Shown: in pieces, positions 1 through 64,000 of the stretch | How the letters are laid out: every line of letters begins with the position of its first letter | How positions within the stretch are numbered: position 1 is the first letter of the stretch | Assembly (NCBI GenBank): GCA_019695265.1 | Contig: JAIBAJ010000002.1 | Location: 11,822-75,821, forward strand | From: Bacteroidia bacterium | Lineage (GTDB): Bacteria > Bacteroidota > Bacteroidia > JAIBAJ01 | Direction: 5' to 3' | DNA length: 64,000 nt | Position numbers and translations under genes: made by a program | Notes under the pieces: model-generated | The model's input: the letters and a program-made list of their open reading frames with translations, nothing else | Told to the model about the DNA's origin: nothing | Database searches by the model: none

Positions 1-1431
1 GCACAGAATAGGTTGTAGTAACAACCGGATTAACAGTGTAAGGGCTTCCAGTTCCGCCATCATCCCAAGTGTAGGTTAATGGTGGCATTCCGGTACCTGG
101 AGTTACCACTAAATCAGCACTCTGACCAACACAAATTGGAGCAGTTACACTGGAAGCAACACTGAAAACCAAGGGAGCAGGTTCATTGATTGGAATGGTT
201 TGAATGGCCGTACATCCTTTTGAGTCAACCAAAGTAGCATTGTAAATTCCGGCGGGTAAGGTGTTTACTACTAATCCGGAAGCTGTACCTGGCGACCAAT
301 TGCATTGGTAGGGAGGAGTACCTCCGTTGGCGAGTAAGGTAGCACCCCCATCTGCATATCCATTGCAGGAAGCATCGTTTACAAAACCGGATATGCTTAA
401 GGTTAATACGGAAGGTTCATTTATTACATCGTTGTCAGTCAATGTGCAACCTGAGGCATCGGTGACGATAACATTGACTGGCCCTGCAGGTTGACTAGTT
501 ATTGAATTTCCTGTTTGTCCGCCTCCCCATTGATACGAATAAGGAAAGGAACCACCAATAACCTGAACAATTGCTGCACCGCTCGATTGTCCATTGCAAT
601 TTGCATCAGTAACTACAATGTTAACAGACATTGCAGGTGGTTCAGTAAAAGTGAAATTGAAAATAGCAGATGGACACCCACTGGCATCACTGACTGTACA
701 TGATATGGTACCCGGACCAAAACCTGTAGCAGTAGCTGTAGATTGTCCGTCAGACCAATTGTAAACTACAGGTGGCACTTGGTTGCTTACTGTAATGGTA
801 GCTGTTCCATCGTTAGATCCATTGCAGGTAATATCGGTATAACTGGTTGCGATGGTTAATCCACCGGTATTTGTAATTGAAACATTAGCTGTTGCAACAC
901 AACCAAATGCATCAGTTACTGTAACATCATTGTTTCCGGCAATTAACTGAGTGGCGGTGGCATTCGATTCCGCACTCGGACTCCAAACATAGGTATAAGG
1001 TCCGGTACCGCCCGAAGGAGAGGCTGTTCCGGAGCCTTGAGTGCCTGCACAGCTAATGTTTGTTACATTGGTTATTTGAACAAATAATGGATTGCTAGAA
1101 CCTTGAATTACAATAGAAAGTGATTGGGAATTTAAATTAGCATCTACAACTGTAATGGAGTAATTTCCTGGTGGCAGGTTGGTATAAACTTGGGTGTTTC
1201 CATCCGCATTTAATACTTCCTGCTGTCCGGTATAAGGTCCATTGTTCCAGGAAAAAGTGTAAGGGGCAGTTCCATTGGTAATGGTAAAAACGGCATCTCC
1301 ATCTTGTAAACCAAAACAAGTTTCATTATGCGAAACTGCTGATACTTGTAATTGTCCGAAACCAAAGCTGGGTGCAAATACAAGAAAGGCCAGGATAAGT
1401 AGAATATGGGTTGAATTTCTGATTGGATTCA
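1..1431 (-). CDS. Cell-surface adhesin with SprB-type repeats, N-terminal part only; the gene continues past the window start
   Basis: Reverse translation from the ATG at 1429-1431 gives MNPIRNSTHILLILAFLVFAPSFGFGQ (signal peptide). This is followed by repeated about 75-aa units carrying CNG..DG motifs typical of SprB/gliding-adhesin repeats. No stop codon is reached before position 1. Confidence 0.6.
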
Positions 1432-1526
1432 TACCTGTTTTTATGCCTTTTTCTTGGGTTTAGGAGGCGAAGATAAGCAAAAGGAGAGATTTTCCTGGGG
1501 TTATCAAAGAAAATCATAAAATCCTT

Positions 1527-2390
1527 TTAATCCATTATTTTTGTTTTGACTGATAATGGAGCAACCCAAAAATAACCTAAAGCTCCATTGTTTAAATTGG
1601 AAGGAATATTGGCTGGTGGTCCATCCCAAGGACTATCGCCTCTCCAATAAGTTTCTAATAAAATGGAACGTAGATATTCATAATAGTTTTCAGTAATGGT
1701 ATACCCGTAAATGGAAACCGTGTCACCACTATGAATATATTGTTTATCAATGTTGTAAATAGGATATCCCGGAATGTATGCCCCATCAATTCCTTTATCG
1801 TCTAAAAAATAGACGTTTTTTAAAGTGTCTGTAAATCCAAATGAACCGTTTAATTTAACCTTCCACATGTAAAAATTTCTTACACCGGGAACTTCTTGTC
1901 CCCAAACCGAGAGGGTATAGCTGCTATCTACCTTGTTTTCGAAGGGAATGGGTTTAAATTGTTGTTTTAGGTCAACGCTATCGAGCCGGGCTCCTGTTTG
2001 CAATGTCTCTGAGGCTTTGTACTCTTGACCTTCCGATTGGATGATAAGGGTATAGGTTAGTCCGGGCAATGCCTGAAAAATGCTATCAGACAAGTATGTA
2101 CCTGGTTCGTTGGGGTTTTCTGTATAATTCCAGGTATTGGTTCCGTCGCTTACTTGTACAATTGCATTACTGACCACCGGCGGATGTGAATTGGAGAAAT
2201 AGGATGCTGTTTTGGATAATTTTACCCGATGGTGAATTAGTTCGGAAGTTACAGAACCATCCACCACGAGATGAACATTGGTATCACTTACATCAAAGTC
2301 GATGACCTTGGTACAGGAAGAGGAAGACAATACCAAAATTATCCAACTTAGTATATGCCAATTCAAAACAAATTTAAATGGAGTTTTCAT
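1527..2390 (-). CDS. DUF4249-family lipoprotein, partner of the adjacent TonB-dependent receptor
   Basis: 287 aa with a signal peptide and lipobox (LVLSSSSC). Its start codon overlaps the stop of the upstream TonB-dependent receptor. This receptor-plus-DUF4249 pairing is a known Bacteroidetes arrangement. Confidence 0.55.
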   Translation of the reverse strand: MKTPFKFVLNWHILSWIILVLSSSSCTKVIDFDVSDTNVHLVVDGSVTSELIHHRVKLSKTASYFSNSHPPVVSNAIVQVSDGTNTWNYTENPNEPGTYLSDSIFQALPGLTYTLIIQSEGQEYKASETLQTGARLDSVDLKQQFKPIPFENKVDSSYTLSVWGQEVPGVRNFYMWKVKLNGSFGFTDTLKNVYFLDDKGIDGAYIPGYPIYNIDKQYIHSGDTVSIYGYTITENYYEYLRSILLETYWRGDSPWDGPPANIPSNLNNGALGYFWVAPLSVKTKIMD

Positions 2391-4726
2391 TAGAATTGAA
2401 TATTGTAAGAGATGGAAGGAATTATCACAAAATAATAAGTCATAACGGCCTCCGTTTTCAAAGGATCTGTTTCGCTTTGTTTGAAGTTTATCATAAAAGC
2501 ATTTTTTCGGTTATAAACATTGTAAATTCCAAAGACCCAATTGCTTTTCCATTTGCGTTTTGGTTTTTCCTTGCTATAAAGAGTTGCTGCAATATCCAAT
2601 CGGTGATAATCAGGCATTCGGGCTCCGTTTCGTTCAGTAAATACCGGTACTTGAGTTCCTTGGTACTCAAACCTTCCGGCAGGTGCAGTCAGAGGTGCAC
2701 CGGTGTAATAGATGAAGGTAGCTGAAACATCCCAACGATTATTGATGGCATATGTTCCTACGAAGGTGAAATTATGTGGACGATCATTGCTAGCTGCATA
2801 AGCCTGGCCATTGTTTATACCCGGGGTAGTTCGCTGTATTCTGGACAAGGTATAAGCAATCCAACCGTTTAATTTTCCTGTTTGTTTTCTAATCATCACT
2901 TCCAATCCCATTGCTTTTCCCGATCCTCTTCGTAATTCACCTTCAAACAAAGGATTTAGAAAAACATCGGCATGATCTTTAAAATCCAAGGTATTGTGAA
3001 GCCATTTGTAATAGGCTTCTACTGAAACTTCAAACATATTTTCTTTGAAGTTTCTAAAATAACCTATGGCAATTTGATCTGCTATTTGAGGTTTAACATT
3101 CGGAGTTGCGGGGAACCAGGTATCTAATGGTGAAGCATTTGCTGCCACACTGGCTACCTGTATGTATTGTCGGGTTCGATTATAACTAGCCTTAAATGCA
3201 TCCTTATCGGTTATACTGATTCGTCCTGAAAAGCGAGGTTCAAAACCATGCCAGGTATTGTAAAAGGAGCCTTTGTCGAAAGTTTTTAGTCCGGTTGTGT
3301 CATAATTAGAATCGAATTGGTAACTTCCTCCAGGGCCAATGTTGGTAAAGAAGCTGTACCGCAAACCATAAGTTAATTCAATGCGGCTTCCAATGCGCTG
3401 TTCATTGCTCAAATAAACAGCATTTTCCCAGGCATACAGATTGGGGAAATCAATGGGTTCACTCATAGCAGTATTGATATCTCTGGGCTCTACATGAGCA
3501 GGTTTGAAGGTGTGAAATATGCTGTGATAACCAAATTTAATCGTATTTCTTGGGTTTGAAAACAAGGTAAGGTCATATTTCAATCCTCCATCAATAATTT
3601 TAGATGTCCATTCAAAGGCCTGAGTTCCCGTTGGGACCGAAATAACATAATTGAAATTGGAATAAATCAGAGTTAGATTGCTAAATAGCTTGGATGAAAA
3701 AATATGATTCCAGCGAGCTGTTGCAGTGGCATTTCCCCAACCCAAAAGAAATAAATCTCCTACTTTAAATTTATCCCTTCCAAAATATCCTGAAAGAAAA
3801 ACCTTGTTATGGTCGTTGATTTGATAATTTACCTTGGCATTAAGATCATAAAAATAAAGGATACTGTTTTTTAATTCTTTATCGCTTGAAAATTTGAGGA
3901 AAATATCAGCATAATTTCGTCGGCCCGAAACAATAAAACTAGCCTTATCTTTTTTAATTGGACCTTCAATGGTTAAACGGCTTGAGAGAGTTCCTATTCC
4001 AGCCGATACCACATATTTTTTGGAATTACCTTCCTTCATTCTAACATCCAATACTGAACTTAATCTGCCACCAAATTGGGAGGGTATTCCTCCTTTGTAA
4101 AGTTGAGCATCACGAATTGCATCCTGATTAAACACAGAAAAGAAACCCATTAAATGTGAGGCGTTGTAAACCGGCGCTTCATCTAAAAGAATCAGGTTTT
4201 GATCAAAACCTCCGCCTCGAACGAAGAAACCGGCAGATCCTTCACCTCCGGTTTGAACACCCGGTAAAAGTTGAATAGCTTTTATTACATCCACTTCTCC
4301 CATAAGTGCCGGGATTTTTTTGATAGTTTCCATTTTTAGCATGGTTGAACTCATGCCTGATGAGGAAATATTTTGGTCGGTTTTTTCTGCACTTACCTGA
4401 ATTTCTTGCAGTTGCTTGGTGGCAGGAAAAAGTTCCAGGTTTATTTCAATGTTTTTATCCAGGTTTACAATCGTATCCTTAGATAAATAACCGGTATAGG
4501 AAAAGGTAAGATTATAGCTCCCCGAAGGAAGTGTAAGGGAATAGAAACCATAAATATTGGAGGCGGTTCCAGTTTTAAGTTCTTTTACAAATAAGGTGGC
4601 TCCAATTAATACTTCACCCGATTTGCCATCTTTCAGGGTACCACTAAGGGTTGATTTTTGCCCAAGGCTCCATTCAACGTGAATAATAAATACGAAAAAA
4701 AGTAGTAGAAAGCCTTTGTTTGTCAC
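2390..4726 (-). CDS. TonB-dependent outer-membrane receptor with an N-terminal carboxypeptidase-regulatory-like domain (SusC-like architecture)
   Basis: 778 aa with a signal peptide and a CarboxypepD_reg-like N-terminus (GTLKDGKSGEVLIGATLFVKE...SGSYNLTFSYTGY). Plug and beta-barrel follow, with the C-terminal residue F. Confidence 0.85.
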   Translation of the reverse strand: MTNKGFLLLFFVFIIHVEWSLGQKSTLSGTLKDGKSGEVLIGATLFVKELKTGTASNIYGFYSLTLPSGSYNLTFSYTGYLSKDTIVNLDKNIEINLELFPATKQLQEIQVSAEKTDQNISSSGMSSTMLKMETIKKIPALMGEVDVIKAIQLLPGVQTGGEGSAGFFVRGGGFDQNLILLDEAPVYNASHLMGFFSVFNQDAIRDAQLYKGGIPSQFGGRLSSVLDVRMKEGNSKKYVVSAGIGTLSSRLTIEGPIKKDKASFIVSGRRNYADIFLKFSSDKELKNSILYFYDLNAKVNYQINDHNKVFLSGYFGRDKFKVGDLFLLGWGNATATARWNHIFSSKLFSNLTLIYSNFNYVISVPTGTQAFEWTSKIIDGGLKYDLTLFSNPRNTIKFGYHSIFHTFKPAHVEPRDINTAMSEPIDFPNLYAWENAVYLSNEQRIGSRIELTYGLRYSFFTNIGPGGSYQFDSNYDTTGLKTFDKGSFYNTWHGFEPRFSGRISITDKDAFKASYNRTRQYIQVASVAANASPLDTWFPATPNVKPQIADQIAIGYFRNFKENMFEVSVEAYYKWLHNTLDFKDHADVFLNPLFEGELRRGSGKAMGLEVMIRKQTGKLNGWIAYTLSRIQRTTPGINNGQAYAASNDRPHNFTFVGTYAINNRWDVSATFIYYTGAPLTAPAGRFEYQGTQVPVFTERNGARMPDYHRLDIAATLYSKEKPKRKWKSNWVFGIYNVYNRKNAFMINFKQSETDPLKTEAVMTYYFVIIPSISYNIQF

Positions 4727-4844
4727 AGATTTTTAGTGTTTGACAAAAATAATAGCCCAATTCAAAGTGCCAAGTTTCTTTGAAAATAAATTTTATCCGG
4801 AACGCTTGTCAATTCTGTGAAAGGTGATTTTTTGGGGGTACTAG

Positions 4845-4946
4845 TCGGGTAGGGATAGAGGCAAGTAGCCCACAGGAGCATGCAGCGCCGAACCCTTTCG
4901 GTGCTGCATGCGACGAGGACTACAGCCGATAGCCCGACCATTCGCC
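4845..4946 (+). repeat. E-family structured intergenic repeat, short variant (E1)
   Basis: gtcgggtagggatagaggcaagtagcccacagg...gacgaggactacagccgatagcccgac. The terminal stem is gtcggg/cccgac and the apical hairpin is gcatgcagcgcc...ggtgctgcatgc. Its conserved blocks are shared with 8 other copies in the window. Confidence 0.8.
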
Positions 4947-5065
4947 TTTGTCAATCAAGGATAAGCAAGCCATTTTGTAGCGAATGGGACCCGCCAAAAC
5001 AGAAACAATCAAATGAAAATAATTCTGAAACATTGGATTGGTTACTTTTGCATCAATATGAATGA

Positions 5066-6502
5066 ATGATTAATCGGATGATTGAACGAATGAATGTTAG
5101 GCAGTGGGCAAGTCTTTTTGTGATGTTTTTGGTCTTTGTATTAATGGCTAATTTTGCTGCTGAAGGACAAGAGTATAATTTTTATTATGGCACTTTGCAT
5201 GCCCATTCCGGATATTCGGATGGAAATAAAGATTCGTTGGAATCCGGAATTTATAAGCCTTACGACGATTTTCTATATGCCAGGGAGTCTCAAAATTTTG
5301 ACTTTCTAGGAATTTCGGAACATAATCACCTGGCCGCAGGTTTAGTATTGCCCAATTACCATTTGGGTTTGCAAGAAGCCAATTTGGCTAATTTGGATGG
5401 GGAATTCGTTTGTTTGTTTGGTATGGAGTGGGGTGTAATTAATTCAGGAGGACACCTTATAGTGTATGGTTTTGATTCCTTAGTTGGCTGGGATCCAGGT
5501 AATTATGATATTTACAATGCAGAGACTGATTACCAGGGCTTGTTTGAAAAAATAGCCCAACGCAATCAAACCTTTGCCTATTTGGCTCATCCTCAATCTA
5601 CAGATTATGATAGTTTGTTTTTTAAACCATATGATAGTATTATTGATAAAGCAATAACTGCCATCCCTTTTCGAAGTGGTCCTGCTTTTAGTACCAGCGT
5701 GAATTATGATGACCCGGCCAATGGCACCTATTTAAGTAAGTTTCAAACCGCCCTTTCTAAAGGTTATCATGTTGGAATTTGTATGGATCATGATACTCAT
5801 AATACTGTTTTTGGACGTTCTCAGGCAGGCAGAACAGGGGTAATTGCCAGGGAATTGACTCAAGGTTCTATCTTAAATGCCTATCATGAAATGAATATTT
5901 TTGCTTCCGATGACTGGAATGCACAGGTTGATTTTAGGATAAATAATAAAATAATGGGCTCTGTTTTTTCTGGCCAAGGTCAACCTGAAGTGACAGTGAA
6001 TTACCTCGACCCTGATGGGGAAGGAATTACCCAAATGTGGCTTTATGATGGAACCCCAGGCAGCGGACTTCCTCCCAATTTGGTTTATACTATTTATCAA
6101 AATCAAAGTTTTTCATTTACGCCTAATTTGAACGATGGAGAGACAAAATATTATTACGTAAAGGTTCAACAAACGGATGGAGACCAAATGTATACCTCAC
6201 CCATTTGGTACACAAGAGACGATGATTTAGGTGAGAAGGAAACCAATAATTTACCTGTATTACAGGTGAAATCCGGAATTACAGGTGATTGGGTAAATAT
6301 TAACCTACATTCCAATGGAAATTTCAACGGGGAGTTAAAGTTGGTTAACCTGAATGGTCAACAGGTTTTTACGGAGAAATTACCTTCAACCGGTATTTAC
6401 TCTAAAAATTTTACCAGACAGATGCTGGGTTCGGGTTTGTTTGTAGTTTACCTAAGCAGTGCGGAAGGTGTTACGATTAGTAGGAAGTTTGTAATAGAAT
6501 AG
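5066..6502 (+). CDS. Secreted PHP-domain phosphoesterase with a C-terminal T9SS type-A sorting domain
   Basis: PHP motifs are GTLHAHSGYSDGN and FDFLGISEHNH. A signal peptide sits near MNVRQWASLFVMFLVFVL, so the true start is probably 5093. The C-terminal 80 aa resemble a Por/T9SS sorting domain (LKLVNLNGQQVF...VVYLSSAEGVTISRKFVIE). Confidence 0.65.
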   Translation: MINRMIERMNVRQWASLFVMFLVFVLMANFAAEGQEYNFYYGTLHAHSGYSDGNKDSLESGIYKPYDDFLYARESQNFDFLGISEHNHLAAGLVLPNYHLGLQEANLANLDGEFVCLFGMEWGVINSGGHLIVYGFDSLVGWDPGNYDIYNAETDYQGLFEKIAQRNQTFAYLAHPQSTDYDSLFFKPYDSIIDKAITAIPFRSGPAFSTSVNYDDPANGTYLSKFQTALSKGYHVGICMDHDTHNTVFGRSQAGRTGVIARELTQGSILNAYHEMNIFASDDWNAQVDFRINNKIMGSVFSGQGQPEVTVNYLDPDGEGITQMWLYDGTPGSGLPPNLVYTIYQNQSFSFTPNLNDGETKYYYVKVQQTDGDQMYTSPIWYTRDDDLGEKETNNLPVLQVKSGITGDWVNINLHSNGNFNGELKLVNLNGQQVFTEKLPSTGIYSKNFTRQMLGSGLFVVYLSSAEGVTISRKFVIE

Positions 6503-6687
6503 GTAGTTGCTAAAGATTGGAATTTTCTAAACCCTAAGATATTTGGAAAATTATAGCTGACCGGATTACAAAAAAAGGAGCGAACCAGGAAAAAACAGGA
6601 AAATCTTGTTGGGTTCTACTTCAATTGGAATGGGAAATTGAATTGTACTTTTTCGTCCGTAACAGGAATCAACCTTTTTCTGATCAA

Positions 6688-6856
6688 CCCAAAATTGTCA
6701 TTAGAAATTTTAAACTACGTTTCGAGACAAGTGTTAGTAAGGTTTTCAAGTAATTTTAAATGGTAAGAAAACCTAACTAACACTAGCTCGGGGTTAACCC
6801 GAATCTACCCAAATCCAACCGCACTTGTCATTTGTTCACTTCGTTTCAAATGATAA
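6688..6856 (+). repeat. R2 intergenic repeat, copy A (an inverted homolog lies at 62621-62952)
   Basis: It is co-linear with the reverse complement of 62621-62952 apart from one indel. It contains a hairpin gtgttagtaagg...cctaactaacac and a terminal hairpin ttgtcatttg...caaatga. It sits in the convergent gap between the PHP gene and rnhA. Confidence 0.75.
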
Positions 6857-6878
6857 TTTCGGGATCAATTTGGAATTA

Positions 6879-7355
6879 TCAAAAATCAGAATTTCGACTT
6901 GATTCGAAAAAGGAATCTATTTGTAAGTGTTTACCTTTTGAAGCAGCTACGGCCAATTGGTCACAACGGTTGTTTTCTACATTACTGGCATGTCCTTTCA
7001 CCCAATGGTATTGGATTTGATGCTGTTTGTTGATTTTGTAAAACCTTACCCATAAATCCGGATTTTTTACATTAACAAAGTTCTTTTTTATCCAATTGTT
7101 AAGCCATCCCTTGGTTATTGCATCAATAACATATTTACTATCGGAATATAAATGGCCGTAAGTATTGGGCTTAGTTATGCTTTCCAAAGCGACAATAACA
7201 GCAAGTAATTCCATGCGATTATTGGTTGTAAGTCGATAGCCTTGGGATATTTCTTTGCGATGATGCGCAAACTTCATGACTAATCCAAACCCTCCGGGGC
7301 CAGGATTTCCGGATGCGGCGCCGTCGGTATAAATTTCTAAAACAGGTTGATTCAA
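6879..7355 (-). CDS. rnhA: Ribonuclease HI
   Basis: 158 aa: MNQPVLEIYTDGAASGNPGPGGFG...MELLA...HWVKGHA, with the conserved catalytic D/E/D/D context of RNase H. Confidence 0.9.
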   Translation of the reverse strand: MNQPVLEIYTDGAASGNPGPGGFGLVMKFAHHRKEISQGYRLTTNNRMELLAVIVALESITKPNTYGHLYSDSKYVIDAITKGWLNNWIKKNFVNVKNPDLWVRFYKINKQHQIQYHWVKGHASNVENNRCDQLAVAASKGKHLQIDSFFESSRNSDF

Positions 7356-7386
7356 AACTGGAAATTAAGTAGTCAAAGGTAAAATT

Positions 7387-7743
7387 CTAACCCATGTTCT
7401 TGCGGAGAATTACTTTCATACATTCCCTCATGATGGCCATGTGTGCAATGGAATGAAATGGGTTTTCCTGTTTTAGGATGGTAAGAACTTTTTTTTCATC
7501 GAGGTCAAGAATATACATAAACCGAAAAAAGCGTTGACTGTCTTTTTCCAAGTAGGAGGCCAGAATTTTAGCCAAAAGCTCTGTTAAACTTTCCAAGGCA
7601 TTTTCAGGTTCATAGCTTATTTGTCCGTCCCAACCCATTTTTTGCAAATCTTTTTGAAGCTGATTCTTCGTGTCTTCAATCAATTGCAAATCAGAATATA
7701 GTAAAATTCCGAGTTGATCCGGAGTGGGGTGAATAGGCTTCAT
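7387..7743 (-). CDS. Hypothetical protein
   Basis: 118-aa ORF, 31 nt downstream of the 921-aa gene on the same strand. No recognisable motif. Confidence 0.4.
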   Translation of the reverse strand: MKPIHPTPDQLGILLYSDLQLIEDTKNQLQKDLQKMGWDGQISYEPENALESLTELLAKILASYLEKDSQRFFRFMYILDLDEKKVLTILKQENPFHSIAHMAIMRECMKVILRKNMG

Positions 7744-7745
7744 TC

Positions 7746-10511
7746 TTATTGAATAAGGATAACCTTTCCCATGTAGTGGTGTTTGCGTCTAAATTGCACA
7801 TCTATGCAATCGATGCGGTAAGAGTAAACTCCTTGGGGGGCTCTTTGATCAGTTCCTGCAATTTTACCATCCCATCCAATGTCCAGCGATTTGCTCCGAA
7901 ACAATTCCATACCCCAGCGATCGAAAATTCGCATTTCATATCCTTCTTCTAGAACACCGGTTCCTTTGGGTTTAAAAACAGTGTTCTTATTGTCTATGGC
8001 TCCTGTAAAAGCGTTGGGGATGTAGAAGGTAAATTCTGTTGAAAGGCATACTTCGATGGTTGTTGTATCAGAGCACCGGCCGGTATCTGAGGCAACTAGT
8101 TGGATATAAACACAATCATTGCCATCAGGAAAGGACGTAATTGGATTTTCATCTGTTGAATTCCAACCCGTTGGTGCCATGTTCCAGGCAAAAGTAGTGG
8201 CATTCATTGACCTGTTTTCTAAATAAATACTTTCACCTGCATTGGTTAAATAATCAGGTGAATAAACAAAGGAGGCAGTGGGACCCGGGGTTACATGCAC
8301 CAAATTTACTTTTTGGTTTATTCCCAAACAACCATTTAAATCCATTGCGGTTAAAGTGACGGAATAATATCCTTCATTACTAAAACAATGGGTAATTGTA
8401 TCACAGGAATTGGCTGAAGTTCCATCACCAAAATCCCAGGTACAGGTGCCGGTGCTGGATGAAGTGTTAGTAAATTGAATACAAAGAGGAGCACAGCCTG
8501 TTAAGTTTGAACTTGCAAATGCAGGAGAAATACCCGGAACAATATCTAAAAGCAAAGAATCGGTTGATTGACAGCCTTGATTATTGGTTGCGCTTATGTA
8601 ATAATAAGTTGGTATGGTAGGTGAAACTGTTATGGTATTTCCGGTAATTCCTCCGGGTGTCCAGGTAAATTGCAGGTTTTGATTGAAGTTGTCTATTGCA
8701 TACAAGGTGGCTGTTTTGCCATTGCACATGCTGGTATCCGGGGTGTGACTAAATTGAATTGGAGCTGCCAAATCAACCTGAATAGTGGCAGGTCCTGCGT
8801 TACACCCGGTTGCATCTGTAGCAGAAACTGTATATGTGGTATTGGTAGCCGGACTAACCGTAATACTAGCGCTGGTTTCACCGCCCGGATTCCATGAAAA
8901 ACTATATGGACCTGTTCCTCCAACCACCTGTGCTGATAATTGAACTGAACTTCCAAGGCATAGGATGGTATCTGAGCTGGTGTTTATAGTAAGGGAGCTT
9001 CCGGAGGTGATGCTTGTATTGCCAGTGGCTGTGCATCCATTGTTATCGGTTACATCAACCGTGTAATTTCCTGCTATCAAATTGGTTGCAGTTGCGGTAT
9101 TTTGAGCTGGAGTGGTATTCCAAACATAACTGTATGGTGAACTTCCTCCCGAAACAGTTGCCGTGGCAGAGCCTAATCCTCCGCAACCTGCCTGGGTAGG
9201 GGTAATGCTTAAACTAATCGGGGTAGGATCAGTTAGCTGAACCGGCAAAGTCAAAGTACATCCATTGTTGTCTGTTATGGTTACAGAATTAGCTCCACCG
9301 GGCAGTTGGTTGGCATTGGAATTCGTTTCTCCGCTACTCCATGAAAAACTAAATGGACTTGCACCATTGGTCGGATTGGCTTGGGCACTTCCATCAGATA
9401 AGCCAGGACAAGATGGATTTTGAATATTTATCACATTACCTCCGATTACCTGTACCGTTTTCGAAATGGTTCCGGGTGGATTGCAAGGTCCACCGGAAAG
9501 TGTGGCTGTTACGGTATAGGTTCCGGGTGCCGAAAAAGTATGGCTGGGATTGATAGCCGTGGAGGTATTAGATCCCGAACTCGGATCCCCAAAGTCCCAA
9601 CTCCACGATTGGGCTGCTGTGCAAGGTGTGTTGCCTAAAAACGAAAAAGCATTGCCTGCCCCACAGGTATAAGTGAAATCAGGTTGAATTACCGCCCCTT
9701 CCGAGATGGTTATATCGTCAATGGCCAAGCCATCGTAAGCATTGCACGACGATCCTGAACCAAAAGTAAACCGAAGAAGAACATTGGGTTGATTAGCCAA
9801 ACCGGTTAAACAATGTTTGGCCAAAACCCAGGTTCCGCTTCCTCCGCCTCCCAGGCAACTTCCTGAGTTTGCTTGGATATTTCCCGACCAACCATGGCGA
9901 ACGGTTATCCAGGCAGGACTTCCCAAATAGGTTATCGGATCGTAATTGAACCAATTATCGGTATTGCAGTCTACCGCATCGCCAAAAGCTCCAACATTGA
10001 CCCAGGTTACTCCTCCATCAATAGACGATTGCAAGTTTCCACCATCAAATTTTTTTTCGGTTTCCCAAAAGATTTGAAATGAAATAAAAGGATAATTCAG
10101 TGTAGAAAAGTCGAAGCAGGAACTCGTTATAGTTGAATGTTCCGAATTATTGTAGGAAGACCCGGTAAGTCCACCTGTAGTCCAGCAATTTTGTCCACTC
10201 GCTGCTCCGGTAATCACGGGTTTGTTAGGCGTTCCGTAGGTCCAGGAGGAGTTGGTGCCTCCATTGGACCAAATGCCCGGTCCTGATTCAAAATCTTCAA
10301 AATATGGGTAACTGTTTACGGTGCATTGTGCTGCAGTCTTGCCTTTAAACCCTATTGAAAATGCGAATACAAAGCTTAAAATGAGATAAGGATTTAACGA
10401 AGGTCTGCCCAACCACTTTCCAAATAGAAGGTACAGATGGCTATATTTTAACCAATTGTAATATGGATGGCGAATTCTTATCAAAACTGTCAACCAACAA
10501 AGGTAGAGCAA
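7746..10511 (-). CDS. Large secreted PKD/SprB-repeat protein with a T9SS type-B (gliding-motility-associated) C-terminal domain
   Basis: PKD signatures (WDFGDGTSANS, WSWDFGDPSSG...GTYTVTATLSGGP). The C-terminal domain reads YIPNAFTG...FKPKG...MRIFDRWGMELF...WDGK...GVYSYRI, which is typical of the TIGR04131-like type-B domain. The N-terminus (CTVNSYPYFEDFESG) is MAM/LamG-like. The true start is uncertain, because no ATG is found near the signal-peptide-like LILSFVFAFSIG. Confidence 0.75.
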   Translation of the reverse strand: MLYLCWLTVLIRIRHPYYNWLKYSHLYLLFGKWLGRPSLNPYLILSFVFAFSIGFKGKTAAQCTVNSYPYFEDFESGPGIWSNGGTNSSWTYGTPNKPVITGAASGQNCWTTGGLTGSSYNNSEHSTITSSCFDFSTLNYPFISFQIFWETEKKFDGGNLQSSIDGGVTWVNVGAFGDAVDCNTDNWFNYDPITYLGSPAWITVRHGWSGNIQANSGSCLGGGGSGTWVLAKHCLTGLANQPNVLLRFTFGSGSSCNAYDGLAIDDITISEGAVIQPDFTYTCGAGNAFSFLGNTPCTAAQSWSWDFGDPSSGSNTSTAINPSHTFSAPGTYTVTATLSGGPCNPPGTISKTVQVIGGNVINIQNPSCPGLSDGSAQANPTNGASPFSFSWSSGETNSNANQLPGGANSVTITDNNGCTLTLPVQLTDPTPISLSITPTQAGCGGLGSATATVSGGSSPYSYVWNTTPAQNTATATNLIAGNYTVDVTDNNGCTATGNTSITSGSSLTINTSSDTILCLGSSVQLSAQVVGGTGPYSFSWNPGGETSASITVSPATNTTYTVSATDATGCNAGPATIQVDLAAPIQFSHTPDTSMCNGKTATLYAIDNFNQNLQFTWTPGGITGNTITVSPTIPTYYYISATNNQGCQSTDSLLLDIVPGISPAFASSNLTGCAPLCIQFTNTSSSTGTCTWDFGDGTSANSCDTITHCFSNEGYYSVTLTAMDLNGCLGINQKVNLVHVTPGPTASFVYSPDYLTNAGESIYLENRSMNATTFAWNMAPTGWNSTDENPITSFPDGNDCVYIQLVASDTGRCSDTTTIEVCLSTEFTFYIPNAFTGAIDNKNTVFKPKGTGVLEEGYEMRIFDRWGMELFRSKSLDIGWDGKIAGTDQRAPQGVYSYRIDCIDVQFRRKHHYMGKVILIQ

Positions 10512-10606
10512 ATACAGGCCTGATTATTTCCTCAAGCTTAAGCTTAAATTATAGAATTGTTTACATCTAAACCGGACCATTTCTTGCCTCTATTGTTTGA
10601 TTTTTT

Positions 10607-10757
10607 GGCGGGCCCCCTTCGCCCAACAAGCATTTTACAACGGACAATTTATTCTGCTTGGGCGTTCGGGTCACGCTTTCGGCGGTAGTCCTCGTCCCCC
10701 GAGGCTAAAGCCGTCGGGGAACTGTGGGCTACACTGCCTCAATCGTTGCCCGAGCGC
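10607..10757 (-). repeat. E-family structured intergenic repeat, long variant (E2)
   Basis: The reverse complement reads ctcgggcaacgattgaggcagtgtagcccacag...gacgaggactaccgccgaaagcgtgacccgaacgcc...gggcgaagggggcccgcc. Confidence 0.8.
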
Positions 10758-10865
10758 TTCGAACCGAGCTTAGCCAATTATTTAACAGTCAGTTTTTCAG
10801 CACAACAAGTACTTTAAAACCCTGCCAACCTAAGAGTAAGAGAGGAAATCAAGATTGAAAATAAT

Positions 10866-11177
10866 CTATTTTTCTTTCACCTCCAACCTGCTTACTATTT
10901 GCTGACCTTCAATATGGCTTTCGATAATTTCTTGAATATCCTTCACTTGCACCCCACCATAAAAAACTGCATCGGGATAAATGGCAACCATAGGGCCTTT
11001 TTCGCAAACATCTAAACAGCCACATTTTTGAGCTCGAACCGAAATAGGTAGCTTTTTATGGTTTAGCTGTCTTTTAAATTCCTGAACCAATGCAAGTCCT
11101 TCCTGTTCACCACAACTGGGTCTGGTGCCCGGAACACGTTGATTCGTACAAATGAAAATATGTTTATCGTAAATCAT
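10866..11177 (-). CDS. Thioredoxin-like (2Fe-2S) ferredoxin domain protein
   Basis: 103 aa. The Cys pattern is C-x-N-x-R ... SC ... CGCLDVC-x-x-GP-x-V-x-IYPD-x-V-x-YGGV, typical of the NuoE/Bfd-like 2Fe-2S ferredoxin fold. Confidence 0.65.
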   Translation of the reverse strand: MIYDKHIFICTNQRVPGTRPSCGEQEGLALVQEFKRQLNHKKLPISVRAQKCGCLDVCEKGPMVAIYPDAVFYGGVQVKDIQEIIESHIEGQQIVSRLEVKEK

Positions 11178-11186
11178 AACTTAATT

Positions 11187-11543
11187 TTATGCCGAATACC
11201 TAACCACAGCGCTGTGCAAAGGGCCATTTACCGGCGGATTGAATTTAATAAGTTCCACATCAATTCTAAAAACCCAAGGGAAAATTCTCCTTAAATGATC
11301 ATGAATTCGCTTGGCAACGTTTTCAATTAATTTGGATCGTTGTTCCATTTCCAATTTAACAACGGTATAAACTGTTACATAATCAACCGTTTTGCTTAAA
11401 TCATCTGCTTCAGCTGCTTCCTCAAAATCTAGTTGAAAATGCACATTTACCTCAAACTCCTGCCCGATAATAGCTTCCTGATCCAAACAACCATGGTAGG
11501 CAAAGGTCTTAATTCCCAAAACGGAAATGGAATGTTGTCCCAT
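11187..11543 (-). CDS. folB: Dihydroneopterin aldolase
   Basis: 118 aa: ISVLGIKTFAYHGCLDQEAIIGQEFEVNV, with FolB length and motifs. Confidence 0.75.
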   Translation of the reverse strand: MGQHSISVLGIKTFAYHGCLDQEAIIGQEFEVNVHFQLDFEEAAEADDLSKTVDYVTVYTVVKLEMEQRSKLIENVAKRIHDHLRRIFPWVFRIDVELIKFNPPVNGPLHSAVVRYSA

Positions 11544-13096
11544 TAGGCAGGTATTGGAAGGCTTATACCTTTTTGTAAACGATTCAAAACTTCAGTTTTA
11601 CCTAAGGTGGCAACCAATTCGAATAATTGAGGGCCTCCACCTACACCGGAAACCAACACCCGGAACAACTGCATTACACTGCCGGGGTTCATTCCCAAGG
11701 TTTCGGCGGTTCCTTTGAAGGTTTTTTCAATTTCGGTGGCTTCAAAATTCTCTAAGTTGCCTAAGTTTTGGATAAATTGTTCGAAATACGCTTTTGCTGC
11801 CGGATTCCAACGTTTTTTCAAAACCTCGGCATCGTAGCTGCTTGGAGCTTGGAAGAAATAGTTGCCCAAATCCCAAAATTCGTGCACGAAATGGGCTTTT
11901 TCCTGAATCAATAAGCATACTTTTTCCAAATAAGCCCGGTCAGGATTGATTCCTTTGTTGGTTAAGGCAGGTAGGAAGGCATCGGCTAATTCAGAAGCCG
12001 ACTTTTTTCGTAAGTATTGTTGGTTGAACCATTTGGCTTTTTCAGGGTCAAATTTGGCACCTGCTTTATTCACCCGCTCGAAAGAAAATTCGCTGATCAA
12101 TTCGTCCATGGCAAACAATTCACGGTTTCCGCCCGGATGCCAGCCCAACAAGGCTAACATGTTGACGAAGGCCTCAGGGAAATAGCCGTTTTCGCGGTAA
12201 CCCGAAGAAATTTCTCCGCTGAATGGGTCTTTCCATTGCAAAGGAAATACGGCAAATCCCAAACGGTCCCCATCTCTTTTGCTCAGTTTTCCGTTTCCAT
12301 CCGGTTTCAACAACAAGGGCAAATGGGCATATTCCGGCATTTTATCTTCCAAACCCAAATAGCGCCAAATCAACACATGGGATGGTGCTGATGGTAACCA
12401 CTCCTCACCTCGAACAGCATGGGTGATTTCCATTAAATAATCGTCAATGATATGCGCCATATGATAGGTGGGCATCCCGTCTGATTTGATTAAAACCTTG
12501 TCATCTACCGTGGATGAATTCACCACTACCCAACCTCGAATAATATCATGAAAGCGGATTTCTTCGTTGCGTGGTACTTTCAACCGAATAACGAAGGGTT
12601 CGCCATCGGCAATTTTTTGTTTCCACACATCTTCGGGCAAAGTCAATGAGTTTTTCATCATTTCCCGGGTGGTGTGGTTGTATTGGGGAGCCACTACTTT
12701 GGCCGCTTCCAAACGTTTACGCATGGCATCCAGGTCTTCGGCAGAGTCGAAAGCATAGTAGGCATGGCCTGAAGCTATAAGTTGATCGGCAAATTTTTGG
12801 TAAACGCCTTGTTCCTTGCGCTCACTCTGACGATAAGGTGCATGAGGTCCACCTACATGCGGTCCTTCGTCGGGAATAATACCGCACCAGGTTAAACTTT
12901 CGATAATATAATCCTCGGCTCCCGGCACATACCTGGTTTGGTCGGTATCTTCTATCCTTAAGAGGAAATCTCCTCCGTGTTTTTTGGCAAATAAATAATT
13001 GTATAATGCGCTCCTAACTCCGCCCATATGTAGCGGTCCGGTTGGACTTGGCGCAAATCTCAATCGTACTCTTCTGTTTTCCATAATTGGGCGCAA
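11543..13096 (-). CDS. gltX: Glutamate--tRNA ligase
   Basis: Class I aminoacyl-tRNA synthetase HIGH motif in RFAPSPTGPLHMGGVRSALYNYLFAKKHGGDFLLRIEDTDQTR, and KMSKS-equivalent KLSKRDG. Confidence 0.9.
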   Translation of the reverse strand: MRPIMENRRVRLRFAPSPTGPLHMGGVRSALYNYLFAKKHGGDFLLRIEDTDQTRYVPGAEDYIIESLTWCGIIPDEGPHVGGPHAPYRQSERKEQGVYQKFADQLIASGHAYYAFDSAEDLDAMRKRLEAAKVVAPQYNHTTREMMKNSLTLPEDVWKQKIADGEPFVIRLKVPRNEEIRFHDIIRGWVVVNSSTVDDKVLIKSDGMPTYHMAHIIDDYLMEITHAVRGEEWLPSAPSHVLIWRYLGLEDKMPEYAHLPLLLKPDGNGKLSKRDGDRLGFAVFPLQWKDPFSGEISSGYRENGYFPEAFVNMLALLGWHPGGNRELFAMDELISEFSFERVNKAGAKFDPEKAKWFNQQYLRKKSASELADAFLPALTNKGINPDRAYLEKVCLLIQEKAHFVHEFWDLGNYFFQAPSSYDAEVLKKRWNPAAKAYFEQFIQNLGNLENFEATEIEKTFKGTAETLGMNPGSVMQLFRVLVSGVGGGPQLFELVATLGKTEVLNRLQKGISLPIPA

Positions 13097-13236
13097 AGTT
13101 ATTTCCTTTCATGTGATTTGCCAATGCCTTTTTTTATCCCTTATTTTTGCACCTGTTTTTTGATGAAATTGGATATTTCCTCCTTCAAAAATCACCATCG
13201 AATTTAACTCTTTTGTTTCAACCTAATTAAGTTTCC

Positions 13237-14211
13237 TTGCCACATCTTCGCTACAATCCATTACTCGATACCTTTACCATGGTGGCCTCGAATCGCCAAC
13301 ATAGACCGCATTTGCCCGGGAAGGAAACTTGTCCCTTTTGTCCGGATTCAGGTAAGGTGGATCCCAATTATGACGTTATTTCCTATCCCAATGATTTTCC
13401 GGTATTGTCCAATTCACCCGAATCATGCGAAGCTGAATCAGAACCGGAATTTTACAAAGCTAGCCAAGCCTATGGTCGTTGTGAGGTAATATTGTATTCC
13501 CCTGATCATAATGCTAAAATGTATGATTTGGCGAATGAAAAGGTTGAAAAAATCATTCAGCTTTGGATTGCTAAAAATGCTGAATTCTCCCTCGACCCTA
13601 AACTCAAATACATTTATCCTTTTGAAAACCGTGGAAAGGAAGTGGGTGTTACAATTCCACATCCTCACGGACAATTGTATGCTTATGGTTGGTTGCCGCT
13701 TAAAATAAAAACCGAACTCGATAACGCAAGGAAATATACGGAAACCACCGGAAAGAACCTTTTCGAAGAAATGATTCAGGCTGAAAAAACTGCAGGCACC
13801 CGAATGCTGGATGAAACGCCCAATTTTGCCTGCTTTATTCCCTACTTTACCGACTATCCATTTGGAGTTTTTATTGTAAATAAGAACAAAGCTAATTTGG
13901 CCGAGTTTCAACCGGAAGATATTTCTGAATTAGCTATTTTAATTAAAAAAGTGGTTTATTCCTTCGATCACTTGTTCGATCGGGAATTCCCTTACATGAT
14001 GGCCATTCACCAGACCCCGGTTAACTTGCCCGAGTTTAGCAATGCCTCCGGCTATTTCCGATTTCATATCGAGTTTTATCCTCCTTTGCGAGATAAAGAG
14101 AAAATAAAATGGTATGCTTCATCTGAAATGGGTGCCTGGGCTGCAGCTAACACCTTGTCTGTAGAAGCATGTGCCGCGGAACTTCGAAAACATTGGCCCA
14201 ATTCCTTTTAA
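13237..14211 (+). CDS. GalT-like nucleotidyltransferase (galactose-1-phosphate uridylyltransferase family, HIT superfamily)
   Basis: Zinc-knuckle-like CPFCPDSGK and the HIT-like histidine triad IPHPHGQLYAYGW. Confidence 0.55.
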   Translation: MPHLRYNPLLDTFTMVASNRQHRPHLPGKETCPFCPDSGKVDPNYDVISYPNDFPVLSNSPESCEAESEPEFYKASQAYGRCEVILYSPDHNAKMYDLANEKVEKIIQLWIAKNAEFSLDPKLKYIYPFENRGKEVGVTIPHPHGQLYAYGWLPLKIKTELDNARKYTETTGKNLFEEMIQAEKTAGTRMLDETPNFACFIPYFTDYPFGVFIVNKNKANLAEFQPEDISELAILIKKVVYSFDHLFDREFPYMMAIHQTPVNLPEFSNASGYFRFHIEFYPPLRDKEKIKWYASSEMGAWAAANTLSVEACAAELRKHWPNSF

Positions 14212-14253
14212 CTCCAATTGAAATTCTAGCAAACATTAAACCCAAATTCCGAA

Positions 14254-14330
14254 ATAGAATTCTATTACGGCTTCCAACTACTGCAAATACAAGGATTTCA
14301 GAACAATTTTTGACTTAATAATAGTTTACT
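14254..14330 (+). repeat. R3 short intergenic repeat, copy 1 (second copy at 46374-46450)
   Basis: atagaattctattacggcttccaa...caaatacaaggatttcagaacaatttttgacttaataatagttt is about 85% identical to 46374-46450. Confidence 0.7.
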
Positions 14331-14539
14331 ATTTCTTATCCCAAAAATTAACTTGAAACCCCTGTCCTTATTGTATTTGAAAGCCTCATCACGATTTCTA
14401 ATGCAGAATTTGGGTTAAACCAAAATTGGAACTTTGATTTTCAATCAAAACCTGTTGTTTATCATGCCTTTTTTATGACTGCACCCATAATTGGGCTGTT
14501 ATTGCCCACTTACTTTTGGTGCATATCAATTCATAAAAA

Positions 14540-15100
14540 ATGAAAACAAATCTCTTGATGCCCAGCCTACTAGTTTTAGCTTTGTCGGCAGGCTGTGGTA
14601 ATGGAACCGAAACTCCAAGCGAAAACGCCACCTCAGAATCCACCGAAACTTCTGCACCTGCGGGACAATTCGGTGTGCAAGATGATCAGTCGGCTCCAAA
14701 CATTGTACAGGTAGCTGTTGGAAGTAAAGATCATACTACCTTGGTTGCTGCTGTTAAAGCCGCTGAATTGGTTGACGCTCTCAGTAATGCAGGTCCTTTT
14801 ACAGTTTTTGCTCCCGTTAATTCGGCATTTGATAAACTACCTCCGGGAACCGTAGATGATTTACTAAAACCCGAAAACAAGGACAAATTGACCAATATTT
14901 TAGGTTATCATACCTATGTGGGAGTTATTAACGGAATTCTTCTGCAAGATGGAGCTCAGTACGATATGGTCTTCGGTGGTAAAGTAAAAATTGCCAAAAA
15001 AGGCGATAAAACTTATGTAAATGGAAATGAAATTCTAGCAACTATCACGGCTTCCAATGGAGTGATCCATGTAATTGATCAGGTGCTTTTACCAAAATAA
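14540..15100 (+). CDS. Fasciclin (FAS1) domain lipoprotein
   Basis: Signal peptide plus lipobox (LALSAGC). Fasciclin motifs are FTVFAPVNSAFDKLP and NGVIHVIDQVLLP. Confidence 0.85.
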   Translation: MKTNLLMPSLLVLALSAGCGNGTETPSENATSESTETSAPAGQFGVQDDQSAPNIVQVAVGSKDHTTLVAAVKAAELVDALSNAGPFTVFAPVNSAFDKLPPGTVDDLLKPENKDKLTNILGYHTYVGVINGILLQDGAQYDMVFGGKVKIAKKGDKTYVNGNEILATITASNGVIHVIDQVLLPK

Positions 15101-15123
15101 GTATGTTCGGGTTAAAATTGCTA

Positions 15124-15158
15124 AAGGGGGACAAATGAAGGTGTTCCCCTTTTTTTTA
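15124..15158 (+). terminator. Rho-independent terminator after the fasciclin gene
   Basis: GC stem gggggaca...tgttcccc followed by T8. Confidence 0.6.
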
Positions 15159-15257
15159 TGAAGTTTTTCGGAGTTTTGGTACCATCCAATTTTGAATTTG
15201 GGATAAAAAGGAATGGTAACGAATCTATCGGAATCACCTGTTATTATTGGAGTAGTC

Positions 15258-16439
15258 TTAACCTTTAGTTTTAATTAGTTTTTGAATGGTTTTTCCATCC
15301 TCCTTTTCTATTTCGAGCAGGTAAAATCCGCTTTCTATAAAACTAATATCCAATTGAGACCAACTTACTTTGGAAATCTGCCATTCCTGAATTTTTTCGC
15401 CACTCAGGTTCCATAGTCGAATGGTTGCATTCATGTTGGTTGAACCTTGTATAACCAGCTCGTTCTGTACCGGATTGGGGAATACATGTAATCCGGATTC
15501 GGATGGGGTGAATTTACCTTTCCAAACTTCAGGAGTGCGATGGTAACTCGAATCAATTCCTGAAATTAGGTAGATTGAATTACCCATAGAAACTGCATTC
15601 ATGCCTTTGCGCGGTGAAAAGGGTAATTCACCTAATTCAATCCATTCGTCGAGATATGGTTTATAAAAATAAGCTTCATTATAGAAGACACGATTTGGAT
15701 CCATTCCTCCTAATACAACAATTCCATCCGCAAAGGAAAAGGCATTTCCATATTGTATGTTTTTTCCCGGGAAGTCACTTTTCCTTTGCCAAATGGCAGA
15801 GTTAGGTTCATATGAATACCAGTCATGGAATCCAATTTTTTCAGAAGAATCAATTCCTAAGCCTACAAAAACAACTTTCCCCCAGTTGGATAAAACAGCT
15901 TCTTTTCTTGGTTCTCCGGGAAAGGCCGGCTTTTTTAACCAGGTGCTATCTGCTAAACTAAATTCCCACCAATCGTTAAAACATGAGCTTCCATTGCTAC
16001 CAAGTCCAAAGAAAATTCGTTCTTCTACATTTCCCGATACTTGTTGTTTTCGTGCAGGTCCAAACGGAAATGGAAAGGGAGTCCAAAGGTTAGGATTGCT
16101 ACCCATGCATTGGCAGTCCTGTAAGGTAGATCCCGCTTTTCCACCTGCAATACAAAAATGGTCATTCCAGTAAAAACCGGATGCATATTGCCGGGGGGTA
16201 TAATTTATAAAACCCCGGTTGTTCCATGTTTCAGAATCAGGGTCAAATTGCCATATATCAGGGGCAATGTAGAAGCCTGAGTTTAATCCGCCTGTAACAT
16301 ATACTTGGTTTTGATAGGTAAAACTTATTCCATCATCAAAGGGTAAACCGGGGAAATCGTTTAGTTTTTCCCAGCTTAGTTTTTGTGAAAATCCGAACAA
16401 TGGAAGAAGCAGAAAGAGTAGGGGTTGAAATTTTTGCAT
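15258..16439 (-). CDS. Kelch/galactose-oxidase-like beta-propeller protein with a T9SS type-A C-terminal sorting domain
   Basis: Signal peptide MQKFQPLLFLLLPLFGFSQ. The ORF is open back to 16514, but the third Met at 16439 precedes the signal peptide. Repeated propeller blades are present. The C-terminal domain reads HVFPNPVQNELVIQG...IRLWNLSGEKIQ...GFYLLEIE. Confidence 0.65.
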   Translation of the reverse strand: MQKFQPLLFLLLPLFGFSQKLSWEKLNDFPGLPFDDGISFTYQNQVYVTGGLNSGFYIAPDIWQFDPDSETWNNRGFINYTPRQYASGFYWNDHFCIAGGKAGSTLQDCQCMGSNPNLWTPFPFPFGPARKQQVSGNVEERIFFGLGSNGSSCFNDWWEFSLADSTWLKKPAFPGEPRKEAVLSNWGKVVFVGLGIDSSEKIGFHDWYSYEPNSAIWQRKSDFPGKNIQYGNAFSFADGIVVLGGMDPNRVFYNEAYFYKPYLDEWIELGELPFSPRKGMNAVSMGNSIYLISGIDSSYHRTPEVWKGKFTPSESGLHVFPNPVQNELVIQGSTNMNATIRLWNLSGEKIQEWQISKVSWSQLDISFIESGFYLLEIEKEDGKTIQKLIKTKG

Positions 16440-16617
16440 CCGACGCAAACGTATTAATTTTTCAAAAATTGCCATACGTATTGGATATTCAGTTTTGAAA
16501 GTAAAAAAGGGCATTTTAAGCCTTAAAAGATATCAGTTGAAGATTTTGATTTCAACTTTTTGAATTTAAAACCTTTGGTAACCGGTTCTAATTGTTCCTT
16601 GCAAGTTCGGTTGGGTT

Positions 16618-16717
16618 TGGGTCGGGTAGGGATAGAGGCAGTTACCCCACAGGACCACGCAGCGATAGCAAGTGGGACGAGGAGTAACGACGATAGCCCG
16701 GACCTGAGCCCGGTTAC
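16618..16717 (+). repeat. E-family structured intergenic repeat, short variant (E3)
   Basis: gtcgggtagggatagaggcagttaccccacagg...acgaggagtaacgacgatagcccggac. The inner stem cagttac/gtaac covaries with caagtag/ctac in the other copies. Confidence 0.8.
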
Positions 16718-16798
16718 CTTTTGGGCAATGTTATCCAAGTTCATGCGAAGGTACCCGCATAATAAGCATTTAAAAAAAAGAAGCCAACTGTTGCAGGT

Positions 16799-17965
16799 TT
16801 AAGGTAAATTACTGTCAATTAATTCCACCAAACCTTCCATTTCAGTAGTGGAGTTAAAGGTGTGCAGGCAAATTCGAATACGCTCCTTGCCTTTAGGAAC
16901 CGTGGGAAAAACCAAGGGGCGTAAATCAAAACCTGAGTCCAGCAACTTAGCACAAAGCTTACGTACTTCGTGGTTTCCGGGAAGCAAAAGTCCTTGAATC
17001 ATGCTGGAACTTCCCTTTAGAAAGGGCAAATGGGCATGAGTTTCCATTAGATTTTTAAAGGTCTGAATGGTTTTTTGAGCTTGTTGGGGATAATCGGGAT
17101 GCGAATTTAGCAACTCGTAAGCCGATTTAATTTCAAGCAGGGAAGTCAATGACGCAGCCGTAGAATAAATAAAGGAGCGGGCAAAATTGATTAGGTATTG
17201 TTTACCTAAAGGAGAGGTTAATACGGCCGCACCATGGTTTCCTAAAGCTTTAGAAAAGGTTATTAAACGGGCAAAGATGCGGTTTTGAAGGCCTAATTCA
17301 TAGCATAATCCTTGACCTTTTGGCCCAAAAATGCCGGTTGCATGGGCTTCATCCGCAAGAATATTAGCGCCATACTTTTCGGCAAGTTCGCAAATTTCTG
17401 TAAGAGGGGCAGGGTCTCCATCCATGGAGTAAATAGTTTCTACCAGTATAAATTTTTGGAAATCAATTGATTCTCCTTTGGTATGGGCCAAAAGTGCTTC
17501 CAAGTGATCCATATCGTTGTGCTGAAACGGAATTCCTTTTATTCGGGCTAGTTTCATACCATCGTGCATGGAAGCGTGAACCAGTTCATCGTAAAATACC
17601 ACGTCGCCCGGACGAACGAAGGCCGAAATCATACCGATGTTGGCATCATAACCCGAGTTAAAGAGCAAGGCAGCCGGTGCATCGTGGAAGGCTTGTAAGG
17701 TATTTTCAATTTCTTCGGCTAATTCCGAATTGCCCGAAAGCAACCTGGAACCGGTGGAGCCATGTTTTCGAAGGTTGGTATCGTGAAATTGTTGCCAATG
17801 CTGAACAAACAAATCATCCAGCTCCAATGATCTTGAAAATCCCAAATAGTCGTTGGAGTAAAAATCAACCAATCCTCCGGTAAGTTTAAGGGTTCTTAAA
17901 CTCCCTTCCTGCTTGCGTTTTTCAAGGACTTCGGCAAGCCTTTTTTCGATTGGATATTCAGGCAA
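16799..17965 (-). CDS. bioF: 8-amino-7-oxononanoate synthase (class I/II PLP-dependent acyltransferase)
   Basis: 388 aa with GSRLLSGN, DEAHATGIFGPKGQG and the PLP-lysine context TFSKALGNHGAAV. It lies immediately downstream of bioB. Confidence 0.75.
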   Translation of the reverse strand: MPEYPIEKRLAEVLEKRKQEGSLRTLKLTGGLVDFYSNDYLGFSRSLELDDLFVQHWQQFHDTNLRKHGSTGSRLLSGNSELAEEIENTLQAFHDAPAALLFNSGYDANIGMISAFVRPGDVVFYDELVHASMHDGMKLARIKGIPFQHNDMDHLEALLAHTKGESIDFQKFILVETIYSMDGDPAPLTEICELAEKYGANILADEAHATGIFGPKGQGLCYELGLQNRIFARLITFSKALGNHGAAVLTSPLGKQYLINFARSFIYSTAASLTSLLEIKSAYELLNSHPDYPQQAQKTIQTFKNLMETHAHLPFLKGSSSMIQGLLLPGNHEVRKLCAKLLDSGFDLRPLVFPTVPKGKERIRICLHTFNSTTEMEGLVELIDSNLP

Positions 17966-17984
17966 ATGAAGAAGCTAGAATTAA

Positions 17985-18968
17985 CTATGCCAAGGTTTTT
18001 TCAGTCACCTTGTCCGGTCTTGGATCATTTTTGAAGGCCGGTTTTGATTTCAGATTGAAAAGTTTAAACATTTCTTTATCCTGGTCGAAATCCGGGTTGG
18101 GGGTGGTAAGCAGTTTCTCGCCGGCAAAAATGGAATTCGCGCCTGCCATAAAGCAAAGCGCTTGTCCTTCGAGCGACATTCTGGTTCTTCCGGCCGATAA
18201 GCGAACGGTAGTTTTTGGCATAGCAATTCGGGTAGTGGCAATCATCCGAACCATGTCCCAAATTGGAACAACCGGTTGGTCTTCCAACGGAGTACCTTCC
18301 ACCGGTACCAAAGCATTGATTGGAACACTTTCCGGCTGAGGATCTAAATTGGCAAGGGTTATCAGCATATCCATGCGGTCTTCAACCGATTCACCCATGC
18401 CAATAATTCCACCCGAACATACGGTAACACCCGCTTTACGCACATTGTTAATAGTGTTTAAACGGTCGTCGTAAGTGCGGGTGGTAATAATGTTTTCGTA
18501 ATTTTCTGAAGAGGTATCGAGGTTGTGGTTATAAGCATATAAACCGGCATCGGCTAGTCGTTGTGCCTGTTCTTCTGAAAGCATGCCAAGGGTACAACAA
18601 ACTTCCATTCCAATGTTGTTTACACCTTTCACCATATCAATCACCTTATCAAAATCGCGGTTATTGCGAACTTCTCTCCATGCTGCACCCAAACAAAGTC
18701 TGGAAGCCCCTCCATCCTTGGCATTTTGGGCAATTTCCATCACTTCATTTACTTCCATAAGCTTATGAACTTTCACCTTGGTATTATACCTGGCAGATTG
18801 TGGACAATAGGCACAATCTTCGCTACAACCACCGGTTTTAACCGATATAAGTGAACTCACCTGAACCTCGTTTGGGGTTTGGTTAGCTCTATGAACCTGC
18901 TGAGCTTGAAACAGCAAGTCGAACAAAGGCTGGTTGTATATGGCTAATAATTCCTCCTTGGTATACAT
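17985..18968 (-). CDS. bioB: Biotin synthase
   Basis: Radical-SAM CxxxCxxC in [16 protein letters not shown], with BioB-type spacing of the downstream Cys residues. Confidence 0.9.
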
Positions 18969-18988
18969 AATCTATAGGGTGTTAATTC

Positions 18989-20755
18989 TTAGTAAACCTC
19001 CAATTCGTAAGGTATTCTGGCTTGAATGCCTTCAATTTGTAAAGCACGCTGAATTCGTTTATAGTATTCGTAATGTTGTCCCAATTGGGCTTTAATGATG
19101 GCTTCTTCACCTTCGCCACCCAATTGTTTCATTATTTTTTGGAAAGGTTCTTCTTGCTCCGGATAGCCAACTACACGGTAGTTTTCAAGTTTGGCTTTTT
19201 TAGCAGCAAAAGCAATTGCATCTTTTAATCCACCAAATTCATCTATCAATTTGATTTTTTTGGCATCACTTCCGGCCCAAACACGACCTTGACCAATGGA
19301 ATCAACATTGGCGGTTGGCATGTTACGACCTTCTCCAACGTGGGTAATAAAGGTTTGGTAAACTTCTTCTACACCTTGTTGAATAATATCTCTTTCGGTG
19401 TCGGTAAGCGGACGATAAGAGGCTCCCATGTCGGCAAACTTATTGGTACGAACGGTATCAATTGTAATACCTAATTTGTTGTTGAACAACTTCTTGGTAT
19501 TCATCAATACGCCAAATACACCGATGGAACCGGTAATGGTGTTCGGACTGGCGAAAATTCGATCGGCTGCACATGAAATATAGTACCCGCCTGATGCAGC
19601 TACATCACCCATAGAAACAACCACCGGCTTAACTTTCTTGGTCAAAACAACTTCTCTCCACATAATGTCCGAAGCCAAAGCCGATCCTCCAGGAGAGTTA
19701 ACACGCAAAACAATGGCCTTCACTTTCTCGTCCAATCTGGCTTTACGAATAGCGGCTGCAATTCGGTCTCCACCAACATTGTCATCTTCTCCTTCACCAT
19801 CAACAATATCTCCGCTGGCATAAATAATGGCCACTTTTTCTTTAACTTTTTCTTCTTTACTTGGAGTTTCAAAATACTTGCTCAAACTCACAAACTTAAT
19901 TTTGTCTTTTTCTTCAATACCAACACGTTTACGCAGGCTAGCCTGAATTTCATCTTCATAGGCTAGTTTGTCAACCAATTTATATTTCAACGCATCTTTT
20001 GGGTTGCGAATCAAAGCTTGGTCGGCCATGGCATTTAATTCCTGAACCGATAGTTTACGTGCAGATGAAATTCCATCTAACATACGGTTCCACAATGCAT
20101 TTAGGTAAGTGGAGGTTTGCTCGCGGTTGGCATCGCTCATTTTGTCTAAAATCAAAGGCTCAATAGCACTTTTGAATTTTCCATGGCGAATAATTTGTGG
20201 TTCAACTTCCAACTTTTCCAAAGTGCCTTTTAAAAACATAACCGAGGCAGAAAGTCCACGAAAATCCAATCCTCCTTCCGGGTGGATCATGATAGAATCA
20301 GCAACGGATGACAAATAATAGGCTTTTTGATCGTAAGTATTTGAATAGGCCAAGATAAATTTGCCCGATTTCTTAAAATCTAATAAGGCATTCCGAATTT
20401 CTTCGGTGGTAGCCATTCCCGCAGGAACACCATCAATATGCATATAGATTCCTTTGATTTTATCATCGGTTTTGGCTTTTTCAAGTCCATTTAAAATGTC
20501 CACCAAGCCCATTCCTTGTTTGTTTTGGCCACTAAGTGGATTAAAATTTTTGAACGGATTGTTATCTGACCGATCAGAAATTGGACCTGAAAATTCAATT
20601 TTTAAGATGCTATTATCATCAATTTCAGCAGTCTTTTTGCTGCCTGCAGATGCTGCAATGCCTCCAATAATGGCAATTACCAGGAACAAAAGAATTACAT
20701 TGGCCAAAATAAAACCAAGCATTGAGGCGAAAACAACTTTGAAGAACTGTTTCAT
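18989..20755 (-). CDS. sppA: Signal peptide peptidase SppA (67K type, protease IV)
   Basis: 588 aa with an N-terminal transmembrane anchor and tandem ClpP/crotonase-fold halves, with Ser/Lys dyad contexts. Confidence 0.85.
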   Translation of the reverse strand: MKQFFKVVFASMLGFILANVILLFLVIAIIGGIAASAGSKKTAEIDDNSILKIEFSGPISDRSDNNPFKNFNPLSGQNKQGMGLVDILNGLEKAKTDDKIKGIYMHIDGVPAGMATTEEIRNALLDFKKSGKFILAYSNTYDQKAYYLSSVADSIMIHPEGGLDFRGLSASVMFLKGTLEKLEVEPQIIRHGKFKSAIEPLILDKMSDANREQTSTYLNALWNRMLDGISSARKLSVQELNAMADQALIRNPKDALKYKLVDKLAYEDEIQASLRKRVGIEEKDKIKFVSLSKYFETPSKEEKVKEKVAIIYASGDIVDGEGEDDNVGGDRIAAAIRKARLDEKVKAIVLRVNSPGGSALASDIMWREVVLTKKVKPVVVSMGDVAASGGYYISCAADRIFASPNTITGSIGVFGVLMNTKKLFNNKLGITIDTVRTNKFADMGASYRPLTDTERDIIQQGVEEVYQTFITHVGEGRNMPTANVDSIGQGRVWAGSDAKKIKLIDEFGGLKDAIAFAAKKAKLENYRVVGYPEQEEPFQKIMKQLGGEGEEAIIKAQLGQHYEYYKRIQRALQIEGIQARIPYELEVY

Positions 20756-20872
20756 TTCTATTTGAGATTTAAGGGAGGCAAAAGTAGTGGTTTAAACCGA
20801 AAGTTTTTCAGCTTTCTTTTGGTGTTCGATTTTATGTTTGATAAATTGGTAGATGTTTTTAATTTTTAGGAT

Positions 20873-21022
20873 GCGGGCCCCTTTTTGCCTTACAGGTTTG
20901 TTGATATGCTCCAAAATGGCTGCCACAGGCAAAAAGGTCACGCTTTCGGCTGTAATCCTCGTCGCACTTGGCTAGCGCCGCGTTCTCCTGTGGGTTACTT
21001 GCCTCAATCGTTGCCCGAGGGT
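20873..21022 (-). repeat. E-family structured intergenic repeat, long variant (E4)
   Basis: The reverse complement reads ctcgggcaacgattgaggcaagtaacccacagg...gacgaggattacagccgaaagcgtgacc...gggcccgc. The stem gtaa/ttac covaries with gtag/ctac in the other copies. Confidence 0.75.
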
Positions 21023-21114
21023 TCATCCCCTGAACAGTAGTTTAGCCCGCATGAAAAGCGATTCTGCTTCTAATAATCAAATGGTTTGTGCATACTTCTA
21101 TCTTTGTGCTATAT

Positions 21115-21618
21115 ATGAACACTATCCACTTGCTATTAGGTACCAACCAGGGTGATCGAATGCATAATCTCGATTTAGCCCATGAAATGGTTTTAGAAAG
21201 GATTGGAATGATTGTTCGGACAAGTCAAATTTACCAATCTCCGCCTTGGGGCTTTCAAGCTGAGCAGGATTTTTATAACCAGGTTTTATGTGTCGAAACA
21301 AGTCTTGAGCCAATGGAAGTACTCACCGAAATTTTGAGTTTTGAAGAGAAATTAGGCCGAAAGCGGGAAGTTAAGGAAGGACAAAAGGTTTACCATTCCC
21401 GAAAAATGGATATTGATATTCTGTTGTGGGAAGATAAGGTCATTGAGACGGACCAATTAAATGTACCACACCCTAGAATGACAGAACGTAGGTTTGTTTT
21501 GCTGCCCTTGGCCGAAGTTTCTGCCGAAGTTCAACATCCGGTTTTTAAAACAAGCATTCAGGAACTTTGTCATCTTTGCCTCGATTTAAGTCAGGTTGAA
21601 CCAATAACCATTGCATGA
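21115..21618 (+). CDS. folK: 2-amino-4-hydroxy-6-hydroxymethyldihydropteridine pyrophosphokinase (HPPK)
   Basis: MNTIHLLLGTNQGDR is an HPPK N-terminal motif. The ORF is open from 21088, but the second Met matches the canonical HPPK start. Confidence 0.8.
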   Translation: MNTIHLLLGTNQGDRMHNLDLAHEMVLERIGMIVRTSQIYQSPPWGFQAEQDFYNQVLCVETSLEPMEVLTEILSFEEKLGRKREVKEGQKVYHSRKMDIDILLWEDKVIETDQLNVPHPRMTERRFVLLPLAEVSAEVQHPVFKTSIQELCHLCLDLSQVEPITIA

Positions 21619-22415
21619 AAAAAATACTCTTTATTGCTATTTTGTTTGGGTGCTCGTGTAACAGTGTTCCAATTACCAATCGTAAACAACTCAACTTACT
21701 TCCGGAGTCTCAATTGGTGGGAATGGGTTTAACCGAGTATAAGTCCTTCTTAGCTCAACATCCTCCGGTAGCTTCCGGAAACTCCAATGCAGATTTGGTG
21801 AAACGAGTTGGAATTAAAATACAACAAGCAGTCACTAAGTTTTTTCAACAGAAAGGCCTAGGATCCAGATTGAATGGATATAAATGGGAGTTTAACCTGG
21901 TTAATTCGCCTGAAGTGAATGCCTGGTGTATGCCCGGTGGTAAGGTGGTGGTTTATTCCGGATTGTTAAATGTAACCAAAGATGAAGCATCCTTAGCCTT
22001 TGTAATGGGGCACGAAATTGCGCATGCCATAGCTCGGCATGGAAATGAGCGAATGAGTGAAGCCATTATTGCTGAGACCGGGGCATTGGCTTTAGATACC
22101 TATCTGCAAACGCAACAAGTGAAGTCCAGGGCACTATTTAACCAGGCCTATGCCATTGGAGCCCAGGTTGGAGTGATGTTGCCTTTTAGCAGAATGCATG
22201 AAAGCGAGGCCGATAAAATGGGAATGGTTTTTATGGCTTTGGCCGGATACGACCCTTCTAAATCACCTGAATTTTGGAAACGGATGCAAGCAGCAGGAGG
22301 TTCCAAACCGCCCGAATTTTTAAGTACTCACCCGAGCGATGCCTCTCGCGAAAAGGCTATGAAAGAATATTTGCCTGAAGCCATGAAATACTTTAAAAAA
22401 CCTATTGCTCCTTAA
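21615..22415 (+). CDS. M48-family zinc metallopeptidase lipoprotein
   Basis: Signal peptide plus lipobox (LFGCSC), the HEIAHAIARH zinc motif, and a downstream E..D plus STHP motif. It overlaps the folK stop by 4 nt. Confidence 0.85.
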   Translation: MKKILFIAILFGCSCNSVPITNRKQLNLLPESQLVGMGLTEYKSFLAQHPPVASGNSNADLVKRVGIKIQQAVTKFFQQKGLGSRLNGYKWEFNLVNSPEVNAWCMPGGKVVVYSGLLNVTKDEASLAFVMGHEIAHAIARHGNERMSEAIIAETGALALDTYLQTQQVKSRALFNQAYAIGAQVGVMLPFSRMHESEADKMGMVFMALAGYDPSKSPEFWKRMQAAGGSKPPEFLSTHPSDASREKAMKEYLPEAMKYFKKPIAP

Positions 22416-22417
22416 GT

Positions 22418-23137
22418 ATGGATTATGCCAACATCGATTTCGAAAACGGGAAGGATATTTCTATTCCATTTCAACCTCAAGGAGTTAATGCATTTTGGGC
22501 ACCTGATGTTTCTATTGAGCCATACATAAATGGTTCATTTATCGGGGATATTAATCATGGAAGCAGTGTCAATTACCGAAACGTTTTTTTCAACCCACAT
22601 GGAAATGGGACACATACCGAATGTATAGGGCATATTCATGCGGATTGGCAGAAAGTCAATGAGTTGACCTTGCCATTTCTGATGAAGTGTTTGTTGGTTT
22701 CAGCTACACCGGTTTCCAGAATGGACGATTGGGTTATAGGTTTAGAATCGCTACAATTACCTGAACAAACCCATTGTAAGGCCATTGTAATTCGCAGCCT
22801 GCCTAATCCTGAAAGCAAGAAAACGGCACAATACTCAGGTACCAATCCACCCTATGTAGATCAGGAACTCATGAGAAGATTGGTTAATCTTGGCTTTGAG
22901 CATTTCTTAATTGATTTACCCTCCGTTGACAAGGAAGAGGATGGAGGAGAATTAAGTGCTCACAAAATTTGGTGGGATTGGAAGGGAGGATCTCGGTATG
23001 GATGTACGATAACAGAATTGGTTTATGTGCCAGATTCGTTACCGGATGGGACTTATGCCTTGCACTTGGGCTTAACCAATTTAAGGAACGATGCAGTTCC
23101 TTCTCGTCCTATTTTGTTTCCTTTCATTTCTATTTAA
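22418..23137 (+). CDS. Putative cyclase / arylformamidase family protein
   Basis: PF04199-like motif NPHGNGTHTECIGHI, a H-x-G-T-H-x-D/E variant. Confidence 0.55.
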   Translation: MDYANIDFENGKDISIPFQPQGVNAFWAPDVSIEPYINGSFIGDINHGSSVNYRNVFFNPHGNGTHTECIGHIHADWQKVNELTLPFLMKCLLVSATPVSRMDDWVIGLESLQLPEQTHCKAIVIRSLPNPESKKTAQYSGTNPPYVDQELMRRLVNLGFEHFLIDLPSVDKEEDGGELSAHKIWWDWKGGSRYGCTITELVYVPDSLPDGTYALHLGLTNLRNDAVPSRPILFPFISI

Positions 23138-23293
23138 TACCAGTGTTATTTGAGAAATAGTCCAAAACCTATTTCGAAAATTACAGGGGTAAATTCCGAT
23201 GCTAAAGCTGTTTAGGCAAATTAGTGCGAAGCTTCATTGGATTAATACAGTTCGGCTATCGATATTAGTCCAATAAACAGACGAAAGGGTAAT

Positions 23294-23323
23294 AAAAAAG
23301 GCCGAAAATTTCGGCCTTTTTTA
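23294..23323. terminator. Bidirectional rho-independent terminator
   Basis: aaaaaaggccgaaaatttcggcctttttt is a perfect GC stem flanked by A and T runs. It lies between convergent genes. Confidence 0.75.
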
Positions 23324-23397
23324 TTGTTAGGAAAGTTTATCCTTTTTAGTTTTCAAATATCCAGGTGATTTTTAAGAAAATAGCCGGATAATCGGAA

Positions 23398-25836
23398 TTA
23401 GATTTTTAAAGTATATTGAATTACCCAGGTTCTTGGAGGCATAATGTTCAAAGGACGCAAGGTGTATTCTCTATTAAGCATATTGTTGATGATAAGTGAA
23501 ATTCGGTTGTTTTTGTTGATATTGTAGGCAACCCTGAAATCCACCACATAGTCACCTTTGTTGTGTTTTTTTCTGTAATTGGTAACGTTACCAATACCAT
23601 TATAGCCATTGAAATCCTCAAACAATTTATCCACGTTTTGCATAAAGCTATTATACCTTAAGCTACCTCCAAGTAAAAATCCTTTCCAGGAAATCTCGAT
23701 ATCGGCTTTAACCAAATGTTGGAAACGATATTTCAAAATATAGTTGGTTGTATCAGAAGAGGTAGTTAGGTAAGTGATTTTGGCTACACTATCATTGTCG
23801 AAATAGAAATTTGGATTTAATGAAATTGGTTTCATATAGGTATAACCCAACAACATATTGATTTCAACATTGCCAATTTTACCATTACCTAAGATGGATA
23901 TATCAACTCCGGATGAACGTGTAGGGCCTATATTTACTGAACGGAAACCTGGATTGATTAAACCGCCAATACCGGATGTGGCTGAAGAATCCCAAAGTCC
24001 AAAAATGAATTCAATGTTGTTTTTGTATTGTTGTAGAAAGTAGGCAGCATCGAAGTAACCTTTGAAGTTTCCAATTTTAACGCCTTGTTTAATACCAACT
24101 TCAGCATTCCAACTGGTTTCTGAACCTAAGGTTTGGTTTGGGAAAATTTGGATAGGACCAATTGAGGTATAGATATATTTCTCAGCGATGGTTGGGAAAC
24201 GGTAACCTTGTCCGAAAGAACCACGAAGGTAGGTTTCTTTATTGGTTACCTTCAAATTCATCCCTGCTCTGAAAACGGGTTTCCCTTGATCTTCACCATT
24301 AATAGCAAAATGCTCATATCGAACACCGGCGTTAAGAGTCAAACGTTTCCAAAAGGTTTTATCTAATTGTAAATAGGCAGCCAGGTTGGTTGCGGAACTT
24401 TTACCTGATTTATCTTCATTTCCCATATACAACGAAGCCTCTGCAACGGTATAGGAGCCCATGATACCGGTAGTTAAGGTGAATTCTTTAATACCATAAT
24501 CATCAAAACGTTGCTGGTATTGATAGTTGGCATAATACCAATCTGATTTATTGGCCCTGTTACCGCTATTGGCATTGTTTACATGGAAAATTCGGGTTCT
24601 CAAAGCATGAGACGCTCCTTTTTTACCATAATAGGTCAAATATGGATCAATGTTATAGGTAACTTGTTTGGTTTCGGTTACAGAATTAGGATAAGGCCTG
24701 TATAATCCGGATGAATCATTTAACCACAATAAAGTTCCGTTGGAATGAGAATACATATAGTTACCATTCACTCCAATAGAAAGTCCATCAACTTTTTTGA
24801 ATCTGTATCGAAGGTTTATATTAGTTCTGCCTCTTCTTTCGTACATGCTTTCATTTCTGGAAATTCCTGTAATGGAATCATTGGCATCTTTAACGTAATT
24901 GTAGGAAACTCCGGAAACAAGGGTATCTCCGGTTTCAGGTCCGATAAACCCTTGGTCATAGTATAAATTACCACCCCAAACAAAATCCAATTGGCCAATT
25001 TTTCTGGAATGTAGGAAATTTAATCCTGTGTAAATTGGAGATGTTTTACCGGCATAATATTCTTGGTCGGTTTGAGGTTTATCATAAAGTCCGGTAAACA
25101 CATTTATTTTGGTTTGAGGAACATCTCTTGGGTAGGAAGTACGGATGTTAATAACACCATTTAGGGCAGCAGAACCATATAATACGGAAGAAGCACCTTT
25201 AATTACCTCAATTTGTTCAACATTTTCAACCGGTAAAAAGCCCCAGGAAGGACGACCGGCATCACCGGAAAGAAGTGGTAAATCATCTACTAGAACCATT
25301 ACACGGCTTCCTGCTCCAAAGCTATATCCGCTACCGCCACGAATTTGAGGTTCATTATCTACGATAGTAACACCGGGCGTTTGTTGAACGGCCTGATCCA
25401 TCGATGTTGTATTTTTATTCTCAATAATGTTTGGCTTAATTACATCCATGGAAACGGTAACCTTTTCAATGGGTTTGGCAAACTTACCTTCCGAATATAC
25501 AATGGTTCCCAGTTCGGTCGTGGCAGTTTCCAGGGCAATATCGAGCAGAACGATTCCACCATCTTTAATTTCAACAATTTTCTTTTGTTCTTTAAAACCA
25601 ACGCTGGTGATAAGGATGGTTTGTTTTCCGGCAGGTAACTTTAATTCGTACTTTCCATCTAGGTCAGTTGATGCCCCTTTGGACTTGTCTTTTTCCCAAA
25701 CCACATTGGCTCCCGGGATAGTTTCTTGGGTTTTTCCGTCTTTGATGACACCTTTAACAGTTCCTGTTTGGGCTATTGAAAAATTGTAAAATGCTGTAAA
25801 ACAGACTGTTAGTACTAGGGTAAGATAGGATTTCAT
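23398..25836 (-). CDS. TonB-dependent outer-membrane receptor with an N-terminal carboxypeptidase-regulatory-like domain
   Basis: 812 aa with a signal peptide, a CarboxypepD_reg segment (TGTVKGVIKDGKTQETIPGANVVWEK...GKYELKLPAGKQTILITSVGF), a plug and a barrel. C-terminal residue I. Confidence 0.85.
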   Translation of the reverse strand: MKSYLTLVLTVCFTAFYNFSIAQTGTVKGVIKDGKTQETIPGANVVWEKDKSKGASTDLDGKYELKLPAGKQTILITSVGFKEQKKIVEIKDGGIVLLDIALETATTELGTIVYSEGKFAKPIEKVTVSMDVIKPNIIENKNTTSMDQAVQQTPGVTIVDNEPQIRGGSGYSFGAGSRVMVLVDDLPLLSGDAGRPSWGFLPVENVEQIEVIKGASSVLYGSAALNGVINIRTSYPRDVPQTKINVFTGLYDKPQTDQEYYAGKTSPIYTGLNFLHSRKIGQLDFVWGGNLYYDQGFIGPETGDTLVSGVSYNYVKDANDSITGISRNESMYERRGRTNINLRYRFKKVDGLSIGVNGNYMYSHSNGTLLWLNDSSGLYRPYPNSVTETKQVTYNIDPYLTYYGKKGASHALRTRIFHVNNANSGNRANKSDWYYANYQYQQRFDDYGIKEFTLTTGIMGSYTVAEASLYMGNEDKSGKSSATNLAAYLQLDKTFWKRLTLNAGVRYEHFAINGEDQGKPVFRAGMNLKVTNKETYLRGSFGQGYRFPTIAEKYIYTSIGPIQIFPNQTLGSETSWNAEVGIKQGVKIGNFKGYFDAAYFLQQYKNNIEFIFGLWDSSATSGIGGLINPGFRSVNIGPTRSSGVDISILGNGKIGNVEINMLLGYTYMKPISLNPNFYFDNDSVAKITYLTTSSDTTNYILKYRFQHLVKADIEISWKGFLLGGSLRYNSFMQNVDKLFEDFNGYNGIGNVTNYRKKHNKGDYVVDFRVAYNINKNNRISLIINNMLNREYTLRPLNIMPPRTWVIQYTLKI

Positions 25837-25888
25837 TTAAAATATGTTAAATTCGCGGCCACGAAAATAATATAATTCTTTTACGCCT

Positions 25889-26992
25889 TTGTTAAACAAC
25901 GATTTATTATATAAGATCGCTATCACAATGATAGAAGGAGTAGGTCCTGTAACTGCAAGAAAATTAATTGCTTATTCAGGAGGTGTGGCTCCAATTTTCA
26001 GTTCAAAAAAATCCATCCTGGCAAAAATTCCCGGGATTAGAGACAATCATATTTCAGGGATTTTTAAAGATGATTTGCTTCCCAGGGCTGAAAAGGAGCT
26101 GAAGTTTATTGAGAAAAATGATATTCAAACCTACTATTTTTTGGATGAAAATTATCCACGCCGAATAAAAGAGTTGGACGATAGTCCGGTTCTATTGTTT
26201 GGTAAAGGAAATTTACAACTCAATTCAGATAGAGTTATTTCAATTGTTGGAACTAGGAATGCAACAGAATACGGCAAATTGATGACTTCAAAAATTGTTG
26301 AGGAACTTGCTCCATTCCAACCATTAATATTAAGTGGATTAGCTTATGGTATTGATATTGCAGCGCATAAAGCGGCATTGGATATTGGTTTGCAAACAGT
26401 TGGAGTTGTTGGGCATGGTTTAGATACACTTTATCCATCGTTGCATAAACCCATTGCGGAGAAAATGATGGAGAACGGAGGAGTTTTGAGCGCATATCCG
26501 AGTAAAACATCCATAGACCCCAATAATTTTCCGGATAGAAACAGAATTGTAGCAGCCATGACAGATGCGGTGCTTGTTATGGAGGCTGGTGCTTCCGGTG
26601 GGGCTTTAATTACTGCCAATTTTGCCTCAGAATTTAAACGGGATGTTATGGCATTTCCCGGAAGATCCATTGACCCATTTTCGGCGGGTTGTAATGATTT
26701 GATTAAAAAGGGGAAAGCAAAAATGGTGGAGTCTTCCAAAGAAATTGCTGATATTCTTGGCTGGAGATTAGACAATCAGAATACCAAACCTATTCAAAAG
26801 CAATTGTTTGTTGAATTAGATGAAGTTGAACAACAAATTTGGAACACCTTAAAGCTGGATGGTAAACTTAAAATGGATATCCTGTCCTTGAAAATTGGAA
26901 AAAGTTTAAGTCAAACATCTTCCACCTTATTTAATTTGGAACTAAAAGGGATTGTAAAATGTTATCCTGGAACTATTTATGGTTTGGTATAA
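25889..26992 (+). CDS. dprA: DNA processing protein DprA (Smf)
   Basis: Rossmann-like DprA core ISIVGTRNATEYG...ILSGLAYGIDIAAHKAAL. Confidence 0.85.
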   Translation: MLNNDLLYKIAITMIEGVGPVTARKLIAYSGGVAPIFSSKKSILAKIPGIRDNHISGIFKDDLLPRAEKELKFIEKNDIQTYYFLDENYPRRIKELDDSPVLLFGKGNLQLNSDRVISIVGTRNATEYGKLMTSKIVEELAPFQPLILSGLAYGIDIAAHKAALDIGLQTVGVVGHGLDTLYPSLHKPIAEKMMENGGVLSAYPSKTSIDPNNFPDRNRIVAAMTDAVLVMEAGASGGALITANFASEFKRDVMAFPGRSIDPFSAGCNDLIKKGKAKMVESSKEIADILGWRLDNQNTKPIQKQLFVELDEVEQQIWNTLKLDGKLKMDILSLKIGKSLSQTSSTLFNLELKGIVKCYPGTIYGLV

Positions 26993-27310
26993 TGGGAATT
27001 TGCGTGAAGCCGGGAAGCTTTTAATATACCAGATATAATGAATCATTTACTACAACTAATCGCTTGACTTTTACCTAATGTTCTTAGCATTATTTTCATT
27101 TGGTTTGATAATTAGATCTTGACTTTAGCCGGAACTGCAGCTTTAGTTTAAAGTTATTACCTGCCGCATTTCATACTTATTTTTAGTTCCTTGGTTTTCC
27201 CGGAGTTTAGAAAACCATGGCAGTTGGGTTGAAGTTTGGCGATGTTTCCCTTTGCAGAAGAGGATAGGTATAGTTACCATTTGGGTATGTTTTTACAAGG
27301 ATAGGTAGCG

Positions 27311-27458
27311 CATCGGGCAACGATAGAGGCAAGTAGCCCACAGGACACCGACGGCGCTAGCCTAGGGGGACGAGGACTACAGCCGATAGCGTGACCCGAA
27401 CGCCCATGCAAGTAGTTAAGGATTTGGTAAACAAATAGTTGGGCGGAGGGGGCCCGCC
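27311..27458 (+). repeat. E-family structured intergenic repeat, long variant (E5)
   Basis: atcgggcaacgatagaggcaagtagcccacaggac...gacgaggactacagccgatagcgtgacccgaacgcc...gggcggagggggcccgcc. Confidence 0.8.
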
Positions 27459-27516
27459 TAAAAGGTATTATTAGTTATAGTCGATTAAGGACGATTAACT
27501 TTTTAAGTAAACTTAA

Positions 27517-28398
27517 TTAGGTTTGACCGGAAGGAAGGTTTTTTTGTAATTTGGACGCTACTTGGGTACTTCCATCATGGCTCCATCCGGGTGGCATGAA
27601 CATATATTTTAGTTTGGATAAAAAGTTTGGCGCTTTTTCCATGTCTTTCCAAATGTCTCCATATTCATGAAAGGCAATTTTGATAAGGTTATAAGTATGT
27701 ATGTTTTTGGTGATGCCGAATTTAACCGGGTCGTCATCACGTTCTTCCTGAAAGGTTCCAAATAATCGATCCCATATAATAAGAATACCGGCATGGTTTT
27801 TATCCAAGTACCTAACATTGCTGGCATGGTGAACCCGGTGGTGAGAGGGGGTATTGAAAATCCATTCTAAAGGTCCCAATGTTTTAATAGTTTTGGTATG
27901 AATCCAATATTGATAAATTAAACTCAATTGCATCATAAACATGATCCAAATTGGATGGAAACCAAGCAAGGGCATCCAACACCACCAAACATATTTGTAA
28001 AGGATTTCAGTCCAACTTTGTCTTAAAGCAACTGCCAAATTATAATTTACAGAAGAATGATGATTTATATGAGCGGCCCAAAGAAGGCGTATTTCGTGAC
28101 TTAAGCGGTGGTGCCAATAGAAGGTAAAATCGTCTCCTAAGAATAAAAGTAAGCAACTCCACCAAACAAAAGGAATATCATAAAGCCTGTATTCGTAAAG
28201 CAAACTGTATAATAGGAAGGCAGCCCCTTTTACCCAATAGCCAATGAGCAAGGAACCTATACCCATTCCAATAGAGGCAAAACTATCTTTAGGATCATGT
28301 AATTTGAGTTTGTCCCTCCAATCAAAATACAATTCCAAAAGGATTAGGAAAATAAAACCTGGAATAAATAATACTGCTGGGTCTTTTAGTGGATCCAT
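27517..28398 (-). CDS. Fatty acid hydroxylase superfamily membrane enzyme (sterol-desaturase-like)
   Basis: Multiple transmembrane helices plus histidine boxes HHRLSHE, HINHH and HHRVHH. Confidence 0.8.
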   Translation of the reverse strand: MDPLKDPAVLFIPGFIFLILLELYFDWRDKLKLHDPKDSFASIGMGIGSLLIGYWVKGAAFLLYSLLYEYRLYDIPFVWWSCLLLFLGDDFTFYWHHRLSHEIRLLWAAHINHHSSVNYNLAVALRQSWTEILYKYVWWCWMPLLGFHPIWIMFMMQLSLIYQYWIHTKTIKTLGPLEWIFNTPSHHRVHHASNVRYLDKNHAGILIIWDRLFGTFQEERDDDPVKFGITKNIHTYNLIKIAFHEYGDIWKDMEKAPNFLSKLKYMFMPPGWSHDGSTQVASKLQKNLPSGQT

Positions 28399-28457
28399 GG
28401 TGGTTGACTTTGAATGGATAAAAGTAGCAAATACATGGAATTGAAAATTCGCAAAAA

Positions 28458-31400
28458 TCAGGTAAAATTAGGAAGTGGTTTTAATATCCAAATTTTATTG
28501 GAGGTTAGTTTGGTAGTATCTAATACATCTACCGAAAAACCATTTAGGAGAGCGAAGTTTAGGAGCCAATTTCCAGAAATAAAATGCAAACTGTTTTGGG
28601 TTTTGTTAAAGCCAAAAATGGTAGTCGAGAAAAACTCGGTTAGCCAGGTTCCCCTTTGTCTTTTCAATAAATCAGAATCACCGTCCCGGATGATAATCAA
28701 TCCATTAGGATTTAATTTGGAGAACATTTTCTGGAGTACAAGCTTTTGTTCATCGGGTGTTAGGTAGTGAAGTACATCAGCCATGATGAATACATCGGAA
28801 TTTTCCAAATCCTCCTTTACAATATCTGCAGATTTAAAGCTCACATTTTCACTGGTGGTAGAAATGTTAGAAGCAACTTCGATTTTACTTTCATCATAAT
28901 CCAATCCAATTAGTTTTCTTTCTGGTGAAAGGAATGAAAGCATCCAGGTTAAAAATCCGTAACCACAACCAATATCGGTAATTTTTCCGGAAAGAGGAAC
29001 TAATTTGTGAAAAGGAGTATAGTTGTCTTCCAGGCGTATTTTTATTCTTGCGTACCATTCCAACACAGGTCCTTTATAAATGTAATTCTTAATGAGTTTT
29101 TCTTTGTAAAACCTTGGAGTTTCTAATTCATAACACAGATTAGCGTAGTTATTTCTAAACCACTTTCCGATATTTTTAGCTAAATCGGCCGGTAATTCAC
29201 CAAAATCATCCATTCCAATATCGGTTTCTTTTTCCTTTTTTGCCTTAATCCTTGGCATTATCTTCAAGGTAATTTCTCCGTTTTTTAATAAAAAATCTCC
29301 TTTGCTCATGGTGTAACCGGTACCATGGGTAATGATTGGAATAATATCCAATTGAAGTTCTTTGGCTAGTAAAAATGCACCTTTATGGAAACGCTTCATT
29401 TTGCCGGTTGGGCTTCTAGTTCCTTCCGGCCATACAAGAATACTATATCCTTGATCTACAATTGCTTTTAATTTTTCAATGTTGTTTTCAATGCCATCAG
29501 CAACCGGCAGATAATCGGCGTATTTTATGAATGTGCCAAAAAACGGAGAATTCCAAACCCATTCATTAGTCAATAAGATCATTCTTGGTGATAACATTTG
29601 AATGGTAAGAATATCCAAAAAACTTTGATGGTTGCTTATTAGGATTGCCGGTTTTTCAAAGGTTTCGTTGGATTGATTGATAATTTTCTTCTTAACATTT
29701 GCCATTAGGTATACTAAACTACCTGTAAACCAAGAAAGACATTGGTGGAAAAAAAACTTAGACCTGGAAGAGGTTTGTCTTAACAATCTGAATTGTATAG
29801 CTCCAATGACATTTAGAATGGTACATCCTATTAGAAAGTAAAAGAATGCAATAAAGGATAAAATAAAAGAAATGGCAGTGTAAGGAAGATAGTTTTTGTC
29901 CTTTCTATCCAAGGCTAATATTCTAAATAGAAAAGGGGAAATAGTAAAAGAAATAATCAAAACGCCTACCATACCAATAATGGTAACTAAAGCTATACTT
30001 TTTAAGGCCGGATGTTTGGCAAAAATTAGAACACCAACGCCAATTAAAGTGGTAAGAGCCGATAAGAAGATGGACGACTTAAAGGAGGTTAGAACTTTTT
30101 TTCCTGTTTTGAATTCTTCCAGTTGACCACCTAAAACAAAAATACTGTAATCATCTCCTAAGCCAAAGAGCAGAGTACCAATAATAATGTTTACAATATT
30201 AAATTTAAGGCCAAAAATACCCATAATTCCTAAGAGCCAAATCCAACTTAAAACCATCGGCAAGAAATTAATTAGGGTAAGTTCTATTCGGCCATAACTT
30301 AATAGTAAAACAAAAAATACTAATCCTCCGGCAGTGAAGATAATGGTGTTGAAATCTGAACTAACGAGTTGGATGAATTGCTTGGTTAGGTGTTGCTTGT
30401 CTAAAACAATTCCTGAATTAGATTCAATAAGTTTTTCGGTTAGTGTTTCCCGATTTTCAGGTGAAGATTTTATTTGATTTATTAAATAGAAATTTCCGTT
30501 TTTTTCGAAAATAAAGTCATTAAAAAAGGCGGTCGTAACCCATTTGATATCCTTCTCGTCCATGGCCTTTGGCGGTGAAGCCAAGTTATTCAAAAACACC
30601 TCGAAAGAATTAGGTTTGAATCCCAGAATCCTAGCCTGTGATTCTAGGTTTTTTCGTACCAAAACCAATTTCTCCTTGTTCCAGTAATTTGTCCAACTTC
30701 TTCTTTTTTCAGTTTGTTTGCTCAAGGATGGTATCAAAGAACTTGGAGTAATTGCTTGTTGAATTAGTTTATTGAATGGAGCCTCTTCGATTTTTTTATT
30801 CAGTCTTTCATTTATTTCTAAAGCCTCTTGTAGAGTGGCACCTGAATTGGCAACAAATAGATTCTTGATGGAATTGGAGCTAATTGTTTCTAATTTTAAT
30901 TCGGCTAAATGAGTTTTTTCATCCAGGAAATTCATTTTCATTAAATCCTTTTCAAATCCAGCTTTATCAGAGAAAAAGAGTAAGAGAATGGTAAAACCCA
31001 GAACTGAAATCAAAATAAATTTGTTTTTTTCAAAAGGTATTTCCAGCCATGACGTTAATAGGTTGGAAGCATTGGAGGATTGTTTCTCTTTAACTAATAA
31101 GGGAAAGACCAATAAAGTAAAAATGGCGGAATGAATAAGTGCCAGTCCTGCGTACATTCCTAACTGTTGTAATGCTTGAGATTTAACCAGGGTTAATGCA
31201 AAAAAGGCTCCGGCAGTAGTTATACAACCTACCAACATTGGTCTTGCTATTTCACTCAAGGTATTTGGTATGGATTGCTCATGCTTTAAATGAGTCAAGA
31301 AATGCAAGGAATAATTAATTGCAATTCCTAAAACTATGCTACCGGCAGCTATGGCAATAACTGAAATTTCTCCAACAAAAATTCCTAGTAGGCTCAAAGA

Positions 31401-32300
31401 TGATATTGCTCCGAATAAAACAGGTGTAAAAAGTAACAAGGGAATTCGAATAGATCTGAAGTACCAAATCATTATTCCAAGAATTAAAACAATCGCTAAA
31501 ATGGATGTGAATAAGGTATCCCTTTTCATTTGGCGACTATTGGAAACTGCTACTACAGGACCTCCATAAATATAGGCAGGGAAAATTGAAAATTCTTTTT
31601 CAAGGAGATCGACTAATTCCCCATTTTTCTGAGTATTATTAGAAGGGTAATTGGGGGTTATGAAAAGTATCAGGTTATGGTGATCTTTAGTTAGAATTCT
31701 TCCATCCACTATTTCAAAATTACCATCAGGCTGAATATTCTTCAATAATTTCCAGGCAATAGTTTGCAAACCAACAGGATCCTGTCCTAGGTGTTGGGTT
31801 GAAAAAATGGAAAATGGATTTTGAATTTTTTCCTTAAGATCGGCTAAAAGCCTATGACTTCCGGTATCGGTAAGTAAAGGAGAGAAGGCAGAATAATTTG
31901 AGTCAGGAATTAGGAAAACCAAATTGCGATAAAAGAAATCGAGGTAGGCCTCTAATAAGGTATCCGGGGCTTTGTAATCTATTTTTCTGATAAGATTTTT
32001 AAAAGCATTGTGTTGAAGCTTTTCAAATACCGAATCTCCAACCTGAATTAAATGGTCTTCGCTAGTGCTATCCTCTATTAGAACAATTATTTTATCTGAA
32101 AATCCGCTTTCGGATAGCAACTTGGTTGCTTGTATGGTGGTAGAGTCTTGAGGGACGAAGGCTGAAATGTCTTCGTTTAGAGTTAATTCTCTAATATTAT
32201 AGAGTGAGATCAGGAAATAGATCAGACTAGTTCCTAAAACTAGTGCTTTGTTTTTTTTAACCCAGTTCCAAATGCTATTTACCATGATTAATCGCTGCAA
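28458..32300 (-). CDS. Tri-domain fusion: MMPL-type predicted exporter (aa 1-800) + PlsC-type lysophospholipid acyltransferase (aa 805-1050) + class I SAM-dependent methyltransferase (aa 1055-1280)
   Basis: A single uninterrupted 1280-aa ORF. It has two 6-TM bundles with large loops, as in a COG4258-like exporter. The acyltransferase motifs are NHQSFLD and PEGTRS. The methyltransferase motif I is ITDIGCGYGFLTWML, with LIGLDYDES following. It lies 60 nt upstream of the hydroxylase gene on the same strand. Confidence 0.7.
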   Translation of the reverse strand: MQRLIMVNSIWNWVKKNKALVLGTSLIYFLISLYNIRELTLNEDISAFVPQDSTTIQATKLLSESGFSDKIIVLIEDSTSEDHLIQVGDSVFEKLQHNAFKNLIRKIDYKAPDTLLEAYLDFFYRNLVFLIPDSNYSAFSPLLTDTGSHRLLADLKEKIQNPFSIFSTQHLGQDPVGLQTIAWKLLKNIQPDGNFEIVDGRILTKDHHNLILFITPNYPSNNTQKNGELVDLLEKEFSIFPAYIYGGPVVAVSNSRQMKRDTLFTSILAIVLILGIMIWYFRSIRIPLLLFTPVLFGAISSLSLLGIFVGEISVIAIAAGSIVLGIAINYSLHFLTHLKHEQSIPNTLSEIARPMLVGCITTAGAFFALTLVKSQALQQLGMYAGLALIHSAIFTLLVFPLLVKEKQSSNASNLLTSWLEIPFEKNKFILISVLGFTILLLFFSDKAGFEKDLMKMNFLDEKTHLAELKLETISSNSIKNLFVANSGATLQEALEINERLNKKIEEAPFNKLIQQAITPSSLIPSLSKQTEKRRSWTNYWNKEKLVLVRKNLESQARILGFKPNSFEVFLNNLASPPKAMDEKDIKWVTTAFFNDFIFEKNGNFYLINQIKSSPENRETLTEKLIESNSGIVLDKQHLTKQFIQLVSSDFNTIIFTAGGLVFFVLLLSYGRIELTLINFLPMVLSWIWLLGIMGIFGLKFNIVNIIIGTLLFGLGDDYSIFVLGGQLEEFKTGKKVLTSFKSSIFLSALTTLIGVGVLIFAKHPALKSIALVTIIGMVGVLIISFTISPFLFRILALDRKDKNYLPYTAISFILSFIAFFYFLIGCTILNVIGAIQFRLLRQTSSRSKFFFHQCLSWFTGSLVYLMANVKKKIINQSNETFEKPAILISNHQSFLDILTIQMLSPRMILLTNEWVWNSPFFGTFIKYADYLPVADGIENNIEKLKAIVDQGYSILVWPEGTRSPTGKMKRFHKGAFLLAKELQLDIIPIITHGTGYTMSKGDFLLKNGEITLKIMPRIKAKKEKETDIGMDDFGELPADLAKNIGKWFRNNYANLCYELETPRFYKEKLIKNYIYKGPVLEWYARIKIRLEDNYTPFHKLVPLSGKITDIGCGYGFLTWMLSFLSPERKLIGLDYDESKIEVASNISTTSENVSFKSADIVKEDLENSDVFIMADVLHYLTPDEQKLVLQKMFSKLNPNGLIIIRDGDSDLLKRQRGTWLTEFFSTTIFGFNKTQNSLHFISGNWLLNFALLNGFSVDVLDTTKLTSNKIWILKPLPNFT

Positions 32301-32371
32301 AGATATATTCGTTTGTTAAGGAATGGAGTGGAAATGAATTTAGTCTTGCTAATTCAATTACTGGATTAATT

Positions 32372-33427
32372 TTGCCAAACTTTGAAATATTAATGCCACA
32401 ATTCAATAGGGAAGATCAAATTTTACTTTTAAAGGCTGGTTTGGAGCAGGAGGATGAGAAATCGTATTCCCTATTCTGTAGTTGGGTTAACCATCAGGAT
32501 TTCGAAAAGGAATTTTCGCATACGGAGTATAGGCTTTTACCTTATTTATGGTTTAGGCATAAATCAAAATTTAAGGACCATCCCATTTCAGATAGGTTTC
32601 AGGGAGTTTATAAGAGAACGCTCTTCCATAACACCCGAATGATAAAAAATGGGGTTGAAGTCAGTAAGATACTTTCTGAAAATCAGGTTCAACATGGGTT
32701 TGTAAAAGGGTTGGTATTTGTACTTAAGGTATATCCTTCTTTAGGCACTCGTCCTATGAATGACATTGACCTTTTAATCAATGAACATGACCTTGAGAAA
32801 ACTAGTCGAATATTAATAAAGGCAGGGTTCATTCCAAAAAAGAAACTGGAACATGTTAAGTTACTGAGGAAAAATTCGATTGGTTTTATTTCAAAGGAAA
32901 ATGTAGGTATTGATATACATATTAGACCTGTGGCCTTTCCGGTAGAAAATTTTGATGCAGGGTATTTCTTGGATAAATTAGATTCTTGTCAAACCCAATT
33001 GGGACATATTCCCTTGGTTTCAATTGATAAAGCGGTAGAATTTACCATATTGAATGGTTTGCTTGAAACGGATGGACATTGGTTACTTGATTTGAAATTA
33101 TCGGATCCGGAATCCAAAATTTCAACAGGATTGATAAAGAGATTGGATGAATTGAAACAAATTGCAGCAATAATTAAATTCCGTTTAAACTTGTTTAGTG
33201 AAGGAAATAATTCCTTAGTGGCAAACTCTTTGATTCCGAAAGCTTATGTGCGTTTTTTGAAAAATAAATTGAAAGATAATCCGGCTAGTTTTAGATTAGC
33301 AAATCTATATTGGTATTTTGCCCTTAAAGATGGTTTTTACAAGAGTCCTTTGTACAATGGGATGTACTATTGGCTTTATTTAAGGTATTCCTTTTTGTGG
33401 CTATTATCCAATAAAAAGTTAAGTTAA
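32372..33427 (+). CDS. Uncharacterised nucleotidyltransferase-fold protein (PF14907-like)
   Basis: LGTRPMNDIDLLI is a Pol-beta-type G[ST]...DxD motif. It is divergently transcribed from the fusion gene. Confidence 0.4.
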   Translation: MPNFEILMPQFNREDQILLLKAGLEQEDEKSYSLFCSWVNHQDFEKEFSHTEYRLLPYLWFRHKSKFKDHPISDRFQGVYKRTLFHNTRMIKNGVEVSKILSENQVQHGFVKGLVFVLKVYPSLGTRPMNDIDLLINEHDLEKTSRILIKAGFIPKKKLEHVKLLRKNSIGFISKENVGIDIHIRPVAFPVENFDAGYFLDKLDSCQTQLGHIPLVSIDKAVEFTILNGLLETDGHWLLDLKLSDPESKISTGLIKRLDELKQIAAIIKFRLNLFSEGNNSLVANSLIPKAYVRFLKNKLKDNPASFRLANLYWYFALKDGFYKSPLYNGMYYWLYLRYSFLWLLSNKKLS

Positions 33428-33544
33428 ATGGTAATGACCTATAGCTATTTCTAGGGGGGGGAAGCCTGGTTAGAAATTCTTGAATATAATATATACTTTT
33501 TAATTGTAGTTTTGTCCAAATTCAAAAGATAAATAGATAGCATT

Positions 33545-34066
33545 ATGTCAGAAATTAAACGAGTTTTTTTGGTCGATGATGACCCGTTTCAATTGGAGAT
33601 GTTTAAGGACCATCTAAGTTCTAAAACAAAATTTGAATTTTTTACATTCCAAACCGGAGAGGACGCCTTGTCGAAGTTGTCGGAATTAAAACCGGAATTG
33701 GTATTTTTAGATTATGAATTAAACAGTGTTAATGCAAAGGCAAAAAATGGCTTAGAGGTTCTCAAGGCAATTAAAAAGGAATTACCAGGAACCGAAGTTG
33801 TTATGATCAGCGGTCAAGAAAAAATTGATGTAGCTGTGAATACTATGAGGTATGGTGCGTTTGACTATATTGTTAAAAGTGAAAGTGCATTTCACCGATC
33901 TGAGAATGCAATTTTCAATATTATTAAGAGTTTAAAATTGCAGCATGATGCTGCATTTTATAAAAAGTTATCGATAGGATTTGCTGTAGCCATGGGGTTA
34001 ATGGTTTTATTGGCTGTGGTTCTTAAATTAACCGGCAATTTAAATCCTAATCCATCTTGGTCATAA
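33545..34066 (+). CDS. Membrane-anchored single-domain response-regulator receiver protein
   Basis: REC fold (VFLVDDDPF...LVFLDYEL...VVMISG...K) followed by one C-terminal TM helix LSIGFAVAMGLMVLLAVVL. There is no output domain. Confidence 0.6.
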   Translation: MSEIKRVFLVDDDPFQLEMFKDHLSSKTKFEFFTFQTGEDALSKLSELKPELVFLDYELNSVNAKAKNGLEVLKAIKKELPGTEVVMISGQEKIDVAVNTMRYGAFDYIVKSESAFHRSENAIFNIIKSLKLQHDAAFYKKLSIGFAVAMGLMVLLAVVLKLTGNLNPNPSWS

Positions 34067-34075
34067 TTCCGAACT

Positions 34076-34405
34076 ATGGTTTCAGACAAAGAAAATGAAG
34101 AGGCCAAAGAATTGGAATCGGATGGAAGACCGCGTGTAAGAGCATCTGAAAATACGGCAAAAAGGTTTAAATTTCAAAACAAGGTTAAATACCGAAAGCC
34201 ATCCAATTTAAGGCGAAAACTAAAAAAGAGGTATCAAAAATACCGGGTTTTTGCCATGTTATCTGTTATTGCTGTGATTATTATTGTTTTCCTTTTTTCA
34301 GCAGTTAAGTTTGCTATTGAAAAGAGCGATGAAAACTTGGAACAACAAAAACAAAAACGAATTAGAAAGATTATTGAACAGGAGGAAAGAAACAAAAAGT
34401 TTTAG
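34076..34405 (+). CDS. Small basic single-pass membrane protein
   Basis: 109 aa with a Lys/Arg-rich N-terminus, a TM helix FAMLSVIAVIIIVFLFSAV and a charged C-terminus. It lies 10 nt downstream of the REC gene. Confidence 0.35.
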   Translation: MVSDKENEEAKELESDGRPRVRASENTAKRFKFQNKVKYRKPSNLRRKLKKRYQKYRVFAMLSVIAVIIIVFLFSAVKFAIEKSDENLEQQKQKRIRKIIEQEERNKKF

Positions 34406-34449
34406 ATTCTCGGGACTTTATTCTATTATCTTCGCAGACTTTAAGATTC

Positions 34450-34992
34450 ATGAAGGATAAGCCTATTTATATTCACAATTCTAGATTTAAACCTGCAATT
34501 AGTGAGGAAAGGATATTGGGTGTAATTAAAGACATGGCCGATGAAATAAACAGGGATTTGGGTGATAAGAAACCGCTTTTTCTTTCTGTTTTAAATGGTG
34601 CATTTTTATTTACTGCCGATTTGATTAAGCATTTTAATAATGAATGCGAAATTTCTTTTGTTAAAATGGCATCCTACTCAGGAACAGAAAGTGGACAATT
34701 GAAAAGTTTAATCGGATTAACAGAAGATGTTGCAGGAAGGAATATTGTAATTCTGGAAGATATTATTGATTCTGGAGCTACCGTTGATGCCTTGCTGGAA
34801 GAGTTGAAAGAGAAAAATCCTGCCTCCGTTAGCGTAGCCGCCCTAATATTTAAACCGGAAGCCTTTAAACGAAATTTCGCAATCGACTATGTCGGAATAA
34901 AAATTCCAAACGACTTTATTGTTGGATATGGAATGGATTACGATGGATTAGGTCGTAATCTTCGAGATATTTATGTAATTGACCCAGAATAA
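34450..34992 (+). CDS. hpt: Hypoxanthine phosphoribosyltransferase
   Basis: PRPP-binding motif NIVILEDIIDSGATV, about 180 aa, and the conserved hpt-adk-obg arrangement. Confidence 0.85.
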   Translation: MKDKPIYIHNSRFKPAISEERILGVIKDMADEINRDLGDKKPLFLSVLNGAFLFTADLIKHFNNECEISFVKMASYSGTESGQLKSLIGLTEDVAGRNIVILEDIIDSGATVDALLEELKEKNPASVSVAALIFKPEAFKRNFAIDYVGIKIPNDFIVGYGMDYDGLGRNLRDIYVIDPE

Positions 34993-35001
34993 CCCCTCTT
35001 C

Positions 35002-35571
35002 ATGTTAAACATCGTATTATTCGGACCTCCAGGTGCAGGCAAAGGCACACAAAGCGAGAATCTAATTAAAAAATATGGTTTAGTTCATTTAAGCACAGGA
35101 GACGTTTTTAGATTCAATATTAAAAACGAAACTCCTCTTGGCAACCTTGCTAAAAGTTATATGGATAAAGGAGAATTAGTTCCTGACGATGTAACAATTC
35201 GGATGCTGGAAAGCGAAGTTCAAAAGCATGCAAGGCCTAAGGGCTTTATTTTCGATGGCTTTCCAAGAACAGCAGCTCAGGCCGAATCTCTTGACTTGTT
35301 TTTGGAATCAAAAGGTACTTCAATTGCCATGATGATAGCCCTTGAAGTCCCTGAGTCTGAGCTGGTAAAAAGATTATTACTAAGAGGAAAGGATAGCGGA
35401 AGGCCTGATGATCAAAATGAAGAAATTATTCATAATCGAATAAAAGAGTATAATAAAAAAACAGCTCCTCTTAAGGATTTTTACTCAAAACAATCGAAAT
35501 TTCGTGGTATCAATGGAATTGGAAGTATTGAGGATATTTTTTCTAGAATTTGTGACCAAATAGGTTACTAG
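35002..35571 (+). CDS. adk: Adenylate kinase
   Basis: P-loop LFGPPGAGKGTQ. The LID and NMP-binding regions are present. Confidence 0.9.
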   Translation: MLNIVLFGPPGAGKGTQSENLIKKYGLVHLSTGDVFRFNIKNETPLGNLAKSYMDKGELVPDDVTIRMLESEVQKHARPKGFIFDGFPRTAAQAESLDLFLESKGTSIAMMIALEVPESELVKRLLLRGKDSGRPDDQNEEIIHNRIKEYNKKTAPLKDFYSKQSKFRGINGIGSIEDIFSRICDQIGY

Positions 35572-35590
35572 TACACTTTAATAACTTCTT

Positions 35591-36589
35591 ATGGCTTCCA
35601 ACTTTGTTGATTATGTGAAAATTTGTTGCCGCAGTGGCAAGGGTGGGGGAGGAAGTACGCATTTCTACCGCGATAAATTAACTGCAAAAGGCGGTCCTGA
35701 TGGTGGAGATGGAGGGCGTGGAGGTCACATTATTCTTAAAGGTAATGCCCAGTTATGGACTTTACTTCATTTGAAATATATGAAGCATGTTATAGCTGAA
35801 CCGGGAGAAAGTGGAAAGGGTATGCTCAAAACCGGAAAGGATGGTAAGGATATTATTCTTGAAGTTCCTCTTGGGACTGTAGCTAAAAATGCTGAAACGG
35901 ATGAAGTGTATTTCGAAATTACTGTTGATGGTGAAGAGCGAATTTTGACCCCGGGAGGAAGAGGTGGATTAGGAAATAATCATTTCAAAACAGCAACTCG
36001 TCAAACTCCTCGTTTTTCTCAACCCGGTGAACCCGGTCGGGAAGATTGGAATATCCTAGAACTAAAAGTATTGGCAGATGTAGGATTGGTTGGATTTCCA
36101 AACGCCGGAAAATCAACTCTTCTAAGTGTTGTAAGCGCGGCTAAACCGGAAATTGCCAATTACCCTTTTACTACCCTGGTACCTAACCTTGGTATTGTTA
36201 AATACAGGGATTACCGTTCATTTATTATGGCCGATATCCCTGGTATTATTGAAGGAGCTCACGAAGGAAAAGGTTTGGGAACAAGATTCTTGCGTCATAT
36301 CGAACGAAATTCCCTGCTCTTGTTTTTAGTGCCGGCCGATTCTCCAAGCATTAAGAAGGAATACAAAATTCTTGAAAAGGAATTGAAATTGTATAATCCT
36401 GAGTTACTTCATAAAACTCGGATTTTGGCTATTTCCAAATCCGATCTCTTGGATGAAGAACTTGAAAAATTATTGAAAAAGGACCTCCCCAGAGGCATTC
36501 AATATGTTTTTATTTCTTCTCATACCGGTCAGGGTATTCAGCAACTAAAAGATAAAATTTGGTCTGAATTAAATAAACCTCAAGACTAA
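35591..36589 (+). CDS. obg: GTPase Obg
   Basis: An Obg-fold glycine-rich N-terminus (GGDGGRGG) followed by a G domain with GFPNAGKST. Confidence 0.9.
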
Positions 36590-37422
36590 TTGCTTATTTC
36601 TAGTAATTCAATATCAAAAATTAATCTGGAATGCGGAGGTATTTCTGGTGGGCTACCTTTATCTCCATATCCCAAATGAGGAGGTACTATAATTCTGACT
36701 TTTTCTGTCTTATTCATTAACGGAAGAATCTCATCCCAAGCTTGAATAACCTCACCGGTTCCTACGGTAAAATGGTACGGAATTCCTGTATCATAACTTG
36801 AATCAAATTTGGTCCCATCCCATAAAAATCCTGCATAGTTTACCATGGCTTTTTGCTTTGGTAAAATAGGATTGCCATTACCTGCCTTTAAAACAATATA
36901 CCTTAATCCGGAATTTGTTCGAAGGGTATCACCCTGAATGGCTTGATAAGTGTAAGGTTTGTAAGGTTTTACTTCAACAAGTTCAAGTTCAAATACTAAA
37001 GTTGAATTAGGGGGAATTACTTCCAAGTCTTTGTTTCCATAGGCTAAGTTCGGAGGTATGGTAATAATAGCCTTATCTCCTTTATACATTTCAAGTAGGG
37101 CTTGTTCTAATCCTTTAATTATTAATCCGCTACCTATTTTAATTCCGATTGGTTGGTAACGTTCCCTACTATTGTCAAAAACCTTTCCTGTACTTAATTT
37201 GCCCAAATAATGGAAATATACCTCATCTCCTGAATGAACCTTGGGCCCATCACCTAGGGAGGTTAAGGTATATTTTACTCCTGATTTTAATTGATACTCC
37301 TTGTTGATTTCCCGTTTGGAACTCGTATTGGATTTAGCTTCGGTTAAAACTAAGTTTTGCTTGGTTTTACAGGAATTAAAACCAAGCAAAATGATAAAAA
37401 GTAAACCAAGGAGACGAACCAA
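36586..37422 (-). CDS. FKBP-type peptidyl-prolyl cis-trans isomerase with tandem FKBP domains
   Basis: Two FKBP cores ([18 protein letters not shown]...[10 protein letters not shown] and [16 protein letters not shown]...[10 protein letters not shown]). N-terminal signal peptide and lipobox (LGFNSC). Confidence 0.8.
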
Positions 37423-37429
37423 AGTACTT

Positions 37430-38296
37430 TTATTTTTTATTTATTTCCAATAATTCCACCTCAAATACTAAAGTAGCAAATGGAGGTAATTGTCCTCCGC
37501 CATCACCATATGCCAATTTAGAAGGGATAATTAATGTTGCCTTACTTCCTTTTTTCAATTTTGAAAATGCAAGTTCCCACCCTGGTATAACTTCTTGTCT
37601 GCCAAGTCTAAATCCAATTGGTTTTTTTCTTTTCAAACTGCTATCGAACACTTGTCCATCTAGAAATGTACCTTCATAATGTACTGTAATACTATCACCA
37701 TCTTGAGGAGTAGCACCTTTACCTTCTTTTGTTATAATGGTGTAAATTCCATTTTGGTCTGGCTTTTCCTTAATACCTTTTGAAGAAACATAACTGGCAA
37801 TTTTGCCTGCTTCCAGAGATGCCATTGCGGCCATTTCTTTTTGCATTTGTTTTTGATATTCTTCTTGGGTTTCAACTTTCACCATTTTAATATCAAATTT
37901 CAAAGCATCCCCTTCTTTAAAAAATTTAGGTTTAGGTGCTCTGCTCGAATGTTTATAAAATGAATCTGCGTTTACAATAAAGGTGGCGCTGTCTCCTTCA
38001 TTAAGCATGGCAAATCCTTCTTCAATGCTACCTGCATATTTGCTTTCCGGCATTGGGAATTTTTGCACGTTTTTGAATTTTCTGGAGTCAAATAGAACAG
38101 AATCTGTTGTAGAATTTTTTAATACAAGCTGAAGGGTAATGATATCTCCTACCGATGGTGCTTTGGCATCTTCATCGTGGTTGTGATACTGATAGAATAA
38201 ACCGGTTTCAGATTCATCAAATCCAGAATATTTTGAGTTTTTACATGAGGAAAAGGTTACTGCAGCTGCTATTCCTAAAAGGAAGATTTTTTTCAT
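37430..38296 (-). CDS. FKBP-type peptidyl-prolyl isomerase lipoprotein
   Basis: Lipobox VTFSSC, and a C-terminal FKBP core ITVHYEGTFLDGQVFDSS...LVFEVELLEI. Confidence 0.75.
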   Translation of the reverse strand: MKKIFLLGIAAAVTFSSCKNSKYSGFDESETGLFYQYHNHDEDAKAPSVGDIITLQLVLKNSTTDSVLFDSRKFKNVQKFPMPESKYAGSIEEGFAMLNEGDSATFIVNADSFYKHSSRAPKPKFFKEGDALKFDIKMVKVETQEEYQKQMQKEMAAMASLEAGKIASYVSSKGIKEKPDQNGIYTIITKEGKGATPQDGDSITVHYEGTFLDGQVFDSSLKRKKPIGFRLGRQEVIPGWELAFSKLKKGSKATLIIPSKLAYGDGGGQLPPFATLVFEVELLEINKK

Positions 38297-38306
38297 TATT
38301 GTTTTA

Positions 38307-38819
38307 CTATTTTAAATCAACTAATTCAATGTCATAAACTAGGGCGACCTTCATTGGTATTTTATTGCCATCTCCAGGCAGCCCCCATCCGAGGTGCGAA
38401 GGTAGTATAAACCTAGCCTTGGAATTTTTTTTCATAAATAAAATTCCTTCCTCTAATCCTCTTTCAACTCCTCCATGGGCAATTTCAAAAGTTTTTACCC
38501 CATCCTTATTCGAATCGTAGCAAAGGGTTCCATCTAAAAGATAAAGTTTGTACCTGATAGATGCCTTCTGTCCGGGCTGGGCTAAATTTCCTTTCCCTTC
38601 CTGATAAATTTCATACCTTAAACCTGTCCCGGTTTGGGTCATCTTCCATGCTCTTCTTTGAATGTATTGATCAATTTGGAGGGCTTCGTTCTTGGTTACA
38701 ACCCTGTTGGCCTTAACTAATGGGTCTTTATAATCTTCAGGCCGGCCCGGTGGTACATAGTCATCCGACCCGCAACCGGCAAACATAAAAATTACAAGAA
38801 TTATAGCTAAATGCCTCAT
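38307..38819 (-). CDS. FKBP-type peptidyl-prolyl isomerase lipoprotein (size and architecture resemble gliding-motility GldI)
   Basis: Lipobox FAGCGS, and an FKBP core IRYKLYLLDGTLCYDS...LVYDIELVDL. Confidence 0.7.
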   Translation of the reverse strand: MRHLAIILVIFMFAGCGSDDYVPPGRPEDYKDPLVKANRVVTKNEALQIDQYIQRRAWKMTQTGTGLRYEIYQEGKGNLAQPGQKASIRYKLYLLDGTLCYDSNKDGVKTFEIAHGGVERGLEEGILFMKKNSKARFILPSHLGWGLPGDGNKIPMKVALVYDIELVDLK

Positions 38820-38844
38820 GCTTGACTAACTTGGTTTTTGAAAT

Positions 38845-39354
38845 CTAAAATATCAAGGTAAGTGAGGAAAGTACTATTGCCCAAAAAATGACTGCCATAC
38901 TTAAATAGGTAAAAACTTTCTTTTTGTTATGAAAGTACCTAAAGGCAATAAAAGTTCCTAAGGGAATGGATAATATAACCGGGGTTATTAGTGCAATTCC
39001 TGGTAAACCAAATTTTCGAACGGTCATTACAATAATCTTATTTTTCCAGGTGAAAATTCTCTTTTTATCTATTGTAGTTATTTTCCCTTGTAATGCCTCC
39101 CTGCTTTGCTTCTCTAGTTCTTTTTTCTTTTTGGCTTTAATAATTGCCTGAAGAGCTGCTTTGCTGATTTGAAAAAATACAGATACACCTAATACTCCAC
39201 CAATGGCAGTGATAGCGAGCGTTTCAAAATAATTAAATCCATAGGCGGTAGCCAATGGTGCTGCTGTAATAAATTTTACGGCACTCATAAAGCCTACAAA
39301 TAGAATCTTAAGAATATTTTCCAGCATGTTTAATACTACAAATTTAACGGACAC
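38845..39354 (-). CDS. Hypothetical small integral membrane protein
   Basis: 169 aa with 4 predicted TM helices. No motif recognised. Confidence 0.4.
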   Translation of the reverse strand: MSVKFVVLNMLENILKILFVGFMSAVKFITAAPLATAYGFNYFETLAITAIGGVLGVSVFFQISKAALQAIIKAKKKKELEKQSREALQGKITTIDKKRIFTWKNKIIVMTVRKFGLPGIALITPVILSIPLGTFIAFRYFHNKKKVFTYLSMAVIFWAIVLSSLTLIF

Positions 39355-39410
39355 GAATCGTTATTGGTTGTTTTCTCCATAACAATTAACACTAATTCCG
39401 AAAAATAAGT

Positions 39411-40058
39411 TTATTCTTTCACACCAAAGGCTAAATCTCCTGCATCTCCCAAACCTGGAACTATATATCCATGGGCTGTAAGTTCGTCATCCACTGCTCC
39501 TGCCCAAATGGTCACATTTGACGGTAAGTTTTTCTTGGCATAATTAATTCCTTCTGTGCTTGCAATTACACATACTAAATGGGTATGCTTAGGTTTTCCT
39601 TTCGCAAGCAAGGCTTTGTAGGTTAGAACTAAGGAAGCTCCGGTTGCAAGCATAGGATCGGTTAAAATTAAAACCCTGTTGTCAAGGTTTGGACTTGAAA
39701 CATATTCTAATTTAATTTCAAAACTTCCGTCCTTGTGGTGTTTACGATATGCCGAAATAAAGGCGTTATCTGCCTGATCAAAATAATTAAGAATTCCCTG
39801 ATGCAAGGGAAGTCCGGCTCTTAATATGGTAGCTACTACCGGCTGCTCTTTCGCTAATTCAATATTGGCAATTCCGAGCGGAGTATTCACTTCTGTGGTT
39901 TCATAGGCAAATTCCTTACTAATCTCATAGGCTAATACTTCTCCAATGCGTTCAATGTTTCTTCTAAACCGCATCCGATCTTTTTGAATAGTCTCATCCC
40001 TTATTTCTGCAAGGAATTGATTGAAAACTGAGTTCGATTTTCCTATAATATTTACCAT
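39411..40058 (-). CDS. upp: Uracil phosphoribosyltransferase
   Basis: PRPP-binding motif VLILTDPMLATGAS and the C-terminal uracil-binding GYIVPGLGDAGD. Confidence 0.9.
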   Translation of the reverse strand: MVNIIGKSNSVFNQFLAEIRDETIQKDRMRFRRNIERIGEVLAYEISKEFAYETTEVNTPLGIANIELAKEQPVVATILRAGLPLHQGILNYFDQADNAFISAYRKHHKDGSFEIKLEYVSSPNLDNRVLILTDPMLATGASLVLTYKALLAKGKPKHTHLVCVIASTEGINYAKKNLPSNVTIWAGAVDDELTAHGYIVPGLGDAGDLAFGVKE

Positions 40059-40127
40059 GGCGCAAGTATACTACTTATGCCTAAATGATAGTGTAATTCC
40101 ATGTGAATTTGAAACGAAAAAACTAAA

Positions 40128-43100
40128 TTATTTTGTCAGTTTTTTCTCTGTATCCGGATAAACATACAGTTTTCCGGTATATATATGACGCATGTCGTTG
40201 TTATCCAATATGTTAACCTTGTAAACATAAATATCCTGCTTGATCATCTTCCCTTCACTCGAATTCTTAAAATCCCTTACTGACCCATCCCATGTTTCTT
40301 CAGGATTTTTTGACCTGAATATTTCTTCTCCCCACCTGTTGAAAATCTGTAATTCGTAGGTCTTTATTGCCATTCCTTTCCCTCCCCAAATTTCATTTTT
40401 CAAATCATGATTAGGTGTAAATGCATTCGGAATATACCAGGCAAAGTCCGGAACCACATGAACATACCTTGAAATTGTATCTAAGCATCCAAATTCAGTT
40501 ACTGCGGTTAGAAACAAATGATACATTCCTGTATCGTTATAAATATGTTCAATTAAATCGTTCAAATTGTCAGTATTCCCATCTCCATAATCGATAGTAC
40601 ATGAATTCCAGCCTAAACTCTCATTTACAATTATTACAGAAGGATTCAAAATTCCAACCGTTTCTTTGTCTGTTGAAAAATCTGCAGTAGGCAATGGATG
40701 AACCGTAACCGCATCTGCCGCAACCAATGTATCTATGCAACCATCAATGCTTTTAACAATTAAGGTAATATCATACAAGCCTGTTGGGAAATCTTCGGGT
40801 CCTGGTGCTAAATCGTCCGATGTATTTCCATTGCTAAAATCCCAGAAATAATCGATGATTTGATGAGGAGGATTGATTGGTGAAGATCCGCTAGAGAATC
40901 GAACGGTGTGTACATCACATCCTTCATCATCATCCATCACAAAATCAGCCTGTGGTATCGGATTCACTTCCACCGGAGTATTTGCCATTCCAATACAGCC
41001 CTGATCCGAAATTACCGTTAATGTTGTGGCATAGGTACCTGCGGCAGGATATAAATGGCTGGTAGAATCCCCACTAAATGTAGTATTATCTCCAAAATCA
41101 AATAAATATGAATTAATGCTGCCATAACTAATGGTGGAGGTTGATTCAAAAATCATAGGTACTTTGTCGCAAACATCTGGTGATGTAAAACTGGCAATAG
41201 GTAGAGGATAAATTTTCACCTCTTGTATCATAGTGTCTTTGCACTGTGAAAAATTCTCAACAATCAATCGAACCATAAATCCTGTATCAGGTTTTGATCC
41301 TATATAAGCATGAACTGGATTATACACAGGGTCTTGGACCGTCGCAATGGGTGGCTCTCCAAAATCCCACTCCCTTAGGGTAATTACATCGTTGGGATTG
41401 GTTGAATTATCTATAAATGTAATGGGTGTTCCTTGACATAAATCCAATGAAGAAACCGTAAAACTAGCGGTTGGCTTTTCAGATACAACTACATCTTTGG
41501 TAACCGTAGATGTACAAAGGCCGGCAACAACATCCAATGTAACAGTAAAGGTTCCTGGACCTAAGTAATTATGAACCGGATCATGAGCTACCGAAAAGGT
41601 TCCATCTCCGAACGACCAGGTTTGGGTGGTTCCAATTGCTGGAATAGTGGTATTGGTGAATATGGCATTATCCTGAGGATCACAAATTGGAACCGGAGTA
41701 GTAAAATTTGCTACCGGTAAGGGTTGAACATAGATTGATTCGGAATAAGATGCACTACATTGATTTCCGTCTACAATAGTTAAAACTGCTGTGCAATTGG
41801 TATTACTCGAAAATGTATGAGAAGCATTAGCTGTTGTATATAGGCCTCCTGGAGGATTGATTTGCCATCTAAAGGTCATGGCAGGATCAGTAGGTGTTGT
41901 ATTATAAAAATTTGTTGGTGTTCCAATACATGAAGTGTCGTAAATAAATGATGGTATCGGGTTGGGATAAATGGTCAACGGCTGTGTTACACTACCGGGG
42001 CAGCTTTCAATAGTAACTACCGATAAGGTAACATTGTAAGTACCGCTGGCTAAATAAGGATGTGAGGTAATTTGTCCGGTCCCAAATGGATTTGTTCCAT
42101 CCCCAAAATCCCAGGTATAGTTTGCAATGGTGGATGGTGTTGGCACAGTGGAGGTGCTTTGAAAACTGATGAGTGAGTTTGGGCATTGTCCAATACCTCC
42201 TGTAGTAGAAGTCGTGAAACTTACGGTTGGATTGGCATAAACAGTCGCTGTTCCGGTCCTGGTAACCGAACATCCGGATGGAGTTGTTGCCGTTACTGAA
42301 TAGTTTTGTTGACCTGCCGAAGCATAGGTATGCGATAAATCAGATCCGTTTTGAACAGGTGAACCATCACCAAAATCATAACTAACACTGTAGGTGTCTG
42401 TACATCCTCCGGTGAAAAATACTGTTTCATCAAATACAACAGGAGCTCCTTCGCATGGAGATGATTGGGTTACCGTTAAATCGGGTAATCCGGTTACATC
42501 TAAAATCCTACTCGTACTTGCCATACATCCACCATCCGTATTTACGGTTAAGGTAACTGTAATTTGACCGCAGTTGGTTACATTAATTACAGGATTCTGT
42601 AACCCTGAATGAATCGTTAAGCTTCCAAAATCCCAGTCATACGACTGAATACTACCTAAACTAACTGTGCTATTGTCTACAAAAGCTGCTGCCGAATTTT
42701 CGCAAATTCCTCCTGGAGTAGTAAAGTCAGCAACAGGTACCGGACTTACCTGAAATTCTGTACCCGATATGGTCGTGGCTATTCCGGGTGTTTGTAAGGA
42801 TACATTGGTTCCTGTCTGTCCATTGGTCATATTGGGTTGTCCTCCGGTTCCGGCATTGCCAAATCCAACGTCAATTCCTAATCCCGGACCATTGCTTACG
42901 GTATAAAATCGTTTAACACGTCCCCCACTGCCTCCTCCTCCTCCTTCCACATTCACAGAACTTGCACCATTACCACCTTTGCAGGTTATTGTCCCTGTTC
43001 CATTAATGTAAATACCTTGCAATAATACACCTCCTCCCGATCCTCCTCCTTCACTTTCTTTTTGGGGATCATTGCAGCCGGTCGCATTTTGCCCATTCAT

Positions 43101-43991
43101 CGAAATGTTCCCATTCACATTGATAACCAATCCTGTTGCGGTAAAAGCACCACCTCCCGCTGCCGATGCCGGACATTCAGAACCTCCTCCTCCTGATCCC
43201 ATATCGATATCATTGGCATTCGCCGTTCCATATGGTTGTCCTGCATTCGATGGAGTCGAAATCCCTCCTCGTCCACCAAAATTACCATATCCTCCGCCTC
43301 CGCCTCCAATCGTAGAAAACCCATCACCTCCTAATCCCAATCCGGCTGGTGGTCCGGGCGGACCGCTCGCTGGTCCATAACCTTTCCCATTCCCATCAAT
43401 ATTACCTAAAATATTGATTTTTTTTCCATTAAAAACCAATGGTTGCTGAGGATTTAAACTAACTGTAACCCCGGCATTCACCGTAATTCGATCATAGTTT
43501 TGAACACCACTTAAAGTCTGATTCGATGAAATAGTTAAACTGGTCGAAAAAAATGCATTGCAATTTGTCCCGGAAGGAGCAGCCGCATTGTCATAATACA
43601 TATAAATGTCTAAAGTCGCACCTGAAGCTATGGATGGTAAACTTATCCAAATCTCTGTCTGTGTCGTGTTTATTCCACTTTCAATACAAAATGGTAAAGG
43701 ATTTCCACAGGGAGAATCTAAAAATCGAAGATCATTTCCGTTAGCCTGTAATTTTCCCGCAGCAATCAAAGCTTGGGTGTTTATATAAAAAATATGTGGC
43801 GCACCTGCAACGGATGCATTCCCGTTTTCATTCTTAAATTGAATTAATTGGTAATGCTTCCAAGGGGTATAATCACAACAAGTTGCCGGATTGTTAATTT
43901 GTGAATAGGCAATTGGTCTGTATGCCCATAAACAGATTAACAGAAGGGAAATATATCTAAGGTTTTTCTGCACTTTTTCGGTAATGTGCAA
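40128..43991 (-). CDS. Large secreted protein with a glycine-rich beta-helix-like region, multiple PKD domains and a T9SS type-B C-terminal domain
   Basis: 1287 aa with a signal peptide. A Gly-rich stretch (GGGGGYGNFGGRGG...GGGGGSGG) lies at about 42840-43400. PKD repeats include WDFGDGT and YDFGDGS. The C-terminal domain reads AWYIPNAFTPN...ELQIFNRWGEEIF...WDG...DIYVYKV. Confidence 0.75.
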   Translation of the reverse strand: MHITEKVQKNLRYISLLLICLWAYRPIAYSQINNPATCCDYTPWKHYQLIQFKNENGNASVAGAPHIFYINTQALIAAGKLQANGNDLRFLDSPCGNPLPFCIESGINTTQTEIWISLPSIASGATLDIYMYYDNAAAPSGTNCNAFFSTSLTISSNQTLSGVQNYDRITVNAGVTVSLNPQQPLVFNGKKINILGNIDGNGKGYGPASGPPGPPAGLGLGGDGFSTIGGGGGGYGNFGGRGGISTPSNAGQPYGTANANDIDMGSGGGGSECPASAAGGGAFTATGLVINVNGNISMNGQNATGCNDPQKESEGGGSGGGVLLQGIYINGTGTITCKGGNGASSVNVEGGGGGSGGRVKRFYTVSNGPGLGIDVGFGNAGTGGQPNMTNGQTGTNVSLQTPGIATTISGTEFQVSPVPVADFTTPGGICENSAAAFVDNSTVSLGSIQSYDWDFGSLTIHSGLQNPVINVTNCGQITVTLTVNTDGGCMASTSRILDVTGLPDLTVTQSSPCEGAPVVFDETVFFTGGCTDTYSVSYDFGDGSPVQNGSDLSHTYASAGQQNYSVTATTPSGCSVTRTGTATVYANPTVSFTTSTTGGIGQCPNSLISFQSTSTVPTPSTIANYTWDFGDGTNPFGTGQITSHPYLASGTYNVTLSVVTIESCPGSVTQPLTIYPNPIPSFIYDTSCIGTPTNFYNTTPTDPAMTFRWQINPPGGLYTTANASHTFSSNTNCTAVLTIVDGNQCSASYSESIYVQPLPVANFTTPVPICDPQDNAIFTNTTIPAIGTTQTWSFGDGTFSVAHDPVHNYLGPGTFTVTLDVVAGLCTSTVTKDVVVSEKPTASFTVSSLDLCQGTPITFIDNSTNPNDVITLREWDFGEPPIATVQDPVYNPVHAYIGSKPDTGFMVRLIVENFSQCKDTMIQEVKIYPLPIASFTSPDVCDKVPMIFESTSTISYGSINSYLFDFGDNTTFSGDSTSHLYPAAGTYATTLTVISDQGCIGMANTPVEVNPIPQADFVMDDDEGCDVHTVRFSSGSSPINPPHQIIDYFWDFSNGNTSDDLAPGPEDFPTGLYDITLIVKSIDGCIDTLVAADAVTVHPLPTADFSTDKETVGILNPSVIIVNESLGWNSCTIDYGDGNTDNLNDLIEHIYNDTGMYHLFLTAVTEFGCLDTISRYVHVVPDFAWYIPNAFTPNHDLKNEIWGGKGMAIKTYELQIFNRWGEEIFRSKNPEETWDGSVRDFKNSSEGKMIKQDIYVYKVNILDNNDMRHIYTGKLYVYPDTEKKLTK

Positions 43992-44206
43992 ATCTAATCA
44001 TTATAACCATTCCAACAATTACATTTTTCTAATTTTGTCGGTCAAAACTGCTTAAATTTTCATTCTTCATTAAACTTTAAAGGTTCATCGTGTCGGGTTT
44101 TAACACTTTACATGCTATTTATTGAGTTCTATCACTGTTCTCCCGTCGTTTTCTTTCTTCTTTTTGACTAGTTTTTTATCTATTTCTAAGTTGGATGCGG
44201 GCCCCC

Positions 44207-44345
44207 TTCCGCCATCCTAAAAATGTGCCAATCCCCGAATAGAGTGCCTGGCGTTCGGGTCACGCTTTCGGCTGTAGTCCTCGTCCCCCTAGGCTAACGC
44301 CGTCGGTGTCCTGTGGGCTACTTGCCTCTATCGTTGCCCGAGGTG
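44207..44345 (-). repeat. E-family structured intergenic repeat, long variant (E6)
   Basis: The reverse complement reads ctcgggcaacgatagaggcaagtagcccacaggacaccgacggcgttagcctagggggacgaggactacagccgaaagcgtgacccgaacgcc...ggcggaagggggcccgc. This is near-identical to E5 across the variable hairpin. Confidence 0.8.
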
Positions 44346-44608
44346 CAAAACCCAATTGCCGTGCATAGACTTGATGTTTTTCAAGTTATTTTTGGTTGTT
44401 TTGTGTCAATTCCTTTATGTACTTAAGTGTTAACTCCATTTAATGTAAATCCGTGGTTGGTTTAATAAATTGGTTCATGCACAAAGACCCGGAGGTTCCG
44501 TGTTTTATGAATATTAACTCCTTCCTTCTGAAATAAAAGGTTATCCTAATTTTCGCCCATTTCCTGTTACATTAAAGGATTCCGTCTATCTCCGGTTTTT
44601 ATTGTCGA

Positions 44609-45343
44609 ATGGATTTTTTGGTTGCTTCAGTCGATTTTTTGATTTTGACCGGTTCACCTTGTTTGTATATTTGGCAAGTGAGAATTATACTATTTCTATG
44701 GGCTTTTATGTTGTTTCCCTTCCAAGGATTCAATCAATATTATAGCGGAGAGCGAACTAAAGTTGAATGGAATGGCGATTTTGAATTTCTCGAAGGTATC
44801 TATTTGGTTATTAATGACTTTAGGGCCAACGACCCATTGCCGGCCGACAGTGTTTTAAGTGACTTTAATTCTGAAGAAGAAGATTTCTTAAAAAATGTTC
44901 TGGAGCAAAAGGAGTTGGTTTATTCATATAATTTACACATTAATCGAATATTGACAGATAAGGTTTGGGGGTATTGTAGCAATGGGAATGTATATATTCA
45001 AATTCAAGGATCATTTCATCGCATAATGACCATTGGTAGCCTATGTCAATTTGTGGCTACTATTACTACTTATGTACCGGTAAATAATAATGGATTTTAC
45101 CCTGGAACTCCCTACATGGGAGGTGTTACCTATGTTCCTTCTACAGAAATTAAGAAGATGTTGTTGGATTATAATACAGGTAAAACCGTCGAGTTTACTA
45201 CGGATAATCTGGAGGAATATTTACAGCGAATACCCGGACTTGCTAAGGAGTTTAGTGCTTTAAGCCAAAAAAAGAAAAAGGAAATGCTTCATTCGTTTCT
45301 AAATAGATACAATGAAGCATTTCCTTTATTTATTCCGGAATAA
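44609..45343 (+). CDS. Hypothetical protein
   Basis: 244-aa ORF with a hydrophobic N-terminal segment. No motif recognised. It sits inside a repeat-dense island. Confidence 0.35.
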   Translation: MDFLVASVDFLILTGSPCLYIWQVRIILFLWAFMLFPFQGFNQYYSGERTKVEWNGDFEFLEGIYLVINDFRANDPLPADSVLSDFNSEEEDFLKNVLEQKELVYSYNLHINRILTDKVWGYCSNGNVYIQIQGSFHRIMTIGSLCQFVATITTYVPVNNNGFYPGTPYMGGVTYVPSTEIKKMLLDYNTGKTVEFTTDNLEEYLQRIPGLAKEFSALSQKKKKEMLHSFLNRYNEAFPLFIPE

Positions 45344-45532
45344 GCAGGTTGTTTCCAGTTCTGTAATGAAGCAACTGCTGTATTTCAAACATCACCATTG
45401 GTGCTTTCCGGAACGCTGAAATGGAAGAAAAGCTTATAAAAAATAGAAGATACTTTACTTCTGTTCGAGTGTTTTCTGTTTTGATTAAAATTTATAATAT
45501 GAATTAGTGGAGTGATTTTGGAATGTCACAAA

Positions 45533-46147
45533 CTAAGGGTTAAAACTTACCAATTCCATTTTGTAATCAGTAAACATGCCTGGGTTACCGTTGGTATGTT
45601 CATCATATTCTTCCTGGTAAATAAAAATACCTTGATTGGAATTGAAATAATTTACTCCTTCGAGGCTATTGGTATCGTAATTTTCAATTTTTAAGCAGTT
45701 GGAAATAGTTCCTGCAGCAACGGTTATGGATTGGTCCACAGCCACAACCTTCATCGTGTCTACACTTCCGTCAGTAACCAAGGTGGTGTAGCTTTCTCCT
45801 ACCACCGCAGGATCTTTTATCCATAAAGTTGGTGTCGAAGTACCCGGGTTAATTTTCCACCAACCATCCGATCTTTTTTGGAAATAGGATACCACCGCCT
45901 GGTCTTCTGTACGAGTCAGTTTTAACCAGTTGCTTCCTTGAATGCTAGTGTCTGAGGCTAGTAAATGAAAATCCATTGTGGATTCAATGCTTCCGTCCTC
46001 GTTAAGATCGGTCATACGTAAAACCCAGGTACTACCGGCTTTGGGTTCTGATGCAGTGGGTGTGGTGTTTTCGTCCTCGTCCTTTTTGCAGGAATTAAGC
46101 AAGGAAAGTCCTAAAAGGCAGGAAAAAAGAATAGTTGATTTTTTCAT
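45533..46147 (-). CDS. Hypothetical lipoprotein
   Basis: Signal peptide plus lipobox (LSLLNSC). 204 aa with no recognisable catalytic motif. Confidence 0.5.
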   Translation of the reverse strand: MKKSTILFSCLLGLSLLNSCKKDEDENTTPTASEPKAGSTWVLRMTDLNEDGSIESTMDFHLLASDTSIQGSNWLKLTRTEDQAVVSYFQKRSDGWWKINPGTSTPTLWIKDPAVVGESYTTLVTDGSVDTMKVVAVDQSITVAAGTISNCLKIENYDTNSLEGVNYFNSNQGIFIYQEEYDEHTNGNPGMFTDYKMELVSFNP

Positions 46148-46373
46148 GTTGAATTAGATTGTTGGTGCAAAATTCAACCGGAATTAAAAAAAAATCAATA
46201 CGAAAAAAGTAGTATTTCTTAGTTGAGAACTATAGATGGGTAGCTTATACAGAAAGTGCCAGTTAAGTGTGTCGGAAACAGTGAAGATATTGCCATATTT
46301 CGGAATAACAATTAGCAGCATCAGATTACTGACTTCTTTACAAAACCTCAAGTAATTTAACCTAAAATCTGCA

Positions 46374-46450
46374 ATAGAATTCAATTACGGCTTACAATTG
46401 TTTCAAATACAAGTGTTTCAGAACAATTTTTGACTTCAAAATAGTTTGGT
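46374..46450 (+). repeat. R3 short intergenic repeat, copy 2
   Basis: atagaattcaattacggcttacaa...caaatacaagtgtttcagaacaatttttgacttcaaaatagttt. The E7 repeat starts 25 nt downstream of it. Confidence 0.7.
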
Positions 46451-46475
46451 AAAGAAATTTCAGGCTGAGGTTTCG

Positions 46476-46620
46476 ACTCGGGCAACGATAGAGGCAAGTA
46501 GCTCCAAGCCAACGCAGCGTTTAGCGGAGTTGGCGCGGACTACAGCCGATAGCGTGACCCGAACGCCCATGCAAGTTGGTTTGGGTTTAGCAAATAGATA
46601 GTAGGGCGAAGGGGGCCCGC
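46476..46620 (+). repeat. E-family structured intergenic repeat, long variant (E7)
   Basis: ctcgggcaacgatagaggcaagtagc...gcggactacagccgatagcgtgacccgaacgcccatgcaag...gggcgaagggggcccgc. The apical hairpin gccaac...gttggc differs from the other copies but keeps the pairing. Confidence 0.8.
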
Positions 46621-46767
46621 ATGATAAGTATAATAAAATATAAAGGATTGGTGAAGATAGACTTCTTTAGAATGAATGAGTTAATATTTTATGCTTTTAT
46701 AATTTTAATATTTTTTCTACAGTTTACAGGAATTATTTTTTATAAATAATGTAATTTTAAGTATTTA

Positions 46768-47502
46768 TTATAGTCCAAGAACTGACTTTATTTCCTGATA
46801 TCCTGTTCTACTAAGTGGAATTTTATCTTTATTAATCAGCAAGGCGATATGGCTGTTTTTTTCCATGGTTTCAATTTTGTTAATGGCCTTTAACTGAACC
46901 AGATAAGATCTGTGAACTCGTACAAAATCTTGTTTGCTTAAGATGTTTTCGAAATGTTGGAGTGTCTTTTTTTTCAAGAAAACCCCATCCTTGGTGTGAA
47001 TCTTTACATAATCATCATAAGCTTCCAAATACAGAACTTCTTGAATGGGAATAATTTTAATATTTCCTGCAAATTTTACTACTATTCGGTTAGTTTCCTC
47101 AGCATGACTCAAATGATTATGCTTTATTTCTGGCTCAATTTCAATTGCTTGTTGGGTAGATTTCCATTTTTGAATGGCCTTGTTGAATCTTTCCTTTCCA
47201 ATTGGTTTTAGCAGGTAGTCAATTGCCTGAGCTTCAAAAGCTTGAAAGGCATATTCGTCGTATGCAGTTGTGAAAATGACACTTGGTTTAAAATCGAGCA
47301 ATTCAAGCATTTCAAATCCGTTTATTTTAGGCATTTGAACATCAAGGAATACCAATTGTGGCTGTAAGTCCTGGATAGCTTTTACGCCTTCAAACCCATT
47401 GTTACATTCCTTTATCACCTCAAATTCCGGAAAAGAAGCCAAAAATTCCTTAATAAGTTCCCTGGCTAGAGGCTCATCATCAATCAAAATTGTTTTTATC
47501 AT
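46768..47502 (-). CDS. LytTR-family two-component response regulator
   Basis: REC domain (ILIDDEP...VFLDVQMP) plus a C-terminal LytTR DNA-binding domain. Confidence 0.85.
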   Translation of the reverse strand: MIKTILIDDEPLARELIKEFLASFPEFEVIKECNNGFEGVKAIQDLQPQLVFLDVQMPKINGFEMLELLDFKPSVIFTTAYDEYAFQAFEAQAIDYLLKPIGKERFNKAIQKWKSTQQAIEIEPEIKHNHLSHAEETNRIVVKFAGNIKIIPIQEVLYLEAYDDYVKIHTKDGVFLKKKTLQHFENILSKQDFVRVHRSYLVQLKAINKIETMEKNSHIALLINKDKIPLSRTGYQEIKSVLGL

Positions 47503-48536
47503 AGTTGTTGAGGTATGGTGAGTATCGTTTGAAAGGTATTTTCATTAACCTGAATATCGAGCAAATCGGAGCGAGAAAATAGAAGGAATAGCCTCCGTTG
47601 AATGGACTTTAATCCGAAACCAGTTCCGGCTTTAGGGTTAGTAGTTTCGGAATCGAATGAATTAATTATTCGAATTATCAGGTATGGTCCGTCTTTTTCC
47701 GCACTTATTTCTATTTGGGTTTGGGCAATGGTATCGTAAATTCCGAATTTCACTGCATTTTCTACTGCCGGTTGAAGCAATAATGGTGGAATTAGCAAAG
47801 AAAGGGTTTCATCAGCGCATTTTAATCTGACATCCAGTCTATTTCCAAAACGGTGTTTTTCAATTTCCAGATACCGTTTTACCTGGTTTAATTCTTCTTG
47901 GAATTCAACCAATTGGTTTTCATCCTTTTTAAGAGTTCCACGTAAGAAATCCGATAGTTTCAGAATCATTTCTCTTGCGGTTTGTGGCTGATTACCAATT
48001 AAGGAATAAATGGAATTTAGACTATTAAAGAGAAAATGGGGCTGTAATTGCTGCCGAAGGTTTGCCAATTCAGCTTCTTTTGCAAGTTCTTCGGTAAGAA
48101 GCTGGCGATGAGAAATTTCTTCCTGATTCTTAAGTAAACCGGAAAAAATTGTCCATAAACTGATGGTCATTAACATAAGTAAGGAATAAACCCAAATGAA
48201 TGGTATCCATGGGGCGAATTCGATTTTAGGAAGCGCAAACAGTACCTGAGTTTCAAGGGAAAGTTGAATAAAACTTGTTAGGATTAAAAAGCTAATTAAG
48301 AGGTTTCCGGTTAATTGGAAGAGAATGTTTTTTTTTCCGATATTAATAAAGTTAGCTATTTGTCCGGTTATATAATTAGTTAATGCCAGTAAGAAATGTA
48401 GTATTAGTGCCGGGTAAAAACTTTGCTCCCAATTGAGCCCGGTTCTATGCCAAACAAAAACCCATATAATGGTCCAACCTAGCCACCAAGGTATAAAATA
48501 CTTCCACTGTGAACTTTTGGATGTCATGCTTTTCAT
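47499..48536 (-). CDS. Sensor histidine kinase, LytS/YehU-like (His_kinase PF06580 type)
   Basis: Membrane-spanning N-terminal region, then QLQPHFLFNSLNSI with the phospho-acceptor His, then an HATPase-like C-terminus. Overlaps the regulator gene by 4 nt. Confidence 0.8.
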   Translation of the reverse strand: MKSMTSKSSQWKYFIPWWLGWTIIWVFVWHRTGLNWEQSFYPALILHFLLALTNYITGQIANFINIGKKNILFQLTGNLLISFLILTSFIQLSLETQVLFALPKIEFAPWIPFIWVYSLLMLMTISLWTIFSGLLKNQEEISHRQLLTEELAKEAELANLRQQLQPHFLFNSLNSIYSLIGNQPQTAREMILKLSDFLRGTLKKDENQLVEFQEELNQVKRYLEIEKHRFGNRLDVRLKCADETLSLLIPPLLLQPAVENAVKFGIYDTIAQTQIEISAEKDGPYLIIRIINSFDSETTNPKAGTGFGLKSIQRRLFLLFSRSDLLDIQVNENTFQTILTIPQQL

Positions 48537-48621
48537 TAACTGGACTTTGTTATTGTATCGGTGTAAATGTTTACTATTTTTTTAATAACTGGTTTAATTA
48601 AGCTAAATCGGACAGGAATGG

Positions 48622-48972
48622 TTAAAGGCTGATGGATGTAAACAACTCAAGCCCATTGTTTTTTTGTTGTACCATTTGAAGGTAGCCTTCCGGATGGTAG
48701 GTTTCATGAGTTTGTGAAAAAATCAAACCTCCGTTGCTTAAGGTTTGAAGGGATGTAAGTTCAGAAACTCCGATAAAAATCCAGGAAACCAGGTTTTTGT
48801 TGGAATTCAAAAAGGTTGATTCTTCCTTTTTGCCGATTAAATGAGCATTGGATAAAGCTAAACCTGGGGTAGGAGCAGTAAATATCCTAAATTGTTCGTC
48901 AAATTGTTGGACGTCCTTATTATTTTGAACCTCAATTTTGAAAACGAGTTTTGCCAAGTAGTAGGAATTCAT
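48622..48972 (-). CDS. Hypothetical protein
   Basis: 116-aa ORF downstream of the histidine kinase. No motif recognised. Confidence 0.35.
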   Translation of the reverse strand: MNSYYLAKLVFKIEVQNNKDVQQFDEQFRIFTAPTPGLALSNAHLIGKKEESTFLNSNKNLVSWIFIGVSELTSLQTLSNGGLIFSQTHETYHPEGYLQMVQQKNNGLELFTSISL

Positions 48973-48983
48973 AGTTTATAAAA

Positions 48984-49811
48984 TTAATATGAATGGATTT
49001 CAATACCTCCGAAAACTGCTGCACCTTGAAGAACCAAAACTTTGGATTGATCGGAAAATTCATCTTTAAGAATTGGACGTTTATCTTCCACACTACCAAA
49101 AACAGCATCAAGTTCAGAATGTATTTCCCAATGGGGTGGAATTATTAGTTTGGTTCCTCCAAAAACCTGATTTACTTCTAACTCCACCCTTCCTTGGATA
49201 TCTGCCTGGCTTAAGTTTATTTCTGCACCACCAAATACAGCATTTACTTCTCCGCCTCTAAAGTTTTTAGAGATTATTTTTTTTTTTACTCCACCGAATA
49301 TGGAATTCACTTCGATGTAATTTTCGGGAGAGTAGTCGTTTTTATTAAATTCAGCTTGTGCTTTCCATTGTTGTTCCCAACGTTGCCACCGACGAGTATG
49401 CTTATAGTTATGACAATTTTGTTTTCTCCTGAAACTTCCACTTGGTTTAAACAAAACGTATAATCCAATCAGGATAATGACCAATGGCCAAACGAATTTA
49501 CCTATGATTAATGCTGGTAGAATGCTTTTGGTAAGGAATAAAGTTCCAATAACGACAAGGATAAAGCCACCGAAGAAATGCCGGATGGGGTTTTTTATCC
49601 AAATGGATAATCCGATTACAATGAGAAGCATGGGCCAAGAAATGAGCCAATGCGGAATGTTCATGCCAAGTTCTTTTAGCAGAAATAGTACCCCAACCGA
49701 TAGGATAATGAATCCGGTAAAAACTTTACTTCGTTTGTGGGATTTTTCTTGTTCCCTCCAAAATTGATTGGGGGTGTTTTGATTTTTTTGTTCTGGGTCT
49801 ATAATTTCCAT
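48984..49811 (-). CDS. LiaF-like / DUF2154-type membrane protein (PspC-like TM region plus a C-terminal beta-helix repeat domain)
   Basis: Two pairs of TM helices, then repeated VFGG/IFGG motifs (NSIFGGVKK, NAVFGGAEI, NQVFGGTKL, DAVFGSVE, AAVFGGIEI). Confidence 0.55.
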   Translation of the reverse strand: MEIIDPEQKNQNTPNQFWREQEKSHKRSKVFTGFIILSVGVLFLLKELGMNIPHWLISWPMLLIVIGLSIWIKNPIRHFFGGFILVVIGTLFLTKSILPALIIGKFVWPLVIILIGLYVLFKPSGSFRRKQNCHNYKHTRRWQRWEQQWKAQAEFNKNDYSPENYIEVNSIFGGVKKKIISKNFRGGEVNAVFGGAEINLSQADIQGRVELEVNQVFGGTKLIIPPHWEIHSELDAVFGSVEDKRPILKDEFSDQSKVLVLQGAAVFGGIEIHSY

Positions 49812-50003
49812 TGTTTAAATATTTTTGACAAAGATGTGTTTACATTACAGGGTTTGTCAATAGGAATTAGGCGAACATAGGTTAAAAAGTCGGTAAATGG
49901 TACACTGAAGTCGGTAGGTTAATCAAAATAATTGAAGGGTAAAATGGGGATTTAACCAAAATTGTATTTGTTGGAGTCGAACATCTATTAAATTTGTAAA
50001 TCT

Positions 50004-50909
50004 ATGAAGGAAATCCAATCCCAAGAAATTCCGGTTTATACACTTATTGATCATTCTGAAAAAAAGGAGGTTCCATTTGAGTTTATAACGATGGAGGAAA
50101 TTGGTGCGCAACGTGAAGAAGAGAATCATGTGCCACATCGTCATGATTTTTTTGCAATTATCTGGGTAAAGAAGGGTAAGGGTAATCATTTAATAGATTA
50201 TACCAATTATTCCTTTGGCGACAATACTATTTTCTTTTTGGCTCCCGGACATGTTCATTTGGTTAAAGAAGAAATTCCATGCCAAGGCTATGTTATATTA
50301 TTTACGGAAGAATTTTTAGGATTAGTTCCGGATGGTGGTACTAGTGTCGCATGTTCCATGATATCCCAAGCTGTTGAATTTCCTTATATTGTTCCCAACG
50401 AAGAGGAATCTAGAGCTTTTCAAAAGGTAGTTGATTCCATAGGAGGAGAATTTAAAGCCAATGAATTAGGAAGAGATGAAATTATTAGGAGCCAGTTAAA
50501 GGTTTTTATGCTTTTGGTTGCCAGGCATCGGGATAGACTTAGTAAGCTAAGTGGGATAAATCCTTTGCATCCGACCAACGATTATTACCGCAATTTTTTG
50601 GTAAGTTTAGAGCGGAATTTTAAAAAGGTGCATAGTGTTTCTGCATATTCAGAGATGTTGCATATTACATCGGCCAAGCTAAACGAGTTAGTAAAATCAA
50701 ACAGAGGTACTACGGCAAGCCAGATGATTAAAGATCGCTTAATTTTAGAAGCTAAGCGAAATTTATCTCATACTGAAAAAACAGTCAAAGAAATTGCTTT
50801 CGAACTTGGCTTTGAGGATCATAGTTATTTTATTCGCACATTCAGAATAGAGACCGGAAAAACGCCTCAAGAATTTAGAGAGGAGCAACGATCCTTATGG
50901 GCTGCCTGA
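50004..50909 (+). CDS. AraC-family transcriptional regulator (cupin sensor plus HTH)
   Basis: N-terminal cupin-like domain. The C-terminal AraC HTH reads KEIAFELGFEDHSYFIRTFRIETGKTPQEFRE. Confidence 0.85.
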   Translation: MKEIQSQEIPVYTLIDHSEKKEVPFEFITMEEIGAQREEENHVPHRHDFFAIIWVKKGKGNHLIDYTNYSFGDNTIFFLAPGHVHLVKEEIPCQGYVILFTEEFLGLVPDGGTSVACSMISQAVEFPYIVPNEEESRAFQKVVDSIGGEFKANELGRDEIIRSQLKVFMLLVARHRDRLSKLSGINPLHPTNDYYRNFLVSLERNFKKVHSVSAYSEMLHITSAKLNELVKSNRGTTASQMIKDRLILEAKRNLSHTEKTVKEIAFELGFEDHSYFIRTFRIETGKTPQEFREEQRSLWAA

Positions 50910-50910
50910 T

Positions 50911-52533
50911 TTATTTCGATCTAGGTTTTATCGCTTTTAGCTCAACTTCCTTATTTATAACAAAATAGGAGGTTTCCAAGGGTACCTCTAAGTTTTCGGA
51001 ATGAAACATGTACCCTTTGGCTTCGTAGCTGATATTGTATGTTTTGCCTGAATGAAGGATTAAAATAAATCTACCTGTTTTAGGATTAGGTCTGTAAATA
51101 CCATAGAGTTCATCATTTTGATTGACAGTGATGGTTACATCTGAAGGAATAACATCGTTTGCGCTGGTAATATATCCTCTATAAACGGTCAATGGAACTT
51201 CTTTTTCCATTTCCAGGCTAATCAAATATAAATCTTTTTCACCCAGTCCCCCAGCTTGACTAGAGGCGAAGTAGGCTCTTTTTCCATCAGGAGAGGTAGT
51301 AAAAAAGTATTCGTCATCAGCCGTATTAATTGGGAAGCCAATATTTTGAGGAGTGGTCCAGGTTCCTTCCGGCATTTTGTTTGAAAAGAAGATATCAAAG
51401 CCTCCTATGGAGCTATGTCCTCTAGAACTAAAGAAAAGAGTATTTCCATCCGGGTGAATAAAGGGTCCTTCTTCATCAAATTTGGTATTGATTTGGGGTC
51501 CGGCATTGAGAGGTAGTCCCCAATCTCCGGTAGGTAAGCGTTTAGAAATGTAGATATCCATTCCTCCATATCCACCTTCTCTATCACTAGTAAAATAAAG
51601 TGTATTTCCGTCTGCACTAACACTTGCATGAGTTTCTCTTGCTCCGGTATTTATTTGATTACCCAATTTAACCGGTTTGCCCCAGGTGTCCCCATTGAAT
51701 TTACTTACATAAATGTTTCCGTCTCCCATATCATCCCTGTAAATGAAGAGTTGTTCACCATCAGCCGAAAGTGAAATAGTGGCTTCATGGCCAACTGTAT
51801 TGATATTATCACCTATTGGAAGTGGTTTGGTCCATTGACCATTTACTTTGTTAGACACATAGATATCTTCGAAGTATTTACCATCATCAGCCAATTGACC
51901 ACCGGTTGAACCTTCCCGGCGAGAGGTAAAAATTAGGGTATTTTCCAAGGCGTCTAGAACCGGAGCATATTCATCGTATTTGGAATTTACAATTGGACCT
52001 AAGTTCTCGATTTGTGCTGTAGTTGGATTGGCAAAAACTTGTTTTGCATTGTTACACATTTCGATTTGTCTGTCAATATCTTTTAAGGTTTCACCATCAC
52101 TTGCCGGTACGTATTTTTTGTATTTATTATAGTTGGCAATAGCGCTATCTAATTTATAATCCAAATGATAAGCCCGAGCTAAATAATAAATAGTAATGAT
52201 CGGGGTTTTGGATTCTTTGTAATTCCATTCTTTAAAATTTGCATTAACAAATGCAGCTGCCTTAGCGAGGTATGGAATGGCTTTGTTTTTGGAACCGGAA
52301 GTGTTTAGATAAGCATAGCCGGTATAATAGCTGAAAACAGGATTTTTAGGGAATAAGCTATCCAGTGTATGTAAATCATTTAGAGCTGCTGCATAATTTC
52401 CATTATCTAAATTGGATTTAATGATGGGAACAACTTTTTGAGCATATTCCTCTTTTTCTACATAAACTTGGGAAAACAGGGTGGTGGTAGCTAGTAATGC
52501 ATAGAATGCAGTAAGCAGTAGCCTTTTTAGCAT
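50911..52533 (-). CDS. Secreted TPR plus PD40 (WD40-like beta-propeller) repeat protein
   Basis: Signal peptide MLKRLLLTAFYALLATTTLFSQ. The ORF is open back to 52587, but the third Met at 52533 precedes the signal peptide. TPR-like helices are followed by repeated PD40 motifs (DEYAPVL, HEATISLSADG, RETHASVSADG, DEEGPFIHPDG). Confidence 0.6.
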   Translation of the reverse strand: MLKRLLLTAFYALLATTTLFSQVYVEKEEYAQKVVPIIKSNLDNGNYAAALNDLHTLDSLFPKNPVFSYYTGYAYLNTSGSKNKAIPYLAKAAAFVNANFKEWNYKESKTPIITIYYLARAYHLDYKLDSAIANYNKYKKYVPASDGETLKDIDRQIEMCNNAKQVFANPTTAQIENLGPIVNSKYDEYAPVLDALENTLIFTSRREGSTGGQLADDGKYFEDIYVSNKVNGQWTKPLPIGDNINTVGHEATISLSADGEQLFIYRDDMGDGNIYVSKFNGDTWGKPVKLGNQINTGARETHASVSADGNTLYFTSDREGGYGGMDIYISKRLPTGDWGLPLNAGPQINTKFDEEGPFIHPDGNTLFFSSRGHSSIGGFDIFFSNKMPEGTWTTPQNIGFPINTADDEYFFTTSPDGKRAYFASSQAGGLGEKDLYLISLEMEKEVPLTVYRGYITSANDVIPSDVTITVNQNDELYGIYRPNPKTGRFILILHSGKTYNISYEAKGYMFHSENLEVPLETSYFVINKEVELKAIKPRSK

Positions 52534-52670
52534 GGTGATTGGGTTCAAATGGATAGGTCTACTTTTCAAATTTTTACAAATATCCAAATTAAATTATTTT
52601 AAACCAAATTGAAGGAAGTAGGTTACAAACAAAATGCTGTTTATCGAAGTTTCCTCTAAAGTAGAGAGTT

Positions 52671-53879
52671 TCATACTTCAAATGGAGGAACAATACTATC
52701 ATCAATTTGATTATTAATTTCTAGCTCTTCGGATGATTCATTTTTTTCATCCAATCGGCTTACACTTAAAATGATTCCTACTGCAATACTGGAAAACCAG
52801 ATAGAAGTTCCTCCCATACTTAAAAATGGAAGTGGTTGACCGGTTACCGGAAAAAGGTTACTTGCTACTGCCATGTTGATGAGTCCTTGAAAAATAAGAC
52901 TAAAGGTACATCCCATGGCTAGTAATGCACCAAAAGTATGATTGCATTTAATCACGATTCGAATTCCTCTAAAGAGAATAATCAGATACAAGAATAAAAC
53001 AAAGATTCCAAAAAATAATCCGTATTCTTCAATGATAATGGCGTAAATAAAATCTGAATAGGATTGAGGTAAAAAATACCGCTGGTCACTGTGTCCTGGA
53101 CCTTTTCCAAGCAACCCACCGGTTGCGATGGCTATTTTAGCTTGTTCTACCTGGTATTGCTCTTCTGAGTTGTCGTCAGAGGATTTTCCCTTCATAAAAT
53201 CTTCCACCCGTTGTTCCCAGGTCGCCAACCTAGGCATAGCTTGTGGAAATGCCTTTCCTAGTAAAACAATAAATACAATACCGGCCAAGGAAATACCTAT
53301 CATTTGAAATAAGTACCTGTAATTTAAGCGGCCGATAAAGAGAAGGATTAAACAGGTTACAAAAAGTACCGCAGCTGTAGAAAAATTGCTTCTTACAATT
53401 AATGCGCAAATTCCAAAAACAGGCAGCATGATATGTAATGCAACCCATTTGTTGTCTGATAGTTTTTCTTTGCTTCTACTCATAACCCTGGCGAGGTACA
53501 TGATCAAAGAAAGTTTGGCAATATCTGAAGGTTGGAAGGTTATATTGATGCCTGGAATTACCAGCCAACGACTTGCTTGGTTTATACTGGCTCCCATAAA
53601 AAAGGTCAAGAATAGAAGAAGTACACCTAACCCTATCCCTAGTTGAGAAAGTGGGGAGAAGTATTTATAAGGTATTTGGTGGAATGCCCACATTAGTCCA
53701 AGTCCAAAAACGATTATAAATATATGCTTATAAAGATAAAATTCGGTATTACCTGACTGATAGCGATAGGCCAGTGAGCCGGTTGAACTATAAACGGCTA
53801 AAATTGAAATTAAGGATAAAAGGAGAACTACCAGCCAAATGACTTTATCACCTTTCAAATATGTATCCAAGGAATTCAC
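52671..53879 (-). CDS. ftsW: SEDS-family peptidoglycan glycosyltransferase (FtsW/RodA/SpoVE)
   Basis: 402 aa with 10 TM helices and SEDS conserved blocks (LPFLSMGGTS). It is assigned as FtsW because it sits directly after a murD remnant. Confidence 0.75.
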   Translation of the reverse strand: MNSLDTYLKGDKVIWLVVLLLSLISILAVYSSTGSLAYRYQSGNTEFYLYKHIFIIVFGLGLMWAFHQIPYKYFSPLSQLGIGLGVLLLFLTFFMGASINQASRWLVIPGINITFQPSDIAKLSLIMYLARVMSRSKEKLSDNKWVALHIMLPVFGICALIVRSNFSTAAVLFVTCLILLFIGRLNYRYLFQMIGISLAGIVFIVLLGKAFPQAMPRLATWEQRVEDFMKGKSSDDNSEEQYQVEQAKIAIATGGLLGKGPGHSDQRYFLPQSYSDFIYAIIIEEYGLFFGIFVLFLYLIILFRGIRIVIKCNHTFGALLAMGCTFSLIFQGLINMAVASNLFPVTGQPLPFLSMGGTSIWFSSIAVGIILSVSRLDEKNESSEELEINNQIDDSIVPPFEV

Positions 53880-53885
53880 TAAAAA

Positions 53886-54440
53886 CTATATAGTCGAAAA
53901 AAGATTGCGAACTGCTTTTTTATATTTGTTACCTCGATCTTGGTAACTATCAAATAAATCGAAACTCCCGCCGGCTGGAGATAGTAATACAACATCCCCT
54001 TTTTGAGCCATTGCAAATCCAGCGCGAACTGCCTCTTCAGCCGTTGAAACGGAAATAATAAGGTCAACTGTATTGGTAAAGGAATGAAAGATTTTTTGGC
54101 TTTCTCTGGTAAGACAAATAGTACCTTTTACTTTGTCTTTAACTATTGCATCCAGATTAGAATAGTCGTTTCCTTCATCCAAACCGCCCACAATCCAAAT
54201 AATGGGTTTTGTCATTCGGTCGAGGCTATACCATGTTAAATCAACATTGGTAGCCTTGGAGTCATTAATAAACTCAATCCCTTTGAATTCACCAAGTGAT
54301 TCAAGGCGGTGTTCTGCATTTGGAATATCATCAACGCTTTCACGGATGATGCTTCTTCTGATTTCCAGAAATGTACTGAAAAGATCGGAACTTAACCCTA
54401 TTTCTTGTTTATCCATTAGGCAGTATTGGTAGAAAGCCAA
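53886..54440 (-). pseudogene. murD: Isolated C-terminal domain of MurD (UDP-N-acetylmuramoylalanine--D-glutamate ligase); the N-terminal two-thirds are missing
   Basis: 184 aa matching the Mur ligase C-terminal domain (HRLE...IEFINDSKATNVD...VLLSPAGGSFDLFDSYQDRG). Only 60 nt separate it from the upstream Hpt gene, so there is no room for the Rossmann and ATP-binding domains. Confidence 0.5.
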
Positions 54441-54500
54441 AGATAACTTAGGGTAGGGAAGAGGTTTTTAAGGGAAATAAAACTTGTTAACGAAGAAAAG

Positions 54501-54848
54501 TTAAAAAGCGCTAATTTGCTCTTTTAACTCATCAACCGCCTGATTTAATATTCGAACAGTCTTTTCTATCTGACTAGGAATTATTTCAAGGTTGATTTGA
54601 TTTAAAGAATTGTTTTCCAATTCTCGGATTTCGTCTTCCATTTCAACAATGCCAAAGAAAGTCATTGATGGTTTTATTTTGTGGGCGATGGATTTGATGG
54701 TTTGGTAATCGTGGTTGGCCAATGCGGTTTGCATTTTTTCCAAATTTCCGGGAGTTTCGTCAATAAAAGCCTCTGCTACTTCTTTAATAAATTCAGTGCT
54801 ACCGCCGGAAAGCTCATTTAAATAGTCAAGATTTGTTACCATTTTCAA
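54501..54848 (-). CDS. Hpt (histidine phosphotransfer) domain protein
   Basis: 115-aa four-helix-bundle-type sequence with IKSIAHKIKPSMTFFG, the phosphorylatable His context. Confidence 0.55.
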   Translation of the reverse strand: MKMVTNLDYLNELSGGSTEFIKEVAEAFIDETPGNLEKMQTALANHDYQTIKSIAHKIKPSMTFFGIVEMEDEIRELENNSLNQINLEIIPSQIEKTVRILNQAVDELKEQISAF

Positions 54849-54898
54849 TAGAATCTGGCACTTATACTTGTAAAAATAAAAAAGGTTATGGCCGAAAA

Positions 54899-55417
54899 TT
54901 ATGCTGCCGGTTGAGCTCCTGCGGCACTTGGTGCAGAAATGGTTTCTATATCACGATCAAATAAATACATACCGGCACTATCTTTTCCTATTAAATTTAA
55001 TTTGTCTAATACCGTTTTTGCCAGGTTTTCTTCTTCCAATTGTTCAGTGACATACCATTGTAAGAAGTTGTGGGTGGTGAAGTCTTTTTCCTGAAGACAT
55101 AATCCCACCAATCCATTTATTTCATTAGTTACTTGCCTTTCATGGTCTAGCACAAGTTGGAATAAATCCTTTACACTTTTAAAGGTTTTTGGAGGAAGTT
55201 TTGATCCCGGAGAAATACCATGTCCTCCCCGTTCGTTGATAAAGTGGATTAGTTTTAGCATATGTATCCGCTCCTCTTCTGCATGCTTATAAAGAAAACG
55301 GGATGTTCCTTCTAGTCCATTTACCTCCGCCCATGATGCCATAGCCAGATATAAATTAGAAGAATAAAATTCCATGGAAATTTGGTCGTTGAGCGCTTTT
55401 TCTATTTTTGAATTCAT
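54899..55417 (-). CDS. ftnA: Ferritin (non-haem, bacterial Ftn type)
   Basis: Ferroxidase-centre residues in LNDQISMEFYSSNLYLAMASW...EEERIHMLKLIHFINERGG. Confidence 0.9.
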   Translation of the reverse strand: MNSKIEKALNDQISMEFYSSNLYLAMASWAEVNGLEGTSRFLYKHAEEERIHMLKLIHFINERGGHGISPGSKLPPKTFKSVKDLFQLVLDHERQVTNEINGLVGLCLQEKDFTTHNFLQWYVTEQLEEENLAKTVLDKLNLIGKDSAGMYLFDRDIETISAPSAAGAQPAA

Positions 55418-55433
55418 CGGATTGCAAGTTGCG

Positions 55434-55441
55434 CAAAAATA
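55434..55441 (-). promoter_or_regulatory. Candidate Bacteroidetes -7 promoter element (TAnnTTTG) for the ferritin gene
   Basis: The coding-strand sequence TATTTTTG ends 16 nt upstream of the ferritin ATG. No clear -33 TTG was seen. Confidence 0.3.
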
Positions 55442-55673
55442 GAATTTAATCCTTTCCGGAATATAAGAATGTTCACTTAACCAAGGATTGATTTTCTAAG
55501 TATACTTGTTGGGAAATGCCCAAAATTACCGATTAAAATTTTCTTTCTTTATTTAGTAAATTTTGAAGATTATATCTGAGTTGAGTTTTTAAACTATCCC
55601 TTTGATTTTATGGTGCTATTTTTTGATTTTTATTACTTAAGTATTTGTTTATTTTTGCTGCATTAAGAAAAAA

Positions 55674-55789
55674 ATGAAATATCTTTATTTAAGCATTTGG
55701 GCTATCTTGTTTTTGGGTATAAATTTAGGCTATTCTCAATCAAAAAAAAACAAATTCATCAAAAGATTTGGAGTTAATATGGGGTGAAA
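55674..55789 (+). other. Short signal-peptide ORF (MKYLYLSIWAILFLGINLGYSQSKKNK...). It is out of frame with the downstream 509-aa ORF because of an A9 homopolymer at 55742-55750.
   Basis: Removing one A from the A9 run fuses the signal peptide in frame to ...TNSSKDLELIWGENF, the body of the downstream protein. Confidence 0.6.
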
Positions 55790-57297
55790 ATTTTAGAATC
55801 CCTAAGAAGCATTTCCAGTTAGATTTTACAGGCAATCCAGACGATGGTTATGTTAATATTTGCTGGAGGAATAAGAAAAGTATTGCACTTCAGCATTTTG
55901 ATAAAAATCTGAAATTTAAGAAAGAAGAAATTATTAGTAATAAGGAGAAAAAGGGTAGTATATTTGAAGGGACAGTAAAATTAAACGGTCGTTTTTTTAT
56001 TCGGCAGGTTCGCAGAGACAAAAAAGCCAACAAATCCTATTGTATTGTTCAAGAAGTTGATGTAAAGTCCGGCAAACTTTTGGCGGAAAAGGTTTTGTGT
56101 GAAGGAGAATATAGAAGTTCTAATTTTTATTACAAATCCAGCAAAGACAAGGATTATTTTATGGTGTATTTCACCAAGCCTAAAGAAAGCAGAAGGGATT
56201 CTAAAAATTTCGAAACCTATTGTTTTAGGGTGTTTGATATGAATTTAAATAAGAAATGGGGGAAAGATGTTAGGCTTCCGTACCCTGAATCTGAAATACG
56301 TGCACAAGAGTTTACTTTGACTTCCAAAGGGGAGGTGTATATGTTAATGAAAAAACACCAGGATAATGGAGGTAAGAAGTTGAAGGGTTCTAAGGATACC
56401 GATTTAGATGGAAAAGCTTCAAGTAACTTTGGTTTGGAATTATACAAAGTGGATCCGAATGATTTTGAAATGGATAAAATCAAAGTGAAGTTTAATCCAA
56501 AATACTACTATTCTACTGTTAAGTTTTTCGAAACCGATGTCAATCAACTATTGTTGATAAGCCTATATTCTTCAGCCAAAAATGATTCGTATGATGGTTT
56601 ATCGCTTATGACTTTTAATCCTGAAGCCGGAGAATTTGAAGAATCCCAATTGTATGAAATACCAACAGAATTAATTAAAGAGTTTGAAAGCGCTAAGGAA
56701 AATAGGAAGCGAGACAAAAAGGCTAAGAAAAAGGGTGATAATGATGAAGAAGCGGCTAGTTTGGAACTTAGGAGTGCAATTTTGGATAAGGATGGAAATC
56801 TCTACATTACTGCTGAGCAATATTATCTAGTTATTACCTCGCATACCCATACCGATGGCAAAGGTGGAAGTTATACTACCTATACCTATCATCACTATTT
56901 CCAGGATGTATATGTGTTTAAGATAAACAAGGAGAAGTCTTTGGAATGGGTAAAGAAAATCCCGAAAAATCAAGCTTCAGTTAATACTACCCGAACAATG
57001 GGAATTCACTCGATGGTATATAATGGTGATTATTATTTGGTTTATTTTGATAACACGGATAACTTGAAATTATCCGGCAGTAAAAGTCCATCGGTTTACG
57101 GACCAGGCAAAGGGATGCTATGTTACTCTAAAATAAATTCCGAAGGAAAAGTTCCGAAGGAAAAGTTGTTTGATATTAAAGAAGAAGAAAAGTACCTTGA
57201 AGTTACAGATTTCGAGCGAGTTGCCGAAGGAACTTACCTAACAACTGCTTATTTTAAGAAAGATAAAAACCCGGTAATTCTTAGGGTTAAAGATTAA
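55768..57297 (+). CDS. Lysine-rich hypothetical protein, probably secreted. The annotated start is a TTG; the natural N-terminus is likely the frameshifted signal peptide upstream.
   Basis: 509-aa ORF with a charged low-complexity stretch (KENRKRDKKAKKKGDNDEE). There is no in-frame signal peptide unless it is joined to 55674-55750 across the frameshift. Confidence 0.55.
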   Translation: MELIWGENFRIPKKHFQLDFTGNPDDGYVNICWRNKKSIALQHFDKNLKFKKEEIISNKEKKGSIFEGTVKLNGRFFIRQVRRDKKANKSYCIVQEVDVKSGKLLAEKVLCEGEYRSSNFYYKSSKDKDYFMVYFTKPKESRRDSKNFETYCFRVFDMNLNKKWGKDVRLPYPESEIRAQEFTLTSKGEVYMLMKKHQDNGGKKLKGSKDTDLDGKASSNFGLELYKVDPNDFEMDKIKVKFNPKYYYSTVKFFETDVNQLLLISLYSSAKNDSYDGLSLMTFNPEAGEFEESQLYEIPTELIKEFESAKENRKRDKKAKKKGDNDEEAASLELRSAILDKDGNLYITAEQYYLVITSHTHTDGKGGSYTTYTYHHYFQDVYVFKINKEKSLEWVKKIPKNQASVNTTRTMGIHSMVYNGDYYLVYFDNTDNLKLSGSKSPSVYGPGKGMLCYSKINSEGKVPKEKLFDIKEEEKYLEVTDFERVAEGTYLTTAYFKKDKNPVILRVKD

Positions 57298-58875
57298 TTA
57301 AAACTTCCTATTACTGCCTTCTCCCGGCGGGAAATCCAAAGAATAATGCAATCCGCGGCTTTCCTGCCTTTTCATGGCACAGCGAATAATAATGTAACTC
57401 ACATTAATCAAGTTTCTTAATTCGCATAACTGGGTAGATAAGGTGGTTCGGTTATATAGGTCTTCGTTTTCCTGGTAAATAATATTTAGCCTGTCTAAGG
57501 CTCTCTTAAGTCTAAGGTTTGAGCGAACAATTCCGACATAACTGCTCATTATTTGCTGAACCTCTTTTAAATTTTGGGTAATTAATACCATTTCTTCCGG
57601 ATAGGAAGTTCCGCTATCATCCCAGTTGGGAATTTGATTGTTAATATCGATAGTATCCAGGTTTTCAATGGCATCCATAGCTGCTTTATGTGCATAAACT
57701 ACAGCTTCCAGCAAGGAATTGGATGCTAAACGGTTGGCACCATGTAAGCCTGTGCTACTGCATTCTCCTGCCGCATATAGGTTTTTTATGCTTGAACGTC
57801 CATTTAGGTCAACTTTAATCCCGCCGCAGATGTAATGAGCAGCAGGTACAACCGGAATATAATCCTTTGCTAAATCAATTCCAAGACTTAAACATTTGGC
57901 GTAAATATTCGGGAAATGGTTCACGAGTCCGTGTTTGTCTAAGTGAGTGCAATCCAACCAAACATGGTCTTCTCCCGACATTTTCAATTCGTTGTCAATC
58001 GCTCTGGCCACAATATCTCGAGGAGCTAGAGAGCCTCTTGAATCATATTTGTGCATAAATTCTTGGCCATTTTTGGTTCTTAAAATCCCGCCATGTCCTC
58101 GAACGGCTTCACTAATTAAAAAGGAAGGACGTTCACCGGGATTATACAAGGAGGTTGGATGAAACTGAATAAATTCCATGTTTTCTACTCTCCCTTTTGC
58201 TCTGTAAACCATGGCAATTCCATCTCCTGTTGCAATTTCAGGATTGGTGGTACTTGTATAAACATTACCTGCTCCACCGGTAGCCATTAAAGTGGTTTTT
58301 GCTAATATGGTTTCTACCTTTTTTGACTTGATATTAAGTACATAAACGCCGAAGCACTGAATATCCGGAGTGTTTTTGTTTACTTCAACACCCAAGTGAT
58401 GCTGGGTAATAATATCAACGGCGAAATAATGATCAAAAATTTGAATATTCGGATGGTTCTTAGCTTGATTTAATAAGGCTCTTTCAATCTCAAACCCGGT
58501 TTTGTCTTTGTAATGAAGAATTCGTTTTTCACTATGACCACCTTCCTTGGCTAAATGGTACTCTCCCGATTCCGTTTTGTCAAATTGGGTACCCCAATCG
58601 GCAAGTTCTTTTACTCGTTCTGTTCCTTCATTGATAACCATTCTAACAACTGCTTCTTCGCAAAGTCCGTCTCCGCATTCCAGGGTGTCTTTTACATGTT
58701 TTTCATAACTATCGTGCTCATAAATTACAGCAGCAATACCTCCTTGTGCATATTTCGTATTGCTTTCATCTTCATTGGCTTTGGTAACCATTATTACCTT
58801 GCCTTTTTCTGCCACTTTTAGTGCATAGCTTAAACCGGCTATTCCTGATCCAATGATTAAAAAATCTGTTTTCAT
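57298..58875 (-). CDS. nadB: L-aspartate oxidase
   Basis: FAD-binding DFLIIGSGIAGLSYALK. The succinate-dehydrogenase/fumarate-reductase flavoprotein fold is seen throughout. Confidence 0.85.
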   Translation of the reverse strand: MKTDFLIIGSGIAGLSYALKVAEKGKVIMVTKANEDESNTKYAQGGIAAVIYEHDSYEKHVKDTLECGDGLCEEAVVRMVINEGTERVKELADWGTQFDKTESGEYHLAKEGGHSEKRILHYKDKTGFEIERALLNQAKNHPNIQIFDHYFAVDIITQHHLGVEVNKNTPDIQCFGVYVLNIKSKKVETILAKTTLMATGGAGNVYTSTTNPEIATGDGIAMVYRAKGRVENMEFIQFHPTSLYNPGERPSFLISEAVRGHGGILRTKNGQEFMHKYDSRGSLAPRDIVARAIDNELKMSGEDHVWLDCTHLDKHGLVNHFPNIYAKCLSLGIDLAKDYIPVVPAAHYICGGIKVDLNGRSSIKNLYAAGECSSTGLHGANRLASNSLLEAVVYAHKAAMDAIENLDTIDINNQIPNWDDSGTSYPEEMVLITQNLKEVQQIMSSYVGIVRSNLRLKRALDRLNIIYQENEDLYNRTTLSTQLCELRNLINVSYIIIRCAMKRQESRGLHYSLDFPPGEGSNRKF

Positions 58876-58878
58876 ACT

Positions 58879-59571
58879 TTAATTAAAATTCCAAAGAGTA
58901 CAAGCCACAACTCCTGCAGTTTCGGTTCGTAATCTAGAGTTACCTAATGAAATGGGTTGAAAGTTTCTTTCTATTGCCGCCTTGACTTCTTCTTCGGTAA
59001 AATCTCCTTCTGGTCCAATATAGATAGATGTGGCTTGATTGAGATCCTTAAAACCGGCTAGTGGTGAGCGCTCCAAATGACCAATGCAGTGTGCTATAAG
59101 TTTAATTGGATTGGAATCTGATAGACAATCCTTGAATTTTTTTTCTGAATTAAGAATGGGTAGATGCAATCTTCCACTTTGTTTCATAGCGGAAATAAGA
59201 ATTTTTTGCCACCTCTCATGCTTGGCAAAAAACTTTTCACTTCGCTGGGTAATCAGCGGAGTGATGGATCCAATTCCTATTTCGGTTGTTTTTTCTAAGA
59301 ACCATTCAAAACGTTCGGGATTTTTCGGCAATGCCATGAAAATGTGCAACAAGGGTGCTTGTAGTTCTTGCTGTTTCAATTGCAGTATCTCTGCCGAAAA
59401 ATCGTTTGGCTTACCCGATACAATTCGAGCATCCCATAAATCTCCTTTTCCGTTCGTAACCTGAATGATATCGCCTTCCCGATGTCGAAGCGTTTTTAAA
59501 GCATGCTGTCCTTCTTCCGGTGAGAATCGAAGAAGGTTTTGGCTCTGTTCTGTAGCGTAAAACAATGTCAT
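58879..59571 (-). CDS. rsmE: 16S rRNA (uracil1498-N3)-methyltransferase RsmE
   Basis: 230 aa with a PUA-like N-terminus, a SPOUT C-terminus and the GPEGDFT motif. Confidence 0.8.
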   Translation of the reverse strand: MTLFYATEQSQNLLRFSPEEGQHALKTLRHREGDIIQVTNGKGDLWDARIVSGKPNDFSAEILQLKQQELQAPLLHIFMALPKNPERFEWFLEKTTEIGIGSITPLITQRSEKFFAKHERWQKILISAMKQSGRLHLPILNSEKKFKDCLSDSNPIKLIAHCIGHLERSPLAGFKDLNQATSIYIGPEGDFTEEEVKAAIERNFQPISLGNSRLRTETAGVVACTLWNFN

Positions 59572-59625
59572 TCTAGTTTGCGAAAGTAGGTCGTTCGTAG
59601 GTATTTAAGAAAAGAAATTTGATAA

Positions 59626-60636
59626 TTGAATTTTGTTGGCTTTCTTTGTCCTCAAATTAAGATGGCTCGTAAACGAATATTAATTACCGGAGCGGCCGGG
59701 TTTTTGGGTTCTCACCTGTGCGATCGCTTTATTGCCGAGGATTTCCATGTGATTGGAATGGATAACCTGATAACAGGTGACTTGCGTAATATTGAACACC
59801 TTTTCAAACTGGAGAATTTTGAATTCTATAACCATGATGTAAGCAAATTTGTTCATGTTCCGGGCGAGTTGCATTACATCTTGCATTTTGCGAGCCCCGC
59901 AAGTCCAATTGATTACCTGAAAATTCCTATCCAAACACTTAAAGTGGGCTCCTTGGGAACCCATAATTTGCTAGGACTAGCTAAAGCAAAAGGTGCAAGG
60001 ATTTTAGTTGCTTCAACTTCCGAAGTTTATGGTGATCCCTTGGTGCATCCTCAAACCGAAGACTATTGGGGTAATGTTAACCCAATAGGTCCAAGGGGAG
60101 TTTACGACGAAGCTAAACGTTTTCAAGAAGCCATCACAATGGCCTATCATACTTACCACCAGGTTGAAACTAGAATCGTACGTATTTTTAATACCTATGG
60201 TCCAAGAATGCGACTAAATGACGGTAGAGTTCTACCTGCCTTTATTGGTCAAGCTTTGCGAGGTGAGGATTTAACCATGTTCGGTGACGGAAGTCAAACC
60301 CGTTCATTCTGCTATGTTTCTGATTTAGTGGAAGGTATTTACCGACTGCTTTTCAGCGACTATGCCTACCCCGTAAATGTGGGTAATCCAAGTGAGATTA
60401 CCATTAAGGAGTTTGGCGAAGAAATTTTGAAATTAACCGGAGCTAATCAAAAGCTCATTAGTCTGCCTTTACCTAAAGACGACCCAAAACAACGTCAGCC
60501 GGATATTACCAAAGCCAAATCCATTTTAGGCTGGGAACCCAAGGTAAGCAGAGCAGAAGGCCTTAAAATAACCTATGAATACTTTAAAAGTTTACCAACA
60601 GAAGAGTTATTTAAAAAGGAACATCGATTTTCATAA
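59626..60636 (+). CDS. UDP-glucuronate decarboxylase (UXS, SDR family)
   Basis: [19 protein letters not shown]...[10 protein letters not shown]...NFEFYNHDV, plus the YDEAK catalytic Tyr/Lys. Confidence 0.8.
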
Positions 60637-60646
60637 TTAATTAAGT

Positions 60647-61225
60647 ATGGATACTAATTTTACTGCCCACGAAAGCGCCTATATTGATGAAGGTTGCAAA
60701 ATCGGAAAGGGTACCAAAGTTTGGCATTTTAGCCACATCATGCCCAATTGTACCATTGGAGAGAATTGTAACATCGGTCAAAATGTTGTTATTTCTCCAG
60801 AAGTAGTGCTGGGGAACAATGTAAAAATTCAAAACAATGTAAGCATCTACACCGGAGTTACCTGCGATGATGATGTTTTTTTGGGACCTTCCATGGTTTT
60901 TACCAATGTTACTAATCCCAGAAGTGCGGTAAATCGCCGTAGCCAATATGCCAAAACCCATGTTGGTAAAGGTGCTTCTATTGGGGCAAATGCAACCATT
61001 GTTTGCGGACATGATATCGGCAAATTTGCCTTTATTGGTGCCGGCGCTGTAGTTACCAAAAATGTGCCCGATTACGCCTTAATGGTTGGTAATCCAGCCA
61101 AACAAATGGGCTGGATCAGTGAATTTGGTCATCGCCTAGCATTCAACGACCAAGGTTTGGCCATTTGTCCGGAAAGCAATCAAAAATACCAATTGAAAAG
61201 TGGTTTGGTTGCCCGAATAGATTAA
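60647..61225 (+). CDS. Hexapeptide-repeat N-acetyltransferase (WbpD/WlbB-like)
   Basis: 192 aa of left-handed beta-helix with hexapeptide repeats. It matches the Wbp pathway acetyltransferases in length and sits adjacent to a WbpB-like dehydrogenase. Confidence 0.65.
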   Translation: MDTNFTAHESAYIDEGCKIGKGTKVWHFSHIMPNCTIGENCNIGQNVVISPEVVLGNNVKIQNNVSIYTGVTCDDDVFLGPSMVFTNVTNPRSAVNRRSQYAKTHVGKGASIGANATIVCGHDIGKFAFIGAGAVVTKNVPDYALMVGNPAKQMGWISEFGHRLAFNDQGLAICPESNQKYQLKSGLVARID

Positions 61226-61254
61226 TTTTACATTTTATTTTATTCTGATTATAT

Positions 61255-62304
61255 ATGCCTAAAATTGAAGGAAAAATCCGCTATGCCGTTGTAGGAACCG
61301 GACATATCGGTAAAAGACATTCCGAAATGATTCGTAGGAATGCCGAAAGTGAATTAATAGCTATTTGCGACGTTAGACCTAAAGAGGTTTTGGGTTTAGA
61401 TGAATACAAAGACGTTCCATTTTTTAACTCCATCGACGATCTGCTTGGAAGTGGACTTGAATTTGATGTCGTTAATATTTGTACCCCCAATGGATTTCAT
61501 GCAGAACATGCCATTAAGGCTCTTGATGCCAACAAACATGTGGTAGTAGAAAAACCAATGGGACTTACCAAAGCAGAGTGTGAGCAAGTGATTTTTAAAT
61601 CATTACAGGTTTCTAAGCAAGTTTTTTGTGTTATGCAAAATCGCTACTCTCCGCCTTCTGAATGGATTAAAAGTGTGGTTGAAAAAAACATTCTTGGAAA
61701 AGTTTTCTTAGTGCAATTGAATTGTTATTGGAACCGCGATGAGCGTTATTATAAAAAGGATACCTGGAAAGGTCGTCAGGATTTAGATGGAGGTACTTTG
61801 TTTACCCAATTTAGCCATTTTATCGATATCATGTATTGGCTTTTTGGTGATATTAAAGATATTCAAGCCAAATTCAACGATTTTACCCATAAAAACAATA
61901 CTGATTTCGAAGATTCCGGACTCGTAAATTTCAACTTTGTTAATGGAGGAATGGGTAGTATTAATTATTCTACCTCTGTTTGGGATACTAATTTGGAAAG
62001 TTCCATTACCATTGTCGGCGAAAAAGGAAGTGTTAAAATTGGTGGACAATATATGAATGAAGTGGAGTATTGCCACATTAAAGACTATACTATGCCCGAA
62101 CTTGCCCCTGTAAATCCGGCTAACGATTACGGTGGATATAAAGGTTCTGCGGCCAATCACCATTACATTATTGAAAACGTGGTGGATGTGTTAAAAGGTC
62201 GTAGTAGTATCACTACCAATGCTTTAGAAGGTTTGAAAGTGGTTGAGATTATTGAACGAATTTATTCCCTTAGACCTAAGAATGTAATTAAAGCCAATCA
62301 TTAA
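61255..62304 (+). CDS. Gfo/Idh/MocA-family oxidoreductase (WbpB-like sugar-nucleotide 3-dehydrogenase)
   Basis: Rossmann motif IRYAVVGTGHIGKRH, plus a C-terminal Gfo/Idh/MocA domain. Confidence 0.7.
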   Translation: MPKIEGKIRYAVVGTGHIGKRHSEMIRRNAESELIAICDVRPKEVLGLDEYKDVPFFNSIDDLLGSGLEFDVVNICTPNGFHAEHAIKALDANKHVVVEKPMGLTKAECEQVIFKSLQVSKQVFCVMQNRYSPPSEWIKSVVEKNILGKVFLVQLNCYWNRDERYYKKDTWKGRQDLDGGTLFTQFSHFIDIMYWLFGDIKDIQAKFNDFTHKNNTDFEDSGLVNFNFVNGGMGSINYSTSVWDTNLESSITIVGEKGSVKIGGQYMNEVEYCHIKDYTMPELAPVNPANDYGGYKGSAANHHYIIENVVDVLKGRSSITTNALEGLKVVEIIERIYSLRPKNVIKANH

Positions 62305-62342
62305 GATTGGTTTTTTTTTGGTTTTTATGTAAGGCCTTATTT

Positions 62343-62490
62343 GGCGGGCCCCCTTCGCCTTCCTTTCATTTGTGTGATGATCAAGTTGCATGCATGAAGG
62401 CTTCGGGTCACGCTATCGTCTGTAGTCCCGGCTCAGCCCACAAGCCTTATTAGCCGGGAGCTACTTGCCTCTATCGTTGCCCGAGGTGCA
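62343..62490 (-). repeat. E-family structured intergenic repeat, long variant (E8)
   Basis: The reverse complement reads ctcgggcaacgatagaggcaagtagctcccggct...agccgggactacagacgatagcgtgacccgaag...ggcgaagggggcccgcc. The apical stem cccggct/agccggg is again different but complementary. Confidence 0.8.
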
Positions 62491-62620
62491 ACCCCAGTCA
62501 TTAACAAAAAACCGGATTTACAACCAACCTCCTCCATTGATGAATGGTGAGTTCGGAAGGAAGGTCAGGTGTAAATTGGATATGCTGATTAGGCTATGCC
62601 AGAATTGTCTTGAACCCAGA

Positions 62621-62952
62621 TTGTCATTTGAAACGAAGTGAACAAATGACAAGCGCGATGGGATATGGGATGATTTGGGTTAATTCCGAGCTAGTGTTAG
62701 TTAGTGCCGAGGAAACAAAATGTTAGTCCTATTTTACAAGAAATATTAACACTTAATAGGACTTACATTTTGTACTCTCGGTATTCTTTCAAACTTAGGA
62801 ATATGCCGAGGATACATTATGTTATCAATTTTACATAAGAAAACTAGTATATAAATTGATATTACATAATGTTCTCTCGGTAAAAATTACTTGAAAGCCT
62901 TACTAACACTTGTCTCGAAACGTAGTTTAAAATTTCTATTGACAATTTTGGG
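62621..62952 (-). repeat. R2 intergenic repeat, copy B (inverted relative to copy A), carrying a 178-bp nested insertion (62705-62882) made of two tandem palindromic units
   Basis: The flanks are co-linear with the reverse complement of 6688-6856. The insert contains two about 80-bp hairpins, each with ccgag[a/g]g...cctcgg termini. Unit 1 stem: ccgaggaaacaaaatgttagtcctatt / aataggacttacattttgtactctcgg. Unit 2 stem: ccgaggatacattatgttatcaat / attgatattacataatgttctctcgg. Confidence 0.75.
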
Positions 62953-62989
62953 ATTAATTTGGGTTAAAGGTAGCATGGTACTTTCCGGG

Positions 62990-63080
62990 GTTCGGTCGGG
63001 TAGGGATAGAAGTGGATAGCCCACAGCCCCAAACCCTTTTGGGGCGAGGACTAGGAACGAATAGCCCGGGCCTGAGCCTG
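62990..63080 (+). repeat. E-family structured intergenic repeat, short variant (E9)
   Basis: gtcgggtagggatagaagtggatagcccacagcc ccaaacccttttgggg cgaggactaggaacgaatagcccgggc. Confidence 0.75.
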
Positions 63081-63150
63081 ATAAAATTTTGTAATGGTGT
63101 TTCTTTCTGGCGAAGGCACCCGCCAAATAAAAAAAGCAGAGGAATTTTAC

Positions 63151-63945
63151 TTATTTCTTCTCTTGACCGTCTTTGAATTTTTGAGTCAGAATAAGTTCAC
63201 CTTTTTCATTATATTCTTTCCAAATGCCGTCCTTTTTACCTTTTACGAAAATGCCTTCCGATTTGAGTTTTCCATCTGGATAGTACTCTTTAAAAGGCCC
63301 ATCAAATTCGTTGTTTAAATATGTTCCTTCGGTGGCCAAAATTTCATTTTTGTGGTAGGTTTTAAAAGGGCCGTTTAAATCTCCAAAGGTGTAGGTATAT
63401 TCGATAGATTTTTTGCCATCTTCGAAATACCAAGTAGCTTTTCCATTGCGTTTACCTTGAACATAAATGGCTTCTTCTTGTTTTTTTCCGTTGGTATACC
63501 AGGTGTTTTTAGTTCCGTTCAACACCCCGTTTTCGTAAACTGCTTCGGAGCTTAGGCGAGACCCAAAGCTATAGGTTTTACAAGTACCATGCAGTTTATC
63601 CGATTTATACCAATCCTCTTTTTTTATTCCCCCGTTTTCCAATTCAATGAAAATACCTTCTTTGGCACCAAGGATATAATTTTCAATTTTGGTAAGGGTG
63701 GTTGCATCTCCGCTGTATTCAACCCAAGTTTGATTTTTTTTATTATTGATGTAGGTTCCGCGATTTTCCTTGTAGGTTCGACTTCCTTTGGTGCCTGAAA
63801 ATTCGATCCAATAGCCTTGTTTAGCGCCATTCGCATCAACTTTGTTGCAAGTATCAGGCACCAAAGGTTTTGAACTCATATTATGAGCTGCTTGAATGTA
63901 AGAAAGGCAAATGAAGGGAATCAGGACAAAGAGATTCATACCCAA
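63151..63945 (-). CDS. MORN-variant repeat protein (YwqK-like)
   Basis: Signal peptide, then repeated G-x-W-x-x-Y-x-x-G-K MORN_2-type units (GYWIEFSGTKG, GTCKTYSFGS, GTKNTWYTNGK, GKATWYFEDGK, GPFKEYYPDGK, GIWKEYNEKGE). Confidence 0.7.
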   Translation of the reverse strand: MGMNLFVLIPFICLSYIQAAHNMSSKPLVPDTCNKVDANGAKQGYWIEFSGTKGSRTYKENRGTYINNKKNQTWVEYSGDATTLTKIENYILGAKEGIFIELENGGIKKEDWYKSDKLHGTCKTYSFGSRLSSEAVYENGVLNGTKNTWYTNGKKQEEAIYVQGKRNGKATWYFEDGKKSIEYTYTFGDLNGPFKTYHKNEILATEGTYLNNEFDGPFKEYYPDGKLKSEGIFVKGKKDGIWKEYNEKGELILTQKFKDGQEKK

Positions 63946-64000
63946 AATTGATTAGGCCAATACTTGAGAAAGCAGTGAACGGAACAAAAACAAACCGTCG

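Follow-up and report, generated by a model that had tools for sequence, protein, structure and literature searches.

The window analyzed here, a 64,000-nt stretch of a Bacteroidia bacterium genome (GCA_019695265.1, contig JAIBAJ010000002.1, positions 11,822 to 75,821), encodes T9SS cargo proteins with CHU_C or Por_Secre_tail domains and holds exactly nine copies of a repeat of 128 to 150 nt (E1 to E9, Table 1). The initial annotation had reported nine intergenic copies in both orientations, and all were found at those places; no ORF of at least 100 aa in the ORF list of the window overlaps any of them. The limits of each copy were drawn from TCGGG to CCCGC. The repeats have a G+C content of ∼58%, compared with 38.6% for the window, and a 23-nt block gives four matches in the window against none expected (100 shuffles). 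A covariance model (R1) built from the nine copies and searched with filters off scored them at 95 to 158 bits and detected nothing else in the window above 8.8 bits, nor any decayed relics. As the initial annotation had envisaged for such a model, it recovers the nine copies together with relatives in other Bacteroidota, namely in a Bacteroidia MAG and in Flavobacteriaceae. The statement that a 3′ extension is confined to six copies was mistaken: all nine are full length, and E1, E3, and E9 have the variant end ACCCGC.

Table 1. Repeat copies E1 to E9 in the window and structural parts of the reference copy E5
Feature	Position	Strand	Description
E1	4845..4994	+	T subfamily, P1 CGGGU/ACCCG; R1 118.2 bits
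E2	10608..10753	-	C subfamily, P1 CGGGC/GCCCG; R1 145.5 bits; fold computed
E3	16622..16758	+	T subfamily; R1 113.8 bits
E4	20873..21018	-	C subfamily; R1 138.9 bits; fold computed
E5	27313..27457	+	C subfamily, reference copy; R1 158.2 bits
E5 P1	27314-27318 with 27452-27456	+	Structure mapping
E5 arm A (Flavo-1 core)	27320-27392	+	Structure mapping
E5 arm B	27395-27450	+	Tandem G.A at 27398-27399 and 27446-27447
E6	44197..44341	-	C subfamily; R1 136.6 bits; inverted repeat I1
E7	46478..46620	+	C subfamily; R1 140.4 bits
E8	62344..62484	-	C subfamily; left half of head-to-head doublet; R1 108.9 bits
E9	62996..63123	+	T subfamily; right half of head-to-head doublet; R1 95.3 bits
E8/E9 doublet spacer	62485..62995	.	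Enlarged by another inserted repeat, ∼62610-62975

The copies differ in their setting. E1 lies in a divergent intergenic region, and ORF 5066..6502 starts 71 nt downstream on the same strand; E2 is 96 nt upstream of the gene for a T9SS PKD protein (7746..10511, same strand, identity from Pfam), E4 is 117 nt upstream of the sppA-like 18989..20755 (same strand), and E6 is 205 nt upstream of a T9SS protein gene (40128..43991). E3 and E7 are antisense to both neighboring genes, the stop of 16799..17965 being 41 nt from the 3′ end of E3, and E5 stands between two convergent genes, dprA and one for a fatty-acid hydroxylase. The 3′ ends of E8 and E9 are 40 nt from the stop of 61255..62304 and 28 nt from the stop of 63151..63945, respectively. 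Directly 5′ of E7 is a half copy of a 185-nt MITE-like repeat, and the element clusters more generally with genuine MITE-like repeats.

Written on the strand that reads TCGGG...CCCGC, each copy folds as a three-way junction. The two ends are joined by a closing helix of 5 bp, P1 (CGGGY with RCCCG), which is followed on its 3′ side by an unpaired CCA (or CAU/CCU) and then by an A-rich tract. The lower half of the long hairpin called arm A contains internal loops that are rich in purines and do not vary (GAUAGAGG opposite CGAWAGC, and ACA opposite GA). The hairpin of arm B is unconstrained in both sequence and length and usually includes tandem G.A. The same junction appears in seven of nine single-sequence folds, and for E1 it is the minimum-energy fold (z = -7.7). 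Inner stems quoted in the initial annotation (gtag/ctac in E1, gttac/gtaac in E3, gtaa/ttac in E4) and the apical hairpins that it gave for E1, E7, and E8 are present in the sequences; in E7, a different, compensated helix replaces the apical part of arm A. E4 has an entirely Watson-Crick arm B stem (CCTTTTTGCC/GGCAAAAAGG), and E6 is 96% identical to E5 across P1 and arm A while its arm B is unrelated.

The initial annotation had proposed covarying stems around conserved internal loops, and both the pairing and the double-sided changes bear this out when set against slid and shuffled controls. For the nine copies only, 90.0% of cells pair, against 33 to 49% in controls with slid partners, and 12 pairs change on both sides, a number reached by 0 of 500 shuffles. 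Across 105 distinct copies, the figures are 91.2% of 2821 cells (slid controls 28-48%), with both-sided change in 26 of 28 pairs. P1 pairs in 97.3% of cells, with covariation, compared with 69.9% for a rival local helix. Mean pairwise identity is 92% in P1 and arm A and 48 to 53% in the 5′ extension and arm B, and the unpaired CCA is present in 72 of 99 copies. The structure of the element is under selection. Its role may lie at the level of RNA or of DNA. The mean fold z-score (-3.1 on the forward strand, -2.3 on the reverse) indicates only a mild strand preference, and G.U (20) is not in excess over A.C (31).

Arm A is the Rfam motif Flavo-1 (RF01705). Flavo-1, for which we know of no assigned function, is among the most abundant entries of Rfam's bacterial "sRNAs" and currently carries the label 'Gene; sRNA'. 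This Bacteroidota RNA motif has been in the literature since 2010 (Weinberg et al., PMC2864571; Rfam RF01705). The initial annotation could match the element to no known RNA family and suggested a search of Rfam. That search gave no match in the window at the Flavo-1 gathering cut-off of 42 bits, but below it E9 aligned with the model from end to end (27.6 bits, model positions 1-76), and the cmscan alignment retains every model helix; the other eight copies were absent from the Flavo-1 listing even at E ≤ 10. The Flavo-1 core pattern (3 bp, A/G mismatch, 2 bp, GA(A)/G(N)A loop, 2-3 bp, loop, 4 bp, variable tip) is found alike in the consensus of the nine copies and in Flavo-1 seed sequences, and the two share the core GGGAUWGARGY ... 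CGNAWAGCCC, the long hairpin and an identical order of internal loops, as well as their phylum and an occurrence in many copies per genome. Moreover, two Aquimarina elements retrieved by the window-derived model (L023 and L091) pass the Flavo-1 cut-off, at 44.1 and 43.0 bits. The Rfam model spans arm A alone (76 positions), yet the flanks of the 2010 seed sequences contain the same closing helix (GCGUG/CACGC, GCGUU/AACGC), second hairpin (arm B), CCA and A-rich tail. The window copies depart from Flavo-1 in their sub-gathering scores (best 27.6 versus 42 bits), in P1 (CGGGY/RCCCG versus GCGUK/MACGC) and in the length of arm B (47-58 nt versus 7-30 nt). The published 76-nt model is one arm of a larger closed three-way junction, and a better Flavo-1 model would find many copies that Rfam misses, as it missed all nine here.

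Comparison with a related genome, the chromosome OZ260106.1, reveals gain and loss of the element at syntenic loci. At the locus syntenic with that of E5, OZ260106.1 has no element, and it carries a doublet where a 60-bp spacer stands in the window; neither OZ260106.1 nor any of 56 metagenome loci has an element at the orthologous dprA/hydroxylase locus. Of the copies located between tandem genes, 11 run in sense and 10 in antisense, so that orientation is random with respect to gene direction and the correlation that the initial annotation had proposed to look for is not there. Neighboring copies almost always point in opposite directions: this is true of 8 of 8 neighbor pairs in the window and of 37 of 40 in OZ260106.1, at distances of up to 16 kb and whatever the direction of the genes. 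OZ260106.1 contains 18 head-to-head doublets with spacers of 79 to 320 nt, and those pairing subfamily i with subfamily ii have a homologous spacer; the E8/E9 spacer minus its insert is ∼135 nt, within this range. The mosaic make-up of the copies suggests that they often exchange sequence. Single-strand elements of IS200/IS605 type, which insert into the lagging-strand template, show an orientation bias along each half of the chromosome between origin and terminus; here, plus and minus copies balance in each 0.5-Mb bin of the OZ260106.1 chromosome. Integron attC sites form arrays in one orientation that separate cassettes downstream of an integrase gene, whereas these copies alternate in orientation amid housekeeping genes, with no integrase.

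The behavior of the element in this lineage is that of a non-autonomous dispersed repeat of REP/BIME type, and in this genome most of the evidence favors a dispersed repeat over a set of sRNA genes or riboswitches; the REP/BOX-like DNA element offered as an option in the initial annotation is the best description of its placement here. Like REP, BIME, and REPIN sequences, it is extragenic, of high copy number, G+C-rich in A+T-rich spacers and close to gene ends, keeps its structure through compensatory change, is gained and lost between related genomes, and has several subfamilies that combine as inverted doublets with characteristic linkers (E8/E9 in the window, and the doublets of OZ260106.1). 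However, REPs are imperfect palindromes of 20 to 40 nt with a GTAG/CGTC foot, and in Proteobacteria form a single hairpin, whereas the units described here are multi-helix three-way junctions four times longer that have no GTAG or CGTC foot, an internal GUAG lying inside arm A and not at its base. The alternation of orientation over many kilobases is a further difference from REP/BIME. RAYT-associated REPs flank a cognate Y1 HUH transposase (RAYT, TnpA-REP) gene; the 64 kb of the window and the ∼490 kb covered from OZ260106.1 yielded no RAYT-like or other recurrent transposase ORF and no ORF with HUH and Y motifs. The REPs reported for Bacteroidetes RAYT subclass 2.6 are short hairpins unrelated to the element. 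ERIC/IRU and pneumococcal BOX sequences are also intergenic repeats of 100 to 200 nt in either orientation, with conserved modules and a variable middle, that fold once transcribed and can alter mRNA stability. ERIC is, however, one long imperfect palindrome and BOX is built of tandem boxA/B/C modules; both lack the closing helix with unpaired CCA and the invariant tandem G.A loops, and neither has sequence similarity to the element.

The presence/absence differences between related genomes, and the clustering with MITE-like repeats, would also be expected of a classical MITE derived from an insertion sequence and moved by its transposase through terminal inverted repeats. Such elements have terminal inverted repeats of at least 10 bp and target-site duplications. 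Here the terminal complementarity is only 5 bp, and the flanks of ∼100 copies contain no direct repeat or target-site duplication, merely an A-rich 3′ flank, and for no copy could an exact insertion boundary be defined. The interior is a conserved multi-helix junction and not a long palindrome, plasmid and phage collections gave no match, and the loci examined encode no transposase with matching ends. We therefore regard a classical MITE as very improbable. The initial annotation had set aside an IS-derived MITE for want of terminal inverted repeats; the exclusion stands, while the premise does not hold strictly, as the ends do pair through P1 and form a minimal terminal inverted repeat.

A simple model in which copies insert one at a time does not predict that orientations alternate almost without exception. 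The alternation fits a site acting at the level of DNA, a cruciform or folded strand to which a nucleoid protein, a topoisomerase or a recombinase would bind, much as gyrase and IHF bind BIMEs, and for which the orientation of neighbors would matter. The symmetry of the mismatch classes, the almost solely Watson-Crick pairs and the exchange suggested by the mosaic copies are in line with such a site. On the other hand, the invariant loops are purine-rich on one strand only, the strand that folds somewhat better, and a duplex site would not call for a three-way junction and a CCA that is conserved and unpaired. Compared with OZ260106.1, the syntenic block next to E5 shows no inversion, and there is no candidate for a binding protein or recombinase connected with the element. 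A DNA-level site of this kind is unlikely, though we accord it a small but real chance.

Within 100 nt upstream of the element, a TAnnTTTG promoter box was absent from all nine window copies and present in 1 of 99 other (OZ260106.1-type) copies, and the tract after the structure is A-rich and not U-rich, so that there is no intrinsic terminator. These findings speak against a family of independently transcribed, trans-acting sRNAs with arm B as a variable targeting region, as such genes have their own promoter and terminator, and within the window the loops of arm B find no more matches or complements than shuffled loops do. The conserved fold closed by P1 with its unpaired CCA does resemble stable small RNAs, and in Flavobacteriaceae a canonical -7 box puts the predicted transcription start 3 to 8 nt before the element. 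These promoter-linked copies, however, precede ssrA or lepA, as a leader would and not a separate gene. RNA-seq of F. psychrophilum found Flavo-1 matches to be sense, antisense or, in many cases, untranscribed (PMC9723704). An sRNA family is, on balance, improbable, and since gain and loss of the element follow the pattern of a REP-type repeat, annotators should not call such matches sRNA genes.

The Flavobacteriaceae copies bear equally on a cis-regulatory leader, a riboswitch or protein-binding attenuator for the downstream gene that could tie it to translation stress. Window-like copies precede ssrA (five genomes), lepA (two), and a small ORF with ettA (two). The element, a single conserved copy, is 20 to 166 nt upstream of tmRNA genes, and P1 survives in the ssrA copies by way of a change from U-A to C-G and a U.G wobble. 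Before ssrA and lepA, a TATCTTTG box lies 15 to 17 nt upstream of the element, and in F. psychrophilum the same box is at -12 to -5 relative to the start site. Four of the nine window copies are 71 to 205 nt upstream of a same-strand gene, but the genes downstream of sense copies are unrelated (metallohydrolase-like, two secreted PKD proteins and SppA) and the other five copies are convergent with or antisense to their neighbors. The copies thus do not hold the constant same-strand position upstream of homologous genes that is expected of a riboswitch; the element is missing from the lepA leaders of Aureitalea, Zunongwangia, and Gangjinia, and the empty dprA/hydroxylase loci also argue against a leader. 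We consider it unlikely, at a low probability, that the element as a whole is a cis-regulatory leader.

Our preferred reading, to which we give an even chance when it is taken as a whole, is that the nine elements are long-form, multiplied members of Flavo-1, with the anatomy of P1 and two arms, the behavior of a dispersed repeat and a mechanism for which we infer both spread and function. Copying or maintenance would need a folded single strand, and a putative trans-acting protein would read the invariant loops of arm A, the stems having only to pair. Sense-transcribed copies would give a compact RNA with its 5′ end locked in P1, and those at the predicted starts of ssrA and lepA probably serve as a stabilizing or insulating leader. 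A host function of each individual copy could be another way to account for the absence of relics and for the strong conservation of arm A in every copy, and the mildness of the strand preference also weighs against the preferred reading. The alternation of orientation, together with a near-invariant arm A as against a free arm B, offers testable clues to how the element is copied.

With a terminal helix that joins its two ends and an unpaired CCA after it, the element also recalls the acceptor ends of tRNA, tmRNA, and viral tRNA-like structures. Unlike tRNA and tmRNA, the element has a helix of 5 bp with no discriminator base, a three-way and not a four-way junction, and no D or T loop motifs, and the Rfam search gave no match to a tRNA or tmRNA model in the window, so the acceptor resemblance of P1 and CCA is a lead only. 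A bolder proposal, which we put forward as speculation and think doubtful, is that Flavo-1 is a tRNA-acceptor-like three-way-junction module with two modes, a start-proximal leader kept on ssrA, lepA, and ettA transcripts of ribosome rescue and translation stress and, in some lineages, a self-propagating head-to-head repeat; one conserved Bacteroidota protein would read both, and the alternation would arise from copying or recombination by a mechanism as yet undescribed among bacterial repeats. The few copies located exactly at strong ssrA and lepA promoters are tractable cases for an RNA-level effect.

Repeat finding, motif search and a covariance model each recovered the same nine intergenic elements in the window, E1 to E9, and nothing more. 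The copies are genuine, and both the site list of the initial annotation and the stems quoted there are borne out by the sequences. The covariance model (R1) was built on the nine trimmed copies and run over the 64 kb with filters off; the copies scored 95 to 158 bits, the next match scored 8.8 bits, and no decayed element fragment was found in the window. A 23-nt conserved block gave four matches in the window at up to three mismatches (none in 100 shuffles), and repeat finding joined all nine sites through direct and inverted repeat families. Copy length, taken from TCGGG through CCCGC, is 128 to 150 nt, and G+C content is 55 to 61% compared with 38.6% for the window; none of the nine overlaps an ORF of at least 100 amino acids, in keeping with their description as always intergenic. 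Their full-length pairwise identity is only 52 to 85%, so they are not recent duplicates. The 3′ domain had been assigned to six long copies, a count that needs correction since E1, E3 and E9 also have it, with the variant end ACCCGC.

RNAalifold predicted a three-way junction for the nine copies, in which the two ends pair, CGGGY with RCCCG, as a closing helix (P1) around two hairpins: arm A, which is long and has its internal loops in a fixed series, and arm B, whose apical region is free. The junction appeared in single-sequence folds of seven of the nine copies, and the mean fold z-score against shuffles was −3.1 for the written strand and −2.3 for the complement. This fold is backed by compensatory change, as had been claimed for the stems. 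Standard pairs fill 90.0% of pair cells in the MAFFT-based nine-copy alignment (33 to 49% when the 3′ partners are slid), with 12 pairs changed on both sides; the window's relatives, taken as 105 distinct sequences, give 91.2% (28 to 48% slid), 26 of 28 pairs changed on both sides and 350 compensated cells, values that no shuffle attains. The 105-sequence alignment was fitted to the model, a bias toward structure, and the nine-copy count agrees with it. P1 is paired in 97.3% of cells, with covariation at all five positions, and was preferred to a rival pairing of the 5′ UCGGG with a CCCGA after arm A (69.9% of cells paired, no covariation). Unpaired positions are almost all purine on the written strand (A, GA/GA, AA/A and ACA/GA, with GA/GA in arm B); an unpaired CCA follows P1 in 72 of 99 copies, and the 12 nt beyond it are 59% A. 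Unlike in typical functional RNAs, G·U pairs (20) are not commoner than A·C pairs (31), which fits neutral single mutations in copies or a strand-symmetric constraint.

The element had been described as matching no known RNA family, and an Rfam search had been proposed. At the gathering threshold this search gave no match in the window; under relaxed thresholds, E9 aligned to the whole 76-position Flavo-1 model (RF01705), with helices and loops in the same order, at 27.6 bits, under the cut-off of 42. The other sub-threshold Rfam matches in the window were AT-rich hairpins or a terminator, not the element. A degenerate core pattern scanned over one genome per species yielded 98 loci (L numbers), about 60 from a single chromosome, OZ260106.1, of an uncultured Bacteroidia MAG and 12 from Flavobacteriaceae, the remainder being chance matches. 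R1 detected 111 elements in these loci, two of which, from Aquimarina, exceed the Flavo-1 cut-off (44.1 and 43.0 bits). The 2010 seed alignment with flanks gives canonical Flavo-1 the same architecture (PMC2864571, supplementary file 29), with a closing helix of GCGUG/CACGC or GCGUU/AACGC, itself a covariation, and a short second hairpin followed by CCA and an A-rich tract (PMC2864571); the Rfam model spans arm A only. Given this seed-flank architecture and the relatives above the cut-off, the window elements are, on sequence comparison, homologous to Flavo-1 and form its long-arm-B, CGGGY-type branch, so the earlier view that no family fits no longer holds. As published, Flavo-1 is a probable non-coding RNA with covariation, 239 representatives and no cis-regulatory assignment.

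The copies lack their own promoters and terminators. The Bacteroidota −7 box TAnnTTTG was found within 100 nt upstream of none of the nine window copies and 1 of 99 other (OZ260106.1-type) copies. No U-tract lies 3′ of the structure, where the forward strand is A-rich, and the reverse-strand U-run precedes the structure, which excludes a Rho-independent terminator role. A perfect hairpin resembling a bidirectional intrinsic terminator lies elsewhere in the window between convergent genes (see the table); it accounts for weak STnc430, sraA and MicC Rfam matches and indicates that ordinary terminators exist in this genome. Arm B was rejected as a guide or antisense segment, its longest matches or complements in the window being 10 to 12 nt, no better than shuffled loops. 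Orientation relative to flanking genes, a check that the initial annotation had suggested, looks random: four window copies precede a gene in sense, the other five being antisense or directed at a gene end, and OZ260106.1 copies between tandem genes are sense in 11 cases and antisense in 10. In F. psychrophilum RNA-seq, Flavo-1 matches occur sense, antisense and outside transcripts (PMC9723704).

At five loci (two Altibacter, Rasiella, Euzebyella and a Flavobacteriaceae MAG), the tmRNA gene is preceded on its own strand by an element 20 to 166 nt upstream. A perfect TATCTTTG box begins 15 to 16 nt before the element in four of the five and 41 nt before it in Euzebyella. This box sits at −12 to −5 relative to the start site in F. 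psychrophilum, which places the predicted start 3 to 8 nt before P1. Only 20 nt separate the element from tmRNA in Altibacter, so there it would have to belong to the ssrA primary transcript. P1 is kept in the five copies through a U-A to C-G change and one U·G wobble. The same arrangement recurs before lepA in two Aquimarina genomes, where the box lies at −17 and 18 nt separate the end of the element from the start codon; in two Ulvibacter genomes the element precedes a small ORF and then ettA. No such element occurs upstream of lepA in Aureitalea, Zunongwangia or Gangjinia, which rules out a conserved lepA leader and makes the association specific to some lineages. At ssrA and lepA in these other genera the element is probably transcribed in sense. 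That two unrelated genes carry the element within a few nucleotides of the start site suggests that insertion prefers this position or that the element is of benefit only at the very 5′ end; a leader protecting the 5′ end would act in the latter way.

Copies have been gained and lost between related genomes. The OZ260106.1 locus L017 is syntenic with window 25.9 to 34.1 kb (protein identities of 66% for DprA, 84.5% for the fatty-acid hydroxylase and 70% for a 1280-aa protein). The dprA-hydroxylase spacer is 524 bp in the window, where it contains E5, and 2 bp in OZ260106.1; the spacer after it measures 60 bp in the window and 890 bp in OZ260106.1, where it holds a MITE-like repeat and a head-to-head element pair. 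The spacers differ at syntenic loci, so gain or loss occurred at different sites. The element was absent from all 56 metagenome loci encoding the neighbouring hydroxylase, which give no exact insertion boundaries because the closest is 75% identical at the protein level.

Copies are also paired and alternate in orientation. In the window the strands run + − + − + − + − +, and in OZ260106.1, which shows no strand bias of copies along the chromosome, inversion is seen in 37 of 40 adjacent pairs. Head-to-head doublets, with members 79 to 527 nt apart, account for 18 of these; longer-range pairs are head-to-head (9), tail-to-tail (10) or direct (3). An alternating series that grew by single copies would necessarily acquire direct neighbours, so the pattern implies an origin as head-to-head pairs or the loss of direct neighbours. 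Doublets in OZ260106.1 usually combine two subfamilies, and several have a homologous spacer in common, including a short minisatellite, which indicates that the doublet itself was copied. E8/E9 is a doublet of this kind with another repeat inserted in its spacer. The minisatellite, (CTCACTACTCTTTT)n, is variable; it is accompanied in the OZ260106.1 doublet spacers by two or three incomplete copies of the 5′ start of the element (CCGGGCA.GGA), with AAAA in front of each. Of the tail-to-tail pairs observed, the closest has its members only 727 nt apart, pointing inward on a phosphoesterase gene.

Among 41 copies of the main OZ260106.1 subfamily, mean identity is 92% for P1 with arm A, compared with 48% for the 5′ extension of approximately 45 nt and 53% for arm B. 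In the mid-stem of arm B, three base pairs vary from copy to copy with complementarity kept. This unevenness points to selection acting on individual copies, to arm A being homogenised by exchange, or to template switching within the hairpin, and mosaic copies suggest that exchange between copies does occur. ORF clustering of the OZ260106.1 loci and the window revealed no linked transposase, only secreted-protein and receptor paralogues, and motif search of both found no HUH/Y1 enzymes. The REPs of Bacteroidetes RAYT subclass 2.6 were dismissed as short simple hairpins, unlike the element (PMC6006769, Table S1). No element was found in plasmid and phage collections; the pattern also matched at four places in viral contigs, none of which fits the covariance model. 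A simple selfish-repeat model leaves the neighbour orientation, the uneven conservation and the lack of relics unexplained. The closest functional analogy is REP/BIME/REPIN, the family being Flavo-1. We infer that the folded single strand is what is recognised, that the invariant loops of arm A would offer a protein-binding surface, and that spread may proceed via a trans-acting activity; sense copies could serve as stabilising or insulating RNA modules.

Coordinates of elements, neighbouring repeats and genes in the window and in L-numbered loci
Feature	Sequence	Position	Strand	Remark
E5	window	27313-27457	+	between dprA and fatty-acid hydroxylase gene
E8	window	62344-62484	-	head-to-head with E9
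E9	window	62996-63123	+	head-to-head with E8
T9SS cargo gene	window	7746-10511
T9SS cargo gene	window	15258-16514
T9SS cargo gene	window	40128-43991
MITE-like repeat	window	14235-14419		~185 nt; terminal inverted repeats TTAAACCCAAATT... / ...AATTTGGGTTAAA
MITE-like repeat, half copy	window	46355-46447
Other repeat family	window	6688-6862	-
Other repeat family	window	62615-62952	+	within E8/E9 spacer
Insertion in preceding copy	window	62705-62882		178 nt; bounded by GCCGAGG...CTCTCGG
Terminator-like hairpin	window	23288-23392		AAAAAAGGCCGAAAATTTCGGCCTTTTTT
Inward-pointing element pair bracketing a PdeM-like ligase-associated phosphoesterase gene	L007	392-1410
Minisatellite doublet spacer	L046	2871-3031
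Minisatellite doublet spacer	L070	4137-4275
Minisatellite doublet spacer	L030	7250-7403
Minisatellite doublet spacer	L084	1700-1941

At least nine OZ260106.1 loci contain copies of the MITE-like repeat (86 to 88% identity), which often directly adjoin an E element on its 5′ side. The two window copies of the other repeat family (87 to 97% identity) include one whose insertion is a tandem pair of AT-rich hairpins, each about 85 nt long, the source of weak miRNA-like Rfam matches. A contig binned as Sediminibacterium sp. CRY1-m2-bin07 has the same elements and flanks as OZ260106.1 (CRY1-m2-bin03) in the loci compared (L008, L043 and L049 against L047, L048 and L077), and the same DNA seems to have been deposited in two bins of one study. 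Large T9SS cargo genes with PKD, SprB or Kelch repeats and CHU_C or Por_Secre_tail domains adjoin E copies in the window, and lie downstream of two of the four sense-upstream copies.

Follow-up and report, generated by a model that had tools for sequence, protein, structure and literature searches.

The window analyzed in this study, a 64,000-nucleotide stretch of DNA from a member of the Bacteroidia, carries a flxU-like gene on its minus strand (positions 28458..32285) that encodes 1275 amino acids followed by a stop codon. The mechanically defined open reading frame (ORF) on this strand spans positions 28458-32300 and comprises 1280 amino acids when counted from a TTG codon at 32300. An ATG codon at 32285 is the probable start, because it fits the 1275-amino-acid length of NCBI protein P0001, which is 100% identical and is named ‘MMPL family transporter’. 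Downstream on the same strand lies a gene for a 293-amino-acid FA_hydroxylase protein (27517-28398, ‘sterol desaturase family’), and a divergent NTP_transf_5 gene (PF14907, E 5e-19) occupies positions 32372-33427 of the plus strand, with a probable ATG at 32393. All three genes lie where an earlier note on this DNA had placed them, and Pfam searches support the MMPL, Acyltransferase, Methyltransf, FA_hydroxylase and NTP_transf_5 domains alike. The three-domain architecture that the note had described for the long ORF was also borne out by Pfam and by a check of motifs, as were its motifs and domain boundaries.

Residues 1-794 (29904..32285, minus strand) form an HAE3/MMPL-type RND exporter with 12 transmembrane (TM) helices and two periplasmic loops. 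Pfam recognizes MMPL in two stretches of the protein (E 1.8e-17), and hydropathy analysis yields a 1+5 / 1+5 TM pattern with loops of ~200 amino acids each, plus an extra hydrophobic hairpin at residues 799-835, after the second TM bundle. Among NCBIfam models the domain is closest to HAE3/HpnN-type RND transporters, although its scores for these best matches (HAE3, 117 bits; HpnN, 96 bits) are far lower than the family cutoffs of 352 and 752 bits. Its PDB matches by sequence are likewise HpnN (6WU0/5KHN). The motif GLGDDYSIF in TM10 is conserved, and TM4 carries GIAINYSLHF. E. coli ApeM aligns collinearly with the exporter domain over 592 amino acids (22% identity, E 3e-14, BLASTP); this homology and the 12-TM, two-loop topology place the domain among APPE/ApeM-type RND exporters. 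HpnN/MmpL-type lipid exporters of the HAE3 and MMPL RND families share the 12-TM organization with two periplasmic domains, but these families lack the C-terminal acyltransferase and methyltransferase domains that are present in the fusion protein.

A two-helix membrane anchor and a PlsC-type (LPLAT) acyltransferase follow at residues ~795-1031 (29193..29903, minus strand). The Pfam match to Acyltransferase (PF01553) covers residues 878-990 (E 2.8e-18, 66 bits versus a cutoff of 23). Both the HX4D motif (NHQSFLD) and block III (PEGTRS) are intact; the catalytic H, D, PEG and R are invariant in an alignment of 17 homologues, and the motifs are kept with minor substitutions in 81 of 81 sequences. 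PlsC of Thermotoga maritima (5KYM) matches residues 812-1015 by sequence (E 3.8e-13). Its fold matches as well, with a TM-score on the target of 0.78, and it shares with the fusion the HX4D and PEGTR motifs and an N-terminal two-helix membrane-surface anchor. The presence of both the catalytic blocks and the PlsC fold makes this domain a member of the LPLAT/PlsC family (PF01553). However, identity to 5KYM is just 21%, and the domain of the fusion is tethered to a transporter. E. coli ApeD is 28% identical to the acyltransferase core (E 2e-12, BLASTP).

The remaining residues, ~1032-1275 (28461..29192, minus strand), comprise a helical cap, which carries a conserved KGPVLEWY sequence, and a class I SAM methyltransferase Rossmann domain. 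Methyltransf_31/25/12/11 models match at residues 1106-1210 (E 9e-15), with Methyltransf_31 scoring 55 bits versus a cutoff of 27. Motif I (DIGCGYG) and the acidic loop (GLDYDE) are both conserved, and the catalytic residues of motif I are likewise invariant in the alignment of 17 homologues; motif I, an acidic residue after beta-2 and a Rossmann fold together identify a class I SAM methyltransferase. For the C-terminal 481 amino acids, which span the acyltransferase and methyltransferase, AlphaFold yields a model with a pLDDT of 90 and a pTM of 0.86, and the latter value suggests that the two domains are held in a fixed mutual arrangement. Foldseek matches to this model include the small-molecule methyltransferases 3DTN (E 1e-12 for the methyltransferase domain), Rv2258c, CysG and SgvM.

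We considered whether the methyltransferase domain could be the counterpart of ApeB and FlxJ, family-2 O-methyltransferases that also contain a dimerisation domain, and rejected this assignment. ApeB matches the fusion with an E value of 0.008 at best (BLASTP), Pfam finds no Dimerisation domain in the fusion, and Methyltransf_2 is only a secondary match (29.9 bits, cutoff 22.3) relative to Methyltransf_31. In 16 of 80 loci, a family-2 O-methyltransferase of the ApeB/FlxJ type has its own gene adjoining the fusion. Judged by sequence comparison, the methyltransferase domain of the fusion is without a counterpart in the aryl-polyene (APE) pathway.

The earlier note had raised the concern that adjacent genes might have been joined by a sequencing or assembly error. 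A survey of genome loci refutes this: the 80 loci span different species and independently made assemblies, among them complete chromosomes and cultured strains. All 80 encode one uninterrupted ORF, which is 1275-1315 amino acids long in 79 of them and N-terminally shorter in the remaining one, and so the fusion cannot be an assembly artefact. When database representatives of the acyltransferase and methyltransferase region were ranked, 113 of the best 150 proved to be at least 1200 amino acids long, with the match located at residues ~800-1280. The domain junctions are free of gaps in the homologue alignment. The sole ‘split’ example seen, at locus L095, probably results from sequencing frameshifts, as the adjacent GT2/DUF2062 gene on its contig is also truncated.

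It is extremely improbable that three genes have been joined in error, or that the gene is decaying and non-functional, left over from a pigment cluster since lost. The one observation in favor of a relic is the absence of linked pigment genes described below, and an artefact has none. Every catalytic motif is intact even though the clade that contains the window's gene has diverged to 61% identity, and neither frameshifts nor lost motifs were seen in close relatives. The HX4D, PEGTR, FHKGAF, methyltransferase motif I and TM10 GDDY sequences are kept in every clade, those without linked pigment genes among them.

A tri-domain protein of this kind, FlxU (Cpin_1873), is already present in Table S4 of Schoener et al. 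2014 (PMC3992019). We consider it probable that the fusion is a member of this FlxU family, whose proteins are found in flexirubin-type aryl-polyene clusters of Bacteroidota. FlxU of Chitinophaga pinensis and Fjoh_1078 of Flavobacterium johnsoniae each carry these three domains, arranged identically, on one polypeptide of ~1280 amino acids. The fusion shows the same order of RND exporter, PlsC-type acyltransferase and class I methyltransferase, and is 38-43% identical to fusions at 78 loci, collinear over its residues ~4-1269; homologous single-ORF proteins occur in Chitinophaga, Mucilaginibacter, Niabella, Terrimonas and Sporocytophaga. When compared through congeneric orthologues rather than Cpin_1873 itself, it is 39-41% identical to the equivalents in Chitinophaga (eight named species or strains with flxT/flxV-type neighbors at the locus) and has all catalytic motifs in common with them. 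Our search of the literature found no biochemical or domain-level genetic characterization of any FlxU protein, and the function of FlxU is itself a prediction.

The genes that flank these fusions link the family to pigment synthesis. A GT2/DUF2062 gene (flxT-like) adjoins the fusion in 67 of the 80 loci and an amino-oxidase/retinol-reductase-like gene (flxV-like) in 68; other flanking markers are C45 acyltransferase-like (56 loci), ACPS (41), AMP-ligase (37), KS (34), LolA (27) and TAL (16) genes. Complete gene tables were examined for three in-cluster examples. At loci L003 and L005, the order is GT2/DUF2062, fusion, amino oxidase, C45 acyltransferase, ACPS and AMP-ligase, which corresponds to C. 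pinensis flxT-flxU-flxV, with a C45 acyltransferase gene next and the 4-coumarate-CoA ligase gene flxY at the cluster end. The earlier note had assumed that these three functions are usually encoded by separate genes in flexirubin clusters, which is wrong for Bacteroidota, where they are fused in all 80 loci. It is only proteobacterial APE clusters, as in E. coli CFT073, that regularly keep them as individual genes. ApeM and ApeD of E. coli CFT073 and Xenorhabdus doucetiae are homologous to the exporter and acyltransferase parts of one polypeptide here but are products of separate genes, and the APE methyltransferase ApeB belongs to a different family from that of the fusion. The relation that the note had drawn to aryl-polyene/flexirubin export and attachment functions is correct.

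The architecture is therefore not new; what is new here is a FlxU family member that is unlinked from pigment genes. Most of the other fusion genes surveyed (67 or 68 of 80 loci) have flxT- and flxV-type neighbors, whereas the copy in the window does not, and flxT, flxV, flxW, KS and ACP genes are absent from the entire 64 kb. As the earlier note had observed for the immediate surroundings, no KS, ACP, ammonia-lyase (TAL) or other flexirubin/APE gene was found in the window. In a tblastn search with 46 cluster proteins, the hydroxylase gave the one significant match, accompanied by two chance-level matches (E 0.003-0.004), and a Pfam search of most of the larger remaining ORFs revealed no flexirubin/APE genes. 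Unlike in APE clusters, no LolA-like or DUF3261 (ApeL/ApeN-type, LolA-/LolB-like) partner gene adjoins the fusion, and LolA has no match in the 64-kb window. Pigment genes are likewise absent from the 10 kb around the fusion in its two closest genome relatives, and so a pigment role in this organism is no more than putative.

In a tree, the unlinked genes fall into three clades that lie apart from one another, each of them monophyletic and internally deep: one with the window, L006 and L007, a second with L048, L068 and L081, and a third with L038, L052, L067, L074, L054 and L061. None of their genes has pigment genes within 10 kb, and the depth and monophyly of the clades imply that the unlinked state is old and stable. 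The window's gene is ~40% identical to in-cluster proteins and its clade is separate and sits on a long branch, such that a change of substrate is possible. One reading is that the proteins of these clades acylate, methylate and export another envelope lipid on their own, with no aryl-polyene pigment involved. The three deep clades are consistent with this, as are the retention of every catalytic motif and the neighbors, which are unrelated housekeeping genes, none of them common between clades. However, cluster fragmentation is frequent in the family, with many loci having only GT2, FlxV and FlxW genes near the fusion and KS/ACP more than 10 kb away, and unlinked pigment genes need not be absent from the genome. 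Furthermore, the motifs of the unlinked proteins fall within the range of in-cluster variation, which favors the same chemistry. On balance, we view this reading as rather unlikely.

The product of the adjacent hydroxylase gene belongs to the PF04116 fatty acid hydroxylase superfamily (E 1e-26, 94 bits versus a cutoff of 31), with all three His boxes present (HHRLSHE, HINHH and HHRVHH). The gene begins 59 nucleotides past the flxU-like stop codon on the same strand, and this gap holds no terminator-like site. The earlier note had speculated about a self-contained unit of the fusion and the hydroxylase for tailoring and exporting a membrane lipid or pigment. Extended perhaps to the nucleotidyltransferase, such an operon would hydroxylate, acylate, methylate and export a membrane aminolipid or pigment in the fashion of ornithine-lipid tailoring. 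Besides the close spacing, which recurs in a 79% identical relative, this proposal can draw on a paralogous FA_hydroxylase (36% identity) at the edge of the L003 flexirubin cluster. However, adjacency is restricted to relatives that are at least 70% identical and in which the whole surrounding region is syntenic, and in L006 a ~580 bp insertion rich in inverted repeats separates the pair. A 61% identical relative does encode an orthologous hydroxylase (78% identity), but its gene neighbors DCC1-like and TilS genes on a contig of that MAG other than the one with the fusion. NTP_transf_5 adjoins the fusion only in the sub-clade that is at least 69% identical, and the other 78 loci have neither gene.

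The hydroxylase family is also ubiquitous in Bacteroidota, with more than 8000 clusters of homologues at E≤1e-20. Its members occur in varied housekeeping contexts, some of them beside YceD/L32 or ClpX genes. It is far more conserved than the fusion, as the best 120 homologues listed are 59-78% identical compared to ~40% for the fusion. The proposed resemblance to ornithine-lipid enzymes fails as well, with the OlsE model scoring 55.7 bits versus an NCBIfam equivalog cutoff of 475 and the OlsA models 19.1 and 15.4 bits versus 300. A self-contained operon is quite improbable given these observations. The hydroxylase is probably a neighbor, with a dedicated partner role being unlikely, and the adjacency of FA_hydroxylase and NTP_transf_5 looks like local synteny rather than a functional unit.

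As a probable FlxU family member, the fusion can be assigned a putative function modeled on the APE pathway, in which ApeD acylates lysophosphatidylglycerol and ApeM, with ApeL/ApeN, exports the product to the outer membrane (10.1101/2020.12.19.423268, PMC8253772). We propose by analogy that the fusion would serve in lyso-lipid acylation and outer-membrane export. The acyltransferase, methyltransferase and exporter parts would all face or sit at the cytoplasmic leaflet, with the two-helix anchor right after TM12 holding the PlsC-type domain at the membrane surface. This domain would acylate a lyso-lipid or a hydroxyl acceptor, and in the pigment pathway the transferred chain would be a polyenoyl or companion fatty acyl group bound to ACP or CoA. 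The class I methyltransferase would methylate the product or its precursor. Driven by proton-motive force, the HAE3/MMPL-type RND domain would then pull the finished lipid from the inner membrane and pass it to a LolA-like carrier in the periplasm, which would bring it to the outer membrane. Pigment partners of the fusion, if any exist, would be located elsewhere in the genome.

A broader and, in our estimation, unlikely scenario is that the three old unlinked clades represent Bacteroidota that have lost aryl-polyene pigments and retained the tri-domain machine. If true, the protein would act in these bacteria as a stand-alone system for the synthesis, methylation and export of a different outer-membrane lipid, and in the sub-clade of the window the downstream di-iron hydroxylase might have been recruited as a tailoring enzyme.

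The large ORF at window positions 28458-32300 (minus strand) is translated without an internal stop codon, and its product is 100% identical to P0001, a 1275-aa GenBank protein from a 'Bacteroidia bacterium' MAG that is named 'MMPL family transporter'. Given the length of this database entry, the true start is probably the ATG at 32285. Downstream lies an FA_hydroxylase gene (27517-28398, minus strand) that encodes three His boxes, and an NTP_transf_5 gene recognized by Pfam (32372-33427, plus strand) is oriented divergently from the fusion. All three ORFs reside where an earlier note, made from sequence alone, had placed them, and its description of them proved correct by ORF inspection, Pfam searches and motif examination.

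Along the fusion, Pfam searches match MMPL in two stretches and Acyltransferase (PF01553) at residues 878-990 (E 2.8e-18). Residues 1106-1210 match a number of class I methyltransferase models (best E 9e-15). Among NCBIfam models, the exporter portion is nearest to HAE3 and HpnN RND transporters, with scores well under their cutoffs. Sequence matches in the PDB include the acyltransferase PlsC (5KYM) for residues 812-1015 (E 3.8e-13), as well as HpnN and assorted methyltransferases. The hydropathy profile yields a topology of TM1, a 220-aa loop, TM2-6, TM7, a 198-aa loop and TM8-12, followed by an additional hydrophobic hairpin (residues 799-835) and 440 soluble residues. The C-terminal 481 residues were modeled by AlphaFold2 with high confidence (pLDDT 90.1, pTM 0.86). 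The first half of this model superposes on PlsC, whose N-terminal two-helix membrane anchor is part of the match (TM-score 0.78 on the target), and Foldseek aligns the second half with class I methyltransferases that act on small molecules. The methyltransferases matched in this way are all generic small-molecule enzymes (C-, O- and N-methyltransferases, 15-21% identity) and do not point to a substrate.

The earlier note had considered that the fusion might be an artefact of sequencing or assembly. A protein search recovered about 70 clusters of ~1280-aa proteins that share these three Pfam domains, and a scan of one genome per species gave at least 572 matching stretches. The best 80 loci, which were used for our surveys, derive from Chitinophaga, Mucilaginibacter, Niabella, Terrimonas, Sporocytophaga and many MAGs. 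A single uninterrupted ORF of 1275-1315 aa is present in 79 of these, and the remaining one is N-terminally shorter. Only P0074 resembles a split version: this database protein, encoded within a flexirubin cluster on a 171-kb contig (L095:8820-13842), is a 953-aa exporter/acyltransferase ORF accompanied by a separate 266-aa methyltransferase ORF. The neighboring GT2 gene is also truncated, lacking its DUF2062 part, and thus frameshift errors are probably responsible for both. When the acyltransferase-methyltransferase part alone was searched against 1.84 billion representatives, 535 clusters were found at E<=1e-30. Among the best 150 representatives, 113 are at least 1200 aa long and match at about residues 800-1280, and the shorter ones mostly match at their own C-terminal ends, as expected of truncated fragments. 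The domain junctions of the fusion and its homologues align gap-free. Furthermore, the H and D of HX4D, PEG-R, and the D-G-G of methyltransferase motif I are invariant among 17 aligned homologues, and the catalytic motifs are retained with only minor substitutions in every clade of an 81-sequence set. An assembly artefact is therefore excluded by the single-ORF loci, the gap-free junctions and the invariant motifs, and the tri-domain fusion is the rule in Bacteroidota.

The identity of this family is evident from its genomic associations. In three distant homologues (about 39% identity), gene tables show the fusion embedded centrally in canonical flexirubin/aryl-polyene clusters that also encode KS, ACP, ApeI-like and ApeP-like dehydratases, LolA, GT2+DUF2062, tyrosine ammonia-lyase (TAL), a halogenase, an amino-oxidase-type reductase, a C45 acyltransferase-like protein, ACPS and an AMP-ligase. 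A tblastn survey of the 80 loci for such markers revealed GT2/DUF2062 beside the fusion in 67 and the amino-oxidase gene in 68, followed by the C45 protein (56), ACPS (41), AMP-ligase (37), KS (34), LolA (27) and TAL (16). Two related loci, L003 and L005, carry the order GT2/DUF2062, fusion, amino oxidase, C45 acyltransferase, ACPS, AMP-ligase, which is that of the Chitinophaga pinensis flexirubin cluster from flxT-flxU-flxV onward to flxY, with the ligase at the cluster end. FlxU (Cpin_1873) is listed in Table S4 of Schoener et al. (2014; PMC3992019) with Fjoh_1078 of Flavobacterium johnsoniae as a homologue of 37% identity, and therefore the tri-domain fusion was already documented in 2014, with a predicted part in export and attachment during flexirubin biosynthesis (PMC3992019). 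The fusion is thus not the new protein type that the earlier note had proposed. Literature searches on flxU, Fjoh_1078 and Cpin_1873 returned the 2014 paper alone, with no biochemical or later functional study. The window protein belongs to an already known type, as a divergent FlxU family member that is unlinked to pigment genes.

The hydroxylase gene, together with the acyltransferase and methyltransferase domains, had also suggested, in the earlier note, a self-contained tailoring unit of the kind that modifies ornithine lipids. The NTP_transf_5 gene is divergent from the fusion in four genomes of a sub-clade with at least 69% identity (the window and the related loci L096, L097 and L006), and the hydroxylase gene follows the fusion in three of them; the L097 contig stops short of that position. 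Since the window and L006 are syntenic throughout the region bounded by a TonB receptor and Obg, these adjacencies represent ordinary synteny between close relatives. The flxU-like and hydroxylase genes of L006 are separated by an insertion of about 580 bp that is missing from the window (L006:13840-14420; OZ260106.1). This insertion is relatively GC-rich and carries nested inverted repeats (56-nt arms 80% and 24-nt arms 92% complementary), and it looks like a MITE or a structured mobile element. In a 61% relative (MAG GCA_947475205.1), the fusion is encoded on contig 3, flanked by DUF6563 and histidine kinase genes, and a 78%-identical hydroxylase is encoded on contig 32 adjoining DCC1-like and TilS genes.

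The hydroxylase was absent from all 78 loci surveyed outside the sub-clade of the window. One other pairing was noted, in L003, where a 36%-identical paralogue lies at the cluster edge; this single case does not make the pairing recurrent. At E<=1e-20, homologues of the hydroxylase fall into more than 8000 clusters, and the best 120, which include proteins from Flavobacteriales and Chitinophagales MAGs, are 59-78% identical and are annotated 'sterol desaturase family protein'. Other homologues adjoin YceD/L32 or ClpX. By these comparisons, the hydroxylase is much better conserved than the fusion and independent of it. With NCBIfam equivalog models, the hydroxylase scores 55.7 bits for OlsE (cutoff 475), and the acyltransferase scores at most 19 bits for OlsA (cutoff 300). 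These scores, far under the cutoffs, and the unconserved adjacency of the hydroxylase argue against an ornithine-lipid-like unit. Co-transcription of the fusion and hydroxylase genes is plausible because the 59-nt gap between them (28399-28457) carries no terminator-like site, and this short gap is weak evidence for a common pathway. A partnership between the two proteins is not supported. A promoter and terminator scan gave nothing above shuffled expectation, and window positions 26900-33700 contain no Rfam match.

Beyond the NTP_transf_5 gene, positions 33545-34405 (plus strand) encode a stand-alone receiver-domain protein (173 aa) and then a 109-aa ORF with a weak match (21 bits) to the N-terminus of PorY-family sensor kinases, a pair that is kept in the syntenic L006. 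The GC content of positions 28001-34000, which span the flxU-like, NTP_transf_5 and response-regulator region, is 0.34-0.35 versus mostly 0.36-0.45 elsewhere, a dip that could derive from membrane-protein composition or from an older acquisition.

The earlier note was right that pigment KS, ACP and ammonia-lyase genes are missing nearby, and no other flexirubin/APE gene was found by tblastn across the 64-kb window or by Pfam searches of most of the larger remaining ORFs. With 46 cluster proteins as queries, tblastn gave no significant match besides the hydroxylase, and two further matches were at chance level (E 0.003-0.004). The larger ORFs searched with Pfam correspond to housekeeping genes and type IX secretion cargo. 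Two large predicted cargo proteins of 921 and 1287 aa (7746-10511 and 40128-43991, both minus strand) share PKD repeats and a CHU_C sorting domain, with a SprB repeat in one and a DUF2341 domain in the other, and a third such protein is a Por_Secre_tail Kelch protein (15258-16514). At 46768-49811 (minus strand), genes for a LytTR response regulator, a sensor with a His_kinase domain (PF06580) and a membrane protein resembling LiaF probably constitute an envelope-stress two-component module. Three plus-strand ORFs of 478, 244 and 509 aa (5066-6502, 44609-45343 and 55768-57297) have no Pfam match at E<=1e-5.

Loci with no marker within 10 kb form three separate monophyletic clades in a neighbor-joining tree of 81 proteins; one more such locus, on a 4-kb contig, is uninformative. 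On a long branch, the window clusters with L006 (70% identity; from the complete chromosome OZ260106.1) and a third locus, L007 (61%). All catalytic motifs are kept in the unlinked clades, and therefore these genes are under selection. All-against-all clustering revealed no neighbors common to the orphan clades except an FKBP-type gene cluster near two of the three. Pfam assigns only housekeeping functions to ten neighbors of three orphan loci, where histidine kinase, lipoamide dehydrogenase, ferrochelatase, NamZ, ABC-2, M42 peptidase, GH3 and Pth genes occur. In the window, three tandem paralogous genes (278, 288 and 170 aa; 36586-38819, minus strand) have counterparts in the syntenic relative that are annotated as FKBP_C peptidyl-prolyl isomerases. 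That three clades carry an FlxU-type fusion apart from pigment genes is one of three usable points of this survey, beside the prevalence of the fusion in Bacteroidota and the retention of its catalytic motifs; the window locus itself adds little beyond the family survey and reveals no new system. The unlinked genes probably serve a flexirubin pathway that is dispersed over the genome, and it is less likely that they have been repurposed as a stand-alone lipid machine, which would be the novel case.

Comparison with the ape cluster of E. coli CFT073 indicates that the exporter domain of the fusion aligns collinearly over 592 aa with ApeM (22% identity, E 3e-14) and that its acyltransferase core shares homology with ApeD (28% identity, E 2e-12), whereas its methyltransferase domain has practically no relationship to ApeB (E 0.008). 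ApeB-like family-2 O-methyltransferases, which carry a dimerization domain, are encoded by a separate gene adjoining the fusion in 16 of the 80 loci. The FlxU methyltransferase domain is thus an additional activity that lacks a counterpart in the better-studied proteobacterial APE pathway.

In MmpL3-type transporters, Asp-Tyr pairs in TM4 and TM10 relay protons. Among 81 sequences, almost all FlxU family members keep GLGDDYSIF in TM10, and most have N-Y in TM4. In the APE pathway, ApeD acylates lysophosphatidylglycerol, ApeJ next adds GalNAc and the polyene, and ApeM, together with the LolA/LolB-like ApeL and ApeN, delivers the lipid to the outer membrane (10.1101/2020.12.19.423268; PMC8253772). 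These published roles serve as the basis for the mechanism that we propose for the fusion. The 12-TM RND protein is predicted to end in the cytoplasm, and hairpin 799-835, which aligns with the monotopic two-helix anchor of PlsC, would hold the acyltransferase site at the cytoplasmic leaflet beside the transporter. The methyltransferase is SAM-dependent and so would need to be cytoplasmic. Given this arrangement and the TM10 and TM4 motifs, inner-leaflet synthesis (acyl transfer and methylation) may be coupled to proton-driven extraction by the same polypeptide, and the lipid would then be handed to a LolA-like carrier, where one exists. The analysis shows the domain identities and motifs, the topology from hydropathy, the predicted fold and the genomic association among relatives, and from these we infer the substrates, the order of steps and the inter-domain coupling, as well as any pigment role in the organism represented by the window. 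Lipid acylation, methylation and inner-membrane extraction in one chain would provide a neat model for the making of specialized lipids and their routing to the Gram-negative outer membrane.

Follow-up and report, generated by a model that had tools for sequence, protein, structure and literature searches.

Two converging genes and the gap between them

In the window (the whole 64-kb stretch of DNA that we analyzed), a WbpB-like gene (61255-62304, plus strand) and a MORN gene (63151-63945, minus strand) are convergent and leave a gap of 846 bp (62305-63150) between them. This gap contains E8, copy B of the element R2, and E9. The WbpB-like gene is predicted from the sequence to end in an intrinsic terminator (62294..62319, plus strand), which is a ccaatc/gattgg hairpin across the stop codon followed by nine T residues. 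The same hairpin is also kept in two relatives, represented by contigs L001 and L029. A blastn search with the whole gap against plasmid and phage collections gave no match, and an exact-protein look-up with the window's WbpB-like and MORN proteins found no record. As the original prediction had proposed, orthologous regions were compared, and this was informative for both R2 and E8: the site of R2 copy A is empty in contig L025 (see below), and E8 is present in L029 and absent from L001. The comparison of the WbpB-MORN gap itself covered L001, L002 (the 89% relative) and L029. The gap is 181 bp long in L001, whose WbpB is 94% identical, and contains the terminator and an R2-like element, nothing else. 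In L002 it is about 0 bp, essentially nil. In L029 (WbpB 96% identical), E8 lies at the same site as in the window.

Repeats make up 30% of the intergenic DNA of the window; of its 23 gaps measuring 60 bp or more, 10 contain a repeat. In a simulation in which 13 elements were placed randomly over the gaps, weighted by gap length, a gap with at least three elements arose in 46% of the trials (P(max >= 3) = 0.46). The idea that three elements in one gap represent meaningful clustering was rejected on this value. Co-location of E8, R2 copy B and E9 needs only tolerance of insertions between converging genes, and no special explanation is required.

R2 is a recently moved MITE

R2 occurs twice in the window. 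Copy A (6688-6863, plus strand; 6683..6868 with its duplications) is 176 bp long and has CCC...GGG ends with ATCAA on each side; its central hairpin is intact and contains no units. Copy B (62615-62952, minus strand) also has CCC...GGG terminal inverted repeats, CCCAGATTGTCATTTGAA / CCCAAAATTGTCAATAGAA, lies inverted with respect to copy A, and has a 178-nt insert in its central hairpin. A repeat finder and pairwise alignment identified the two as inverted copies, with arm identities of 97% and 87%. In the Logan contig L025, in which the neighbouring protein is 98% identical at the amino acid level, we found an exact empty site with a single ATCAA (CTG-ATCAA-TTTGG), where the window reads ATCAA, 176 bp, ATCAA. 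Therefore, R2 is a recently moved MITE, and it is the short form that moved. The original prediction ascribed mobility to the inserted units and overlooked R2, for which movement can be demonstrated. In genome-contig and metagenome-contig collections, a search with an exact 21-mer from R2 had no match.

R2 is not alone. Terminal inverted repeats of the form CCCARAWT...KMAWTAGAA are present at both ends of R2 copy A, R2 copy B, R3, and six copies of M163, a 163-bp family from the related chromosome OZ260106.1. These MITEs are 163-178 bp in size and non-coding, and there are four copies in the window, in which MITE sequence accounts for about 8% of the intergenic DNA, and at least eight in 76 kb of OZ260106.1. 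R3 copy 1 (14241..14414, plus strand) is a full-length MITE of the same inverted-repeat superfamily, has TTAAA on both sides, and is empty at the position where L001 and L026 hold units. R3 copy 2 (46358-46460, plus strand) is the truncated left half of a 176-bp element and abuts E7. The right half, which would show that E7 had split R3, was sought beyond E7 and was not found there.

Seven more family members each have their own matching five-base flanks: TTAAA at R3 copy 1, and TTTAA, TTGAA or ATTAA at M163 copies. Tandem M163 copies have one ATTAA in common. The consensus target is WTNAA. A duplication of 3 bp (TNA), as in IS5/Harbinger-like elements, was considered and dropped in favour of 5 bp, since the base beside GGG is always the same as the base five positions before CCC. 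Taken over the superfamily, we thus found terminal inverted repeats, a 5-bp target duplication, an empty site in a relative, small size, absence of coding sequence and multiple copies, all of which characterize MITEs, with the flanks of R2 copy B as the one exception. These flanks, contrary to those of copy A, read TTGAA on one side and ATTAA on the other and give no matching target duplication. On the right (62953..62968), ATTAA is followed by TTTGGGTTAAA, a lone terminal fragment of the M163-type right inverted repeat, so that the whole flank reads ATTAATTTGGGTT. When the two flanks are joined, they give TTGATTAATTTGGGTT, an exact match to the right end of M163. The M163-type fragment suggests that R2 copy B was probably inserted into the end of an older, decayed M163-type MITE. 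On the other side of copy B, the spacer that separates it from E8 (62498..62614) ends in TTGAA (62610-62614), which touches R2 copy B. This spacer has weak similarity to M163 (z ~3-4) and may, tentatively, be what remains of an older M163-family MITE.

The ends and the AT-rich 5-bp duplication of R2, R3 and M163 resemble those of the IS1380 family. ISEcp1, a member of this family, has the left inverted repeat CCTAGATTCTACGT and 5-bp direct repeats (PMC6061673). The M163 end CCCAGATTACGCAT has 11 of 14 positions in common with that repeat, a comparison with one IS1380 member only; the ends of both begin with CC, and the duplication is in both cases 5 bp and AT-rich (PMC6061673, PMC3184786). We regard this likeness as a lead only. 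With their length of 160-180 bp, lack of coding sequence, inverted repeats and target duplications, R2, R3 and M163 are also similar to IS-derived MITEs of other bacteria (Nezha, Chunjie and ERIC-type elements); a pair of empty and filled sites between close relatives is available here too. They differ from known MITEs in their tandem arrays with one common duplication and in their WTNAA target, and neither the window nor the related loci yielded a parent IS or a transposase. For the uncultured Bacteroidia lineage from which this hitherto undescribed family comes, R2 provides a case of MITE mobility resolved to the base. A scan of viral contigs with the MITE ends gave no match.

Two hairpin units within R2 copy B

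In R2 copy B, 178 nt (62705-62882) stand in place of 15 nt of copy A (6758-6772). The original prediction was right that these 178 nt are lacking in copy A, and wrong that they form a clean insertion, because 15 nt have been replaced. It also placed the insertion exactly in the loop of the R2 hairpin, which is only approximate. The central hairpin of copy A is about 22 bp, not 12 bp, and contains GGTTTTC/GAAAACC; the replaced 15 nt include GAAAAC, the 3' half of its inner stem. Copy B retains the left half as GGCTTTC, and the partner GAAAAC is gone. Because its central palindrome is complete, copy A can be read as the intact R2 and is apparently the older of the two forms, and copy B as the interrupted one. 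From two R2 copies only, and with palindrome symmetry as the sole guide to the ancestral state, we infer that the change was an insertion into a copy-A-type element and not a deletion.

The 178-nt segment was described earlier as two tandem palindromic units of about 80 bp, and folding confirmed this. As DNA, it folds into two adjacent hairpins (-39.3 kcal/mol, z = -8.7), U1 (62705-62783) and U2 (62804-62882), each 79 nt long and both in the same orientation (plus strand). U1 runs from TGCCGAGGAAACAAAATGTTAGTCC to GGACTTACATTTTGTACTCTCGGTA, is supported by its fold and by the family alignment, and scores 85.7 bits with the covariance model; U2 has ends of the U1 type and scores 76.7 bits. Both are bounded by TGCCGAGG...CTCTCGGTA, and in the family alignment the unit ends read TACCGA...CCTCGGCA. 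U1 and U2 are 73% identical: their ends are common, and their inner stems have diverged, with the changes on one arm matched by changes on the other. In U2, the inner stem resembles the central hairpin of the M163 MITE (z = 4.3). The family hairpin has 20 conserved pairs, a partly conserved loop, and a conserved internal mismatch near the foot. Derivation of the 20-nt spacer between U1 and U2 (62784..62803) from the 15 nt of copy A was rejected as evidence, since the two do not match convincingly, the identity being only about 55-60% by eye. The unit end motif occurs four times in the window, only in the arms of U1 and U2, against 0.17 expected by chance, and the 64-kb window contains no other intact copy of the unit. 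Relics of units are seen at window position 23138. Matches of the units to microRNA-type families of Rfam were discarded as merely reflecting long AT-rich hairpins. No T-run follows the hairpins, which rules them out as terminators.

The unit family in related genomes

What can be said of the unit family beyond 62705-62882 comes from related genomes. Covariance-model matches to the unit (76-107 bits) were obtained at six sites in three lineages, from a search of about 250 kb from four lineages. In relatives, the unit lies at the unrelated sites L001:1-208, L001:9776-9990, L026:12438-12523, L011:7380-7465 and L020:7248-7333. L001, a JGI metagenome contig, opens within a tandem array of units with a period of 86, at least 2.4 units and 92% mutual identity, and further on it holds degenerate units that begin at the stop codon of TatD. 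L026, which shares its sample with L001, has one unit. L011:7380-7465 and L020:7248-7333 are solo units of OZ260106.1. A search for the unit pattern in the metagenome-contig collection gave no match, nor did a search for the unit in viral contigs.

The L026 unit sits in an R3-type MITE between AAAAAT and TAACC, and both junctions are visible. The array of L001 ends at the same R3 position; since the contig starts within the array, only the right junction is seen. The R3 copies of the window and of L011 are uninterrupted at the AAAAAT/TAACC position. This position is at the 3' foot of the central hairpin and not in its loop. In total, three of the six unit sites are nested in the centres of MITEs, and the remaining three lie either no more than about 120 nt from a MITE or at the end of a gene. 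The association of units with MITEs is unlikely to be due to chance, because half of the sites are nested while MITEs make up only about a twelfth of the window's intergenic DNA.

Between the R3 host in L001 and the copy in L011, which is empty, identity is 94%; between this host and the copy in L026, which is filled, it is 83%. The guest units are 89% identical; the difference between units (89%) and hosts (83%) is not significant. Filling of the R3 position at two loci would fit repeated or site-specific insertion, a composite ancestor followed by precise loss, or gene conversion, and the numbers are too small to choose among these. Furthermore, a weak resemblance to the units is seen in the central hairpins of R2 and M163 (z = 3.2-4.3), with weak model matches at three M163 centres. 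This likeness makes it possible that hairpin modules were exchanged between MITE centres and units. The original prediction took absence of the units from R2 copy A as showing that they are mobile. That absence is insufficient by itself and the junction is not seamless, yet the family is dispersed in relatives, and this dispersal, together with nesting in R3-type MITEs of relatives on two occasions, supports a mobile unit family.

A structured GC-rich repeat on both sides of R2

E8 and E9 lie on either side of R2 copy B. They were originally presented, together with R2, as three unrelated families. This does not hold for E8 and E9, which belong to one family; R2 and R3, too, are linked by their terminal inverted repeats. 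E8 (62341..62497, plus strand; 76 bits) is a structured, GC-rich repeat. Its 5' module GGCGGGCCCCCTTCGCC (62343-62359) is followed by a spacer rich in AT and by a core (62397-62489) that forms a long irregular hairpin. E9 (about 62985-63128, minus strand; 64.3 bits) represents a second subfamily and is inverted with respect to E8, with its core at 62991-63080 and its 5' module, GGCGGGTGCCTTCGCC on the minus strand, at 63109-63124. This GGCGAAGGCACCCGCC module lies beyond the end first given for E9. The positions proposed earlier for E8, E7 and R3 copy 2 were borne out; E9 was found to be longer, reaching about 63128, and R3 copy 2 turned out to be a truncated half. E7 (46461..46625, minus strand), delimited by alignment and covariance model, has its core at 46473-46568.

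Nine E copies were found in the window by alignment. Each follows the layout seen in E8, with the GGCGGGCCCCCTTCGCC module at the 5' end, then the AT-rich spacer, and then an irregular hairpin that spans about 100 nt and whose inner hairpin is hypervariable. The core has a stem bounded by GTAG...CTAC. Across 254 kb, window and relatives together, the E covariance model found 29 copies, always on one strand. In an alignment that was fitted to the covariance model, 85.8% of the cells of the 21 pairs are paired, compared with 28-48% when the partners are slid, and eight pairs have compensatory changes. The fold includes U-G pairs on one strand, one of which is invariant (27 of 27 sequences) and another of which is present in 20 of 27. 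These pairs point to one functional strand of E. L027, which is 97.6% identical to the window over 20.7 kb, retains E7, R3 copy 2 and the E copy at 44173. The orthologous E-free gaps of L001 and L026 did not fix the ends of E, as their flanks are too diverged.

No Rfam family matched E at its threshold. The best match was Flavo-1 (RF01705), with 27.6 bits against a threshold of 42, for one of the nine copies, E9 only, and it lies opposite to the strand favoured by the U-G pairs. E resembles Flavo-1 as a multi-copy structured hairpin of Bacteroidota with conserved internal loops that occurs in either orientation relative to genes; it differs in having the extra 5' GC-rich module and the variable inner hairpin. 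In Flavobacterium, Flavo-1 behaves like a dispersed repeat and is found in sense, antisense or untranscribed regions (PMC9723704). One match of E in viral contigs looks like chance and was set aside.

A probable landing zone and its alternatives

We consider it probable that the gap is a tolerated landing zone that holds non-autonomous repeats of three kinds. R2 is a short non-coding MITE that would be moved by cut-and-paste by a DDE transposase encoded elsewhere, generating a 5-bp duplication; R2, R3 and M163 have their CCC...GGG ends in common and, by these ends and the duplication length, would fit the IS1380 family. Two diverged foldback elements of about 80 bp would have entered the central hairpin of a copy-A-type R2, with loss of 15 nt at the junction. 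The unit family may spread by means of an enzyme from elsewhere, with a preference for sites in or next to MITEs, and units may be carried along as the host MITE moves. E8 and E9 belong to a dense, GC-rich repeat family whose strand-specific fold is conserved. The shorter gaps of L001 and L002 and the E8 of L029 speak for a gain of elements. The landing-zone view is supported by the site downstream of the RNase H gene, where the window has R2 copy A, L025 has no element, and L026 has R3 with a unit.

The units could instead be of the REP/REPIN type, as the original prediction suggested, moved without target duplication to a specific site or structure in the MITE centre by RAYT (HUH) or by another single-strand or site-specific enzyme. 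We give this a minor yet real chance. The long hairpin with a conserved mismatch near its foot, and the same-oriented arrays downstream of genes, are what such a unit would have, and no unambiguous target duplication was found flanking the units. Two diverged R3 hosts are filled at one and the same position, at which closer R3 relatives are empty, and a GTWA motif is present 0-5 nt upstream of TGCCGAGG at five sites. In addition, Bacteroidetes have RAYT subclasses with atypical or long REPs (PMC6006769). However, the distance between GTWA and the unit varies, the foot of the unit has neither a GTAG nor a CGTC tag (the tag criterion for REP, PMC3733652), and the arrays are direct, unlike the alternating classic REP clusters (BIMEs). 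The 15 nt lost at the R2 junction and the position of the R3 site outside the loop also argue against REP/RAYT movement, and the nested cases are only three. The original prediction had stated that the window has no RAYT or transposase gene, and Pfam scans agreed: they detected no RAYT, IS200/IS605 or any other transposase gene in the window. No RAYT/HUH or other transposase was detected in about 250 kb of related loci either, by Pfam marks on the orthologous contigs and a motif scan of all loci. It is doubtful, too, that the unit is a parasite of a parasite, namely a foldback element that makes no duplication, homes to one defined site in the centre of an IS1380-type MITE with the help of an HUH, RAYT-like or IS110-like enzyme, and uses the MITE as a vehicle. 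If this were true, an R3 position filled in diverged hosts and empty in closer ones would mean repeated homing or precise excision.

A different view concerns the direction of change. Copy A might be a deletion derivative of an ancestral R2 that had units, or the units might be a built-in central module of the MITE superfamily that is exchanged by recombination. The weak resemblance of the R2 (CGAG...CTCGG) and M163 central hairpins to the units would agree with this, as would the R3-plus-unit composite at two loci, which implies that composites propagate, and the R2 junction, which is not clean. Against it, the central palindrome is intact in copy A and interrupted in copy B, the latest transposition involved the copy-A form, full-length R3 without a unit exists in two genomes, and solo units or arrays occur outside MITEs (the two of OZ260106.1 and L001:9776-9990). 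We therefore judge a deletion origin improbable. It is more improbable still that the host keeps the elements as functional RNAs or regulatory modules, such as 3'-UTR stabilizers or small RNAs, and that the cluster is a regulatory region. Presence of the elements varies among close relatives, copies lie 5', 3' and antisense to genes, matches to Flavo-1 in Flavobacterium fall in sense, antisense or untranscribed regions alike, and the units are not terminators. A regulatory role would account for the strand-specific E fold with its invariant and near-invariant U-G pairs, for units that start at the TatD stop codon in L001, with relics at 23138 in the window, and for the sense orientation of eight of the nine window E copies to the adjacent gene, although this orientation bias is not significant (five of six informative cases).

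Returning to the landing zone, we treat the units as a small foldback element moved by a putative enzyme. They are similar to Correia elements of Neisseria and to foldback MITEs: they are foldbacks of about 80 bp, consist almost entirely of two long inverted arms, are intergenic and often lie beside genes, and have TA at or near both ends. TA is found at the left end of the unit and 0-3 nt past the right end; this is weak evidence in AT-rich DNA, and the offsets are too variable to demonstrate a TA duplication. Unlike Correia elements, the units form same-oriented tandem arrays and are nested in another MITE family. With REP/REPIN sequences, they share extragenic palindromes, long hairpins, clusters downstream of genes and the lack of an evident target duplication, and REPINs are hairpins of similar size (PMC3116915). 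They differ in the absence of a visible RAYT and of the GTAG/CGTC tag, in being AT-rich and not GC-rich, in direct and not alternating arrays, and in arms that are not themselves palindromes. One repeat at a fixed position within another is likewise seen where REPs are targets of IS621, ISPpu9 and the IS110 family (PMC1525189), whereas in the present case a MITE serves as host to a tiny non-coding hairpin, and no IS110-type gene or bridge-RNA-like partner was seen.

In these terms, the elements of the gap are an IS-derived MITE, a foldback/REP-like repeat and a structured GC-rich repeat, a tidy example of known genome clutter and not a new system. The finding as it stands is descriptive. One feature is mildly unusual: within a MITE family, a hairpin repeat is nested at a fixed place in the centre. 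That MITEs can carry small hairpin repeats at a fixed position is relevant to the spread of REP-like repeats. Should this position be due to genuine site-specific homing, the units and their hosts would be a tractable system for studying repeats that target repeats. The repeats also have a bearing on the break points of short-read assemblies of these genomes: L001 begins in the unit array, and L029 ends within E8.

Recurrent insertion of MITEs

One position 3' of the RNase H gene differs in content between the window and two contigs of relatives. In the window (6503-6878) it is occupied by R2A, copy A of the MITE R2; in a 98% relative it is empty (L025:1584-1778); and in L026:12160-12664 it contains PIN/DUF6364 genes as well as an R3 MITE in which a copy of the unit, a hairpin repeat of ~80 bp, is nested. 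This spot is a recurrent landing site. The related chromosome OZ260106.1 carries a head-to-tail row of two MITEs of the 163-bp family M163 and a mini-derivative of 40 bp (L011:487-842), in which one ATTAA is common to both neighbours at each junction. This single ATTAA per junction indicates that the same duplicated target was hit by insertion repeatedly. The WbpB-MORN gap of a 94% relative (L001:5312-5465), orthologous to that of the window, contains an R2-like inverted repeat, ACCCAAAATTGTTCGTTTGAA, which abuts the MORN stop codon and is apparently an independent MITE of diverged sequence in the same gap.

MITE ends of the CCC type also lie close to the core of E, a GC-rich structured repeat, at three loci (window 62964-62991, L009:7946-7975 and L020:7565-7596, the latter two on OZ260106.1): 25-28 nt separate the MITE end and the 3' end of the E core, and this interval includes a TTAAA or TTTAA stretch in all three. 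This arrangement suggests that the edge of E is a preferred MITE target, or that a duplication is common to both elements. Short tandem runs, e.g., GGGAATCTGGGGATCTGGGAATCTGAGAATTTGGGA, adjoin E copies at L026:16536-16600 and 18040-18111, and look like reiterated MITE right termini.

The E family and assembly breaks

Copies of E are very densely packed: the 64 kb window has nine (4830-5000, 10602-10770, 16605-16775, 20880-21025, 27300-27465, 44173-44350, 46461-46625, 62341-62497 and 62985-63128), eight of which are in sense orientation to an adjoining gene. The E fold is strand-specific: of two U-G pairs, one is invariant and the other nearly so. Its hypervariable hairpin sits inside a stem delimited by GTAG...CTAC. 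E is weakly linked to Flavo-1. In some OZ260106.1 copies (L011:5241-5413, L020:6134-6302 and L009:7773-7946), the variable hairpin is a long GC stem around an AT-rich loop, ~60 nt, and the copies are ~170 nt long versus ~97 nt otherwise; this is a further case of extra DNA within a hairpin loop.

Short-read contigs of relatives break off within these repeats, and metagenome assemblies of this lineage are fragmented by them. L001, with repeats noted at both ends, starts within a unit array, L029 ends (3') within E8, and the contig that L027 comes from is extrapolated to stop near window 62100, shortly before the E8-R2-E9 cluster.

Decayed relics of the hairpin unit (TAATACCAG..., ATAGTCCAAAA and TTAGTCCAATAAA) lie directly 3' of the stop codon of a cyclase-like gene (window 23138-23330) and share homology with the terminal array region of L001. 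Rfam gave weak sRNA-type matches on both strands of this region, which also contains, at ~23290-23325, a strong two-way terminator hairpin, ggccgaaaatttcggcc, with runs of A and T as its flanks.
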